Assembly: GCA_035221665.1 (NCBI GenBank)
Contig: CM069172.1
Coordinates: 5,208,038 to 5,272,000 of the forward strand
Length of the DNA stretch: 63,963 nucleotides
Direction: 5' to 3'
DNA from: Okamejei kenojei
Lineage: Eukaryota
Shown: piece by piece, positions 1-63,963 of the stretch
How the letters are laid out: every line of letters starts with the position of its first letter
Numbering within the stretch: the stretch's first letter is position 1
Notes under the pieces: model-generated
Told to the model about the DNA's origin: nothing
The model's input: only the letters and a program-made list of their open reading frames with translations
Databases searched by the model: none
Program-made: the position numbers and the translations under genes

Positions 1-1195
1 AAACCGCACCAACAAACACCTCCATCCATAACAACAACTGCCCACAACCTTTCTCTAAGCACTACCTCCACCGCCCACACACCTCAGCCCCACAAATGCC
101 TCCCACCACAATGCCCACCCCACCCACACACCCATCTCCCCACAAGCCCACACACCACTCCCCTTCCCCCACATAACCCCCCCACCTCTCCCCACAAGCC
201 ACACAACCCCCCTCCCCCCCACAACCCCCCCTCCTCCCACAACCCCCCCCCTCCCCTCCCCCCCCCCTTCTCCCTCCCCCTTTCTCCCCCACCCACATGC
301 CCCCCACACAAAACCCCCCCTCCCCTTCCCCTCTCCCAACACACCCCCCCCCTCCCCCCCCTCCCCCCCCTTCCTCCCCTCTCTCTCCTCCCCCCCACAA
401 CCCCCCCCCCTTTCTTCCCCCCCCCCCACAACCCCCCCCTCTCCCCAACACAACACCACCACAACCACCCCCACAAACCCCTTTTTTTCCTTTTTTTTTT
501 TTCCCTTTTTTTTTTTTTTTTTTTTTTCTCTTTTCTTTTCTCTCTTTTTTTTTTTTTCTTTTTTTTTTTTTTCCCCCCCCCCTATCCCCACCATAAAGCC
601 GAGCCCCCCCCCACCACATATAACCCCCCCCCCCCATACCCCCCAAAACCAACCAAAAACACAAACTCCCCACCCAAACCACCCCCACCCAATCCCCACC
701 CCCACCCCCACCACAAACCCCTTCCTCCATAACACCACTTACCATGCCCACACTCTCCTCCTCCTCATACCCCCACCCGCCCACCCCCACCACCCACACA
801 CAACCCCCCCCCACCACCCCCACCACCCACCACCACACCACACCACACCCACACCCCACACACAACCCTCCCTCCACACTTCCTCTGCCCCCACCAAAAC
901 CACACCACACACCAACCCACCAAAAACACCCCCCCCCCCCCCCCCAAAACACCCCCCCCCTCCCCCCTCCCCTCCCACAACCCACCTGCCACCACCCCCC
1001 ACATCTTCCCTCCCCCCCCCACAACCACCCCCCCCCCCCCCCCAATATACACACAAATCCCTCCTCCCCCCACTCACAAACCCTCTCCAGCACACATGCA
1101 CAACTTCTCTCCCACCCACATACTCCCCCCCCCCCCCCCCCCACCAACAGACCCCCTCGTGCTGACTGAGGACACAATGGGTCCCACTAGTCTAG
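1..1195 (+). mobile_element. 3' part of a non-autonomous Helitron with C-rich minisatellite (left-arm copy, low-quality sequence)
   Basis: Mirror of 58768-59570; degenerate hairpin then CTAG at 1192-1195 followed by T. Confidence 0.65.
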
Positions 1196-2645
1196 TTACT
1201 TTCTGAAAAGGTCAATGTACACTACATCCACTGGCCTCTCCTCTCCATTGTCCCTTTTTCCCCTCCGTAAGTCATATGCTGACTTCGGACCCGATCCTGT
1301 TATTGTATTTCCAAACATGCCGCTATTTCATCTTTTACTAATTGACTACGTATCCTTCTTCACCATCAATGTCATATTTACTGGTCTATAATCCCAGATT
1401 TCTCTCTCTTCACCTTCTTAAATGTGGGACGAACATTAGCTATCCAAACCCAGGACGTGATCCGAATCTAAGAAACATTGAATAAATGATCACAATGCGT
1501 CCGATTCTCGAGGCCACTTCTTATGTACCCTGGGATGCTGGTCATCATGGCCCTGAGGGGATTCATCAGCCTTCAGTCCCTCGTCTACCAAACACTTTTC
1601 TGCAGTTCTTTCATCAACAAACATAGAAAAATAGGTGCAGGAGAGGCCATTCGACCCCTCGAGGCCTGACACCGCCATTCAATTGATCATGGCTGCTGAA
1701 TCCAACTAAGTAGCCTTGTACTGCTTCTCTCCACACCCCCCCTGGATCCTTTAGCCACAAGGGCCACTTCTAACTCCCTCTTAAATATAGCCAATGGAAC
1801 TGGCTCAACATATATTCTGTGGCAGAGAATTCCCAGATTCACCACTCTCTCATTGAAAAAGAGACCCTAGATTCTTTGGCACTAGTACATCAGGAGATTG
1901 TTTGTGTCTTCCTTGTGAAGATGGATCGGATGCTTCAACAGGGTTTTAGATGGAGTATTTAAGATAGTGGAGACTAGGGATATGGGGTGAGGAAGGCAGG
2001 AACTTGTGGATGATCAGCCATCAAATTGAAAGGCGGGTTGCTGGCTCGAAGGGACAAATTGCTTGTCTGCTCTATTGTCTATTGTATATTGTCAAAGTAA
2101 CTGTTCAACTCGTCTTGCCATTTTCCTTATACCCCATTAATAAATTCTCCCTGTGGTAATCTTCAGATTCCAAACTTCGGTTTTTAACTAATTTTGCTCT
2201 TTCACATACCTAAAGAGCGTTTTTATTATCCTCCTTTATATTCTTGGCTACCTTACCTTCGTACCTCATCTTTTCTCAACGCATTACCTTTTAGTTATCT
2301 TTTTTTGCTCTTAAGTACCATCATTGGTTACCCGTCATTTTGCTGTGTTATACTTCTTCTCTTTTATTTTTATGCTCCCCTGACTTGCCTTGTCAGCCCG
2401 GTCACCCCTTACTTCCCTTGGAATCTTTCTTTCTCCTTTGGAATGAACTTCTGATTCTGCCACCTTCTGATTATTCCCAGATGAAATACACGACATTGTT
2501 GTTCACTGTCATCCCTGCCAGGGAAATCTTTCCAATCAACTTTGGCAGCTTCTCCTCATGGCTTCCATAGTCCCTTTGTTCCAAACCGTTTTAATACTGA
2601 CATTCTGATTTGCCCTTCTGCTCACTCACATTGTAGATTGAAACA
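1196..2645 (-). mobile_element. Decayed CR1/HER1 LINE fragments (mirror of ~57100-58767)
   Basis: Reverse complement of right-arm CR1 ORF2 remnants. Confidence 0.7.
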
Positions 2646-2666
2646 TAGTCACTACCTCCAAATGCT

Positions 2667-2845
2667 TGTGGTTCTTAACCTGGCAGTTTGTGAACCACAA
2701 TGGGGGTCATTTGGGGCATTGCGGGGGTCATGAGTGGAACTATAATAACACATCAATTTGTTGAGCCAATGTTTAGGGACTATTAAAAGTAACATACCAT
2801 ATACAGTAATTTTGTACAGGTGCCAAAAACGTTTAAGAACCACTG
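2667..2845. mobile_element. hAT-type MITE, left-arm copy
   Basis: gtggttcttaacc ... taagaaccactg termini; mirror of 56899-57076. Confidence 0.65.
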
Positions 2846-3509
2846 TCTATGGCTCTTTGCTTGAGGTTCCCTTTATTGAATCCGGTTCATACACACGCTA
2901 AGGGTGGTTTGTGTTATGAGGAATGTTGCCAGCACTCGAGAATTAGACAGGTACACAATGGGTTCAGATTTTGGAGGGGTATGGGCCAAAATGCAGGCAG
3001 GTGGGACTGGTTGTAGGTGCTACATGTTGGCTGCTGTGGGAGTTGGGTCGACGTCTTTATAGGAGTCATTTATGTTTAGGCCAGCTTCACTGTTGGCATA
3101 TTTATATTATTTTGTTTAGATTTTTCTAGCGGATATTATATTGGACAGTTGATGGCGGGTTCATTTGATGCTGGAAGAGTGTAAACACATGAGGCTCCTT
3201 AGGGACAGGGAGTGATTCAGACCTGCTAAGGAGGTGGAGGGTACACGTGCCACAGAATCAGGAGAGAAACAGGAAGTTACAACTTGTATGAGAATAAAGA
3301 GTAACTGGTACGTCCATATCTTTGTTTGTACAACTACTTCAATATAGAATGACTGGAAGATCTGTTTCTTTGTTGTCTGTGTAAGATCACCCTACTTTAG
3401 TGTGCAGGTAATGGCTAACGGAAGTTGGCCAATTGTAAAAGTAGAATGGGCATTACAGTTATGACCGTTCTGGGCTCTCTGACTTGCCCTCACCAGAGAT
3501 GTACCTCAC

Positions 3510-3812
3510 CTGTTCCATCGACCAGATACACGTGAGGGGCATGGCTTCCCGTGCCGGTTTCGGAGCTGAGCATATGGCCGTACATACTCCCATCCCTCAC
3601 CCACTTCAGAGTGAGGGAGCCATACAAACCAGATGCCCGGCTCTTGCCACCTGCCAGATGTGAGCGTCCGTGGGTTTGATTTCGCTGAGGTTGGCGAGGG
3701 GGAGGCACCACGGTTGAGCTCTCCGGGTGGGTTGCACACTGGCCGCACACACACAGGTGACACTCTCAGGTGTAGTGTGTGCATCCCGGAATCCAGGAAA
3801 TCTCTGGCACAT
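3510..3812 (-). CDS. Siglec/MAG-like gene (left copy): MAG-D5-like exon, many indels, acceptor also GG
   Basis: Aligns to 55945-56238; peptide pieces appear in ORFs 3490-3750 and 3606-3887; acceptor reads ctctgg|atgtgcc. Confidence 0.6.
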
Positions 3813-4289
3813 CCAGAGGGTTGGAACAAGACACGAAGAGTTGTGAATGTGCAATTCTCTGCCACAGGAGGCGGCTGTGGAGTCCAATTCACTGGATTTT
3901 TTTCAGAGAGTTAGATTTAGCACTTGGGGCAAAGGAATCAAGGGATATTGGTTCTGGGGGGTTTCTGTATTTTAGTAGAATCAGCCAAGATCAATCTTTG
4001 AATGGTGGTGCTGGCTCGAAGGAAGAATGGCCTAATCCTGCTGCACAAATTTTTCTAAGTTTCAATGAGATCAAACTCAAAATGCTGGAAAAACTCAGTG
4101 GGACAGGCAGCATCTCTGGAGAGAAGGATCTGCCTCCGTCACTGCCCTTGGGCAGCGTGTTACAGATGCTCCCCATGGTCTGTTGTTTTTAAACAGTTTT
4201 ACCAGGGAGTACAATTATCCTATCAACCAAATATCATTAGTCTGAAGAAGGGTCTTGCTGCCCTGTCCCGCTGAGGTACTCCAGCATTG

Positions 4290-4510
4290 CCAATAACCAA
4301 CCTGAATCTCCCCCAGTGGCTCAGCACTTTAACTCGTCCTCACATTCCGAATCCGACCTTTCTGTCCTGAGCCTCCTCCATGGCCAAGTGAGGCCCACCA
4401 AAAAAATTGGAGGAGCAGCACCTCATATTTTTGGGCCTTGCATTTACACCCCCATCAGTATGAACATTGACTTCTCTAATTCTCAGGTAGTCCCGGCTTT
4501 CTCCTCCCCT
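4290..4510 (+). mobile_element. Penelope-like element fragment (C-terminus of GIY-YIG endonuclease)
   Basis: Translation PVAQHFNSSSHSESDLSVL...MNIDFSN is typical of the PLE ORF end; mirror at 55295-55475. Confidence 0.7.
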
Positions 4511-5271
4511 TCCCAGACACATTGGTCAACTTGATGAACACCTTCAGCAACAGACTGGTTCCACCAAGATGCGGAGGACCGAACGCCACAGGAGATCCTT
4601 CTTCCCTGTGCCTGTCAAACTGTACAACTCCTCCCACTCCTGTTGTAGTGTTTGACTGAGACTGACTCGCCTCCCCACCAGCCCCTCCCTCCCACGTAAA
4701 CTTTGCACAGCCCCCAAGCCCTTTCCACTCGTCACTTTAATTTCATGTTTAAGTATTTTGTTTTTTGGGTATTTTGTGTTTTTAGTACTCTCCTGGATAT
4801 ATAAAGTTCTATCATCTCGTATCGTATTGTAAAATTTGCCGCCGTACGTCTCCTTTACGATTTTCCCCTCTCACCCTTAAAGCTCTGCCCTCTCAACCTT
4901 GACATTTGCACCATGTGAAAAGATTCTGACTGTCTACCTTCCTCATGCAACTCCATAGTTTTTTATGTATTTCTGTCAGGTCCTCCCCTCAGCCTTTGAA
5001 CTGGGTGGTGAATCTGTGGAATTCTTTGCCACAGACAGCAGTGCAGGCCAGTCAGTGGATATATTTAAGGCGGGGAGATAGATAGATTCTTGATTAGTAC
5101 GGGTGTCAGAGGTTATGGGGGAGAAGGCAGGGGAATGGGGCAGGGGAGGGAGAAATAGGTCATCCATGATCGAAATGGCAGAGTAGACTTGATGGGCCGA
5201 ATGGGGCCTTATTGTGCTCCCATCACTTATGAACATGAACTCCAGAGAAAGTCTATCCAACCTCTTCTTTA

Positions 5272-5580
5272 ATTTAGTTTAGAGATACAGCACGGAAACA
5301 GGCCCTTCGGGCCCACTGTGTCCACGCCGACCAGCGATCCCCCACACACTTATACTATCCTGCACACACTAAGGACAATTTACACATATACCAAGCCAAT
5401 TAACCTGCACACCTGTATATCTTTGCAGTGTGGGAGGAAACCGGAGCAACCCAAAGAAAACCCACGTAGGTCATGGGTGAACCTGCAAACTCCGTACCGA
5501 CAAGCACCCGTAGTGAGGATTGAACCGGCTCTCTGGTGCTGTGAGGCAGCAACTCTACCGTTGAACCACTGTGCCCCCTG
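5272..5580 (-). mobile_element. HE1/V-SINE-type tRNA-derived SINE
   Basis: tRNA-like head, V-domain (gctccggtttcctcccacac) and CR1-derived tail (gggcctgtttccgtgctgtatctctaaactaa). Confidence 0.8.
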
Positions 5581-6674
5581 TGGTGGGATGCTTTAAAAAC
5601 TCCTTATTGGTAATACTCTCTAATCTGGCAGCGTTCTGCACCCTGACCACATCTATCTTCCTGTAATGTGGTGACCAGAACTGCACGCAAATGCTTCAAA
5701 TAATTTTATCTAATCTTCCTCATCTTAGTAGAGGAGAGAGGAAATATAGGAAAGATGTTGTCAAGCAGGAAAGGGTGCAGAGAAGATTATGAGGATAAGG
5801 CCAGAACTAGAGGGGCCTGAGCTATAGGAAAGCTTGAGCAGGCTGGTACTCTCTTCCTTGGAGTAAAGGACAAACCTCATCTGAAACATCACCTACCCTT
5901 GTCCAGGAGTGAAGGCCTGCGCTACAGGGAGGTTGGGGCAGGCTGGAACTCCTTGGAGGGCAGGCGGCGAAGAGGGGTGATCTTATAGAGGTGTGCAAAA
6001 TCATTGGGTGGAACTGATCAGGTAGACACACAGAGTCTCTTGCCCAGAGTAGGAATCGAGGACCATAGAACATAGATTTAAGATGAGAGGGGAGAAGATT
6101 TAAAGGAAGCTGATGGGTAGCTTTTTTTTCCACATAAAGGGTGGTGGATGTATGGAACGAGCTGCCGGATGAGGTAGTTGAGCTGGGATCATTGCAACGT
6201 TTAAAATACAGTTGGACAGGTAACATGAACATGACTGTTTGGAGGGAATATGGGCTGAAGTAGGGCAGGTGGGACTAGTGTAGATGGGACTCGTTGGCCG
6301 TGTGGGCAAGTTGGGCCAAAGGGCCTGTTTCCACGCTGTAAGACTCTATGACTCTAAAGATGCTGCCCATGACCCACTGAGTTGCTCCAGCACTTTGTGT
6401 TTCAGCAACGTGAGGAGTGATGGTAGGAGTGACGAGGGAGGCATTGAAGGTTTTCTGGGTGGAAATCCAACAATGTCAGCAGAGGTGAGACAGGCTACAT
6501 ACAGGTGGGGAACACAAAAAGACTGTAGATTGTGGGCGGCACGGTGGCGCAGTGGGTAGAGCTCCTGCCTCACAGCGCCCAGACACCCGGTTCAATCCTG
6601 ACCACCGGTGCCTTTCTGTACGGAGTTTGCATGTTCCTCCCGTGACCTGCGTGGGTTTTCTCTGAATCTTGAGG

Positions 6675-7215
6675 ATGTGTGTGTTTGAGTGAGTACGTGT
6701 GTGAGAGAGAGAAGGAGAGAGAGAGCGTGTTGTGTGTGGCGATTGTGAGAGAATGTGTCTGTGTTTGCGTGAGTGTGTGTGAGTGAGCGAGAGAGTGAGA
6801 GAGATGGTGTTCATGTGTGTGATTGAGTGAGTATGTGAGTGTGTGTGGTGGAGAGGAGACTGTGTGAGTGTGTGTGGTGAGAGAGTGTGAGTGTGTGAGT
6901 GTGAGAGAATGTGTGTGTGTGAGTGAGTGAGTCTGTCAGTGAGTGAGAGTGTGAGTGTGTGTGAGAGAGTGTGTGTCTTCTTCTTGCATATGACGTGCAC
7001 AGCCTAAATTGTCGGACAACTTGTTCTATTTAATCTTATTTGATTGTGCACGCTGGGTTGATTACATTTGTCGAAACAGGGCGGACCACGTGAAGGTTGC
7101 AATCTCCCACCCCAGAGAATGCGTGTGTGGGCGTGTGCGTGTGTGTGTGTGTGTGTGTGAGTGAGTGTGCGAGTGTGTGTGTGTGTGAGTGTGTGAGAGT
7201 GAGTGTTGTGTGTGA
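6675..7215. repeat. Degenerate (GT/GA)n microsatellite with a short embedded repeat fragment
   Basis: Directly visible; mirror (CA/CT)n at 48728-49195. Confidence 0.9.
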
Positions 7216-7291
7216 GTTGAATTCCAGCATCTCTCATCGACCAATAAACCATCTGTCTTTAACATAGACATGACAGTGTGTGTTTACGCAC

Positions 7292-7574
7292 ATTCTACAG
7301 TGAGGGTCACATCCCTCTCTGCTGTCCCATGTTCATTCTCCGCCACACACTGATAGACCCCAGCATCCTTCCCTGTCAGCTGAGGGAACTCCATCCTCAG
7401 CTCGTTGCTGGAACGTGTTGTGTTCAGCGTGACACCGAGATGTAACCCACGTCAGGTTAGACGCTGGAAACTCTGCACGGAGCAGAGGATTCGCTGCAGA
7501 GTTTCCTTCCTTTATACTGACCCAGGAATAGTTCACGTTGTTGGGGGAAGTGATTGAGAGATTCTGGGGGGCGT
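7292..7574 (-). CDS. Siglec/MAG-like gene (left copy): C2-set exon b, with apparent single-base indels (net +1)
   Basis: 283 nt versus 282 nt; aligns to 48374-48655. The indels may be read errors or true pseudogenisation. Confidence 0.75.
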
Positions 7575-8439
7575 CTGCAAACAGATAAAATTCAGCTACC
7601 AGTTTTGCAGCAGTTCCGTGATCCTTGTAAAATACTTTAGTCTTCAGACTTTAGAAATACACTGTAGAAATAGGCCCTTCAGCCCACGGAGTCCGTGCCG
7701 ACCATCGGTCATGCATTCACACACTAGTTCTATCTTTAGGTGAATGAGAGATATAGACGATGGTGTAGAGAGATATAGAACAAAGAATGAAAGATATGCA
7801 AAAAGTTAACAATGATAAAGGAAACAGGCCGTTGTTAGCTGTTTGTTGGGTGAGAACAAGAAGCTGATGTGACGGGTGGGGGAGGGATGGAGAGAGAGGG
7901 AATGCCGGGGCTAATGGAAGTTAGAGAAATCAATATACCATTGGGCTGTAAACTGCCCAAGCAAAATATGAGACGCTGATCCTCCAATTTGCATTTAACC
8001 TCACTCTGACAATGGTGGCCAGAAAGTTCAGTGTGGGAATGGGAAGGAGAATTAATGTGTTTAGCAACCGGGAGATCAGGTCGGTCCTACATCTCTCTAC
8101 ATCATCGTCTATATCTCTCGTTTCCTTTTCACGTGACTTTCAGTCTGAAGATGGCTCTCGACCCGAAACGTCACCCATTACTTCTCTCCAGAGATGCAGC
8201 CTGTCCTGCTGAGTTTCTCCAGCTTTTGGTGTTGAATTGATTAGTACGGGTGTCAGAGGATATGGGGAGAAGGCAGAAGAAAGGGGTTAGGAGAGAGAGA
8301 TTGATCAGCCATGATTGAATGGTAGAGTAGAGTTGATGGGCGAATGGCCTAATTCTGCACCTATCGTCTATGACCTTATATACCGGCACTGCTAATAGAT
8401 TATTGCTGTCCTGCCACAATAAACGATCTCCGTACTTAC

Positions 8440-8733
8440 ATTGCACAGTCAGTGTGAGGGTCTGCTCCGATGACACAGTTGGGTATCTGACTCTGCAGGT
8501 GAGCTTTTGCCCGTGATGTTTGAGCGCTGGGGTCAGGGACAGAACAGAAGTATATGTCAGAGTGTCACCCTGCTGAGTTACGCTGTTAGAGGCTGACGGT
8601 GGTTCATCAGCGGGGGTGACCCAGGTTAAGGTGGGTGCCGTTCCATTACACGTGGTGTTGAAGGAGCAGGTCATGTTCCCAGGCTTTCCTGCCACCAATT
8701 CAGCAGGGAATATCGTGGGTTTATCCGTGAAAT
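8440..8733 (-). CDS. Siglec/MAG-like gene (left copy): C2-set exon a
   Basis: 294 nt, AG/GT bounded, three internal amino-acid differences from the right copy. Confidence 0.92.
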
Positions 8734-9192
8734 CTAACACACAGAGAAACAAATACTTTTAGTTTAAATATCACTGGATACATCATTCACATCGAAATCC
8801 CAGTCCCACACGAGCAAGTATGTCGTTACAAGGTATAGAAGTGTGAAAATACACACCCTCCAGATAAAGGAACAGTTTCTTCCCAGCTGTTATCAGGCAA
8901 CTGAATCATCCTACCACAACCAGAGAGAGGTTCTGAAACTACTATCTGCCTCAGCAGAAAGACTATACATGATTGCAATCGAGTCATTTTGCAGAGTATG
9001 GACACGTGATGAGGGAATAACGTTTAGTGCAAGGTAAAGCCAGCAAAGTCCAATCAAGGATAGCCCGATTGGTCACCAGTGATGTCGACGGTCGTTCAAC
9101 ACTGCTCTCTGGTTGTGGTAGGATGGTTCAGTTGCCTGATAACAGCTGGGAGAAACTGTTGAGTGAATGAGTGAATTATACAGAGCACTTAC

Positions 9193-9561
9193 TAGTAACA
9201 CTGAGCTGTGTTACAGGGTGGTAGTTGTAACGATTTCCCCCTCCAAAATCAACTCTGAAAAAATAAGGACCTGCATCTTGCTGCGTGACGTTGTCTATAA
9301 CCAGGGAACAGTCGTTGTCTGTCAGGACTCCTGACAGCCGGGTCCGATGCTGAAACTTTGCTGATTCTAGACTGGGATTCCCGGAGTGGAAGGCGACAGA
9401 ATCTTCGTCGTACAGCTTCTCACTGTTATACCAGATTCCAGTCCGTGGTTTATTGTTTAGATTCGACGGGTACGTGTAGCGACACGGAATCCATGCACAT
9501 AAACCATTCTGCGCTGTCACAGCTTGTGGAGTGTCCGCACCCCCACTCTCCGACACCACGG
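9193..9561 (-). CDS. Siglec/MAG-like gene (left copy): V-set exon
   Basis: 369 nt, AG/GT bounded, open frame; DAGPYFFRVD keeps the essential Arg. ESG for GEW comes from two compensating G-run indels, probably sequencing error. Confidence 0.92.
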
Positions 9562-9694
9562 CTGAGGAGAGAAGGAACAATCTTTAGCAGTGAACACCCT
9601 GTCAGTTCACTGGGACTTTCCACACCTTTATCCTGCGCTGTGGACCTGGTGTGAACAGAGCGTAGAAAGAGCGGCATCGTGGTGTAGTGGTAGA

Positions 9695-10512
9695 GCCTCC
9701 CCCCCTCACCGCCCCTCCCCCAGTGATCACTCCCCCCTCACCGCCCTCCCCCAGTGATCACTCCCCCCTCACCCCGCCCCTCCCCCAGTGATCACTCCCT
9801 CCTCACCGCCCCTCCCCCAGTGATCACTCCATCCTCACCCCTCACCGCCCCTCCCCCAGTGATTCACGTCCCCCCTCACCGCCCCTCCCCCAGTGATCAC
9901 TCCTCCTCACCGCCCCCTCCCCCAGTGATCACTCCCTCCTCACCGCCCCTCCCCCAGTGATCACTCCCTCCTCACCGCCCCTCCCCCAGTGCATCACTCC
10001 CTCCTCACCGCCCCTCCCCCAGTGATCACTCCTCCTCACGCCCCTCCCCCAGTGATCACTCCCTCCCTCACCGCCCCTCCCCCAGTGATCACTCCCTCCT
10101 CACCACGCCCCTCCCCCAGTGATCACTCCCTCCTCACCGCCCCTCCCCCCCGTGATCACTCCCTCCTCACACCGCCCCTCCCCCAGTTATCACTCCCCCT
10201 CCCCGCCCCTCCCCAGTGTATCACTCCCTGCTCACCGCCCCTCCCCCAGTGATCACCCTCCCTCCTCACCGCCCCTCCCCCAGTGCATCACTCCCCCTCC
10301 CCAGTGCTCACTCCCCCCTCACCGCCCCTCCCCAGTGCATCACTCCCCTCCTCACCGCCCCTCCCCCAGTGATCACTCCCTCCTCACTGCCCCTCCCCCC
10401 AGTGATCACTAACTCCTCACCGCCCCTCCCCCATGATCACTCCCTCCTCACAGCCCCCCCCAGTGATCACTCCCTCCTCACACCGCCCCTCCCCCAGTGC
10501 ATCATCTCCCAG
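9695..10512 (-). repeat. 32-33-bp GC-skewed minisatellite (~25 units) in the leader-to-V intron of the left gene
   Basis: Unit cccctcccccagtgatcactccctcctcaccg with variants. Confidence 0.95.
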
Positions 10513-10543
10513 TAAACAATACTGAGTTTGCTGCTGATGGTAC

Positions 10544-10583
10544 CTTGGAGAAGGGAGAGGAGGAAGAACGATCTCCCGATCAT
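10544..10583 (-). CDS. Siglec/MAG-like gene (left copy): signal-peptide exon
   Basis: Identical coding sequence to 45778-45817 on the minus strand. Confidence 0.85.
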
Positions 10584-10679
10584 TGTCCGATCACAGATTT
10601 CCCATCAGTTTACCCGATCTCCCGGTCTGGAAGAGAAGAGTTATTTCAGTAAAACTCCAGCAACCAATATACATTAAGC

Positions 10680-11262
10680 AACATGGATGCAATGCTGAGG
10701 CTCTATGAGGTGCTGGTGAGAGCCACATTTGGAATATTGTGAGTAATTTTGAGACCCTGTATCTGATGAAGGATGTGCTGGCTCTGGAGAGGGTCCAGAG
10801 GAGGCTTACAAGAATGGTCCCAGGAATGAGTGTGTTTACATATGAGAGCGTTTGACTGCACTGGGCCTGTACTAGCTGGAGTTTAGAAGAATGAGGAAGG
10901 ACCGCATTGAATCTTACCGAAATAGTGATAGGCTTGGATAGAGTGGATGTGGATAAGACTTTTCCACTAGTGGGAGAGGTCATGGGCCTCAGAATTAGAT
11001 TTTCTTTTAGGAAGGAGATGAGGAGGAATACATTTAGTGAGAGGGTGGTGAATCTGTGGAATTCTTTGCCACAGAAGGCTGTGGCGGCCCAGTCAGTGGA
11101 TATTGTTAAGGCAGAGATAGATAGATTGTGAATTGTAAGGGTGTCAGGGTTATGGGGAGAAGGCAGGAGAATGGGATTAGGAGGGAGAGATGGATCAGCC
11201 ATGATTAAAAGGCGGAGTCAATTTGATGGGCTGAATGGCCTAATTCTGCTCCTATCACATGT
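10680..11262 (+). mobile_element. CR1/HER1 3' fragment
   Basis: RPHLEYC-like region and RVVNLWNSLP motif, then 3'UTR; mirror at ~45105-45685. Confidence 0.8.
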
Positions 11263-11879
11263 CCGTAATTATCACCAACATCATACGTTGCACCAACTAC
11301 ATTGGAAGCTGTGGTCAATAAAGCAAACTGATGTCTCATCTTGCTCAAAAGATGAAGGAAGTTCAGCATTTCTCCAGTGATTCACACCAACTTCTCCACA
11401 TGAACACTGTTGGGTTGCATCACACTTTGGTTTGGGACCAGCTCTGCCCAAGACCACAAGAAATTGCTGAGAGTTTAGTTTAGAGATACAGCACAGAAAC
11501 AGGCTCCCACGGCCCAACGTCTCCGCGCCGACCATCGATCACCCGTTCACACACCATTCTATGTTTAGTCTAGAGATGCAACGTGGAAACAGGCCCTTCG
11601 ACCCACCGAGTCCGTGCCGACCAGCGATCCCCGCACACTAACACTATCCTACACACGCTAGGGACAATTTACAATTTTGCCAAGTCAATTAGCCAACAAA
11701 CCTGCATGTGATTGGAATGTGCGAGGAAACCAGAAAAACCCAAGCAGGTCAAGAGTCCAGATTCAAGAATGTTTTATGTCACATGTCCTGGATAGTACAA
11801 TGAGATTCCTTACTTGCAGCAGCACAAAACAATATGTAAACGGGCAAACTCCGCACAGGCAGCGCCCAAAGTCAGGATG

Positions 11880-12210
11880 TGGGGGAGGGGTGTGGGGGAG
11901 GGGTGTATGTGGAAGGGGTTTTGTGGGGGAGGGGGGTGAGGGGAAGGGGTGTAAGGGGAGGGGGGGTGTAAGGGAGGGGGTGTAGGGACGGGTGAGGGAA
12001 GGGACGGGTGAGGGAAGGGGGGGGTGTAGGGGAGGGGGGTGAGGGGAGGGGGGTGTAGGGGAGGGGGCGTGTGGAGGGGCATGTTAGGGGGAGTGTGGGG
12101 TGGGGGGGGTGTGGGGAGGGGGGATGTGGGGAGGGGGGTGAGGGAAGGGATGGGTGAGGGAATGGGGGGTGTAAGGGAGGGGGGTGAGGGGAGGGGGTTT
12201 GTAGGGGAGT
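11880..12210 (+). repeat. G-rich low-complexity tract, absent from the right arm
   Basis: Right arm reads straight through at ~44575. Confidence 0.8.
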
Positions 12211-13166
12211 GAGGGAGACACAGAGATACCTTTCTGTCCTGGGCCTCCTTCACTGTTAGATCAGGCCCAACACAAATTGGGGAACAGCACCGCATATTTC
12301 GCTTGGGCTTACATCGGTACGATTATCGACTTCTCTAACTTTGTAGCCTTGCTTTCCCTCTTTCTCCATCCCTCCCCTTTCCTATTCTACGACCAGTCTG
12401 ACCGTCCCCTTGATTAAATCTTATCTCTGTTTGCTTCGTTGTCACCTTCTCCTAGCTAACAATGATCTATTCTACATTTTCATCCAACCTCATTCCCTTT
12501 GTCTTGTTTTCACACCTTCACTTCCTTCTCTCTGTGCCTCCCTCTCTCCCCTGACTCTCAGTCTGAAAAACGGTCTTGAACAAAAATATCGCCCATTCCG
12601 TCTCTCCAATTCTCAGATTCGGGGACAGTTTCTTCCCAGCTGTTAAAGGCAACTGAATCATTCGACTGCACCCAGAGAGCAGCGCTGACCTACTGTCTAC
12701 CTTTTTGATGACCCTCGGACTATCCTTGATCAGACTTTGCTGGTTTTACCTGCACTAAACGCTATTCCCCTATCTGTACACTGTAAATGGAACAATTGTA
12801 ATCATATATAGGATGGAACTTCAGATGCTGGATTAAACCGGTTAGACACAAAATGCTGGCTTAACTCAATGGGACAGGCAGCATCTCTGGAGAGAAGGAA
12901 TAGGTTTTCACACCTTACCCTTCCATATCTCTAGACTCTGGATAGAAGAAATGGGTGACACTTCAGGTCAAGACCCTTCTTCTATCCAGAGATACTTCTT
13001 CTCCGCTGAGTTACTCCAGCGCCTTGTGTCTATCTTCGGTGTGAACCAGCATCTGTAGTTACATTAATACACAAAGTATTTCAGTGATCAGACTCTGCAC
13101 AAAGTCGCAACTCAGCTGAACTGGTGGTTGATCGTGGGAACGAGCGACAGACACGGAATTACGTAC

Positions 13167-13322
13167 CTGGGTTCTACCCGCTGGTCGAGTATCGACTGAC
13201 AAACACTCAGGGGACCAGTGTCCTCATCCTCAGCGGCCGTCACTGTGTGGAGAACACGAATGTGTAGAGGAGTAGATTAGCATCTGGAAACGGAAGTAGA
13301 ATAAGGAAGTATTCTTTTATCA
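13167..13322 (-). promoter_or_regulatory. Putative promoter and non-coding first exon of the left Siglec-like gene
   Basis: Essentially identical reverse complement of 43450-43605, including the GATA/Ets/E-box motifs and the donor. Confidence 0.5.
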
Positions 13323-14634
13323 GCAAACGGTTAAGTAAATAAGTAAGTAAGTAAGTTTATTGGCCAAGTATTCACATACAAGGAATTTGCCTTGATGCTC
13401 CACCCACAAGTAACAACATGACATACAGTGACAGTTACGAATGACTCGGAAAACACTAAACAATAATAATAATAAAACATTAATGATAAAACACCCATTG
13501 ATCAAGCATGAGAACCAACAAAATACCAGATCAAAGGGAGGCAACAAGAGAGGTGTCAGAGATGATTTTTCCCACTCACTTCCTGGTCCGTTGCAGTATA
13601 CAGTTCATCAATGGAGGGAAGGTTTGCAGCAAATAACCTTCTCAGATGAACGGACAATTCGCTGCAGCTTCCAGGTGTCGTGCTTGGTGGCTGAGCCAAA
13701 CCAGGCATGATGGAGAAGGTTGGAACAGACTCTATGATGGCCGTGTAGAACTGGACCATCATTGCAAGTGGCAGATTGTGCTTCCTCATCTGCCTCCTCT
13801 GTTTTGCCTTTGGTAGCCCCCCACTTAAGATCCTTGGAGATGATGGTTCCCAGGAACTTAAAATACTCCACAGATGTGACTGTGGTGTTGTTGATGGGTG
13901 AGTGGGGTGAGGGGAGGGGGGAGCTCTACTAAAGTGCACAATCAATGTCCACTGTCTTAAGAGCATTGAGCTCTAGGTTATTGCGATGGCACCAGACCCC
14001 AGCTGTGACACTTCCTGTCTGCAGGCAGATTCCTCCCTCCTGGATCAGTCCAATCAGGGTTGTGGGGGTCATACGCAATCTTGAGAAGCTTGACAGAGGT
14101 GTCTGTGGAGGTGCAGTCGTTGGCGTAGAGAGAGTAGAGGAGAGGAGAGCACCTTGCGATGCTCCTATGCTGAGCGTTTTCGGGTCCGAGATGTGCTTTC
14201 CCAGCCTCACATGCTGCTTCCAGTCTGGTCAGGTGAGCTGGTGATCCACCGACAGAGGGGTTCACGCAGAGTCAACTTGGAAAGATTGGAGTGTAATAGC
14301 ACTTGCACAATGGTGTTGAATGCAGAGCTAAAATCAACAAACAAGATCCTCGCACAGGTCCCCTGGCGGTCTAGGTGCTGTAGGATGAAGTGCAGGCCCA
14401 GGTTGACTGCGTCATCCACAGATCTATTGGCCAGATATGCGAACTGCATAGGGGGAATTGTGATATTTTTCAACTTTGCCAGCACAAGCCTTTCAAGTGT
14501 CTTCATGACTACAGAGGTCAGTGCAACAGGCCTGTAGTCATTAAGACAAGTAATCCTTGCCTTTTTGTGTACGGGAACAATAGTGGAGACTTTGAAGCAG
14601 GCAGGGACAGTACATGTTTGCAGGGACTGGTTAA

Positions 14635-17600
14635 AAATAGTAAGATTAAATGAGAACTTACCAGTTTGAAGTTTGATCTTTATTTTATGAGGAGTTACGA
14701 TGAGGGATTACGTGAAGACCCCGCCCAGGACGCATGCGCGACATTCTTCAAAGCAGTGGTGTGAAATCACAGATACCAGAGTAGACTAATATAGTAAGAT
14801 AAGAGAGAACTTTCATACCAGTTGAACTTTATAATAGAGGGTTTTGGGAGCGGAGGGCACGTAATCCCTCATCGTAACTCCTCATAAAATAAAGATCAAA
14901 CTTCAAACTGGTAAGTTTCTCATTTAATCTTACTATTTTACTTCGGAGTCACGTGAGTGACTACGTGAAGATTTCAAAGCTCTGTGATTTTCATGCCCTG
15001 GAACGAGACCATGCTCACCACACTGCCATTCTGGGACGGTGGATGAACGTATTTCACACACGACACTGTGCTGAAAAACAATAAAGGTATTATTCATACC
15101 TAAAATAATATGCCCCACATTGGGTAATTTATTTTACAGAACTTAATTTTTCCCTGCAAACGTCTCAGGATCGCCCACGGGTTTATTATAAAGCATTGAA
15201 CGCGTTCATTGCTCCACCCCGCTGTGGCAAGGATGTGGTCCATAGGAACTCCCATCATCCTAGCGTCCGATGTAGATGCAGCCCTGTTGGAGTGAGATTT
15301 GAAAACATTAGTATTCACCACTGCAACGTAATACCACCCGAACCATCTGGATATGGTTTGCACTGTGACCTTAGGTGAGGCATTTATGGCTAATGAGAAC
15401 GCTCTCTCTCCGTGCCCATAAGTGTCTTGGTGACTATATATTGGAAAGTATGTGTCACTATGCAGGGCCGACTATCTGCAGGATAGGCAGAACTCTAATA
15501 TTGGCCAAAGGAAACCGGGTCAGTCTAGTTTAAGTACCCCTGTATGTAGCAGGTTATCTGCCATTTGTGACAGACATGACGTCCTATTCTAGCTTGTGTA
15601 AGGACTGGACCCGTTGTGCTGATCCAAGTGCCATAATCATTCCCATCTAGGATATTAGTTTGTCCAGAGTGAGCCCCGATATTGGTGTCCATCCTCGTAA
15701 CATGGTGTACTACCTATGTCCCATATATAGATGTATCTGGATCTGGGGGGAATAGAGTACAAATACCCCTCATTCGTTTAGGTACTAGTGGGTGTGATCC
15801 TATAGCCAGGTGATCACTCCCTCTGCCCAGATATTAGCTAGGGCACTCCTTGCACAATAATGGCACTGTAACTCAATCCTTCATCGAAATGAAGGGTGGC
15901 CAGAACTCCCAGCACTTCAGTGTTGGTGGCTGAGTCATGTGTAGTGTTCGTCCTGGTGCTGAACACTTCCCATTTCCTGACATATGTCAGGTACTGTCTT
16001 CTCGTGGACTCCTGTACGACGCTGAGATGGCATTAATCGTCCTGTCGGAGAGTCCGTATCCCAGAAATGGCCTGTTCAGAAACTGCAAATCAACAAGTTC
16101 ATACAGTCATGGCACGGATACTTTCCCGCACGGGGTGTGCCAACCTCCTTGGCCGTTGTTGATCCAGATGCAGGGGTTCTGACACCATCTTTGTACTGTT
16201 GGGAACCATGGTACCCGTTGCGGCGTCTTGTTTAATTATTGTAAGACTCGCCTGATGAGGCAGAAGGGGAAAAAGCATAGCAAAACAAAAACCCCCCCCA
16301 ATGCAGCGAGAAATCGTCCATCGCTGCTGCCCCTGGGTCTGGTTCCCAAGCAACATATGTTGGTAGTTGGTGAATTAGTCCGGATGGAAAAAAGGTCGAT
16401 ATCTGGTGTCCCATACCGGTCTATAATATCTGTAAACACTTTCCGATCCAACATCCATTTAATGTTGTCGTTGAATTTACGTGACCTTATGTCTGCCACT
16501 GTATTTAGCTTGCCTGGAAGGTAAGTGGTTGAGATCCAAATCTCTCTCCAAGACACCAGTGCCAGATATTATTAGGCAATTCATCACATGATATCGACTT
16601 TATTTCACCCATATGATTATATATAGGCCCCCAGTGTGGTATCAATCTGTACCGTACATGCAACTGGTGCTCATCTGAGCAGTAGGCCCTGAGTCCATGA
16701 AACGCTCCCAGCATTTCTAGATAATTAATTCCTAGTGCTTTAAACAGAATAATTTTTGTGCACTCATCTGCCACCACAACTTGCGGTGGTATTAGTTGCT
16801 CCCCAACCTTTAGCACTGGCATCAGTCTGTAATGTACCCTAGGGATAATAGAATGGGGTGATGGGGTTAGGATAATATGGAACATTTTCTATCCACCAGT
16901 TTAATTTCTAATTACTTTCCCTGGTAGTTGCATAGGCCTATTGAAATGGCCTGTATGATTTTTGAGAGCTAAAATTTCCCTCTTCCAGGTTTTAATAATG
17001 GAGTGGGTCCAATTGGTGCTGCTGGGAACGCAGCCACCAATTCCCAATCACTCTTGCTCCTTGCCGAATGGATGGTTCCCTGATGTCAGTGAGGCTTTTG
17101 CATACTCCCATCAAGTCTGTCACTTTGTTTGGTGGCAAGGTGATAGACATATGAACAGAGTCAATAGTGAACCCCAAATAATCCATGGTAGTGGAGGGTT
17201 CCAATTTTGATTTATCTGGATGTACGTTAAACCTCTCCTGTTGTGGCTGATACCACCAATGTAGCCAGCTCCAATTTTCACCTACAATGAGAATATCATC
17301 AAGGTAAGCCATGACGATATGGTTATGTTTTCTTTAAGTATGCTAAAGCTGGTTTTAATAAATTTGTAATAGCCTGGTGCTGATGACAACCCATTGGATA
17401 AGGCATACTACCATTGCTGTCCCATCCAGATAAATTTTCAGGTATTTACGATGACCCTGTGTGTGACAAACGTGTCTAATTTGAAATGGGCATACTGAAC
17501 GGAAGTATTTAGTTCGGTCAAATCTATAATGATACGGCAACCACCATCGTTGGTTTTTAATAAATATATTTGATACGAACTCTTGAAATTCTCTGATTGT

Positions 17601-18929
17601 TTTCTCAATCCATTTTGTGTTTAGTCATAGAAACATAGAAACATAGAAATTAGGTGCAGGTTAGATTACTGTTAGTCTTAACAGTTTTCAGCATGGCCTG
17701 CTGTTCTCTCTTTTTGTGAAAGTATGAACTTCCTGCTAGGCGTATGCTGAACTGGGACGGTAGTTCGTATACAAATTCAATTTTGTAATTCTGAATACTT
17801 CCGAGTATGTAAAAAGTTCAGAGGTAAAAGTGCAGCACACATGATGAAACAAGTGCAACCGTCCCCCAACTTTAATGAATCGGACATGCAATGTTTTTTA
17901 AGACAACCAGACCCACCTACCTCCATGGTACCGGTGTTGTGTGGGTTGTCTCCGCAGTTGTTTCTTCTGTATTGTGTTGCTGCGTTGTGGGGTTGGCGCG
18001 CGTTTTCCATGAAGGCCGGGCTGGGCCATGGTCTGAAAGACCGCTGTGCAGGTGGGCCGGCCTTCGAGCTTTCACCACCAGATGGTCTTCCATAGCACCG
18101 ATGTCTGGTGGGTGTGTAGGGGTGCTGCCGCTGTTGATAGGGGGTTTTAGAGATGCTTGGCACCATTGATCAGGCCTATAGCCTTGGCTTCCTCATGCAG
18201 GTCTTTCACCTGCTTCGGGAGGTCCCCCAACAGCAATTTTTGGTGCCTGTGTGCTACTTGTCTTGCATAATTCCACACTTCTTGATGATGCTCTTCCTGT
18301 AACAGTAAATCTCCACTGAGTATTACACAGTCTGCTAGAGCATCACGTAACTCTTCAGGCAAATCAACCCATCAGTTGTCCCCCCACAGTTGACTGTTCA
18401 GCCATTGCCCCTTCTTCAGGTCAGCCCAGCTCTGACCCCTAATGCTCCCCTGCGAAGAGGGTGAGGACATTTGGCAGTCCTTGAAAGGATGCTGCCGTGG
18501 GTCTGCGAAGAGACCCACTGTGACTCTGCCCCTGCATAAGCAGGTCACGCTGGAGCACTGCTCCCCACCCGCTCCCGCGGGAAAGACGCCCGCCGTCCCT
18601 ATCCGGGAATGGGGTGTCTTCATGTCCGGACCCAGCCGAGTCAACGGACCTGTCCGACTTCCGGGTGGTTTTGCCGCCGACCGCGGCGCACCTGCGGTCT
18701 GTAGCGGCGAGAAGCCGGGAGCTGCTGGCAGCACCTGCAGCTCTGGAGAGACGGCACGCTGCTGGCTGCTTCCACAGCAGCGGTATCAGCCGCTGCTCTC
18801 CCTTGCGCGACTCCATGGTGCTTCCTCCGTTCTGAAAAAGAAACACACCGAGTCGCCACGCTCACCAGAAAAGGTAAGTCTTACCTTCAGTAAATTTTCA
18901 AAATTCGCTCACGTGACTCCGAAGTAAAA
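14635..18929 (-). mobile_element. DIRS1-type tyrosine-recombinase retrotransposon (decayed)
   Basis: RT AYLDDILI (~17300), RNase H INYLEM (~16720), YLPGKLNTVAD..SR / GTPDIDLF region (~16400-16520), YR HSxRAASTS...ILATAGWS (~15200-15300). An ~80-bp terminal repeat is complementary to the ICR at 14858-14939, which continues into the complement of the other terminus. Confidence 0.92.
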
Positions 18930-20555
18930 TGTCTGTATAGACTGTTGTTTCGCACAGAGCTTAAGAGTAGAGGGGAACACATTGTCAGGTCCTGGAGATG
19001 TCATGGAGATTTCAGGCTTTTTTGTCTTCTGAAAAGCCTCTCCGCCTCTTTTTTTATTGTTGATGAAGTGATGTTGTTCAGCAAGGAGGATGTGGGTAAT
19101 TGGCTGTGAAGTGGTGATTGGCGGGTGGGTGGGTGTAGAAGGGCCCAGTCTTTGCAGACTGAGGTCAGGCTGCGAGTGGGTGTGAAGTGTTGGTTGGTTG
19201 GTTGGGAAATGGTCCAGTCTTTTCATACTGCAGTCCTGCCTTAAGTAGGTGTGAAGTGGTGAACGGGAAGGAGAGGGTGCAGGGTCCATTCTTTGTAGAA
19301 TGGGGTCTGGCTGTGTTGGTTGGGGAGGGAGGGAGAGGGGGAGGGGGCACCAGGGTTACGTTTCTGATTTTCAAACCTGCAGTAAACAAACAAACACTCG
19401 GGACCAGTGTCCTCATCCTCAGTGGCTGTCACTGTGTGGAGAACACAAATGTGTAGAGGGAGTAGATTAGCATCTGGAAACGGAAGTAGAATAAGGAAGT
19501 ATTCTTTTATCAGTAAATGGTTAAGTAAGTAAGTAAGTTTATTGGCCAAGTATTCAAGTACAAGGAATTTGCCTTGGTGCTCCGCCCACAAGTAACAACA
19601 TGACATACAGTGACAGTTACGAATGACTCAGAAAACACTAAACAATAATAACAATAAAACATTAATGATAAAATGCCAGGGTTACGTTTCTGATTTTCAA
19701 ACCTGCAGTAAATCTCATTCAGGTCGTTGGTCAGCTGATGATTGTCCAAAGAGCGGGGACTTTCCTCTTGCAGCTGGTAATTTCTTGCAAGCCCTACCAA
19801 ACTGATAAAGTCACTAGCTGAGAACTTGCTCCTCAACATCTCAGAGTACCTTTCGTTGGCAGCGCTCATTCATCTTCTCAGCTTGTACTTGGCCTGCCTG
19901 TAGAGGTCTGCATCCCCGCTTCTGTAGGCCTCCTCTTTAGACCGTTGGAGCTGCCCGAGTTCTGCAGTGAACCAGGTCTTGTTGTTGTTGAACCATGTTC
20001 GGGTCTTAGTTGGAATGCAACTGTCCTCACAAAAGCTGACATATTATGATACACTGTCCGCATACTCATCGAGGCTTGTGGTTGCTTCCCTGAACACATT
20101 CCAATCCGTGCAATCACAGCAGGATTGTAGGTTCACAATGCCCTCGCTTGTCCACCTTTTTGTTGTTCTGACCACAGGCTTAGCAGCTTTTAGTTTCTGC
20201 CTGTAGGTCGGAATAAGGTGAACTAGACAATGATCAGAGAGACCCAGAATCACCCGGGGAATAGAGCGATATGCGCTCTTGATTGCCGTATAACAGTGAT
20301 CGAGTGTTCTCTCCCCTCTGGTGGGGCAGGTAACATGAAGTCTGTATTTTAGAAGGTGACGGTTGAGGTTAGCTTTGTTAGACGCCCCCAAAACAATGAC
20401 CATGGAGTCCGGGAAGTCACTCTCTACCCTCATTACCTGGTCAGCGAGTTGCGTTTGTGCCTCACATAAGCAGGCTTGGGGGGGAATGTAAACTCCAGCG
20501 AGAATAAAGGAGTTAAATTCCCTCGGTAGAGTAGAAGGGTTTACAGTTTATGAAC

Positions 20556-21848
20556 ATAGAATCAGAAACATAGAAATTAGGTGCAGTAGCAGGCCATTCG
20601 GCCCTTCGAGCCTGCACCCGCCATTCAATATGATCATGGCTGATCATCCAACTCAGTATCCTGTACCTGCCTTCTCTCCATACCCCTGATCCCTTCAGCC
20701 ACAAGGGACACATCCAACTCCCTCTTAAATATGGCCCAACGAACTGACCTCAATTACGTTCTGTGGCAGAGAATTCCACAGATTCACCACTCTCTGTGTG
20801 AAAAACAATTTTCTCATCTCGTCCTAAAAGACTTCCACCTTATTCTTAAACTGTGACCCCTTGTCCTGGATTTTCCCAACATCGGGAACAAATCTTCGTG
20901 GATCTAGCCTATCCAACCCTTAAGAATTTTGTAAGTCCCTATGAGATCACCCCTCAATCTTCTAAATTCCAGCGAGTACAAGCCGAGTCTTATCCAGTCT
21001 TTCTTCATATGGAAGTCGTACCATCCCAGGAATCAGTCTGTGAACCTTCTCTGTACTCCCTCTATGGCAAGAATGTCTTTCCTCAGATTAGGAGACCAAA
21101 ACTGTACGCAATACACCAGGTGTGGCCTCACCAAGACCCTGTACAACTGCAGTAGAACCTCCTGCTCTTGTACTCAAATACTTTTGCTATGAATGCCAAC
21201 ATACCATTCCGCTTTCTTCACAGCCTGCTGCACCTGCATGCCTACTTTCAATGGACTGATGTACCATGACACCCAGGTCTCGCTGCATCTCCCCTTTTCC
21301 TAATCGGTCACCATTCAAATAATAGTCTACCTTCCTGTTTTTGCCACCAAAAGTGGATAACCTCACATTTATCCACATTATACTGGATCTGCCATGCATT
21401 TGCCCACTCACCCAGTCTATCCAAGTCATCCTGCAGCCTCCTAGCATCCTCCTCACAGCTAACACTGCTCCCCAGCTTTGTGTCATCGGCAAACTTCGAG
21501 ATGTTGCATTTAATTCCCTCGTCCAAATCATTAATGTATATTGTAAATAGCTGGGGTCCCCAGCACTGAGCCCGTGCGGTGCCCCACTAGTCACTGCCTG
21601 CCATCCTGAAAAGGACCCTTCTCTCCTACTCTTTGCTTCCTGTCTGCCAGCCAGTTCTCTATCCACATCAATACTGAACCACCAATACCGTGTGCTTTAA
21701 GTTTGTATACCAATCTCTTGTGTGGGACCTTGTCGAAAGCCTTCTGAAAGTCCAGATATAACACATCCACTGCTTCTCCCTTATCCACTCTACTAGTTAC
21801 ATTCTCAAAAAATTTAATAAGATTCGTCAGACATGATTTACCTTTCAT
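20556..21848 (-). mobile_element. CR1/HER1 LINE, 5'-truncated RT portion
   Basis: KSCLTNL, YLDFQKAFDKVPH, KFADDTK and (CATAGAAA)n-type tail. Confidence 0.9.
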
Positions 21849-23094
21849 AAAGAGGGATTCTAGGTTGGGAGAGCAGAAATTTGGCAGTACCGTGATGTCG
21901 CTGCACCAGTCCTGGTTGGTATAGAAGCATATTCCACCGCCTCTTGATTTCCCCGCTGCCTCCACTTCGCGGTCCGCTCTGTGAAGTTGGAAGCCAGCCA
22001 GTGCAGCGCGCTGTCCGGGGTCGACTCACAAAGCCAGGTCTCGTTGAAACACAGGGCAGCAGCTCGAGAGAAGGCCTTGTTTGTCCGATGCAGGAGTTGC
22101 AGTTCGTCCACTTTGTTCTTGGAGAATGTACGTTTGCCAGGAATATGTTCGGGAGTGGTGTGCATGGTCCCGTCGCTGGAGTCAGGTGAGTGCTGCAGAA
22201 CGCTTCCCACGGGTCCTCCTCCATCTCAAGACTTTGAAAGCAGCCACAGCCCCCCCGACGTGTATGTCCAAATAATCCAGCGAGTGAGAGAATTCCGGAA
22301 CGATGTTTGGAGGCACTGTATGTCCGATGTTTATGAACAGACGACACAAACGAACAAACACACACAAAGCAGCAAGGAGCAGTACACCGTGGCCGCCATC
22401 GTTGGCGCCAGCAGCAGCTACACTGCAAGCAGCTACACTGCAAGCAAGCTAACCCATTTAACCCCAGATGGGGCATGATTTTGACTTCTTGGAGGGAGTG
22501 CAGTACTGTGGGAAGAGTCCCTCACTATCTCTGCAAACCTATTCTGGGTGTGACCCTATTTCTTGTCTCTGCAACCCCCTCCCCACCAGCCCCGACACCC
22601 CTCCCTGTCAAATTGGAGGTATTTAATCTAATGGGAGTGCCAGCTTCCTGTTCCACAGTGCCATGGTTAGGTTGCTCATTTGGATAAGACTGCACTGATT
22701 CAAGAATTGTTTAGGAAAGAACTGCAGATACTGGTTTGGACAGGCAGCATCTCTGGATAGAAGAAGGGTCTCGACCCGAAACATCACCCATTCCTTCTCT
22801 CCAGAGATGCTGTCTGACCCACCGAGTTACTGATTCAGGAATGTCTGGAATTGTGAAAGACTAGTTTGCTCAACTAACTCTGCAAAGTTTTATAATGCAT
22901 TAGCAGAGGGTCAGAACCAAGAACAGAGAACAGCACAGCACAGGAACAGCCCCTTCGACCAAAAATGTCCGTGCCGAACATAATGCCAAATTAATCTCCT
23001 ATACCTGTACATAATCTGGAATTCTGCATTCCCTGCATGTCCATATGCCTATCTAAAGGCCACCAAATCACCACTATCACCGCTGTGTCGACCA

Positions 23095-23545
23095 TCACCC
23101 CTGGGCACCACACTCTGGGTAAAAAAGGTCATCAGGAATAGGAGTAAAAGAATGTATTTTAATTCTGAGGCTGTGACCTCTACTCCTAGACTCACCCAAT
23201 GGTGGAAACATCCTCTCCACATCCACTCTATCCAAGCCTTTCACTATTCTGTATGTTTCAATGAGGTCCTCCTTCATTTTTCTCAACTCCAGCGAGTACA
23301 GGCCCAGTGTCAACAAATGCTGATCATTGGTTAACCTCCTGATTCCTGGGATCATTCTTGTAAACCTCCTCTGGACCCTCTCCAGAGCCTGCACATCCTT
23401 CCTCAGATACGGTGCCCAAAATCGCTCACAATATTCCAAATGCGGCCTCACCAGCCCTTACGGAGCCTCAACATTATATCCTTGTTTTTGTATAAAAGCC
23501 CTCTTGAAATAAATGCTAGCACTGAGTTTGCTCTCTTTACCACTG
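23095..23545 (-). mobile_element. CR1/HER1 RT C-terminal fragment
   Basis: RPHLEYC..FWAPY...LERVQRRFTRMIPG. Confidence 0.85.
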
Positions 23546-23754
23546 TTATCACTATAACTTATGAAGTGGCAGAGACTCGAGAGGCCCAAAGATTTCTTGA
23601 TATATGAGGAAGTAGACAGAAGTTGTAACAGGAAATTTAGTGCTACAAATGAAATTGTTCTTTCACAGAATGAAGGGAAATATATTCATTTGCACCCTCA
23701 CCTCTGAGTTCCTCAGAGGTGAGGGTACAAAACACTCTCTTTATTCATTGAGGA

Positions 23755-24303
23755 AATAATAATAATAATAATAATAATAATATATTTTATTGTCATTACA
23801 CATAAGTGCAACGAGATTAAGTTTGCAACTCCATCCGATGTCATAACTTAAACGACTAATAAAATGTAGGTTTAGATACCCCGAGAACGAGGTTAGTGAA
23901 AAGTACATTAGAACAGTAAAACAGTCAAAACCAAAACAGACTAAGGTGCAGATGTGTTTGTGCGACGTGATCATCTGAGGGAGACAGTCCATAGGGGTGG
24001 GGAGCACTCAGCAGGGCCGTTTCTGAGCCGCTATAGCTCTGTGAATGAAGCTGTTCCTGAGTCTGGAGGTGCGGGCATAGAAGGCCTTGTAACGACTGCC
24101 GAAAGGGAGTAGTTCGAACAGTCAATTACAAGGGTGAGAGGCGTCTTTATGGATGCTGACGGCCTTCCTAAGGCACCGAGTGTGGTAGATGCCCTCCAAG
24201 GCTGGTAGTGGTGTCCCAATGATCTTTTGTGTTCTGTGGATGACGCGCTGAAGAGCTCTTCTCTCCGGCCTCCGTGCAGCTGAGCTACCACACAGAAATG
24301 CCA
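23755..24303 (-). mobile_element. 3' fragment of a second Rex1/Babar-type LINE with (TTA)n tail
   Basis: Mirror of 39680-40232. Confidence 0.85.
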
Positions 24304-25394
24304 TGTGTGTATGCCAAACCTGTAATGTCTTAATAAAAACGTTTGTGCACACATTTGGACATTTTGTGACCCAGACGATCCAAAATGGTATTTTGGATTT
24401 TCCGTTATGGATACAGCCAACTACTCCAAGCTGCAGCACGATGCCGCTGGTGACAGCCTCAACGCGCTCCTGTAACGTACCTCTGGGCTCCGCCACTGCG
24501 ATCGGGCCGCTTGACTCTTGTCTATGATTGGTCTCGGCGATCGCAGGCCGTCCAGGTCAATGGGCGTGATCCAAGCCTTGATTGACGACCTCCGGCCTGC
24601 CTTCCGATCGTGCATGTTTACCTGGGGCAGATGCCCGATTGCATCCGCCTGCTCCTCGCTGGTGCAGATTTTGATAGTCCCCAGCCGATGGCTGCCTGTA
24701 CAGTCGAGCTGTGGCCGGCCCAGCAGCAGGGTGGAGCCTCGGTCAGTCCTGTGTTGGCCGTACCACGACGGATTCAATGGCCCATGGCCAGGACGGGCCA
24801 TGGCCCAAGCTCCTCCCGGTCCTGGCCCAAGGCCGCCAGTTCCTGTCTCCACTGAGGGTGTGGCAGTGCAGCCGGTTTTGAGTGCACCTAGTGAAGTTAC
24901 GTGCTTCTCCCATCTCCAGCGGTGGAGTTCTGAGGCCCATCGAGGCTGACCGTACTGCAAATATGCGGGAAACGCCTCGGCCAACCGCCAGTAATGGCTG
25001 CTGCTGCGGCCGGCCAGCACCATCGCCTCTACGTTGGGAGACCGGCTTTCCGAGAGGTCTTCTGTAAATAAGCAATTCACATACTCTTAAAGTGTATGAC
25101 ATCCTTTAATGATAGCACAGGGTATAACACACGTCAGCAAGCACTGGTTACATTCTTCGACTGACTGCCCAGCGAGGGGAAAGCATTATGATTGATGTTA
25201 ACTAAGGCGGGGTTAACGGTACTGAGACAGCTATATTATTGGTTGCATGTATGAACCATCTACAACCTTCCCCTTAGAAAATCAAAACAGATTGGAAGTC
25301 ATGACAACAGAATTAAACAAAATCGCCATAACGAACAGGTGGCTTACTAATCCGACCCGAGCGTGTACGCGTGTCTCCCCCTTCCCCCGAAAGA

Positions 25395-28282
25395 TCAGAA
25401 GAAACAGGGGGCCGCGAAACAGCTGGGGAACCAGAGAAGGGCAGTGGGTGGTTGAAGCAGAAGAGTCAGAACCGCGAGCGGCAACAGAGGGGAACAGGGC
25501 GCGCGGTATGGGGACCAAGGCATGCAGGGAACACTGGCTGGGATGGCAGCCAGCTGTTGGTATGAGAGTGGCGGGGCATAGGGGCCCGGAGGCTGCGGCT
25601 TCGGCTCATTAACCGCAAGCAGGTGTTGACGACTTCTTCGGTAGATAGTTCCCTTGAAGTCGACCAGGTACGAACGAGGTGAATTGGCAACCCCAACCAC
25701 GGTAGCCAGACGGGAGTAACCACTGGCGGACTGCAACCGAACAACCTGTCCAGTCAACAGAGGATCGAGTGGTCTGCACGACCGATCATGGGAACGCCGT
25801 TGGCTGTCATGTTTCTCTTGAATGCGCCTCTGCACGGAGGCGGGCTCCAGCACCCGAGGTTGCAGCTGGCGCTGAGCAATCGGGATGGTTGGTCTGGTTG
25901 TTCTGGACATCAGACGCTGAGCAGGTGACCCCATGGCCGGATCCCTGGAAACGTTCCTGAGGTTCAGGAGATCCAAATACAAATCAGAGTTAGACAGTCT
26001 TGCCCGTTCCATCAGAAGCTCGGCGCTGCGGACGGCCCGTTCAGCAAGGCCGTTGCTCTGTGGGTACTCTGGGCTGCTGGTGAAATGCACGAAATTCCAC
26101 TTGTCGGCAAAACATTTGAATTCTCGGCTGGTAAACTGCTTGCCGTTGTCAGTCTGCAGCCGGACAGGGGACCCAAAAGTGGAGAAGTGTTTCCGCAGCT
26201 TACGGATTACCATCTCTAAGGTGAGGGATGTCAGCAAATCCACCTTGAACCAGTTTGAGTACGAGGCGACCAGGACAAGGTAGTGGTTACCACGCCACTC
26301 GATGATGTCAGCAGCTAACGAGGACCAGGCCAAGGCAGGAGCAGGTTGTTGCAGCAGGGGCTGTCGCTGCTGGTGTGGAGCAAGACTGTTGCACGTGGAG
26401 CAGGCAGAAACGCAGTCCCGGATATACTTGGCCATTCCAAGCCAGTAGAATTGGCACTGAGCGTGGGCGAGTGTTGCGTCGACCCCAGGGTGTCCGCTAT
26501 GGGCTGCGCAATAGTAAAAGTCAAACAGGGACGACGGGACTACAACTTTATGTCCCTTGATGATAACGCCATCCTGTACCACCAGTTCGTCGCGGACCAG
26601 GAAGAAAGGCTGTGTTTCAGTCGGCGCGCTGGAGCGCTTTGTTGGCCACCCCGATTTAATCACAGAGGCAAGCCGCTGCAAAACTGGATTGGCAGCGGTG
26701 TGCTCGGCCAAAAGCTGTAACTGCTTGGTGGGAATAAAGTCAACACCCAGTACTAGCAAGTCCTCTGTTTCGTAGGGGTGGCGGGCACAGGAAATCCGTG
26801 GGGTGCGGGATAGGGTGTCCAAAATGTGCATCTCGGTGCCCTTCTTGTAGATAACGTTGAAATCGAAACGCTGAAACTGCAGCATCATACGCTGCAGCCT
26901 GGCAGGGGCAGCGTGAATCGGTTTGTTCAGAATTGTCACCAGTGGCTGGTGGTCGGTTTCAACCGTGAATCTGCTGCCAAACAGGAAGTCTCTGAACTTG
27001 GAGCAGGCGAACACTACCGCGAGCAGTTCCTTCTCGATCTGAGCATAACGCTGCTCGGTGTCCGTCATGGTGCGGGAGGCATAGGAGACAGGATGTAACG
27101 ATCCATCGACAGACTGAAGGCAGGCCGCGCCCAGACCGAATTTGGAAGCGTCACAGGTGACGGTGATGGGGCGACTCACGTCGAAGAACCTCAAAGTCGG
27201 TGTGTTAATCAATCTGGACTTGAGACAGTCAAAGGCCTGCTGGTGTTGTGGGAACCAGGCCCAGGCGATATCCTTTTTTGTCAGCTGCCGCAGAGGTGCA
27301 CTCAGCTCACTGAGATTTGGTATAAACTTCCCAAGGTAATTCACCATGCCCAGGAAGCGTTGCAGACCTGGCACGTTGGTAGGGGCAACCATCTCAGAGA
27401 TGGCAGCTGCCTTCAAAGGGTCGGGTTTTAGTCCGTTAGAGGTGAAAACATGTCCAACATACGTGACTTCTGAAACACGAAACCGGCACTTCTTGGGATT
27501 CAGTTTCAGGTTGGCCCATCGCGCCCGATCCAGGACGCGGCGGAGGTTCAGGTCGTGCTCGGCAATGTCCTTCCCATAAACCAGGATATCATCCACGATG
27601 ATGGCACATGGCAGGCCTGAGAATATCTGCTCCATCGTTCGCTGGAACACCTCGCTAGCGGAATTGATGCCGAATGACATTCGCAGAAACTTTGCCAAAC
27701 GGTGTGGAGAAGGTCGTCAGATCAGAAGACGCTTTGTCCAATGGAATCTGCCAAAATGAGTTCTTAGCGTCTAGGACCGAAAAGATGGTGGCCTGCCCGA
27801 CCTGAGCCGCCACGTCCTCAACAGACCGCATGGGGTAGTGGGGGACGCCTGGTGGCAAGGTTTAAGTCCTTCGGGTTGATGCACACGCGTATTTCATTCT
27901 TGTCTTTCTTTAGCGTGGCAACCATGGTGGAGACCCAATCGGTGGGCTTGCCAACTGCCTCTAGCACCCCCATTTTGACCATGTTGTTGTTCATCGCCTC
28001 GACCTTGTCTTTCATGGCGTGAGATACCCTGTGCGGGGCGCGGACCACGGGCGTCACATGTGGGTCAATGGAAATATGGTAAGCCAGTGGTAACTTTCCC
28101 AGGTCATCGTTGAACAGGTCCTGGTATTCTGCTACTGGATCAAACGACAGTTGCACTTTGTGGACCGTGCGGTCGAACGACACCAGGCCAAGATCCTGGC
28201 ACGCACGGTTGCCCAGCAGAGTCACACAGTCAGAATTCAAAACATAAAAAAAACAGGTTTCATGTGGCCTTTTGCAGCACAC
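25395..28282 (-). pseudogene. pol: Gypsy Pol (RT, RNase H, integrase) split by frameshifts near 27855 and 27695
   Basis: LDAKNSFWQ, IIVDDILV, CDASKFGLGA, YAQIEKELLA, TDHQPL, HHCC, TDNGKQF, PQSNGLAERAV. Confidence 0.92.
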
Positions 28283-29393
28283 AAGTTAAGGTGGCCCTCC
28301 CCACCGGCCTGAGAATTTCTCCTCCATAGGCATGCAGAGTAGAATTGTCAGCAATCAGGGGCTCATTATTCCTTATCTTGTTGAAGAGGTTTATTGACAA
28401 AACGATGTCCTTTGCACCAGTGTCTAACTTAGCAAGGAAGGTCACATCATTGACAGTTACAGATACGGTGGGATCAGAACGTTGGCCAGGTGCATGGAGG
28501 AGAGTAAACACACTCAACTCCTCCAGAGAACTAATTGGATCTGCATCGTAGGATTCTGCTATGTAGGGCTGTGAGCTGTAACAGTCATCAGATTGTGTCA
28601 GCCTGTTTAGATTAGGTCTGGAAGTCTGTGCAACTGTCCCACGGGCCCGACAGACTGCAGAGAAATGATTCAATTTTTTACAAAAGTTGCAGGCCTTAGC
28701 ATAGGTGGGGCACGTCGACAGTCTGTGTTGCATGCAGTTACAGTTCAGGCATTTCTTGGGGGGCATTTCGCCAGGACCTGGGTTGGCACGCGGCAGAAAA
28801 GCAGTGTTTCCCATCCGAGGCTGCAGTCTCTTAAACCCAGCCAGGTTGATAGATTTAGTGCCCGAATCACGGTGGTCATCTGGCAATTCAACGACCTCAG
28901 ACATTCTGCAGGCATGCATAGCTTTGGCTAATGTTAGATCCGAATCCCTTAGAAGCTCACAACGCAACTTCTGGTCACGCATGCCTGATACTGAAATGTC
29001 TCTAGTGAGCTGGTCTGTCATGTCACCGAAATGGCACCACTGGGCAAGATGACGCAAATCAGCAATGAAACATTCAACAGGTTCATCTGGCAACTGTTTC
29101 CTTGTAAAAAACCGTGCTCTCTCTAGAATGCGGTTCGAGGGCAGGTCGCAAATCTCCCTGAACTTACGTAGCAGGCAAGTGGGGTCACTGTCTGATTCTG
29201 CAGGAGTAGGCACCACGTTATTCTCGTCCAGGACCGCTGGAGCGTAGGTGAAGGTTCTGGCTCTCCTCATGGCATCAGGTCCGACAAGGTTGAGGAGGAG
29301 GGAGGCTTTAACGGAGTCAGGTTCGGCTGACAAAGTGGGTGAAATCAAATTCAAACGTGGCCCAGCGCTCAGAGATGTCAGCATCAAAGACAA
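28260..29393 (-). CDS. gag: Gypsy Gag (CCHC knuckle) and aspartic protease
   Basis: CNFCKKLNHFSAVC zinc knuckle; AKLDTGA protease motif. Confidence 0.88.
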   Translation of the reverse strand: MSLMLTSLSAGPRLNLISPTLSAEPDSVKASLLLNLVGPDAMRRARTFTYAPAVLDENNVVPTPAESDSDPTCLLRKFREICDLPSNRILERARFFTRKQLPDEPVECFIADLRHLAQWCHFGDMTDQLTRDISVSGMRDQKLRCELLRDSDLTLAKAMHACRMSEVVELPDDHRDSGTKSINLAGFKRLQPRMGNTAFLPRANPGPGEMPPKKCLNCNCMQHRLSTCPTYAKACNFCKKLNHFSAVCRARGTVAQTSRPNLNRLTQSDDCYSSQPYIAESYDADPISSLEELSVFTLLHAPGQRSDPTVSVTVNDVTFLAKLDTGAKDIVLSINLFNKIRNNEPLIADNSTLHAYGGEILRPVGRATLTCVLQKAT

Positions 29394-30468
29394 GCTGCGC
29401 GGGCTTTCTGCAAGAAGACGCCATGGCCAGAGAGATTAAGCACAAATAGGCACAAAATCAAAAGAAAGAAATAAAACCCGATAGACAGGAGACGCAGGTA
29501 TCTTCCAGCTTCGGCGCCATGTAAATAAGCAATTCACAAACTCTTAAAGTGTATGACATCCTTTAATGATAGCACAGGGTATAACACACGTCAGCAAGCA
29601 CTGGTTACATTCTTCGACTGACTGTACCCAGGGAGGGGAAAGCGTTATGATTGATGTTAACTAAGGTGGGGTTATAGGTACTGAGGTAGCTATATTATTG
29701 GTTGCATGCATGAACCATCTACACCTTTCTTTGTCCACACGGGAGCAGCGGTGAGCATTTTGCACCGTCTGGGGGGGTCGACGCTCGTTCTGGGCTGCCG
29801 GGCCTTGCTCTGGCCTCCGTCAATGACATCCCAACCAGACATCCGGTGTATGCACAGATTGTTTTCATTTTCGACTCCTGTTGCTTGTCCATGTTCTTTC
29901 CTTATTGCTGACGTCTAACAGCCACTGCTGGGCGCTGATTTTTTTTTTTCCTGGCACATCACCAGCTGGGCGATGAGAAGGGACAGCATCTCACCCCTTC
30001 TGCAGGTTTGCCTTGGTCTCCTTGCAACCCACGGCCGGGAGGGCCCACAGCCAGAGCGCCGACTGCGCCCGCGGGCCCCACAGTCTTGACCCACAGCCGG
30101 GGTGCCCATGGACCCACAGCAGGAGCCGCCCTCAACCATGCTGGCACACCTTCCGGATGAAGGAGGGGCTTGCTCTTTTTTGTTTCACTGTCCCGCCCGC
30201 TTCTGCCCTCAAGTACTCCCTGTGTGTCTATCTAATGTGACTTTTATGCTCGACATGGGTGGTTCGTCTTCAGCCCACTAATTTAGGACATTGGTCAGCC
30301 TGTACAGAAGACCCAGTGTTGTCGTCGGGGCTGTCTGTGTTCTGCCCACTTCCACTCTCATTTTGCCGGTTGTGTTTCCGAGCGCGCGTGTTGTGTTTAC
30401 AAGTTCAGGCCATCTTGTTTCGTCTGCCTGCTCGTTTTCATTCCTCCGGTTCTGGAGGGGGAATCATG

Positions 30469-30487
30469 TGGTGCCACCTGGTGGTCA
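30469..30487 (-). promoter_or_regulatory. CTCF-like motif at the start of the old Gypsy 3' LTR
   Basis: Minus strand reads TGACCACCAGGTGGCACCA, close to the CTCF core consensus. Confidence 0.55.
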
Positions 30488-31815
30488 AGCCACTTACTGA
30501 TCGAACCCTCGTCACCAGAACTGGAACAGTCATGTGACTGCGTTTGGCAGGAGGAGAACTTCATCAGTTAAGGGGTGGGTCCTACAACAACAGAAACGTA
30601 GCTCGATATCGCATGTTAACAACCTCGCTCGGCAGCAGCAACAATGACTTTTTGTCAGAGTGTACCAAACACGTGTGTATGCCAAACCTGTAATGTCTTA
30701 ATAAAAACAGCATTTGTACATAACGGTTGGACACTCTACAATCTGTCATAAAAATGTCTGTTATCATGAGGGTATACGGTTGAGAGGGTGAATTTAGTTG
30801 AGCAAGGAACCACAAATGCTGGCTTAAACCAAAGATGGACACAAAAAGCTGGAGTAACTCAATGGGTCAGTTTAGTTTAGTTTAGTTTTGGGGTACAACG
30901 TGGAAACAGGCCCTTCTGCCCAACCAGTCCGCGAAGACCATCGATCACCCATTCACACTAGGTATGTGTTTATAGTTAATAGACAATGGACAATAGACAA
31001 TAAGTACAGGAGTAGGCCACTCGGCCCTTCGAGCCAGCACCACCAACACTGTCATCGTGGCTGATCATCCACAATCATTACCCCATTCCTGCCTTCTCCC
31101 CATATCCCTTGACTCCGCTATCTTTAAGAGCCCTATCTAACTTTCTCTGGAAAATATCCAGAGAATTGCCCTCCACTGCCTCCTGAGGCAGAGAATTCCA
31201 GATTCACAACTCGCTGGCTGAAAGGGTTTTTCCTCATCTCCGTTCTACATGGCCTACCCCTTATTCATAATCTGTGGTCCCTGGTTCTGGACTCCCCCAA
31301 CATCGGGAACAGGTTTCTTGCCTCCAGCATGTCCAATCACTTAATAATCTTATATGTTTCAATAAGATCCCCTCTCATCCTTCTAAATTCCAGTGTATAC
31401 AAGCCCAGTCACTCCATTCTTTCAACAATTCACAGTCCTGCCATCCAGGGAATTATCTTTGTGAACCTACTCAATACCTACTTTGTGAACACTCCCTCAA
31501 TAGTAAGAATGTCCTTCCTCAAATTTGGAGACCAAATACTCACACAATACTCCAGGTGTGGTCTCACTAGGGCCCTGTACAATTGCACAAGGACCTCTGT
31601 GCTCCTATGTTCAACTCATCTTGTTAAGAAGGCCAACATGCCATTAGCTTTCTTCGCTGCTTGCTGTAACTGCATGCTCACTTTCAGTGACTCCACAAGG
31701 ACACCCAGATCTTGGTGTACTTCCCCTTTTCTAACCATATAACAATTACAGCACGGAGACAGGCCCTCTCGGCCCTTCCAGTCCGTGCCGACCATTTGTT
31801 TTCCCCTAGTCCCAT

Positions 31816-34620
31816 CTACCTGCACTCAGACCATACCCCTCCATTCCCTTCACGTCCAATATACCTATCCACTTTACTTTTAAATGTTAAAATCGATCCT
31901 GCCTCCACCACCTCTGCTGGAAGCTCATTCCACACAGCCACCACCCTCTGAGTAAAGAAGTTCCCCCTCACGTTACCCCTAAACTTCTGTCCCTTAATTC
32001 TCATGTCATGCCCTCTTGTTTGAATCTTCCCTACCCTCAATGGGAAAAGCTTATCCACGTCAACTCTGTCTACCCCTTTCATCATTTTAAAGACCTCAAT
32101 CAAGTCCCCCCTTAACCTTCTGCGCTCCAAAGAATAAAGACCTAACTTGTTCAACCTTTCTCTGTAACATAGTTGCTGGAACCCTGGCAACATTCTAGTA
32201 AATCTCCACTGTACTCTCTCTATTTTGTTGACATCCTTCCTATAACTAGGCGACCAAAATTGTACACCATACTCCAGAATTGGTCTTACCAATGCCTTGT
32301 ACAATTTTTAACATTACTTCCCTACTCCTATATTAAATGCTCTGATTTATAAAGGCCAGCACACCAAAGGCTTTCTTTACCACCCTATCTACATGCGATT
32401 CCACCTTCAGGGAACTATGCACAGTTATTCCTAGATCCCTCTGTTCCACAGCATTCCTCAATTCCCTACCATTTACCATGTACGTCCTATTTTGATTTGT
32501 CCTGCCAAGATGTAGCACTTCACACTTATCAGCATTAAACTCCATCTGCCATCTTTTAGCCCACTTTTCCAAATGGCCCAAATCTCTCTGTAGACTTTGA
32601 GAATCTACTTCATTATCCACAATACCACCTATCTTAGTATCATCTGCATACGTACTTATCCAACTTTCCACCCCATTATCCAGATCATTGATGTACATGA
32701 CAAACAACAGTGGACCCAACACAGATCCCTGAGGCACCCCACTGGTCACCGGCTTCCAACCTGACAAACAGCCATCCACCATTACTCTCTGACATCTCCC
32801 ATTCAGCCACTGTTGAATCCATCTTGCTACTCCGCCATTAACACCCAAAGATTGAACCTTCTGAACCAACCTTCCATGGGGAACCTTGTCAAAGGCCTTA
32901 CTGAAATCCATATAGACAACATCCACTGCTTTACCCTCATCATTTCCCTAGTTACCGCTTCAAAAAATTCAAGAAGGTTTGTCAAACATGACCTTCCAGG
33001 CACAAATCCATGTTGACTGTTCCTGATCAGACCCTATTTATCCAGATGCTTATATATATTATCTCTAAGTATCCTTTCCATTAATTTTGCCCACCACTGA
33101 CGTCAAACTAATAGTCTATAATTGCTAGGTTTATTCTTTGAACCCTTTTTAAACAATGGAACAACATGCGCAGTACGCCAATCCTCCGGCACTATTCCCA
33201 TTTCTAATGACATTTGAAATATTTCTGTCATAGCTCCTGCTATTTCTACACTAACTTCCCTCAATGTCCTAGGGAATATCCTGTCAGGACCTGGAGACTT
33301 ATCCACCTTTATATTTTTCAAAAGTGTCAGTACTTCCTCCTCTTTGAATCTCATAGTTTCCATAGCTACTCTACTTTTTTCCCTTACCTCACAGAGTTCA
33401 ATATCCTTCTCCTTGGTGAATACCGAAGAAAAGAAATTGTTCAATATCTCCCCCATCTCTTTTGGATTGGCAGATAGCTGTCCATTCTTGTTCTCTAATG
33501 GTCCAATTTTATCCCACGTTATCCTTTTGCTATTAATTAGCTGTAGAAACCCTTTGGATTTACTTTCACCTTTCTTGCCAAAGCAACCTCATATCTTCTT
33601 TTAGCCTTCCTAATTTCTTTCTTAAGATTATTTTTACATTCTTTATACTTCTCTAGCACCTCATTTACTCCATGCCTCCTATAATTATTGTAGATATCTC
33701 TCTTTTTTCGAAACAAGTGTCTAATTTCCCTTGAAAACCATGGCTCTTTCCAATTTTTTACTATTTCCTTTCAACCTAACAGGGACATAAAGATTCTGTA
33801 CTCTTACAATTTCCCCTTTAAATGTCCTCCATTTCTCTTCTACATCCTTCCCATGAAACTAAAGTGTCCCAATTCACTCCTTTAAAATCCTCACGCATTC
33901 CCTCAAAGTTAGCCTTTCTCCATCAAAAATCTCCACTCTAGGTCCTGTTCTGACTCGCTCCATAATTATATTGAAACTAATGGTATTGTGATCACAGGTC
34001 CCGAAGTGCTCACCAACGCATACCTCCGTCACCTGTCCTGCCTCATTTCCTAACAGGAGGTCCAGCACTGCCCCTTCTCTGGTCGGTACCTCTATGTACT
34101 GCTGCAAAAAACTATCCTGCACACATTTTACAAACTCCAAACCATCCAGCCCATTTACAGAATGTGTTTCCCAGTCTATTTTTGGGAAATTGAAATCTCC
34201 CACAATCACTACCTTGTGCTTACTACTAATATCTGCTATCTCCTTACATATTTGCTCTTCCAATTCTCGCTCCCCATTTGGCGGTCTATAGTACACCCCT
34301 AAAAGTGTTGCTACACCGTTCCCACTTCTCAGTTCCACCCAAATAGCCTCCCTAGACGAACCCTCTAATCTATCCTGCCAAAGCACTGCTGTAATATCCT
34401 CTCTGACAAGCAATGCAACACCTCCACCTCTGGTCCCTCCAATTCTATCACCCCGGAAGCAACGAAATCCTGGAATATTTAGTTTCCAATCACAGCCCTC
34501 CTGCAACCATGTTTCACTGATTGCCACAACATCATATTTCCAGGTGTCAATCCAGGCTCTAAGTTCATCCACCTTACTTACAATGCTCCTAGCATTAAAA
34601 ATATGCACATTTTATAAACC
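31816..34620 (-). pseudogene. CR1 ORF2 (APE endonuclease and reverse transcriptase), frameshifted
   Basis: NARS, ISETWL, GGGVA, YYRPPN, GDFN, CDH; DFSKAFDKVPH, VPQGSVLGP, YADDTK. Confidence 0.92.
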
Positions 34621-34759
34621 CACCATCCTTTATTCTCTGTCTATTATCTTTTTCATCTTTCTCGCCTACATTTTGGGTCCGAGTGCTTCCCTTCTCTGTC
34701 TCTTGGCCCACACCCTGTCCCCTAGCCCCCCCTCTACCCGAGTCCCTCCCCCCAGCCTT

Positions 34760-35691
34760 TCTAGTTAAAGTCTCCCCAGTAGCCTTTGCAAATCTTCCTG
34801 CCAGGATATTGGTCCCCCTCGGGTTCAAGTGCAACCCGTCCTCTGCGTACAGATCATACCTTCCCAAAAGAGGTCCCAGTGATCAAGAAACTTGAATCGC
34901 TGCCCACTGCACCAGTCCCTCAGCCACGCATTTAGCCTCCACCTCATTTCATTCCTACTCTCACTGTCACGCGGCACAGGCAGTAATCCTGAAATCGTTA
35001 CCCTTTTGGTCCTTCTCTTTAACTTTCCCCCCAACTCCCTAAATTCTCCCTTCAGGACCTCGTCACTTTTTCTGCCTATGTCATTGGTACCTATGTGTAC
35101 CACAACATCAGGCTCTTCTCCCTCCCTTATCAGAATCTTTTGGACACGTTCTGACACATGCGAGACCCTGGCACCAGGGAGGCAAACTACCATCCGGGTC
35201 TCCCGACTGCGTGCACAGAATCGCCTATCCGACCCCGTAACTATAGAGTCCCCTATTATAATTGCCCTCCTCTTTTTGCTACCCTTCTGAGCATCAGGGC
35301 CGGTCTCTGTGCCGGAGGCCCGGACGCTGTTGTTGCCCCCAGCTAGGCTGTCCCCTCCAATCGTACTCAAACCCGAGTACCTATTTTCCAGTTGTACGGT
35401 CACAGGGGTACTCTCTAGCCCCTGCCACTGCCCCTTGCCCTTCCTAACCGTGACCCACTTGTCTGCCTCCTGTGGACTGGGAGTGACTACCTCCCTGTAG
35501 CTCCTCTCTATGACCTCCTCACTCTCCCTGACCAGACGGATGTCGTCGAGCTGCTGCTCCAGGTTCCTAACACGATCCTTTAGGAGCCCCATCTCGACAC
35601 ACCTGGCGCAGATGTGTACGTCTGGAGGGCTGTCAGATTCCCTGACCTCCCACATCTGACATCCAGAACAGTACACTGCCCTGGCCTTCAT
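34760..35691 (-). CDS. CR1 ORF1: zinc finger, coiled coil and SGNH/GDSL esterase (frameshift near 34865)
   Basis: CxxC...CxxC; IIIGDS; PGARV; VHIGTND; DGLHLN in the next frame. Confidence 0.88.
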
Positions 35692-35887
35692 ACTTCCCCC
35701 TTACACAAGATACAATAGCAACACAATATAAAAACACTACAAACTGCTGGGATCTGACTGTAAATCAGCTGCTTTCCCTAGTCCCACTTCCCACCAATCA
35801 GCTGCTTTCCCTAGTCCACTTCCCACCAATCAGTGGCTTCCTCAAAAAAAAACCCACTTCTCCAAATGGAATGTTATGGATTTCGGT

Positions 35888-36297
35888 AAAAACAAGCCCC
35901 GCGCTAGATTTTATAGCTTACCGGTCGGGTGTCGCTCCTCCCCCTCCTCCTCTTCCAACGGCTCCTGTGGGCCTCTGAAAAAACAAGCCCCGCGCTAGAT
36001 TTTATAGCTTACCGGTCGGGTGTCGCTCCTCCCCCCCCCCTCCTCCTCTTCCAACGGCTCCTGTGGGCCTCTGAAAAAACAAGCCCCGCGCTAGATTTTA
36101 TAGCTTACCGGTCGGGTGATGCTCCTCCCCCTCCTCCTCTTCCAACGGCACCTGTGGGCCTCTGAAAAAACAAGCCCCGCGCTAGATTTTATAGCTTACC
36201 GGTCGGGTGTCGCTCCTCCCCCTCCTCCTCCTCCTCTTCCAACGGCTCCTGTGGGCCTCTGAAAAAACAAGCCCCGCGCTAGATTTTGAAGCTTACC
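35888..36297. repeat. Tandem ~90-97-bp monomers (4 full plus 1 partial) in the CR1 5'UTR
   Basis: aaaaacaagccccgcgctagatttt recurs at about 35888, 35978, 36074, 36165 and 36262. Confidence 0.93.
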
Positions 36298-37224
36298 AGT
36301 TCGGTAAGCTTCAAAATCTAGCGCGGGGCTTGTTTTTTCCTACCTTAATACCATTCAGATAATAATCTGTCTTCCTGTTCTTGCCATCAAAGTGAATAAC
36401 TTCACATTTAGCCACATTAAACTGCATTTGCCATGCATCTGCCCACACACCCAACCTGCCCAAGTCACCCTGCATCCTTATAGCATCTTCCTCACAATTC
36501 ACACTGCCACCCAGCTTTGTGTCATCTGAAAATTTACTAATGTTACTTTTAATCCCTTCATCTAAATCCTTAATGTATATTGTAAATAGCTGCGTTCCTA
36601 GCAACGACCATTACGGTACCCCACTAGTCACTGCCTGCCATTCTGAAAGGAACCCGTTAACCCCTACTCTTTGTTTCCTGTCTGCCAAACAATTTTCTAT
36701 CCATGCCAGTACTCCACCGCCAATACCATATGCTCTAATTTTGCCCACTAATCTCCTATGTGAGTCGTTATCAAAGACTTTCTGAAAGTCCAGGTACACT
36801 ACAGCCACTGGCTCTCCCTTGTCCATTTTCCTCGCTATATCGTCAAAAAATTCTAGAAGATTAGTCAAGCATGATTTTCCCTTTGTTGATCCATGCTGAC
36901 TCTGACCGATCCTGTTACATCTTTTAAAATTGACTCCAGCATCTTCCGCACCACCGATATCAGGCTAACTGGTCTATAATTCCATGTTCTTAAAAAGTGG
37001 AATAACATTAGCTACCCTCCAGACAAGAGACATGCCGGTTGTACTTTGGCAGTACACCCCGGATGTCTCCGGCTACAATGACCAGGTCACCGTGGACTTG
37101 GTGGGCCGAAGGGCCTGTAACTGCGCTGTATCTCTAAGGTAAACAAAGTAACAAATAAGTACAAATTGCTCTCATTTGTACATGAGTACCAAAAAATCAT
37201 ATTTAATGTAATAATTTTAGTCAA

Positions 37225-37685
37225 CAAGTTTATTCGTCACATACGCATTTGAGATGTGCAGTGAAATGAAAAGTGGCAATGCCTGCGGATTGTGCAAAAA
37301 ACTACAAAACAGAATGAACAGAGTCAGTAATTACATATTTGTGGAAAAAAAAGAAAAAACAGCAATTTAAAAAAGACACCACACAGTAAATTGGTCCAGT
37401 AAATTAGTCCCCAGTGAGATAGGAGTTTACAGTCCTAATGGCCACTGGGAAGAAACTCCTTCTCATCCGCTCTGTTTTCACAGCATGGCAACGGAGGCGT
37501 TTGCCTGACCTTAGCAGCTGGAACAGTCTGTTGCTGGGGTGGAAGGGGTCCCCCATAATGTTGCTGGCTCTGGATCTGTACCTTCTGATGTATAGTTCCT
37601 GCAGGGGGGGCAAAATGTAGTTTATCTTCAGTCGTGTGTATGTCCTTGGATGTTGTGCCCTCCTAAAGTCCACGATCAGCTCCTT
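37225..37685 (-). mobile_element. Rex1/Babar-type LINE 3' fragment
   Basis: KELIVDFRR; HPSNRLFQLLRSGKR...SFFP.AIR. Confidence 0.75.
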
Positions 37686-37975
37686 AGTTTAGTATAGTTT
37701 AAAGATACAGCGCGCAAACAGGCCCTTCGTCCCACCGAGTCTGCACCGCCCATCAGTCCCAGCACTATCCTACACTCAGTAGGGACAATTTATATTTATA
37801 CCAAGCCAATTGACCTACAAAACTGGAATGTGGGAGGAAACCGATGAACTCGGGGAAAATACACGCAGGTGACGGAGAGAAGGTACAAACTCCATATAGA
37901 CAAGCATAGTCAGGATCAAAGCTGGGTCTCTGGTGCTGTAATGTGGTAGCTCTACCGCTGCTCCACCTTGCCTCC
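37686..37975 (-). mobile_element. HE1/V-SINE-type SINE abutting the duplication breakpoint
   Basis: Same head, V-domain and tail as 5272-5580. Confidence 0.75.
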
Positions 37976-37984
37976 TGCCCGAAT

Positions 37985-38371
37985 GCCCGATCGCAGTGGC
38001 GGAGCCCAAAGGTACGTTACAGGAGCGCGTTGAGGCTGTCACCAGCGGCATCGTGCTGCAGCTTGGAGTAGTTGGCTGTATCCATAACGGAAAATCCGAA
38101 ATACCATTTTGGATCGTCTGGGTCACAAAATGTCCAAACGTGTGCACAAACGTTTTTATTAAGACATTGCAGGTTTGGCATACACACGTGTCATTGTTCT
38201 TGCTGTCGAACGAGGTTGTTGACTCGCGATCTCGAGCTAAGTTTCTGCTGTTGTAGGACACACCCCTTAACTGATGACCTTCTCTTCCCGCTAAACGCAG
38301 TCATTTGACCGCTCCAGTTCTGTTGATAAGGGTTCGATCAGTAAGTGGCTTGACCACCAGGTGGCGCCACA
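37985..38371 (-). mobile_element. Complete 5' LTR (38131-38371), PBS and gag start of the old Gypsy element, duplicated copy
   Basis: Reverse complement matches the LTR at 30467-30733 and the segment 24304-24507. Confidence 0.82.
38351..38369 (+). promoter_or_regulatory. CTCF-like motif in the LTR
   Basis: TGACCACCAGGTGGCGCCA. Confidence 0.6.
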
Positions 38372-38449
38372 GATTTTGTTTCTGTCGGACTGACCTGCCG
38401 ACTAATGTCGATGCTTTTGCACCGCCTCCTTACTGCCTCTCGGTCTAGT

Positions 38450-38790
38450 ATGAATATTGATTTCTCTAACTTCAAGTAACCCCTGCATTCCCTCCCTCCC
38501 CCACCCAAGTCGTACCAGCATCACGTTCTCACCTATTAAACTGCTAACAATGGCTTGGTTCCTTTACCATTAGTACTATTTTTACGTATCTTTCATTAAT
38601 TTGTTTTATATCTCTCTACATCACCGTCCATATCTCTTGTTTCCATCTCCCCTGACTCTCAGTCTGAAGAAGGGCCTCGACCCGAAACGTCACCCATTCC
38701 TTCTCTACAGAGATGCTGCCCATCCCGCTGAGTTACTCCAGTACTTTGTGTCTAACCCCCACAGATCCGCTGAGTTCCTCCAACACTTTG
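38450..38790 (+). mobile_element. Penelope-like terminal fragment with hammerhead-like core
   Basis: MNIDFSNF end of ORF, then CTGAAGA-agggcc-tc-gaccc-GAAA-cg-TC at 38664-38691. Confidence 0.6.
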
Positions 38791-38799
38791 CCTGAAGAC

Positions 38800-40191
38800 A
38801 GCTACCATAGTGCCAGTGCCAAAAAGTCTAAGGACTACCGCCCGGTTGCCCTAACTCCAATACCAATGAAGTGCTTTGAAAGGCTGGTCCTCTCCCACAT
38901 CAAATCCAGCATCCCTGCATCATTGGACTCTCATCAATTTGCATACAGGGCAAATAGATCCACAGAGGATGCCCTCTCTGTGGCTCTTCACACTGTCTTG
39001 ACCCACCTGGAAAGACAGGGCAGCTACGTAAGGATTCTCATCATTGATTATAGCTCTGCCTTCAATACGTTCATCCCCACCAAGCTCACCACCAAACTCC
39101 ACCAGCAAGGCCTCAGCTCACTGATATGCGATTGGATCCTGAACTTCCTGACGGAGCGACCGCAAGCAGTGAGACTGGAGCCGCATCTGTCCTCCACTAT
39201 CACCCTGATCTGTGTACTGTGTCCCATGCTGTACTCCCTCTTCACTCACGACTGTGTTCCTGCATTTGACACCAACACCATTGTCAAGTTTGCAGATGAC
39301 ACAACGGTGATCGGGTTGATCACCAACGGTGATGAAACAAAGTACAGAGCGGAGGTGCAGAACCTGGCGGACTGGTGCTCACAGAACAACTTGTCACTAA
39401 ACACCTCCAAGACCAAGGAGCTGATTATTGACTTCAGGAGGTCACAGAATGGGGAATACGCCCCAATCTCCTTCTATGGAGACAGTGTGGAGAGAGTGTC
39501 CAGCTTTAAGTTTCTGGGCACTCACATCTCAGAGGAGCTCACATTGTGCACCAACACCGCTGCGCTGGTCAAAAAGGCACTGCAACGACTGTTCTTCCTA
39601 AGAACATTGAAACGGACTAGTCTGCCCCAACAGCTGCTGACGACATTCTACCACTGCACGACAGAGAGCATACTAACGTATGGCATTTCTGTGTGGTATC
39701 TCAGCTGCACGGAGGCCGGAGAGAAGAGCTCTTCAGCGCGCCATCCACAGAGCTCAAAAGATCATTGGGGCACCGCTACCAGCCTTGGAGGGCATCTACC
39801 ACACCCGGTGCCTTAGGAAGGCCGTCAGCATCCATAAAGACCCTTGTAATGGACTGTTCGAACTACTCCCTTCCAGCAGTCGCTACAGGGCCTTCTACAC
39901 CCGCACCTCCAGACTCAGGAACAGCTTCATTCACAGAGCTATAGCGGCTTAGAAACGGCCCTGCTGAGTGCTCCCCACCCCTATGGACTGTCTCCCTCAG
40001 ATGGTCATGTCGCACAAACACATCTGCACCTTAGTCTGTTTTGGTTTTGACTGTTTTACTGTTCTAATGTACTTTCACTAACCTTGTTTTCGGGGTATCT
40101 AAATCTACATTTTATTCATCGTTTAAGTTATGACATCGGATGGAGTTGCAAACTTAATCTCGTTGCACTTATGTGTAATGACAATAAAATA

Positions 40192-40232
<41 letters not shown>
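38800..40232 (+). mobile_element. 5'-truncated Rex1/Babar-type LINE, RT largely open, (TTA)n tail
   Basis: ORF 38713-39816: [36 protein letters not shown]. Confidence 0.9.
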
Positions 40233-40234
<2 letters not shown>

Positions 40235-40359
40235 TCCTCAATGAATAAAGAGAGTGTTTTGCACCCTCACCTCTGAGGAACTCATATTGAATGGCAGTGC
40301 AGGCTCGAAGGGCGGAATGGCCTGCTCCTGCACCTAATTTCTATGTTTCTGTTTCTATG

Positions 40360-43300
40360 TTCATAAACTGTAAACCCTTCTACTCTCCGAGGGAATTTAA
40401 CTCCTTTATTCTCGCTGGAGTTTACATTCCCCCCCAAGCCTGCTTATGTGAGGCGCAAACGCAACTCGCTGACCAGGTAATGAGGGTAGAGAGTGACTTC
40501 CCGGACTCCATGGTCATTGTTTTGGGGGAGTTTAACAAAGCTAACCTCAGCCGTGACCTTCTAAAATACAGACTTCATGTTACCTGCCCACCAGAGGGGA
40601 GAGAGAACACTCGATCACTGTTTATACGGCAATCAAGAGCGCATATCGCTCTATTCCCGGGCGGGTCTGGGTCTTTTCTGATCATTGTCTAGTTCACCTT
40701 ATTCCGACCTACAGGCAGAAACTAAAATCTGCTAAACCTGTGGTCAGAACAACAAAAAGGTGGACAAGCGAGGGCATTGAGAACCTACAATCCTGCTTTG
40801 ATTGCACGGATTGGAATGTGTTCAGGGAAGCAACCACAAGCCTCGATGAGTATGCGGACAGTGTATCATAATATGTCAGCTTTTGTGAGGACAGTTGCAT
40901 TCCAACTAAGACCCGGACATGGTTCAGCAACAACAAGACCTGGTTCACTGCAGAACTCGGGCAGCTCCAACGGTCTAAAGAGGAGGCCTACAGAAGCGGG
41001 GATGCAGACCTCTACAGGCAGGCCAAGTACCAGCTGAGAAGATGAATCAGAGCTGCCAACGAAAAGTTGAGGAGAAGTTGAGGAGCAAGTTCTGAGAAGT
41101 TGAGGAGCAAGTTCTCAGCTAGTGACTCTTCTTCAGTTTGGTAGGGCTTGCAAGAAATTACCAGCTACAAGAGGAAAGTCCCCGCTCTTCGGACAATCAT
41201 CAGCTGACCAACGACCTAAATGAATTTTACAGCAGGTTTGAAAATCAGAAACGTAACCCTGACATTTTATCATTAATGTTTTATTATTATTGTTTAGTGT
41301 TTTCTGAGTCATTCGTAACTGTCACTGTATGTCATGTTGTTACTTGTGGGCGGAGCACCAGGCAAATTCCTTGTACGTGAATACTTGGCCAATAAACTTA
41401 CTTACTTACTTATTTACTTAACCATTTACTGATAAAAGAATACTTCCTTATTCTACTTCCGTTTCCAGATGCTAATCTACTCCTCTACACATTTGTGTTC
41501 TCCACACAGTGACAGCCACTGAGGATGAGGACACTGGTCCCCTGAGTGTTTGTTTGTTTACTGCAGGTTTGAAAATCAGAAACGTAACCCTGGTGCCCCC
41601 TCCCCCTCTCCCCCCTCACACCAACCAACACAGCCAGACCCCATTCTACAAAGAATGGACCTGCACCCTTTCCTTCCCATTCACCACTTCACACCTACTT
41701 AAGGCAGGACTGCAGTATGAAAAGACTGGACCATTTCCCAACCAACCAACCAACACTTCACACCCACTCGCAGCCTGACCTCAGTCTGCAAAGACTGGGC
41801 CCTTCTACACCCACCCCCCCGCCAATCACCACTTCACAGCCAATTACCCACATCCTCCTTGCTGAACAACATCACTTCATCAACAATAAAAAAAGGAGGC
41901 GGAGAGGCTTTTCAGAAGACAAAAAAGCCTGAAATCTCCATGACATCTCCAGGACCTGACAATGTGTTCCCCTCTACTCTTAAGCTCTGTGCCAAAGCAA
42001 CGGTCTATACAGACATTTTTAAACCAGTCCATGCAAACATGTACTGTCCCTGCCTGCTTCAAAGTCTCCACTATTGTCCCTGTACCCAAAAAGGCAAGGA
42101 TTACTTGTCTTATTGACTACAGGCATGTTGTACTGACCTCTGTAGTCATGAAGACACTTGAAAGGCTTGTGCTGGCCAAGTTGAAAAATATCACGATTCT
42201 CCCTATGCAGTTCGCATATCTGGCCAATAGATCTGTGGATGACGCAGTCAACCTGGGCCTGCACTTCATCCTACAGCACCTAGACCGCCAGGGGAAACAT
42301 GCGAGGATCTTGTTTGTTGATTTTAGCTCTGCATTCAACACCATTGTGCCAGTGCTATTACACTCCAAACTTTCCAAGTTGACTGTGCGTGAACCCCTCT
42401 GTCGGTGGATCACCAGCTGCCTGACAGACTGGAAGCAGCGTGTGAGGCTGGGAAAGCACATCTCGGACCCGAAAACGCTCAGCATAGGAGCATCGCAAGG
42501 TGCTCTCCTCTCCTCTACTCTCTCTACGCCAACGACTGCACCTCCACAGACACCTCTGTCAAGCTTCTCAAGATTGCGTATGACACAACCCTGATTGGAC
42601 TGATCCAGGATGGGGAGGAATCCGCCTGCAGACAGGAAGTGTCACAGCTGGGGTCCTGGTGCCATCGCAATAACCTAGAGCTCAATGCTCTTAAGACAGT
42701 GGAATTGATTGTACACTTTAGTAGAGCTCCCCCTCCCCTCACCCCACTCAACATCAACAACACCACAGTCACATCTGTGGAGTATTTTAAGTTCCTGGGA
42801 ACCATCATATCCAAGGATCTTAAGTGGGGGGCTACCAAAGGCAAAACAGAGGATGTACTTCCTACGGCAGCTGAGGAAGCACAATCTGCCACTTGCAATG
42901 ATGGTCCAGTTCTACACGGCCATCGTAGAGTCTGTTCCAACCTTCTCCATCATTGCCTGGTTTGGCTCAGCCACCAAGCACGACGCCTGGAAGCTGCAGC
43001 GAATCGTCCGATCAGCTGAGAAGGTTATTTGCTGCAACCTTCCCTCCATTGATGAACTGTATACTGCAAGGGCCAGGAGGTGAGTGGCCAAAATCGTCCT
43101 CTGACCCCTCTCACCTGGCCACATACTCTTTGAATCACTACCCTCAGACTGTCAAAGCTGCCACAGCCAGACACAAAAACAGTTTTTATCCACGAGTAGT
43201 TTGCTCTACTCAACAGCCAAAAATCTGTTGCCTCCCTTTGATCTGGTATTTTGTTGGTTCTCATGCTTGATCAATGGTGTTTCATCATTAATGTTTTATT

Positions 43301-43440
43301 ATTATTATTGTTTAGTGTTTTCTGAGTCATTCATAACTGTCACTGTATGTCATGTTGTTACTTGTGGGCGGAGCACCAAGGCAAATTCCTTGTATTGTGA
43401 ATACTTGGCCAATAGACTTACTTACTTACTTATTTACTTA
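40360..43440 (+). mobile_element. Rex1/Babar-type LINE, right-arm copy (no DIRS insertion, 5' part deleted)
   Basis: Mirror of 13328-20555; (CTTA)n tail at 43417-43440. Confidence 0.88.
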
Positions 43441-43449
43441 ACCGTTTGC

Positions 43450-43605
43450 TGATAAAAGAATACTTCCTTATTCTACTTCCGTTTCCAGATGCTAATCTAC
43501 TCCTCTACACATTCGTGTTCTCCACACAGTGACGGCCGCTGAGGATGAGGACACTGGTCCCCTGAGTGTTTGTCAGTCGATACTCGACCAGCGGGTAGAA
43601 CCCAG
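43450..43605 (+). promoter_or_regulatory. Putative promoter and non-coding first exon of the right Siglec-like gene
   Basis: Unique sequence right after a LINE tail with TGATAA (GATA), two ACTTCC (Ets core) and CAGATG (E-box) within ~45 bp, then a CAG|GTACGT donor at 43605/43606. The leader exon has an upstream acceptor, so a 5' exon is needed. TSS is inferred. Confidence 0.5.
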
Positions 43606-45777
43606 GTACGTAATTCCGTGTCTGTCGCTCGTTCCCACGAACAACCACCAGTTCAGCTGAGTTGCGACTTTGTGCAGAGTCTGATCACTGAAATATTTTG
43701 TGTATTAATGTAACTACAGATGCTGGTTCACACCGAAGATAGACACAAGGCGCTGGAGTAACTCAGCGGGAGAAGAAGTATCTCTGGGTAGAAGAAGGGT
43801 CTTGACCCGAAGTGTCACCCATTTCTTCTATCCAGAGTCTAGAGATATGGAAGGGTAAGGTGTGAAAACCTATTCCTTCTCTCCAGAGATGCTGCCTGTC
43901 CCATTGAGTTAAGCCAGCATTTTGTGTCTAACCGGTTTAAACCAGCATCTGCAGTTCCATCCTACACATGATTACAATTGTTCCATTTACAGTGTACAGA
44001 TAGGGGAATAGCGTTTAGTGCAAGGTAAAACCAGCAAAGTCTGATCAAGGATAGTCCGAGGGTCATCAAAAAGGTAGACAGTAGTTCAGCGCTGCTCTCT
44101 GGGTGTAGTAGAATGATTCAGTTGCCTGTAACAGCTGGGAAGAAACTGTCCCCGAATCTGAGAATTGGAGAGACGGAATGGGTGATGTTTTGGGTCAAGA
44201 CCGTTTTTTAGACTGAGAGTCAGGGGAGAGAGGGAGGCACAGAGAGAAGGAAGTGAAGGTGTGAAAACAAGACAAAGGGAATGAGGTTGGATGAAAATGT
44301 AGAATAAATCATTGTTAGCTAGGAGAAGGTGACAACGAAGCAAACACAGATAAGATTTAATCAAGGGAACGGTCAGACTGGTCGTAGAATAGGAAAGGGG
44401 AGGGATGGAGAAAGAGGGAAAGCAAGGCTACAAAGTTAGAGAAGTCGATAATCGTACCGATGTAAGCTGCCCAAGCGAAATATGCGGTGCTGTTCCCTAA
44501 TTTGTGTTGGGCCTGACTCTAACAGTGAAGGAGGCCCAGGACAGAAAGGTATCTCTGTGTCTCCCTCACTCCCCTATTAAAACATTCTTGAATCTGGACT
44601 CTTGACCTGCTTGGGTTTTTTTCTGGCTTCCTCACACATTTCAATGACATGCAGGTTTGTTGGCTAATTGACTTGGCAAAATTGTAAATTGTCCCTAGCG
44701 TGTGTAGGATAGTGTTAGTGTGCGGGGATCGCTGGTCGGCACGAACTCGGTGGGTCGAAGGGCCTGTTTCCACGTTGCATCTCTAGACTAAACATAGAAC
44801 TAGTGTGTGAACGGGTGATCGATGGTCGGTGCAGAGACGTTGGGCTTTGGGAGTCTCTCTGCTATAGCTCTAAACTAAACTAAGCTCTCAGCAATTTCTT
44901 GTGGTCTTGGGCAGAGCTGGTCACAAACCAAAGTGTGATGCAACCCAACAGTGTTCTTTCACAGTTCATGTGGAGAAGTTGCTGTGTCACTGGAGAAATG
45001 CCAAATTCCTTCATCTTTTGAGCAAGATGAGACATCAGTTTGCTTTATTGACCACAGCTTCAATGTAGTTGGTGCAGTGTATGTTGTTGGTGATATTTAC
45101 GGACATGTGATAGGAGCAGAAATTAGTCCATTCAGCCCATCAAATCTACTCCGCCTTTTAATCATGGCTGATCCATCCCTCCCTCCTAATCCCATTCTCC
45201 TGCCTTCTCCCCATAACCCCTGACACCCTTACGATTCACAATCTATCTATCTCTGCCTTAACATTATCCATTGACTGGGTCGCCACAGCCTTCTGTGCCA
45301 AAGAATTCCACAGATTCACCACCCTCTCACTAAATATATTCCTCCTCATCTCCTTCCTAAAAGAAAATCTAATTCTGAGGCTATGACCTCTCCCACTAGT
45401 GGAAAAGTCCTATCCACATCCACTCTATCTAAGCCTTTCACTATTCGGTAAGATTCAATGCGGTCCTTCCTCATTCTTCTAAACTCCAGCTAGTACAGGC
45501 CCAGTGCAGTCAAACGCTCTCATATGTAAACACACTCATTCCTGGGACCATTCTTGTAAGCCCCCTCTGGACCCTCTCCAGAGCCAGCACATCCTTCATC
45601 AGATAAAGGGCTCATAATTACTCACAATATTCCAAATGCGGCCTCACCAGCGCCTCATAGAGCCTCAGCATTGCATCCATGTTGCTTAATGTATATTGGT
45701 CGCTGGAGTTTTACTGAAATAACTTTCTCTTCCAGACCGGGAGATCAGGTAACTGACGGGAAATCTGTGATCGGACA

Positions 45778-45817
45778 ATGATCGGGAGATCGTTCTTCCT
45801 CCTCTCCCTTCTCCAAG
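45778..45817 (+). CDS. Siglec/MAG-like gene (right copy): signal-peptide exon, MIGRSFFLLSLLQ
   Basis: Acceptor ttccag at 45735, ATG at 45778, hydrophobic leader, phase-1 donor G|gtacca; joins in frame to AVVSGEWG. Confidence 0.85.
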
Positions 45818-45848
45818 GTACCATCAGCAGCAACTCAGTAGTGTTTAC

Positions 45849-46246
45849 GGGGAGTGATGCACTGGGGGAGGGGCGGTGAGGAGGGAGTGATGCACTGGGG
45901 GAGGGGCGGTGAGGAGGGAGTGATCACTGGGGGAGGGGCGGTGAGGAGGGAGTGATGCACTGGGGGAGGGGCGGTGAGGAGGGAGTGATGCACTGGGGGA
46001 GGGGCGGTGAGGGAGGGAGTGTGATCACTGGGGGAGGGGCGGTGAGGAGGGAGTGATGCACTGGGGGAGGGGCGGTGAGGAGGGAGTGATCACTGGGGGA
46101 GGGGCGGTGAGGAGGGAGTGATCACTGGGGAGGGGCGGTGAGGAGGGAGTGATCACTGGGGGAGGGGCGGTGAGGAGGGAGTGATCACTGGGGGAGGGGC
46201 GGTGAGGAGGGAGTGATCACTGGGGGAGGGGCGGTGAGGGGGGGAG
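45849..46246 (+). repeat. 32-33-bp G-rich minisatellite (~12 units) in the leader-to-V intron of the right gene
   Basis: Unit ggagggagtgat(g)cactgggggaggggcggtga. Confidence 0.95.
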
Positions 46247-46380
46247 GCTCTACCACTACACCACGATGCCGCTCTTCTACGCTCTGTTCACACCAGGTCC
46301 ACAGCGCAGGATAAAAGGTGTGGAAAGTCCAGTGAACTGACAGGGTGTTCACTGCTAAAGATTGTTCCTTCTCTCCTCAG

Positions 46381-46746
46381 CCGTGGTGTCGGGAGAGTGG
46401 GGTGCGGACAATCCACAAGCTGTGACAGCGCAGAATGGTTTATGTGCACGGATTCCGTGTCACTACACGTACCCGTCGAAACTGAACAATGAATCACGGA
46501 CTGGAATCTGGTATAACGGTGATAAGAAGAACGAAGATTCTGTCGCCTTCCACTCCGGGGATCACAGTCTAGAATCAACAAAGTTTCAGCATCGGACCCG
46601 GCTGTCAGGAGTCCTGAGAGACAACGACTGTTCCCTGGTTATAGACAACGTCACGCAGCAAGATGCAGGATCTTATTATTTCAGAGTTGATTTTGGAGGG
46701 AAAGATTGTTACAGCTACCACTCTGTAACACAGCTCAATGTTATTG
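46381..46746 (+). CDS. Siglec/MAG-like gene (right copy): V-set sialic-acid-binding domain exon
   Basis: cag| ... |gtaagt, 366 nt, phase 1-1. Siglec V-set motifs: W-G near N-terminus, GLCxxIPC, IWY, DCSLVI, DAGSYYFRVD (F-strand Arg) and G-strand YSY. Confidence 0.93.
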
Positions 46747-47202
46747 GTAAGTGCTCTGTATAATTCACTCATTCACTCAACAGTTTCTCCCAGCTGTTAT
46801 CAGGCAACTGAACCATCCTACCACAACCAGAGAGCAGTGTTGAACGACTGTCGACATCACTGGTGACCCATCGGGCTATCCTTGATTGGACTTTGCTGGC
46901 TTTACCTTGCACTAAACGTTATTCCCTTATCACGTATCCATACTCTGCAAATGGCTCGATTGCAATCATGTATAGTCTTTCTGCTGAGGCAGATAGTAGT
47001 TCAGAACCTCTCTCTGGTTGTGGTAGGATGATTCAGTTGCCTGATAACAGCTGGGAAGAAACTGTCCCTGAATCTGGAGGTGGGCGTTTTCACACTTCTA
47101 TACCTTGTAAAGACATCCTTGCTCCTGTGGGACTGGGATTTCGATGTGAACCGATCTATCCAGTGATATTTAACTAAAAGTATTTGTTTCTCTGTGTGTT
47201 AG

Positions 47203-47496
47203 ATTTCACGGATAAACCCACGATATTCCCTGCTGAATTGGTGGCAGGAAAGCCTGGGAACATGACCTGCTCCTTCAACACCACGTGTAATGGAACGGCA
47301 CCCACCTTAACCTGGGTCACCCCCGCTGATGAACCACCGTCAGCCTCTAACAGCGTAACTCAGCAGGGTGACACTCTGACATATACTTCTGTTCTGTCCC
47401 TGACCCCAGCGCTCAAACATCACGGGCAAAACCTCACCTGCAGAGTCAGATACCCAACTGTGTCATCAGAGCAGACCCTCACAATGATTGTGCAAT
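47203..47496 (+). CDS. Siglec/MAG-like gene (right copy): C2-set domain exon a
   Basis: tag| ... |gtaagt, 294 nt, phase 1-1; DKPTI..LVAG...TCS....C.G..PTLTW...SVLSLTP...HHGQ.LTCRV, typical Siglec domain 2 including the extra Cys. Confidence 0.93.
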
Positions 47497-48373
47497 GTAA
47501 GTACGGAGATCGTTTATTGTGCAGGAACAGCAATAATCTATTAGCAGTGCTGGTATATACGGTCATAGACGATAGGTGCAGAGTTAGGCCATTCGGCCCA
47601 TCAACTCTACCATTCAATCATGGCTGATCAATCTCTCTCTCTCCTAACCCCTTTCTTCTGCCTTCTCCCCATATCCTCTGACACCCGTACTAATCAAATC
47701 AACACCAAAAGCTGGAGAAACTCAGCAGGACAGGCTGCATCTCTGGAGAGAAGTAATGGGTGACGTTTCGGGTCGAGAGCCATCTTCAGAATGAAAGTCA
47801 CGTGAAAGGGAAACGAGAGATATAGACGATGATGTAGAGAGATGTAGGGCCTACCTGATCTCCCGGTTGCTAAACACATTAATTCTCCTTCCCATTCCCA
47901 CACTGAACTTTCTGTCCTCAGACTCCACCATTGTCAGATTGAGGTTAAATGCAAATTGGAGGATCAGCGTCTCATATTTTGCTTGGGCAGTTTACAGGCC
48001 AGGGGTATGTATATTGATTTCTCTAACTTCCAGTAGCCCCGGCATTCCCTCTCTCTCCATCCCTCCCCCACTCAAGTCGCATCAGCTTCTCGTTCTCACC
48101 AACAAACAGCTAACAACGGCCTGTTTCCTTTATCATTGTTAACCTTTTGCATATCTTTCATTCTTTGTTCTATATCTCTCTACACCATCGTCTATATCTC
48201 TTATTTCCCTAAAGATAGAACTAGTGTGTGAACGCATGGCCGATGGTCGGCACGGACTCCGTGGGCTGAAGGGCCTATTTCCGCAGTGTATCTCTAAAGT
48301 CTGAAGACTAAAGTATTTTACAAGGATCACGGAACTGCTGCAAAACTGGTACCTGAATTTTTTCTGTTTGCAG

Positions 48374-48655
48374 ACGCCCCCCAGAATCTCTCAATCACTT
48401 TCCCCAACAACGTGAACAATTCCTGGGTTAGTATAAAGGAAGGAAACTCTGCAGCGATCCTCTGCTCCGTGCAGAGTTTCCCAGCGTCTAACCTGACGTG
48501 GGGACATCTCGGTGTCACGCTGAACACTACACGTTCCAGCAACGAGCTGAGGATGGAGTTCCCTCAGCTGACAGGGAAGGATGCTGGGGTGTATCAGTGT
48601 GTGGCGGAGAATGAACATGGGACAGCAGAGAGGGATGTGACCCTCACTGTAGAAT
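48374..48655 (+). CDS. Siglec/MAG-like gene (right copy): C2-set domain exon b
   Basis: cag| ... |gtgagt, 282 nt, phase 1-1; YAPQNLSI...EGNSAAILCSVQSFPASNLTW...DAGVYQCVAENEHG. Confidence 0.92.
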
Positions 48656-48727
48656 GTGAGTAGACACACACTGTCATGTCTATGTAAAGGCAGATGGTTT
48701 ATTGGTCGATGAGAGATGCTGGAATTC

Positions 48728-49004
48728 ACTACACACACACACACTCACACACGCACACACACACTCACTCACACACACTCACTCACACACACTCACTCAC
48801 ACACACACTCACACACACACACATTCTCTGGGGTGGGAGATTGCAACCTTCACGTGGACCGCCCTGTTTCGAGTTGTCGACAACTTTAGCTGTGCACGTC
48901 ATACGCAAGAAGAAGACACACACTCTCTCACACACACACTCACTCACTCACACTCTCTCACACACACTCTTTCACACTCACACTCACTCAATCACACACT
49001 CACC

Positions 49005-49037
<33 letters not shown>

Positions 49038-49195
49038 TCTCTCTGTCCCACACATGAACACCATCTCTCTCACACACACTCGCTCACTCACACACACTCA
49101 CGCAAACACAGACACATTCTCTCACAAACAATCGCCACACACACACGCTCTCTCTTTCTCTCTCTCACACACGCACTCACTCAAACACACACACC
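48728..49195. repeat. Degenerate (CA/CT)n microsatellite
   Basis: Directly visible. Confidence 0.9.
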
Positions 49196-50334
49196 CTCAA
49201 GATCTCGGAGAAAACCCACACAGGTCACGGGGAGAACGTGCAAACTCCATACAGAAAGGCACCGGTGGTCAGGATTGAACCCGGGTGTCTGGCGCTGTGA
49301 GGCAGGAGCTCTACCCACTGCGCCACCGTGCCGCCCACATCTACAGTCTTTAGTGTTTCCCACCTGTATGTAGCCTGTCTCACCTCTGCCTGACATTGTT
49401 GGATTTCCACACAGAAACCTTCAATGCCTCCCTCGTCACTCCTATCGTCACTCCTCACGTTGCTGAAACACAAAGTGCTTGAGCAACTCAATGGGTCAGG
49501 CAGCATCTTTAGAGTCATAGAGTCTTACAGCATGGAAACAGGCCCTGTGGCCCAACTTGCCCACACCAGCCAACGAGCCCCATCTACACTAGTCCCACCT
49601 GCCCATATCCCTCCAAACAAGTCCTGTTCATGTTACCCTGTACAACTGTATTTTAAACGTTGCAATGATCCCAGCCTCAAGTACCTCATCTGGCAGCTCG
49701 TTCCATACACCCACCACCCTTTATGTGGAAAAAAGCTACCCATCAGGTTCCTTTAAATCTTCTCCCCTCTCATCTTAAATCTATGTCCTCTGGTCCTCGA
49801 TTGCCGTACTCTGGGCAAGAGACTCTGTGCATCTACCTGATCAGTTCCACCCAATGATTTTGCACACCTCTATAAGATCACCCCTCTTCCGCCTGCCCTC
49901 CAAGGAGTCCCAGCCTGCCCCAACCTCCCTGTAGCTCCGGCCTTCACTCCTGAAGGACAAGGGTAGGTGACGTTTCAGGTGAGGTATGTCTTTTATTTAC
50001 TGTTGTTCTCTTGAGTTTCATTGCCTGTATAACTCAATATCACCTACCCCAGAGCCAACAATGGACCATTGTGGGCTCAACATTTTACCTGATCATCGTT
50101 GCTTTTGCATATCTTTCATTTATTTGTGCCGTTTTTATATCTCTTGTTTCCTACTCCCCGACTCTCAGCCTCAAGAAGGGTCTCGACCCGTAACACCACC
50201 TATTCCTTTTCTCCAGATATGCTGACTGACCCGCTGGGTTACTCCAGCACTTTGTGTCTATCATTAATGTTTATACATTATCTTGTTTCAATGAGAAGGT
50301 GATATAGGATCGCTTTTAGAATTCACGTTCACAA

Positions 50335-52705
50335 GATCACGTTATAGGAGTAGAATTAGGCCATTCGGCCCATCGAGCACTCCGTAATTCAATCATGTCT
50401 CTCTGCTTAATCCCATTTTCGTGCCTTCTCCCCATAACTCTTGACGCCCATTCTAATCAAAAACTTGTTTATCTCTGCCTTAAAACTATCCACTGACATA
50501 GCCTCCACAGCCCTCTGTGGTAATGTTCCACAGATTAACTACCTTCTGACTAAAGACGTTCTTCCTTTCATTATTCTGTAAGTTTCAATGAGGTCCCCAC
50601 CTTCTGATCTCCAGTGAGTAGAGGCCCAGTGCTGTCAAGCGCTCATCATACGTTAACCCACTTATTCCTGGAATCATTCTTGTAAACCTCCTATGGATCC
50701 TCTCCAGAGCCAGCACATCCTTCCTCAGATACAGGGGTCAAATCTGCTCACAACATACCAAATACAGCCTGACCAGCGCCTTATAGAGCCTCAGCAGTAC
50801 ATCCCTGTTGTTTGTATTTCAGACCTCTTGATATAAATGCAAGCATTGACTTTGCATTCCCTCCAACTGTTCGGCTTGCAAATTAACTTTATGTGAATCC
50901 TGCACCAGCACTCCCAAGTCCCTTTGCACATCTGATTTCTGGATTCTCTCACCATTTAGAGAATACGCCTTTACTCTTATTACCAAAATGCATGACTTCA
51001 CACTTTGCAATACTGAATTTCATCTCCTACTTCTCTGCCCACTCTCCTAACCTGCCCAAGTCCTTCTGCAGAGTCCTTGCTTTCTCGACGCTACCTACCT
51101 CAGCATCATCTGTAAACTTGGCCACAAAGCCTTCGATCTCCTTATCCAAATCATTAATATACAACGTTACGAGAAGCAGCCCCAGCACCGACCATTGCGG
51201 AACTCCACTGGTCACTGGCAGCCAACACCATAAAGCTCCTTTTATTGCAACTCTTTGCCTTCTGCCATCCAGCCAATCCGCTATCCATGCTTGTATCTTC
51301 CCTTTTATACCATGAATTCTCATCTTCCCCAGCAGCCTAACGTACGGCACCTTATTGAAGACTTTCAGAAAATCTAGTTAAAGAAACATAGAAAATAGGT
51401 GCAGGAGTAGGTCATTCGGCCCATCCAAACAGCACCGCCATTCAAAATTACCACGGCTGATCATCCAAAATCAGTACCCCATTCCTGCTTTCTCCCCATA
51501 TCCCCTGGTTCTGTTCACACTCAGAGCTAATTCTAACTTTCTCTTGAAAACATCCAGTGAATTGGCCTCCACTGCCTTCTGTGGCAGAGATTTCCACAAA
51601 TTCACAACTCTCTGGGTGAAAAGGATTTTCCTCAACTCAGTCCTAAATGGCCTACCCCTTATTCTTAAACTGTGGCCCCTGGTTCTGGACTTCCCCAACA
51701 TCGGGGACATTTTTCCTGCATCTAGGCTGTCCAATCCCTTCAGAAATGTTCTATGTTTCTTTAAGATCCCCTCTCATCCCTCAAGTCCAGTGAATACAAG
51801 CCCTGTCAAACTATTATTTCCTTATATGTCAGTCCAGCCATCCCCGGAATTAACCTGGTGAACCCACGCTGCACTCCCTCAATAGCAAGAATGCCCTTCC
51901 TCAAATTAGGTGACCAAAACTGCACACAATACTCCGGGTGTGGTTCATGAGGGCCCTGTACAACTGTAGAAGGCCCACCTTGCTCCTTTTCTCAAATCCA
52001 CTCGCTATGAAGGCCTACATGCCATTTTCTTTCTTCACTGCTTTCTTTCATCCACAGCCACCACTCTGTCTGTCCTGGTATTAACTTCCTCAAAGAACTC
52101 CAGCAGATTTGTCAGGCAAGATCTTCCCTTCACAAAACCACGCTGACCGGTCCATTTTACCGTAAACTTCTACGTACTGCATAACCTCTTCCTTTACAAT
52201 GGACTCTAAAATCTTATCAACCACTGAAGTCAGGCTAACCGGCCTATAGTTTCCGCTCTTCTGCTTTGATCCCTTATTGTACAGCGGGATGATATTCGTA
52301 AATTCCCAATCTTCATGGACCACTCCTAACTCTAATGATTCTTGAAATATCACAACTAATGCCGCCACAATCTCTGAGACCACCTCATTCAGAACCCTGG
52401 GGTGCAGTCCATCCGGTCCAGGTGACTTATCCATCCTCAGACATTTCCGTTTTCCTAGCACCTTCTCCTTAGTAATCGCCACTGCACTAACTTCCACTCC
52501 CTGTCTCCCTAGGATTGCATGCACACTGATGGTGTCCTCCACGGTGAAGACTGATGCAAAAAATTTATTAAATTCCTTTCCATTTCTTTATTTCTCCTGC
52601 ATCATTTTCCAGGGGCTCAACGTCCACTCTTGCCTCTTTTTTTACTCTTTATATATCCATAGAAACTCTTGGTATCCTCTTTTACATTATTGGCCAGCTT
52701 ACATT
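50335..52705 (-). mobile_element. Nested decayed CR1/HER1 fragments
   Basis: KSPGPDGLHPRVL, NYRPVSLTS, VPQWSVLG, KFTDD and RVVNLW motifs. Confidence 0.8.
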
Positions 52706-53112
52706 CATACTGAATGCGGGCAGGTGGGACTAGTGTATCTGGGACATGTTGGCCGGTGTGGGCAAGTTGGGCTGAAGGGCCTGTTTCCACACTATCACCC
52801 TATGACTCTAACTCTCGTCAGAGAGAGGAGAACTTTTCAAAGTAGACATATCTTGAGATTTCATAGTGGAGCAGACAAAATGTTTAGGAAGGAACTGCAG
52901 ATGCTGGTTTAAACCAACGATAGACACAAAATGCTGTAGTAACTCAGCGGGTCAGGCAGCATCTCTGGAGAGTAGGAATGGGTGACGTTTCAGGTCGAGA
53001 CCCTTCTATAGACTAGTTACATTCGTACTTCATCTTTTCTCTCCGTACTGTCCTGGTTGGCGAGTGGAATTCTGCCGTGTTAACTCGCGTTTAAACCTTT
53101 GTTTGTCTTTAG

Positions 53113-53394
53113 ATGCTCCACGTAATCTCTCAATCACTTCCCACGATGATGCGAACAGTTCCCGGGTCATTGTAAAGGAAGGAAACTTTGCAGCGATCCT
53201 CTGCTCCGTCCAGAGTTTCCCAGCAGCTAACCTGACGTGGGTACATCTCGGTGTCACGCTGAACACAACACGTTCCAGCAACGAGCTGTGGATGCAGTTC
53301 CCTCAGCTGACACGGCAAAACGCTGGGGTCTATCAGTGTGTGGCGGAGAATGAACACGGGACAGCAGAGAGGGATGTGACCCTCACTGTAGAAT
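53113..53394 (+). CDS. Siglec/MAG-like gene (right copy): duplicated C2-set exon b'
   Basis: tag| ... |gtgagt, 282 nt, open frame, close paralog of 48374-48655. Confidence 0.9.
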
Positions 53395-54220
53395 GTGAGT
53401 AGACACACACTAACACGTCCCTCAAAACGTCATAAGTGACAGGGGCAGAATTAGATTGTCGAATGGCCAAGTCTACTCCACCATTCAATCATGGCTGATC
53501 TATCTCTCTCTCCTAACCCCGTTCTCCTGCCTTCTAATAGAGCCATAGAGTTATAGAGCCATAGTCATAGTCATATAGAGGCATAGAGTGATACAGTGTG
53601 GGAACTGCTCAACTTGCTTTCAACAGCCTACATGTCCCAGCTACATTAGTCCCACCTGCCCATGTTTGGCCCATATCCCTCCAAACTTGTCCTATCCATG
53701 TACTTGTCTGTTTCTCAAACGCTGGGATAGTCCCAGCCTCAACGACCTCCTCTGCAGCTCATTCCATACAACAACTACCCTTTGTATGAAAAAGTCCCCC
53801 TCTAGATTTCTTTGAAATATTTTCCTTCACCTTGAACCTATGTTCTCTGGTCCTCGATTCACCTACTCTGGGCAAGAGACTCGGTGCGTCTACCCGATCT
53901 ATTCCTTTCATGATTTTAAACACCTCTATAAGATCACCCCTCATCCTCCTGCACTCCAAGGAAGAGAGTCCCAGCCTGCTCAACCTTTCCCTACAGCTCA
54001 GGCCCTCTAGTTCTGGCCTCATCCTCATGAATCTTCTCTGCACCCGTTCCTGCTTGACAACAGCTTTCCTATATTTCCTCTCTCCTCTACTAAGATGAGG
54101 AAGATTAGATAAAATTATTTGAAGCATTGTGTGCAGTTCTGGTCACCACATTACAGGAAGGATGTGGTCAGGGTGCAGAACGCTGCCTGGATTAGAGAGT
54201 ATTACCAATAAGGAGTTTAA

Positions 54221-54530
54221 AGGGGGGCACAGTGGTTCAACGGTAGAGTTGCTGCCTCACAGCACCAGAGAGCCGGGTTCAATCCTCACTACGGGTGCTT
54301 GTCGGTACGGAGTTTGCAGGTTCACCCCATGACCTACGTGAGTTTTCTTTGGGTGCTCCGGTTTCCTCCCACACTGCAAAGATATACAGGTGTGCAGGTT
54401 AATTGGCTTGGTATATGTGTAAATTGTCCTTAGTGTGTGCAGGATAGTATAAGTGTGTGGGGATCGCTGGTCGGCATGGACACAGTGGGCCGAAGGGCCT
54501 GTTTCCGTGCTGTATCTCTAAACTAAATTA
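54221..54530 (+). mobile_element. HE1/V-SINE-type SINE
   Basis: Mirror of 5272-5580; B-box-like GGTTCAATCC. Confidence 0.8.
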
Positions 54531-55294
54531 AAGAAGAGGTTGGATAGACTTTCTCTGGAGTTCATGTTCATAAGTGATGGGAGCACAATAAGGCCATTCG
54601 GCCCATCAAGTCTACTCTGCCATTCGATCATGGCTGATCTATTTCTCCCTCCCCTGCCCCATTCCCCTGCCTTCTCCCCATAACCTCTGACACCCGTACT
54701 AATCAAGAATCTATCTATCTCCGCCTTAAATATATCCACTGACCTGGCCTCCACTGCTGTCTGTGGCAAAGAATTCCACAGATTCACCACCCAGTTCAAA
54801 GGCTGAGGGGAGACCTGACAGAAATATATAAAACTATGAGTTGCATTGAGAAGATAGACAGTCAGAATCTTTTTCACATGGTGCAAATGTCAAGATTGAG
54901 AGGGCAGAGCTTTAAGGTGAGAGGGGAAAATCGTAAAGGAGACGTACGGGGCAACTTTTACAATACGATACGAGATGATAGAACTTTATTTATCCCAGGA
55001 GAGTACTAAAAACACAAAATACCCAAAAAACAAAATACTTAAAATATGAAATTAAAGTGACGAGTGGAAAGGCTTGGGGGCTGTGCAAAGTTTACGTGGG
55101 AGGGAGGGGGCTGGTGGGGAGGCGAGTCAGTCTCAGTCAACACTACAACAGGAGGGGGAGGAGTTGTACAGTTTGACAGGCACAGGGAAGAAGGATCTCC
55201 TGTGGCGTTCGGTCCTGCATCTTGGTGGAACCAGTCTGTTGCTGAAGGTGTTCCTCAGGTTGACCAATGTGTCTGGGAAGGGGAGGAGAAAGCC

Positions 55295-55475
55295 GGGACT
55301 ACCTGAAATTAGAGAAGTCAATGTTCATACCGCTGGGGTGCAAACTGCCCAAGCGAAATTTTTCGGTGGGCCTCACTCTGGCCATGGAGGAGGCCCAGGA
55401 CAGAAAGGTCGGATTCGGAATGTGAGGACGAGTTGAAGTGCTGAGCCAGTGGGAGATCAGGTTGGTTATTGCAAT
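55295..55475 (-). mobile_element. Penelope-like GIY-YIG C-terminal fragment
   Basis: NQPDLPLAQHFNS...LGSLHPSGMNIDFSNFR. Confidence 0.72.
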
Positions 55476-55944
55476 GCTGGAGTAACTCAGTGGGACCGGC
55501 AGCAAGACCCTTCTTCAGACTAATTATATTTGTTGATAAGATAATTGTACTCCCTGGTAAACTGTTTAACAGACCATGGAGAGCATCTGCACCACGCTGC
55601 CAAGGGGAGTGACGGAGGCAGATCCTTCTCTCCAGAGATGCTGCCTGTCCCGCTGAGTTTACTCCAGCCATGTTGCGTTTGATCTCATTGAAACTTAGAA
55701 AAATAGGTGCAGGATTAGGCCATTCTGCCCTTCAAGCCAGCACCACCATTCAATATGATCTTGGCTGATCTACTAAAATCAGTACCCCAGAGTCCTGCTT
55801 TTTCCCCATATCCCTTGATTCCTTTGGCCCTAAGTGCTAAATCTAACTCTCTTGAAAAAAATCCAGTGAATTGGACTCCACAGCCTTCTGTGGCAGAGAA
55901 TTGCACATTCACAACTCTCTCGTGTCTTGTTCCTCCCTCTCCGG

Positions 55945-56238
55945 ATGTGCCAGAGATTTCCTGGGATTCGGGATGCACTCACACACCTGAGAGTGTCACC
56001 TGTGTGTGTGCGGCCAGGTGTAACCCACCCGGAGAGCTCACCTGGTGCCTCCCCCTCACCAACCTCAGCGGAAATCAAACCCACGGACGTCTCCACATCT
56101 GGCAGGTGGCAAGCGGGCATCTGGTGTATGGCTCCCTCACTCTGAGAGTGGTTGTGGGATGGGAGGATGTGACGGCCTTATGTTCAGTCCGAAACCGGCA
56201 CGGGGAAGCCATGCTCATGGTGTATCTGTCGATGGAAG
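55945..56238 (+). CDS. Siglec/MAG-like gene (right copy): membrane-proximal Ig exon resembling MAG domain 5; non-canonical acceptor
   Basis: 294-nt phase 1-1 open frame (VPEISWDSGC...VTCVCAARCNP...GSLTLR...CSVRNRHG) with G|gtgagg donor, but the pyrimidine tract ends in cgg, not cag. Confidence 0.7.
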
Positions 56239-56898
56239 GTGAGGACATCTCTGGGTGAGGGAAGTCAGAGAGCCAGAAAGCCATACTTTAATGGCCATTT
56301 CTAACTTTTACAATGTCCAACTTTCCGTTGCCATTACTACACACGTAAGTAGGAGTGATCTTACACAGACCAACAAAGAACAGATCTTCCAGTCATTCTT
56401 TATTGAAGTAGTTGTACAAACAAAGATATGGACGTACCAGGTTCTCTTTATTCTCATACAAGTTGTAACTTCCTGTTCTCTTGACCTGTGTGATCTGTGT
56501 ACCCTCCACCTCCTGTAGCTGGTCTGAATCACTCCCTGTCCACTAAGCCCATGTGTTACACCCCTCCATGCATCAAATGACCGCCATCAACTGTCCAAAA
56601 TAATACCGCTAGAAATATCTATGCAAAATAATATAATATGCCAACAGAAGCTGGCCTAAACATAAATGACTCCTATAAATACCGTCGACCTTCGACCCAA
56701 CTTCCCCACACCAGCCAACATGTCGCACCTACACCAGTCCCACCTGCCTGCATTTGGCCCATACCCCTCCAAACCTGACCTCATTGTGTACCTGTCTAAT
56801 TCTCGAGTGCTGGCAACATTCTCATTACACAACACCCTTAGCGTTGTGTAATGAACCGGATTTCATAAGGGAACTCGAGGCAAAGGAAGCCATTAGGA

Positions 56899-57076
56899 CA
56901 GTGGTTCTTAACCTTTTTGGCACCAGTACAAAATACTGTATATGGTATGTACTTTTGATAGATCCCTAACCATTGTCTCAACAAATTGATGTGTTATTAG
57001 AGTTCCCTTCATGACCCCCGGCAAAGCCCCAAATGACCTCCATTGTGGGTCACAACCCCCAGGTTAAGAACCACTG
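56899..57076. mobile_element. hAT (Charlie-like) MITE, 178 bp
   Basis: Perfect 16-bp TIRs CAGTGGTTCTTAACCT and perfect 8-bp TSD CATTAGGA. Confidence 0.9.
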
Positions 57077-57099
57077 CATTAGGAGGTAGTGACTATGTT

Positions 57100-60000
57100 T
57101 TAATCTACAATGTGAGAGGGAGAAGGGCAAATCAGAAATGTCAGTATTACGGTTGAACAAAGGGGACTATGGAGCCATGAGGGAGGAGCTGGCCAAAGTT
57201 GATTGGAAAGATTCCCTGGCAGGGATGACAGTGGAACAACAATGTCGGGTATTTCTGGGAATAATACAGAAGGTACAGGATCAGTTTATTCCAAAGAGAA
57301 AGAAAGATTCCAAGGGGAGTAAGGGGTGACCGTGGCTGACAAGGAAAGTCAGGGGGAGCATAAAAATAAAAGAGAAGAAGTATAACACAGCAAAGATGAG
57401 CGGGAAGCCAGATGATTGGGTAACTTTTAAAGAGCAACAGAAGATAACTAAAAAGGTAATGCGTTGAGAAAAGATGAGGTACGAAGGTAAGCTAGCCAAG
57501 AATATAAAGGAGGATAGTAAAAGCTTCTTTAGGTATGTGAAGAGGAAAAAATTAGTTAAGACCGAAGTTGGAATCTTGAAGACTACAACAGGTGAATTTA
57601 TTATGGGGAACAAGGAAATGGCAGACGAGTTGAACAGGTACTTTGACAATATACAATAGACAATAGGAGCAGAGTAGGCAATTTGTCCCTTCGAGCCAGC
57701 ACCGCCATTCAATTTGATGGCTGATCATCCACATTCCTGCCTTCTCACCATATCCCTAGTCTCCGCTATCTTAAGAGCTCCATCTAACTCTCTTGAAATC
57801 ATCCGATCCATCTTCACTAAGGAAGACACAAACTATCTCCCTGATGTACTAGTGTCCAGAGAATCTAGGGTCTCTTTTCACACAGAGAGTGGTGAATCTG
57901 TGGAATTCTCTGCCACAGAAGGTAGTTGAGGCCAGTTCATTGGCTATATTTTAAGAGGGAGTTAGATGTGGCCATTGTGGCTAAAGGGATAGAAACATAG
58001 AAACATAGAAATTAGGTGCAGGAGTAGGCCATTCAGCCCTCGAGCCTGCAATTCAATATGGGCATCAGGTACAGGGCCACATCCAACTCACTCTTAAATA
58101 TAGACTGAACTGGCGTGGCAGAGAGTGAGACTCACCACTCTTGCCATCCAACGAATTTTGTAAGTTTCTATAAGATCCAATGAGCCGAGTGCCAGGACTC
58201 GAGGAATCAGCTGGTGACCTTCTCTGCACTCCCTCTATGGCCTGCCCCATTTTTTTTTGCCTATGTGCATGGACTGATGACACTGCTGCAAAATAACTCA
58301 CATTCAGGGGAAGTGGAGGAAGGCAGGTACAGGTACTGATTGGATGTAGACTGATTGACGGGCCCCCAGGGCCTGATGACCTGCATCCCAGGGTACTTAA
58401 GGAAGTGGCTCGAGAAATCGTGGACGCATTGGTGATCATTTTCCAATGTTCTATTGATTCAGGATCACGTCCTGTGGTTTGGAGGATAGCTAATGTTCTC
58501 CCACTTTTTAAGAAAGGTGAGAGAGAGAAAACTGGGAATTATAGACCAGTTAGCGTGACATAGGTGGTGTAGAAGATACTGCAGTTAATTATAAAAGATG
58601 AAATAGCGGCATATTTGGAAAACAGTAACAGGATCGGTCCGAGTCAGCATTGATTTACGGAGGGGAAATCATGCTCGACTAATCTTCTGGCATTTTTTGA
58701 GGATGTAACTCGGAAAAGGGACAATGCAGAGCCAGTGGATGTAGTGTACATGGACTTTCAGAAAGTACTAGACTAAGTGGGACCCATTGGGTCCCAGTCA
58801 GCACGAGGGGTCTGTGGTGGTGGGGGGGGGGAGTGGGGGGGTATGGTGGGAGAGGAAGTGTGCATGTGGGCTGGAGGTGTTTGTGAGTGGGGGAGGAGGG
58901 ATGTGTGTATTGGGGGGGGGGGGGGTGTGATGTGGGGGAGGGAAGATGTGGCAGGGGGGTTGTGGGATGGGGAGGGGTGTTTGTGGGCAGAGGAGTGTGG
59001 AGGAGAGGGGTGTGTGTGGACGGTGGGGGTAGTGACGAGGAGGAGGGTTGTGGGCAGTGGGTGTTATGGAGGAGGGGTTTGCGGGTGGGGAGGTGTGTGT
59101 AGGGGGTAGGGGGGTTGTGTGGGCTTATGGGGGAGAGGGGGGGTGTGGGGGAGGGGGGAGGGGGGTTGTGGGGGAGAATGGGGGGGGTGGGGGGGGGGGG
59201 TTTGTGGGGGAGGGGGTTGTGGGGAGAATGGGGGGGTGAGAATGGGGGGGTTGTGGGGGAGGGGGGGAGAGGGGGGGTTGTGGGGGAGGGTGGGTTGGGG
59301 GAGGGGGAGTGGGGTTTGTGGGGGGGGGGGGTTTGTGGGGGAGGGGGGTTGTGGGGGAGGGGGGTTTGTGGGGGGGGGGTTTTGGGGATAGGGGGGTTGT
59401 GGGGGGGTTTGTGGGGGGAGAGGGGGCTTGTGGGGGAGAGGTACGGGTGGTGTGGCATTGTGGGGAGGCATTGTGGGTGGTGGCAAATTGTGGGGGTGTG
59501 TGGGCGGGGGGGTTGTCGGGGATGAGGGGTGTGTGGTCGGGGTTATGTGTGGGCATGGGGGTGTGTGGGAGGGAGGAGGGGTATTTGGCGGGGTTGAGGG
59601 GTGGAGGGGAGGGGTGTGGGGGCAGGGCGGAGAGAGCTCGGAGAAAAGACGGGGTAAGTGCCATGGGGGAGAGTGCGGTATTACGGGGGAGGGGGGTTGG
59701 AGCCAGCGAGGGGGACTAGAGGGGAAGGTGTTGGAAATCCGATGGGGACTCACAGCGGGCGCTGGTCGCTTCACTTCCCTGGTCGTTCTCCTCCACCGGG
59801 AGTCTCCGCTTTCCGTTAGGCAACATCAGCACCATCTCCGACGCCGCGCTGGCTGGGCTGGGTCGGACTGGGCCGGGTTGGGCCATCCAGAGCCTCCCAC
59901 AGCTGCAGTAAAAACGCAGGGGGGGTGGTAAGAGAGCTTGGGGTGTGTGTGGCAGGGAGAGGATGGTGAGGGGTGTGTGGGAGGGAGGGATGTGTGTGGG

Positions 60001-62095
60001 TGGGAGGGAGGGGTGTGGGTGGGTGGGAGGAGGCGGTGGGGTGTGAGGGGGAGGGGGGTTGGCAGGGGGAGTGGAGAGAGTTCGGAAAAAAGACGGGGAT
60101 GAGCCATGGTGAAGCGTGCGGTATTACAGGTGTGGGGGGCAGGAGGCCAGCGAGGGGGACCAGAGGGGGAAGGGGTTTTGGGAGCGATGGGGACTCACAG
60201 GGGCGCTGGTCGCTTCGCTGGTTGTTCTCCTCCGCACGGCTCGTGACTCAATCAGCACGGCTTGTGGACTCATCCCCGCCTCTGGGGCTTTACTCTCCTC
60301 GTGCGCCCGGTGATTAACAGCGTTACCTTCATGGTGACTGACAGGCCCGAAGACCGATCTGCTGATCTCACGATTTTTAAAACCTTAATGCTTTTGTAAT
60401 CTACCATCGATCGGAACATAACTTGGTGCGCTTGGAACACAGGAGAACGGTGAGTAAGGTGGCGAAAAAAACCTAGTGATATAGGGTACCGTTTTTCGCA
60501 CAAATTTAAAAGAAAACGCAGACTGGAAGTAGTCAAGATGAGACTTTTAGTAATAGTGTAGATAGATAGAAGCTAGATTTTATCAGGATGCATCGCAGCT
60601 TGCTATGGGAACAGCTCCATCCAAGATCGCCACAGGTTCTTCGGCCCACCATGTCCATGCCTGCCCTTTTTTTCGGCCCATCTATTGGTATGGTTGTATA
60701 ATTGCCATGTGTACCAGAATTCAGTGTTTGCACGCAACCCAGGCAAGTCGTACTGTATAAGGCCATAAGTGATAGTAGCAGAATTAAGCCACTCGGCCCA
60801 TCAAGTCTGCTCTGCCATTCAATCATGGCCGATCTATCTCTCCTAACCCCATTCTCCTGTCTTCTCCCCATAACCTCTGACAGCAGTAATAGTATAGATA
60901 GATTTGATAAGGTCCCACATAGGAGATTAGTAGGGAAAATTAGAGCACATGGTATTGGGGGTAGGGTACTGATATGGATAGAGAATTAGTTGGCAGACAG
61001 GAAACAAAGAGTAGGGATTAAGGGGTCCCTTTCAGAACGGCAAACAGTGACTAGTGGGGTACCGCAAGGCTCGGTGCTGGGACCGCAGCTATTTACAATA
61101 TATGGCAATGATTAGATGAAAACAACATCAGCAAATTTGCAGAAGACACAAAGCCGGGTGGCAGTGTGAACTGTGAGGGGGATGCTATGAGAATGCAGGG
61201 TGACTTCGACAGGTTGGGTCAGAGGGCGGATGCATGGCAGATGCAGTTTAATGTGGATAAATGTAAGGTTATCTCTTTGGTGGCAAAAACAGGAAGGCAG
61301 ATTATTACCTGCATGATGTCAAGTTGGGAAAAGGGGCAGTACAAAGAGATCTGGGGGCTCTTGTTCATCACAAAACTGAAAGTAAGCATGCAGGTACAGC
61401 AAGCAGCGAATAAAACCAATGGCATGTTGGCCTTCATAACAAGAGGAGTTTGAGTATAGGAGCAAAGTGGCCCTTCTGCAGATGTACAGGGCCTTGTGAG
61501 ACCACACCTGAAGTATTGTGTGCAGTTTTGATCTCCAAATTTGAGGAAGTACATTTATGCGATTGAGGGAGTGCAGCGTAGGTTCACGCGGTTAATTCCC
61601 AGGATGCCGGGACTGTCATATGTTGATAGAATGAAGTGGCTGGGCGACCGAGCCACTTTGATAGAAAAGAAATGGCTCTGAGACTGGCATTCTGGCATTT
61701 AGAAGGATGAGAAGGGATCTTATTGAAACATGAAAGATTATGAAGGGGATTGACACGCTGGGGGCAGGAAAGATGTTCCCGATGTCGGGGGAGTCCAGAA
61801 CCAGGGGCCACAGTTTAGGAATAAGGGGACGGCCATTTAAAATGGAGATGAGGAAAAACATTTTTACCCAGAGAGTTGTGTGTCTGTGGAATTCTCTACC
61901 TCAGAAAGCAGTGGAGGGCAATTCTCTGGATGCTCTCAAGGGAGAGTTAGATAGAGCTCTTAAAGATCAGTGTCAAGGGATATGGTGAAAAGACAGGAAC
62001 AGGGTACTGAATGTGGATGATCAGCCATGATCACATTGAATGGCGGTGCTGGCTAGAAGGGCCGAATGGCCTACTCCTGCACCTATTGTCTATTG
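57100..62095 (+). mobile_element. Decayed CR1/HER1 LINE interrupted by other CR1 pieces and a Helitron
   Basis: ORF2 remnants; the DFQKxFDKVPH motif is split between 58767 and 60903. Confidence 0.8.
58768..60902 (-). mobile_element. Non-autonomous Helitron
   Basis: Minus strand: A|TCTATCTATACTATTACT ... hairpin TGGGACCCA-a-TGGGTCCCA ... CTAG|T, no TSD; host CR1 is restored on removal. Confidence 0.88.
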
Positions 62096-62882
62096 TCATG
62101 AATCTTCTCTGCACTCTTTCCAGCTTCCTTCCTAGAGCAGGGCGACCAAAACTGGACGCAATGCCTCAAATGCGGTCTCACCAACTAGAATCTGACATCT
62201 GCGGCAGGCAAGATATCATTGAATCATAGAGTCACATCGCATAAAAACAGGCCCATATCCCTCCAAACATCCTCTCATAGAGTTATAGTGATACATTATG
62301 GAAACGGGCTCTTCGGCCCAACTTGCCCACACCAGCCAACATGCCCCAGCTACACTAGTCCCACCTGCCTGCGCTTGGTCCATATCCCTGCAAACCAGTC
62401 CTATCCATGTACCTGTATAACTGTTTTGTAAATGTTGGGATAGTCTCTGCCTCAACAACCTCCTCTGGCAGCACATTCCATACACCCACCACCCTCTGTG
62501 TGAAAAAGTTACCCTTAGATTCCTATTAAATCTTTTCCCCCTCACCTTAAACCTGTGTCCTCTGGTGTTCGATTCCCCTACTCTGGGCAGAAACTCTGTG
62601 CATCTAACCAATCTAATCCTTCTCATGATTTTATACACTACTATAAGACAATGTTACAGTTTAGTTTATTGTCATGCGTGTTTATTGTTTTGCCTTGCAC
62701 TAATCGTTAATCACTGTAACAGTGTACACTGTGGACAGCTCGATCGACTGTAAAATCGTGTGTTGCCTTTCCGCTGGGACTGGCATACAAGCGCGCCACA
62801 AAAGCTTTCCACTGTACCTCGTTACACGTGACAATAAATTAAACTGTAAAAACTGAAAACACACCTCTGGTTGTTCTTACAG

Positions 62883-62976
62883 ATAAAAGCAGTATTTGGA
62901 TCGCAGTTTTGCTCACAGCAGGGATAATACTGATCGCTGTGCTAGCTGGATTCTTCATCTACAAGTATATACAGCG
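62883..62976 (+). CDS. Siglec/MAG-like gene (right copy): transmembrane exon, (D)KSSIWIAVLLTAGIILIAVLAGFFIYKYIQR
   Basis: ttcttacag| acceptor, phase-1 start, 23-residue uncharged hydrophobic helix followed by K..R, CG|gtaagt donor. Not in the ORF track. Confidence 0.85.
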
Positions 62977-63074
62977 GTAAGTTTGAATAAATCCACATTT
63001 TTACTTCCAAATCCATCTCTTTGTCATCTGTTTCTAATGACTGCTTCTGCCAGGATAACTCCTGTTCACAGACA

Positions 63075-63292
63075 CAAAATGCTGGAGTAACTCAGCGGGT
63101 CAGGCAGCATCTCTGGAGAACACAGACAGGTACAAAGTGCTGGAGTAACTCAGCGGGTCAGGCAGCATCTCTGGAGAACACGGACAGGTACAAAGTGCTG
63201 GAGTAACTCAGCGGGTCAGGCAGCATCTCTGGAGAACACGGACAGGTACAAAATGCTGGAGTAACTCAGCGGGTCAGGCAGCATCTCTGGGG
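63075..63292. repeat. 58-bp tandem repeat (about 4 units) derived from the Penelope-like terminal repeat
   Basis: gctggagtaactcagcgggtcaggcagcatctctgg at 63081, 63139, 63197 and 63255. Confidence 0.92.
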
Positions 63293-63963
63293 ATTATGGA
63301 ATAGGTGACATTTCGGTTCGGGACCTTCTTCAGGCTGAAAGGTTGAGAAAGTCAGAACAAATCAGAGCCAGCAACAGATGACCTTTGTACTGTTGTGAGC
63401 CATTTTGGGCCCCATATCTGAGGGAGGATGTGCTGGCTCTGGAGAGGGTCCAAAGGAGGCTTACGAGAATGGTTAACATATGATGAGCGTTTGACACTCA
63501 CTGGGCCTGTACTCACTGGAGTTTAGAAGGATGAGGTGGGGGACCTCATTGAAATTTAATGAATAGTGAATGGCCTGGATAGAATGGATGTGGAGAGGAT
63601 GTTTTCACTAGTGGGAGAATCTAGGACCAGAGGCCACAGCCTTAGAATTAAAGGACTACCTTTAGGAAGAAGAAAAGGAGGAGTTTCTTCAGTCATAGGG
63701 TGGTGAATCTGTGTAATTCTTTGCCACAGAAGGCTGTGGAGGCCAAGCCAATTGATATGTTTAATGCAGAGATAGATAGTTTTGTCATCAGTACGGGTGT
63801 CAGGCTTCTGGGGAGAAGGCAGGAGAAGAATGGGTTGAGAGGGAGAGATAGATCAGCCATGATTGAATTGCAGAGTAGAGTTGATGGGCCGAATGGCGTA
63901 ATTCTGTTCCTTGAACTTATGAAGGGTGGAGCCCACAATGGCCCTTTGTTGGCTGGGGAAGGA

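Follow-up and report, generated by a model that had tools for sequence, protein, structure and literature searches.

Two Siglec-type genes set head to head in an inverted duplication of a skate genome, with lectin domains that have diverged beyond their introns

The stretch of skate DNA analysed here (the window, 63,963 nt from Okamejei kenojei) carries two Siglec-type genes, one in each arm of a large inverted duplication. Self-BLASTN and a repeat search over the whole window delimit a left arm of ~23.5 kb (969..24507) and a right arm of ~21 kb (37985..58977), which are colinear, reverse-complementary and made up of blocks 85-97% identical. The original prediction had proposed inverted arms of more than 21 kb; the self-comparison bears this out, with the inner boundary of the right arm at 37985, the position given in that prediction. 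The left arm probably extends past the left end of the window via a C-rich low-complexity stretch. Each arm has kb-scale insertions of its own in the self-BLASTN comparison (14639-18925 and 20634-23704 on the left, 38196-39679 and 49996-53946 on the right). The mismatch between the arms is stepped, with 1-5% in the inner part versus 9-14% in the outermost part; the inner 17 kb shows 2-5% substitutions at a normal indel ratio, and indel noise in the left arm grows toward the start of the window. Runs of N are absent from the window, and the unique parts of the right arm are covered gap-free by short-read contigs from run X1.

The arms are separated by a non-palindromic spacer of 13.5 kb (24508..37984), identified as retroelements from a Pfam scan and direct repeats: 25395-29393 codes for an LTR-type pol with RT, RNase H and integrase, bracketed by a pair of direct repeats, each 207 nt long (25063 and 29520), and there is a LINE (endonuclease, RT, GDSL esterase) at ~32333-35691. 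A tblastn search of this spacer returned no exon of the Siglec family, the spacer holds no host gene, and there are no neighbouring genes within the window. The genes are transcribed divergently, the left one from the minus strand and its right-hand counterpart from the plus strand; both 5' ends lie toward the centre, so the two point away from each other, and their starts are 35 kb apart. That two leader-V-C2 copies face away from each other had been predicted, and each arm indeed holds leader, V and C2 exons with canonical phase-1 splice sites.

Every reading frame of the right gene is open. Its leader exon (45778..45817, plus strand), located by a tblastn search that used the spliced Logan protein P0001 as query, starts with ATG, encodes the signal peptide MIGRSFFLLSLLQ and ends in a phase-1 donor; intron 1 contains a 32-nt minisatellite of ~12 copies (45850..46243, TRF). 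The leader is followed, all on the plus strand, by the V-set (lectin) exon (46381..46746; Pfam V-set 7e-14 and Ig_CD22, PDB MAG 2.7e-18), the D2 exon of the C2-set (47203..47496; Pfam C2-set_2 1e-8), an I-set type D3 exon with its splice sites (48374..48655; Pfam I-set 2e-11), a D4 exon (53113..53394), an open membrane-proximal D5 exon (55945..56238) and, by its sequence, a TM exon (62883..62976), which is entered in phase 1 and left in phase 2. The last Ig domain resembles D5 of MAG, as anticipated (PDB MAG D5, 9e-6), and the predicted TM exon of the right copy was recovered, past the point where the arms cease to be visible. Its membrane span has no charged residue. The D2 domain is 91-95% identical to that of P0001 and P0290, and the TM is 88-89% identical to those of Amblyraja P0290 and P0282, which have ITIM-type tails. 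Self-BLASTN shows D4 to be a D3-type exon duplicated in tandem (D4 versus D3: dS 0.22, omega 0.43), situated in a 4-kb segment that is absent from the left arm; this extra exon had been overlooked in the first reading of the sequence.

The left gene, on the minus strand, is partly intact as assembled. Its leader exon (10544..10583) is identical to the right one, with identity over 53 nt, and the intron-1 minisatellite is about twice the length of its counterpart (9700..10510, TRF). The V exon (9193..9561) has an open frame and retains the F-strand Arg; it differs from the right V by 26 residues and one inserted codon, and its N-terminal Trp has gone, owing to two 1-nt indels that compensate each other. 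The D2 exon (8440..8733) is intact and only 4 nt (3 residues) off the right copy. As assembled, D3 (7292..7574) is out of frame by a net +1 frameshift, with three private 1-nt indels (5 private indel columns) versus 1 private substitution and with loss of the B-strand Cys, and D5 (3510..3812) is frameshifted by ~12 small indels. The disrupted frames of D3 and D5 had likewise escaped the first reading. The left TM exon and the tail exons of either gene are not found inside the window.

The V domains have the features of Siglec lectin domains, and the Pfam and PDB scores given above are well beyond what chance would produce. A PDB sequence search gave MAG, sialoadhesin, Siglec-8 and CD33 as top matches, the latter two ranking under MAG and sialoadhesin, and Pfam, the predicted fold (AF2, pLDDT 90) and Foldseek (MAG Ig1, TM 0.89; top matches all Siglecs) agree on an N-terminal V-set domain of Siglec-type fold. 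An aromatic-x-F-R motif containing the F-strand Arg (YYFR in the right copy, YFFR in the left) replaces the canonical F-strand Cys. The right V has both Trp6 and the F-strand Arg101 (exon numbering), with R101 in strand E96-104 of the model, and Arg101, Cys21, Cys26 and Cys83 are nearly invariant across the family alignment. Cys21 and Cys26 lie in strand B (C-x4-C), Cys83 lies in strand E, and D2 contains three Cys; by the disulfide assignment of established Siglec structures the extra D2 Cys would make an inter-domain bond. The Siglec identity proposed at the outset is supported by the Cys pattern, the F-strand Arg and a V fold like those of MAG, sialoadhesin and CD33. Judged by these sequence features both genes are of the Siglec type, and V is a predicted sialic-acid-binding domain.

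A homology search gave 1048 matches, the best of which are all from elasmobranchs. The pair falls in a clade confined to elasmobranchs, which counts at least 159 proteins with automatic names from ~20 species, with many paralogues per species and a common layout: signal peptide, V, C2, a variable number of D3-type repeats (0 to 9 or more), a MAG-D5-like domain, TM and a tail bearing tyrosine motifs of the ITIM type. In a V-domain tree of 122 columns, the rows of which exclude mammalian CD33-related Siglecs, Siglec-1 and Siglec-15, the two window copies and Amblyraja form a 5-row clade (97/96), itself nested in a 37-row clade of elasmobranchs (97/84), and the tetrapod MAG sequences form a separate, strongly supported clade. 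The two copies are at least as near to the Amblyraja genes as to each other.

The relatives carry names such as 'MAG-like', 'Siglec-12', 'Siglec-13' and 'CD33-like', and include Amblyraja radiata P0276, P0282, P0290 and XP_032870539.1 (P0010), Hypanus sabinus XP_059803329.1 (P0012) and Mobula birostris XP_072122227.1 (P0016). They match the pair in the order of the domains (V, C2, n D3-type, D5, TM), in the exon borders and in the type of TM. The nearest are the A. radiata models, which have ITIM-type tails and are 72-78% identical to the pair in V and 84-91% in D2, D5 and TM. Closest homologues sharing the TM type have tails with (V/A)VYANL and (L/V)EYAEL, and other homologues have LLYA(S/N/Q)(I/L) and TEYA(S/Q)IRFQ. 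There are also anchorless variants, with models ending in '...VECE' or after D5. Neither skate copy has an identical counterpart among database proteins, and the skate locus differs from its relatives in being an inverted pair, in missing the D5 AG acceptor in both copies and in the extra D3-type exon on the right. By sequence comparison, the family is a large, elasmobranch-specific, multi-copy and unstudied one, of which the skate pair are fresh members.

The D5 acceptor, which had gone unremarked in the first reading, is GG rather than the expected AG in both copies (55943-55944 in the right, TGG|AT in the left). Homologues set the D5 exon border exactly at GG|AT, and the right D5 is 65-84% identical to theirs. 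Cryptic acceptors are present for the right D5, the nearest of which leads to an exon start at 55954 and an immediate stop. Since the acceptor is GG, D5 may be either skipped or entered via a cryptic AG. Skipping would give an in-frame join of D4 to TM; Amblyraja P0290 has an Ig exon joined straight to a near-identical TM ('VE-Y-KSFSIW'). Entry at the nearest cryptic AG would instead run into the stop and yield an anchorless form. The cDNA-like contigs have their starts at 53113 and their ends at 53394, the borders of D4; they differ from the copies at 4-10 positions and may derive from paralogues or, in the case of X17, a different species. Among the contigs examined none of RNA type covers the right D5, and at a likeness of at least 90% run X1 has a single D5-like contig.

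The divergence between the two copies is concentrated in the lectin domain. The V exon differs by 9.3% versus 3.5-4.2% for the introns, 2.4 times more, and nearly all of its changes are non-synonymous (dN 0.10-0.115, dS 0.027-0.039, omega about 3-4). The excess at non-synonymous V sites over the introns is significant (p=6e-4); the test for omega above 1, a single pairwise comparison, is marginal (p=0.036). D2 and D3 together differ less than the introns (p=0.007). V thus diverges faster than neutral sequence, almost purely non-synonymously, and D2 and D3 are constrained. The original prediction had called the pair young, a description that is only relative: the introns differ by 3.5-4%, the V domains by 21% at the protein level (79% identical), and the copies are no nearer to each other than to Amblyraja.

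The outer left arm has the error profile of an unpolished long-read consensus, the spacer consists entirely of transposable elements, a typical site of misjoining, and X1 has but one D5-like contig, all of which would fit an artefact in which one locus, present as two divergent haplotypes or with a noisy duplicate, had been joined to itself in inverted orientation via repeats. We consider such an artefact improbable, given the absence of an N gap, the substitutions and normal indel ratio of the inner 17 kb, and V exons that are 21% apart in residues with a signature of selection. Four kb-scale insertions, a duplicated exon and the minisatellite length separate the arms, and the arm-specific insertions together with the non-palindromic spacer argue against a simple fold-back. 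No plausible level of genome-wide heterozygosity comes near arm and V divergence of this size. A more serious possibility, to which we give somewhat less than even odds, is that the left copy is a truly decaying pseudogene like SIGLEC16P, with gene conversion keeping the 5' exons similar and only the right copy functional. The +1 frameshift and Cys loss in D3, the ~12 indels in D5 and the missing N-terminal Trp of V all fit decay, the stepped mismatch between inner and outermost arm parts fits 5' conversion, and D3 of the Amblyraja model P0272 is likewise frameshifted. The broken exons sit, however, in a zone where homopolymer indels outnumber substitutions (at 4576-5810, 20 mismatches versus 27 indel events, of which 22 alter the length of a homopolymer; p~4e-17), and for this reason assembly noise is about as likely a cause of the D3 and D5 frameshifts as true decay. 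In D3 a lone private substitution stands against the five private indel columns, and the substitution level of D2 and D3 below that of the introns indicates that the left copy was constrained until recently.

The arrangement resembles that of primate SIGLEC11 and SIGLEC16, which lie head to head with highly similar 5' exons and of which one partner is possibly non-functional (PMC5701461). The likeness, drawn in the original prediction, extends to the head-to-head orientation, the very similar 5' region and, possibly, one non-functional skate partner. It stops at the distance between the starts (35 kb in the skate, about 9 kb in primates) and at V, which in the skate is the most divergent exon rather than a homogenised one. 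The near-identical leader and D2 exons might suggest an activating/inhibitory pair of the SIGLEC11/16 or Siglec-5/14 kind, the left copy recruiting an adaptor of the DAP12 type through a charged TM. This seems very unlikely: the right TM is uncharged, the closest homologues with its TM type carry ITIM-type tails, true pairs keep their ligand-binding domains alike, and the left TM is outside the window, within which evidence of an activating partner is absent. As far as can be seen, the genes are not such a pair, and the independently arisen paired glycan-receptor system suggested in the original prediction finds no support in the window.

Orthology to myelin-associated glycoprotein (Siglec-4) is hardly tenable, even though MAG (PDB 5LF5, 5LFR) matches V better than anything else in both structure and sequence, is the sole solved structure to match D5, shares the F-strand Arg and the N-terminal Trp, and lends its name to several relatives that NCBI calls 'MAG-like'. 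Identity to MAG is only 32-36% in V and 34% in D5 versus 65-84% within the family, which is a multigene expansion with a variable number of Ig repeats, and whose TM and tail type resembles that of the CD33-related Siglecs. The five Ig exons of the right copy recall the V plus four C2 domains of MAG, but its D3 and D4 arose by recent duplication of an exon and do not correspond to D3 and D4 of MAG, and D5 is without an AG acceptor. A one-to-one MAG orthologue is contradicted by the V tree, and the expectation that the pair would not be the conserved MAG gene is upheld by the phylogeny. The mammalian CD33-related Siglecs are likewise rapidly evolving, multi-copy and clustered, with diversifying V domains and tails in which, as in the relatives, a membrane-proximal ITIM is followed by a distal TxYxx(I/L)-like motif. 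There is no evidence of orthology with them, and the V domains here are nearer to those of MAG and sialoadhesin than to CD33; (teleost) fish have been stated to be without CD33-related Siglecs (PMC7226832).

We favour, with a probability of roughly two in three, a real inverted segmental duplication that set two copies of one Siglec gene of the elasmobranch family head to head, after which the lectin domains diverged. Retroelements would since have come to occupy the space between the copies. Selection would have driven the lectin domains apart, with many changes in the C-C' loop and in the F-G loop and G strand, so that the copies would read different sialoglycans. The right copy would encode a type I membrane protein; its tail would be inhibitory, by homology only since the tail exons lie outside the window.

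A bolder version, which we hold to be doubtful, is that both copies are functional and represent newly diverged sialic-acid receptors with different ligand specificities, brought about by inverted duplication and then positive selection on the binding face. If true, loss of the D5 acceptor in this sub-lineage would switch the product between an inhibitory form bound to the membrane, in which D5 is skipped, and an anchorless form produced through the cryptic AG and the stop, and the Siglec expansion of the cartilaginous fishes would have arisen independently of the mammalian CD33-related cluster.

Both gene copies carry the Siglec hallmarks (the C-x4-C motif of strand B, the strand-E Cys and the aromatic-x-F-R of strand F), and Pfam matches were obtained to V-set, Ig_CD22, C2-set_2 and I-set. 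All searches were run exon by exon, with single exons rather than a joined spliced protein as queries. For the N-terminal V-set (lectin) exon of the right gene, V, the best solved-structure relative is MAG (2.7e-18), followed by sialoadhesin, Siglec-8, CD33, and Siglec-5, -10, -7 and -15; for the last Ig exon, D5, the sole solved-structure match is MAG D5 (9e-6). When the right V exon was modelled with AlphaFold (pLDDT 90), the top structural matches were all Siglec V domains, the first being MAG Ig1 (TM 0.89, rmsd 1.8 A).

The full HMMER search returned 1048 matches, the best of which are all elasmobranch proteins, named by the NCBI pipeline Siglec-8, -10, -12, -13, -14, -15, CD33-like or MAG-like. 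A word search with one member showed that the family spans about 20 species of sharks and rays, with at least 159 members. In a V-domain tree, the two window copies group with a Logan transcript and two proteins of Amblyraja radiata in a supported clade (97/96), nested in an elasmobranch-only clade of 37 rows (97/84), and tetrapod MAG forms a separate clade with strong support. This tree covers V only and holds no mammalian CD33-related, Siglec-1 or Siglec-15 rows, these being absent from the best 150 matches; V alone cannot settle where the family branches from MAG, CD22 and the CD33-related Siglecs. D5 is 65-84% identical to family members versus 34% to MAG. Since D5 is thus far closer to the family and the tetrapod MAG clade stands apart, the window genes are not MAG orthologues, in agreement with the original prediction. 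They belong to a lineage-specific expansion. Neither copy has an identical database protein, which fits a skate that is not among the annotated ones, or unannotated loci. The nearest proteins are Amblyraja models, with identities of up to 78% for V, 91% for the C2-set exon D2, 84% for D5 and 89% for the transmembrane (TM) exon. Some relatives in Hypanus and Scyliorhinus (P0003, P0004, P0008 and P0156) are predicted proteins with three or four V domains of Siglec type each, either genuine multi-V receptors or gene models run together.

The repeat search and self-BLASTN revealed one large colinear inverted duplication, with a left arm at about 969-24507 and a right arm, inverted relative to it, at about 58977-37985 (self-BLASTN coordinates); arm-to-arm BLAST identity is 85-97%, block by block. 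tblastn with 18 family proteins detected no additional family exons anywhere in the window. The original description of the locus, two copies facing away from each other in arms of over 21 kb with a boundary at 37985, is correct. The 13.5-kb spacer (24508-37984) is retroelement throughout: an LTR-type pol (RT, RNase H, integrase) sits between 207-nt direct repeats, and a LINE has an endonuclease, an RT and a GDSL esterase. The arms are set apart by four kb-scale insertions or deletions, leaving segments found only in the left arm (14639-18925 and 20634-23704) or only in the right (38196-39679 and 49996-53946), and by unequal lengths of an intronic minisatellite. CA/TG-rich imperfect microsatellite blocks lie directly 3' of the I-set-type D3 exon in both arms (48700-49300 and 6480-7280); they may mark a recombination breakpoint, because a step in arm identity and the 4-kb insertion bearing exon D4 begin beside them. 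At the outer ends of the arms (58700-60300 and 58-1190) are long low-complexity tracts, G-rich in one arm and C-rich in the other, through which the arm homology probably continues past the window edge.

The right gene lies on the plus strand. Its leader (45778-45817) was located with the spliced Logan protein P0001 and is followed by V (46381-46746), D2 (47203-47496), D3 (48374-48655), D4 (53113-53394), D5 (55945-56238) and TM (62883-62976). Directly between leader and V, intron 1 holds a G-rich minisatellite of about 12 units of 32-33 nt (45850-46243). An intronic ATG-started frame at 46266-46320 (MPLFYALFTPGPQRRI...) agrees with the annotated N-terminus of Amblyraja P0002, and is probably a mis-called first exon of that model, not a conserved alternative leader. 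Every Ig exon is phase 1-1, so that omission of any single one preserves the frame. D4 is a tandem copy of exon D3 (dS 0.22, omega 0.43), and the number of D3-type repeats in relatives ranges from 0 to 9 or more. No charged residue is present in the TM segment; the exon ends in a phase-2 donor, which puts the tail exons outside the window. Just 3' of the TM exon, in the expected next intron, is a 58-nt tandem repeat (63074-63290; 3.7 copies, 98% identical). The closest homologues of the same TM type have tails with (V/A)VYANL and (L/V)EYAEL, and other relatives have LLYA(S/N/Q)(I/L) and TEYA(S/Q)IRFQ; by homology, the right gene would have an inhibitory tail.

The difference between left and right copies is 9.3% in V, 3.5% in intron 2, 4.2% in intron 3, 1.4% in D2 and 2.1% in D3. 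Nei-Gojobori counts for V give 25-30 non-synonymous versus 2-3 synonymous changes (dN 0.10-0.115, dS 0.027-0.039, omega about 3-4). Change at the non-synonymous sites of V is 2.4 times faster than in the introns on either side (p=6e-4), and its synonymous sites are at intron level; the test for omega above 1 is only marginal (p=0.036); divergence of D2 and D3 together is under intron level (p=0.007). On the strands of the model, the changes (26 replacements plus one inserted codon) are scattered over the domain. The C-C' loop (46-50) has a cluster of five, among them the inserted codon, the F-G loop with the start of the G strand (107-114) has another five, and strand B and the B-C loop are also altered. 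These are regions that line the sugar-binding site in established Siglec structures. A third paralogue is unlikely to have caused the excess through conversion of V, as synonymous divergence stays at intron level; diversifying selection on V is the better reading.

The left gene lies on the minus strand. Its leader (10583-10544) is identical to that of the right gene, the intron 1 minisatellite (9700-10510; again 32-33-nt units, directly between leader and V) has about 25 units, the V frame (9193-9561) is open, and D2 (8440-8733) differs from right D2 at 4 nt. D4 is absent, D3 (7292-7574) has three 1-nt indels, and D5 (3510-3812) has about 12 small ones. At 4576-5810 there are 20 mismatches versus 27 indel events, 22 of them homopolymer-length changes of 1-2 nt, an indel excess over the natural ratio at p~4e-17. 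The inner part of the left arm has 1-3 indels per 300 nt; close to the start of the window the density reaches 11-13 per 300 nt, also in places with mismatch as low as 0.7-3%. With D4 as outgroup, left D3 has one private substitution versus five private indel columns. More generally, 1-nt indels of homopolymer type outnumber substitutions over 1748-7000, increasingly so towards the window start; this stretch looks like unpolished long-read consensus, and its noise may affect other gene calls nearby. The right arm is backed by short-read contigs without gaps in the comparison over 52900-58699. As the error profile around the broken exons is abnormal, we consider a pseudogene and assembly noise about equally likely explanations of the D3 and D5 frameshifts.

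The same noisy left end, together with the finding of a single D5-like contig in the DNA run X1, could suggest that the palindrome as a whole is an assembly artefact. We regard this as unlikely: there is no gap (no run of N) in the window, insertions are specific to each arm, the substitution-to-indel ratio is normal over the inner 17 kb, and the V exons show a signature of selection. The spacer, moreover, is not palindromic, which in combination with the structural differences between the arms rules out a simple fold-back read artefact.

The D5 border of homologues falls exactly at '...VE-Y-(K/A)PEIS...', where the sequence is CGG|AT in the right copy and TGG|AT in the left; the acceptor position holds GG, not AG, in both. 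The right gene could accordingly have three outcomes: entry at the first AG past the pyrimidine tract (exon start 55954) would give T+AG, an immediate stop; entry at an upstream AG (exon start 55867) would be in frame and add 26 residues; and skipping of D5 would join D4 to TM in frame ('VE-Y-KSS...'), a join also present in Amblyraja P0290. Anchorless models occur among relatives: in Hypanus P0012 D5 is entered from a cryptic internal AG with an out-of-frame end, Amblyraja P0226 and P0247 end in '...VECE' by read-through of a D3-type donor, and P0276 terminates after D5.

The contigs compared over 52900-58699 are mostly those of transposable elements, and few exon-border pieces are informative. 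Contigs resembling cDNA start exactly at 53113 (run X17) and stop exactly at 53394 (X15, X17) or at 53396 (X16), continuing into sequence unlike the intron. These contigs carry 4-10 differences from D4, and those of X15 and X16 may derive from DNA; what they show is splicing at borders of the 53113 and 53394 type for D3-type exons of the family, not expression of this gene in particular. D5 is covered in this interval by X1 only and by no cDNA-like contig. Word searches with single exons, restricted to a length band, gave two matches for V and none for D4, and hence no transcript fragment showing the sequence after D4. All X1 contigs over D4 (53172-53321), from a DNA run with the same species label, differ from the window at 53226, 53318, 53319 and 53321, three of the four letters being D3-type; that individual may have a polymorphic or converted D4, or none.

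Fish have been described as keeping only the four conserved Siglecs, without the fast-evolving inhibitory CD33-related type (PMC7226832); that study is on teleosts and makes no mention of sharks or other cartilaginous fish. Our literature search found no papers on an elasmobranch Siglec expansion, which is known solely through automatic database entries. The skate pair resembles SIGLEC11/SIGLEC16 (PMC5701461) in its head-to-head layout and near-identical 5' exons, but its exons differ most in V, and a TM of activating type is not seen within the window. With the mammalian Siglec cluster the locus shares local duplication, exon copy number change, a fast-changing lectin domain and possible soluble and membrane isoforms. 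The pair represents new members of a known but unstudied Siglec expansion, and by itself the window adds one more locus, not a new principle. If confirmed, it would make fast-evolving sensing of sialic acid as 'self' testable in cartilaginous fish, and its two V domains, being so closely related, would be a natural resource for mapping the determinants of specificity.

Follow-up and report, generated by a model that had tools for sequence, protein, structure and literature searches.

Amino-acid divergence concentrated in the ligand-binding V exon of a head-to-head pair of Siglec-like genes in the skate Okamejei kenojei

The window analysed here is the whole 63,963-nt stretch of contig CM069172.1 (positions 5,208,038 to 5,272,000, forward strand; assembly GCA_035221665.1) from the genome of the skate Okamejei kenojei. 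Two elasmobranch Siglec-like (MAG/CD33-like) receptor genes lie head to head in it, within an inverted duplication of ~23 kb (Table 1). Both V-set exons are bounded by AG and GT and are in phase 1; no second V exon beside the two known ones was present in the window. The cytoplasmic exons of arm 2 lie past the window end, and the 3′ exons of arm 1 have either decayed or fall outside the window, before its start. Relative P0248, which identified the transmembrane exon, carries a VxYxxL motif in its tail.

Table 1. Features of the duplicated Siglec-like locus (positions within the window).
Feature	Position	Strand	Remarks
Arm 1 of the inverted duplication	1257..24304	gene on minus strand	self-BLAST blocks, 85–97% identity to arm 2
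Arm 2 of the inverted duplication	39680..58668	gene on plus strand	self-BLAST; arm-2-only insert at ~50127–53926
Unique spacer separating the arms	24305..39679		many retroelement ORFs: Ty3/gypsy-type pol, LINE reverse transcriptase, GDSL/OSK ORF
Arm 2 leader exon	45778..45817	+	MIGRSFFLLSLLQ + 1 nt; fits family N-termini; identical in arm 1
Arm 2 V-set exon	46381..46746	+	121 codons, 366 nt; Trp6 and Arg101 kept
Arm 2 C2a exon	47203..47496	+	Pfam C2-set_2
Arm 2 C2b exon	48374..48655	+	intact
Arm 2 extra C2b-like exon	53113..53394	+	within the arm-2-only insert; 250/282 identical to C2b
Arm 2 membrane-proximal Ig exon	55945..56238	+	intact ORF; preceded by GG, not AG
Transmembrane exon, downstream of arm 2	62883..62976	+	tblastn match to P0248; membrane span without charged residue
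Arm 1 leader exon	10544..10583	-	identical to arm 2 leader
Arm 1 V-set exon	9193..9561	-	122 codons, 369 nt; open ORF; Arg102 kept
Arm 1 C2a exon	8440..8733	-	intact
Arm 1 C2b exon	7292..7574	-	283 nt; three one-base indels, net +1 shift, premature stop
Arm 1 membrane-proximal Ig exon remnant	3510..3812	-	at least 10 indels; no open frame
Arm 1 compensated frameshift	9540..9551	-	first G-run one G shorter, second one G longer: GEW to ESG

The V domain matched Pfam V-set (5e-14) and Ig_CD22. A phmmer search of PDB sequences returned MAG (3e-18) and sialoadhesin (5e-15), followed by Siglec-8, CD33, Siglec-5, -10, -7 and -15; the NCBI names of relatives are mixed (MAG-like, Siglec-5/8/10/12/13, CD33-like). 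The AF2 model of the domain had a pLDDT of 89.9, and its top 46 Foldseek matches were all Siglec V domains (MAG TM 0.86). In Siglecs, an arginine on strand F forms a salt bridge to the carboxylate of sialic acid. This residue is present in both copies (YYFRVD in arm 2, YFFRVD in arm 1), aligns to MAG R118 and sialoadhesin R97, and is conserved in at least 90% of 44 family sequences. C21, C26 and C83, invariant or nearly so in the family, align to MAG Cys positions and presumably represent the B/E-strand intra-sheet bond and a second B-strand Cys bonding domain 2; C109, in arm 2, is an additional Cys without a partner. Trp6 aligns to sialoadhesin W2, and arm 2 has both Trp6 and Tyr110, arm 1 Tyr110 only. 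We take these residues to have a putative role in binding, on the assumption that an N-terminal aromatic residue (W2 in sialoadhesin) and a G-strand aromatic residue make the Neu5Ac contacts.

Between the arms, V was the most diverged exon, with amino acid identity of 78.5%, compared with 97% in C2a and 100% in the leader (40/40 nucleotides identical). The V translations (122 versus 121 aa) differed at 26 aligned residues and by one codon indel, and only two codon changes were purely synonymous. The first-pass annotation of this DNA had described V as hyper-diverged almost only at non-synonymous sites and had named exactly these two changes, CTA/CTG and GGT/GGA. Its count of about 23 substitutions was right outside residues 4–6; the three further differences there, ESG in arm 1 versus GEW in arm 2, come from a compensated +1/−1 frameshift and are not substitutions. 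It had also called the neighbouring exons and the introns flanking V nearly identical. This was borne out for the leader, for C2b, for C2a, whose 97 codons contained three non-synonymous and one synonymous change (dN 0.014, dS 0.014), and for the flanks: the 129 nt upstream of V held no substitution and three one-base indels, and the first downstream mismatch lay 103 nt past the exon, leaving 102 nt clean. It does not extend to the 3′ part of the arms. The gene copies outside V are about 97% identical in their 5′ part, with 3.5% difference over intron 2, but divergence between the arms is a mosaic: the 5′ half differs by ~3%, positions 48656–49926, just 3′ of C2b, by 7.6%, and the part beyond 55.6 kb by 5–16%.

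Several tests agreed on an excess of amino acid change in V. In a pairwise maximum-likelihood codon model, ω for the V exon was 5.9 (LRT 8.66, p = 0.003) and thus above 1, versus 0.47 for the control exons C2a and C2b; these statistics describe one pairwise comparison with 2–3 synonymous events. Nei-Gojobori counts were 2.0 synonymous differences over 81.7 sites and 25.0 non-synonymous differences over 269.3 sites (dS 0.025, dN 0.099), for which a one-sided Fisher test inside the V exon alone gave p = 0.027. With the local ts/tv ratio applied, the probability of observing two or fewer synonymous changes among 27 was 0.0075. The neutral reference, 153 mismatches over 4973 non-coding sites, gave a distance of 0.031 (3.1%) with only mild over-dispersion (1.39) across 42.1–48.4 kb. 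Non-synonymous sites of V exceeded this reference (Fisher’s test, p = 3e-6) as well as the non-synonymous sites of C2a and C2b (p = 7e-7), whereas synonymous sites of V did not differ from non-coding DNA. A set of differences nearly all of which change amino acids is a known signature of adaptive change in Siglec receptors.

The differences were not spread evenly over the domain. The alignment and the AF2 model both placed clusters at the B-C loop, the C-C′ loop and the F-G region, the three sites listed in the first-pass annotation. The C-C′ loop, F strand and FG/G elements, which make up the MAG ligand site (PMC5150538), hold 12 of the 26 differences in 33 of 121 residues (Fisher’s test, p = 0.024; p = 0.008 with the frameshifted residues removed). 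Differing sites are also hypervariable in the family (entropy 1.86 versus 1.02 bits, p = 4e-5). The non-synonymous excess in V is statistically real and is concentrated in the structural elements of the Siglec ligand site. Polarised against 40 family V domains, seven states were derived in arm 1 and five in arm 2, indicating change in both lineages. Arm 1 is peculiar in the loss of Trp6, the gain of W23 and one extra residue in the C-C′ loop; derived changes of arm 2 surround the F and G strands (S97, Y99, K107, D108, C109, S111 and S114).

The two genes differ in their state of preservation. Judged from its sequence, arm 1 is a decaying copy, with a frameshifted C2b, a wrecked membrane-proximal Ig exon and a compensated frameshift in V that removed the family-invariant Trp6. 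Its one-base indels sit in homopolymers and are given as read in the assembly; an organism-B contig was without the compensated G-run shift. Arm 2, with intact Ig exons, a transmembrane exon and several unique derived changes beside the Arg, appears to be the functional gene. It is thus unlikely that both genes encode functional receptors of differing glycan specificity, as the first-pass annotation had implied; the decay of arm 1 was overlooked there. Part of the change in arm 1, a pseudogene-like copy, is unconstrained drift.

Reads and related genomes gave a further view of the differing sites. In short-read contigs of run X1, the arm-2 states at 46411, 46518, 46523, 46670/1, 46707 and 46744 occurred at approximately single-copy depth. 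In contigs of the related organism B, the same states were absent, with the exception of that at 46744. This combination indicates that they are real and recent and have no common-paralog source. Independent sample X4 yielded an exact arm-2 contig across intron 2/C2a, and the states at 46670/1 and 46744 were not found in that sample; RNA contigs contained no exact match to either gene copy. In close paralog pairs of Amblyraja, Leucoraja and Hemitrygon, amino acid distance was 0.20–0.29 in V versus 0.04–0.05 in C2a.

The probable explanation, to which we assign a probability of roughly 0.6, is diversifying selection acting on the ligand face of V (the B-C and C-C′ loops and strands F and G) without loss of the essential Arg. 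On this account, the 5′ halves of the genes, from promoter to C2b, would trace to a common ancestor ~3% of neutral divergence back, reached through duplication or arm-to-arm conversion. Amino acid change in V would afterwards have run ~3 times faster than neutral DNA, with V synonymous sites staying at the neutral level, and the same ligand-face diversification would be seen throughout the batoid family. The cause may have been selection for a change in which sialoglycans or pathogens are recognised, and the V variants may have come from point mutation or from short-patch import from paralogs. The alternative offered in the first-pass annotation, diversifying selection or conversion from paralogs, therefore still stands as worded; the excess is real and compatible with either.

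If patchwise (micro) gene conversion from family paralogs made most of the V differences, their non-synonymous bias would have been inherited from selected donors. Material for such exchange, which may have contributed much of the variation, is plentiful: both states are common among the 40 family V domains at 15 of 27 differing sites, other batoids have paralogs with motifs such as GNPSLE / GDHSLESTKFQH, LCAWIPC and DCYSY, and contigs of many paralogs with at least 85% similarity span the exon in every DNA run. Divergence also ends sharply at the exon edges, and neighbouring differences tend to pair up (11 gaps of at most 4 nt), although the clustering test was not significant (p = 0.058). 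However, donors of ~85–90% nucleotide identity should have brought synonymous differences with them, and just two are observed. Arm-2 G46, D47, S97 (with an adjacent synonymous change) and C109, approximately single-copy in X1, are missing from all organism-B contigs, which argues against a common donor, and the window itself offers no other V exon. We regard this origin for most of the differences as unlikely.

Still less probable is a greater age of the V exons than of the sequence around them, palindrome conversion between the arms having homogenised introns, leader and C2 exons while sparing V, by chance or since homogenised V was selected against. The V differences would then be old, largely unconstrained divergence, one copy being a pseudogene. 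The mosaic along the arms, the substitution-free flanks and the decay of arm 1 are in keeping with this, and dN of V is near the divergence of the older blocks. Were V as old as the blocks with 7.6% or 5–16% divergence, its dN would be near neutral and the synonymous deficit would become the sole argument for selection. Yet the synonymous divergence of V fits the young blocks, the probability of two or fewer synonymous changes being 0.012 at 10% divergence and 0.04 at 8%. The ω above 1 inside the exon is independent of any assumption on age, and conversion on either side that spares precisely one exon requires selection anyway.

An assembly artefact, with V versions or some of their differences being mis-assembled paralog mixtures or uncorrected read errors, is hardly credible: the family is highly multi-copy, its introns hold very-high-copy repeats, several arm-1 lesions are homopolymer-length changes and some arm-2 states are missing in X4, but among the differing sites listed the arm-1 state occurs in all three DNA runs and the arm-2 state at about single copy in X1, exact arm-2 contigs (217 and 230 nt) come from two same-species samples of separate studies, substitutions are limited to one exon with clean flanks and no scatter, and kilobase-scale indels between the arms argue against a fold-back.

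Beyond the preferred reading of selection on the ligand face, we advance, as a doubtful extension, an ‘anti-concerted’ regime in elasmobranch Siglec-like clusters. Palindrome conversion would homogenise promoters, introns and C2 stalk exons, V would be actively excluded or re-diversified time and again, and decaying copies such as arm 1 would be a store of V variants that reach functional genes by patchwise conversion. If true, glycan receptors would be diversified in the germline by a system that predates the arms race of mammalian CD33-related Siglecs by ~450 My.

Among known systems, the V-set domains of MAG (Siglec-4) and sialoadhesin (Siglec-1) (PDB 5LF5, 1QFO) share the skate fold (TM 0.83–0.86), the F-strand Arg, the N-terminal Trp and the B/E-strand Cys pattern with its extra Cys. 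Unlike them, at ~30% identity, the skate V lacks the WxxW mannosylation motif of MAG, and the skate genes belong to a large lineage-specific expansion, not to conserved single-copy orthologs. The pair also offers a natural experiment, with a common stalk and Arg and ~25 changes around the predicted binding site, on which positions tune sialoside specificity.

Confinement of ω > 1 to the ligand-binding domain after duplication is familiar from the MHC peptide-binding region, KIR/Ly49 and CEACAM. The skate pair may resemble these in its contact-loop non-synonymous excess, reused hypervariable positions and interplay of conversion and selection, and differs in fold context and in its ligand class, sialoglycans.

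In primate paired Siglecs (Siglec-5/-14, Siglec-11/-16), repeated gene conversion keeps the ligand-binding region alike (PMC6288428). The skate genes are likewise closely linked duplicates with signs of sequence exchange, and in the two systems alike a null gene or pseudogene is often one of the partners. The polarity is reversed, as the first-pass annotation aptly remarked: the skate V is most diverged, and the introns and C2 exons around it are most alike. We also considered the skate pair as paired receptors with near-identical ligand-binding domains, and rejected this on the exon identities given above; opposite signalling modules, the other feature of such pairs (a charged transmembrane segment against an ITIM tail), would be encoded at the 3′ ends of the genes, lost to decay or outside the window in arm 1 and running past its end in arm 2.

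What marks out mammalian CD33-related Siglecs is the rapid change of one domain, the one that binds sialic acid; the usual explanation is a Red-Queen race against changing self-sialomes and sialic-acid-mimicking pathogens. In primates, for example in great-ape Siglec-9, the V-set Ig1 has diverged between species far more than its C2-set neighbour Ig2 (PMC6288428, citing Sonnenburg 2004 and Altheide 2006). The skate pair shares the amino acid excess in this domain beside a conserved C2, the retained Arg, and membership in a multigene family that is clustered and in which pseudogenes are common. It differs in coming from a cartilaginous fish, in comprising young paralogs within one genome rather than orthologs, and in having its best structural matches in MAG and sialoadhesin, not CD33. 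CD33-related Siglecs are said to be absent from fish (PMC7226832, teleosts only); the fish literature searched treats them as having just four conserved Siglecs and makes no mention of elasmobranch Siglec expansions. Rapid evolution of Siglec Ig1 is a known phenomenon, here in a new lineage. The skate pair and the contrast between V and C2 in other rays and skates suggest an independent expansion, in cartilaginous fish, of a Siglec-like family with the same mode of evolution as mammalian CD33-related Siglecs.

The window is filled by an inverted duplication. According to self-comparison, arm 1 extends from approximately 1257 to 24304 and arm 2 from approximately 39680 to 58668, each arm carrying a copy of a Siglec-like gene, and the two genes are oriented head to head. 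The arms are separated by a 15-kb spacer rich in retroelement ORFs, and the window contains no runs of N. The exon map of arm 2 was based on homologous elasmobranch proteins and splice sites, with homology searches performed exon by exon.

Exons of the two Siglec-like gene copies
Feature	Position	Strand	Remarks
Arm 1 leader	10583-10544	-	Identical to arm 2 leader
Arm 1 V-set exon	9193-9561	-	369 nt, phase 1, AG...GT bounded
Arm 1 C2a	8733-8440	-	Intact
Arm 1 C2b	7574-7292	-	Three one-base indels, net +1 shift, stop
Arm 1 membrane-proximal Ig exon	~3812-3510	-	At least 10 indels, no open frame
Arm 2 leader	45778-45817	+	Homologous proteins, splice sites
Arm 2 V exon	46381-46746	+	366 nt, phase 1, AG...GT bounded
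Arm 2 C2a	47203-47496	+	Homologous proteins, splice sites
Arm 2 C2b	48374-48655	+	Homologous proteins, splice sites
Arm 2 second C2b-like exon	53113-53394	+	Inside 4-kb arm-2-only insert
Arm 2 membrane-proximal Ig exon	55945-56238	+	GG before exon instead of AG
Arm 2 transmembrane exon	62883-62976	+	Without charged residue

The membrane-proximal Ig exon is preceded by GG in both copies (55939-55946, CTCCGG|ATG in arm 2; 3812-3818, CTCTGG|ATG in arm 1). Since this exon in arm 2 is otherwise intact (294 nt, phase 1), its skipping would preserve the frame. The 4-kb arm-2-only insert spans 50127-53926, and its C2b-like exon is identical to C2b at 250 of 282 positions; either an exon was duplicated within arm 2 or arm 1 underwent a deletion. 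Intron 1 of both copies contains a tandem array of 32-33-bp units (9700-10510 and 45850-46243); arm 1 has ~25 units and arm 2 has 12, and the units are more alike in arm 2 (96% versus 84-89% in arm 1). The intronic segments 46742-47151 and 47562-48299 reached a summed contig depth of 10^5 to 10^7 in every DNA run as well as a putative RNA run, and are very-high-copy interspersed repeats common to related species. Further copies within the window can be recognised by a recurring motif in translation, RPFGPS(S/T)LPFNHG. The spacer (24305-39679) includes a Ty3/gypsy-type pol ORF of 767 aa (25395-27698, minus strand), a GDSL/OSK-domain ORF (34825-35691, minus strand) and a LINE reverse-transcriptase ORF with an ALKBH8_N-like match (38713-39816, plus strand). 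The outer arm ends (1-2000 and 58000-60000) exhibit mirrored and strongly skewed composition, with GC skew of -0.67 and +0.56, and hold G-rich degenerate tandem repeats, e.g., at 59103-59375.

The first-pass annotation, made from the sequence alone, had described the exon of the sialic-acid-binding V-set domain (V, Ig1) as hyper-diverged at non-synonymous sites. The V translations comprise 122 aa in arm 1 and 121 aa in arm 2 and differ at 26 aligned residues and one codon indel. The ~23 substitutions counted originally are these 26 differences without the three at residues 4-6, ESG in arm 1 and GEW in arm 2, which the nucleotide alignment revealed not to be substitutions. In the assembled arm 1 sequence, the first G-run is short by one G and the next is longer by one; ESG/GEW is a compensated frameshift spanning three codons. 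Synonymous-only codon changes in V were just CTA/CTG and GGT/GGA, the leader exons were identical, three of 97 C2a codons differed, and the introns flanking V were near-identical, all as described in the first-pass annotation. Alignment of these flanks revealed no substitutions over 129 nt before V and 102 nt after it.

Rates for the V exon were calculated after removal of the indel codon and of the codons affected by the frameshift. The Nei-Gojobori method yielded 2.0 synonymous differences per 81.7 sites and 25.0 non-synonymous differences per 269.3 sites, corresponding to dS of 0.025 and dN of 0.099. Under a pairwise Goldman-Yang-type likelihood model, omega was 5.9 (likelihood-ratio test versus omega = 1, p = 0.003), a rate test to be read with the small V synonymous count in mind. 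Random change at the local transition/transversion ratio would be synonymous in 28.5% of cases, and the probability of observing at most two among 27 is 0.0075. For the neighbouring exons, C2a and C2b together, omega was 0.47. Non-coding DNA of both arms at 42.1-48.4 kb differed at 153 of 4973 sites (3.1%); divergence at non-synonymous V sites was above this level (p = 3e-6), while synonymous V sites demonstrated no difference from it. Divergence between the arms is a mosaic, with 7.6% immediately 3' of C2b and 5-16% past 55.6 kb, and non-coding divergence is mildly over-dispersed in the 5' half of the arms. Consequently, the intron-based test presumes that V shares the young age of the sequence immediately around it, a presumption that the within-exon test does not need.

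Relaxed constraint as the sole cause was rejected, since non-synonymous change has outpaced synonymous as well as intronic change. Tandem substitutions are known from shark Ig genes, and AID-like hypermutation was tested for this reason; it was rejected as unsupported (WRCY/RGYW, OR 2.8, p = 0.086; WRC/GYW, p = 0.24). Clustering of differences along V was not significant (p = 0.058).

The V domain is a Siglec domain. In a phmmer search against PDB sequences, MAG (3e-18) and sialoadhesin (5e-15) were the top matches, followed only by other Siglecs. The AlphaFold model of the arm 2 domain had a pLDDT of 89.9, and its top 46 Foldseek matches were all Siglec V domains (MAG, TM 0.86). The essential Arg is kept, as noted earlier; located in YYFRVD/YFFRVD, it corresponds in the alignment to MAG R118 and sialoadhesin R97. 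The key residues of the MAG ligand site are R118, Y65, Y127 and T128 (PMC5150538). On the strand map of the model, the C-C' loop (46-53), strand F (96-104) and FG/G (105-120) account for 33 of 121 residues and contain 12 of the 26 differences as well as the codon indel (Fisher's test, p = 0.024; p = 0.008 without the frameshift residues). Three further differences fall in the B-C loop. The clusters originally reported at the B-C loop, C-C' loop and F-G region were confirmed. Mean column entropy in the family was 1.86 bits at differing positions versus 1.02 elsewhere (p = 4e-5); the positions differing between the arms are the hypervariable positions of the family.

Polarity was set by reference to 40 V domains of the family. 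Derived states in arm 1 occupy seven positions (the ESG shift, R23W, the extra C-C' loop Leu, A66 and T79), and the ESG shift removes the family-invariant Trp6, which was aligned to sialoadhesin W2 by phmmer against PDB sequences. In arm 2, derived states occupy five positions (G46, S97, C109, S111 and S114), mostly adjoining the essential Arg. For 15 positions, the residues of both arms occur commonly among paralogs. The R109C change (codon 109, 46707) gives arm 2 an extra Cys, presumably unpaired, in the G strand adjoining the ligand site; the DCYSY motif of arm 2 was also found in three Hypanus sabinus family proteins. Downstream of V, the frameshifted C2b with a stop and the indel-ridden membrane-proximal Ig exon mark arm 1, as assembled, as a probable decaying copy or, at best, as truncated; its one-base indels lie in homopolymers. 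This decay was absent from the first-pass annotation.

Contigs from public runs were aligned to arm 2, and the sites considered are those listed among the V differences. Many short paralog contigs covered the exons, and the majority type in every run had arm 1 letters at 46411, 46518, 46523, 46670/1, 46707 and 46744. In organism B, a related organism, arm 1 letters were the sole type at the listed sites from 46411 to 46707, and the arm 2 letter at 46744 was observed on a minority of depth. In X1, a DNA run of the same species as the window, arm 2 letters were present at the listed sites at roughly the depth of an arm-2-specific contig. Given this depth and their near absence from organism B, the arm 2 states at these sites are real, recent and in about one copy, which speaks against their import from a common paralog. 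One contig of organism B that crosses from intron 1 into V is free of the frameshift and encodes T10 and R23, supporting the stated polarity. X4, an independent sample of the same species, contained an exact arm 2 contig of 230 nt in intron 2/C2a; this sample showed no arm 2 letters at 46670/1 and 46744, which may reflect contig drop-out or allelic variation (V-exon polymorphism). Among the RNA contigs listed, none matched arm 1 or arm 2 exactly.

We consider diversifying selection on the ligand face following recent duplication or homogenisation the best explanation, with a probability of about 0.6; arm 2 would be the working gene and arm 1 the decaying copy. Micro-conversion from paralogs is unlikely to be the main source of variants: paralogs are abundant and share motifs with the pair, but the arm 2 states are unique and synonymous hitch-hikers are missing. 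A conversion donor was not found inside the window, where tblastn detects two V exons only. Even under micro-conversion, the non-synonymous bias would point to selection at the family level. That V is an old exon left out of arm-to-arm conversion is more doubtful still, as its synonymous divergence is young. An assembly artefact is very improbable, and a fold-back or haplotig origin was rejected given the kilobase-scale indels and 3-16% divergence between the arms.

The relatives are predicted proteins from skates, rays and sharks with inconsistent names (MAG-like, Siglec-5/8/10/12/13, CD33-like). Among annotated V domains, those of Amblyraja radiata come nearest, sharing 75-78% identity with each of the two copies; this is no closer than the arms are to each other (78.5%). 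For C2a, identity to A. radiata relatives was 89-90% versus 97% between the arms. A protein search with the V exon only, against a 90% cluster database, retrieved one Amblyraja fragment in the length range (72% identity). Over 97 close family protein pairs, V divergence was two- to sixfold that of C2a, for instance 27% versus 4% in two Amblyraja paralogs; the pair in the window is thus one case of a family-wide habit.

A teleost study reported CD33-related Siglecs missing from fish genomes (PMC7226832), sharks and cartilaginous fish go unmentioned in a 2025 review of vertebrate sialoglycan-binding proteins, and our full-text literature search for elasmobranch Siglec expansions found no paper. 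The V-exon divergence therefore represents an already-known Siglec phenomenon in a lineage for which the literature searched had not described it. Fast evolution of Ig1 relative to Ig2 is established for primate Siglecs, and primate paired Siglecs undergo concerted evolution through gene conversion (PMC6288428); in the skate pair, as the first-pass annotation had proposed, the polarity of this pattern is reversed.
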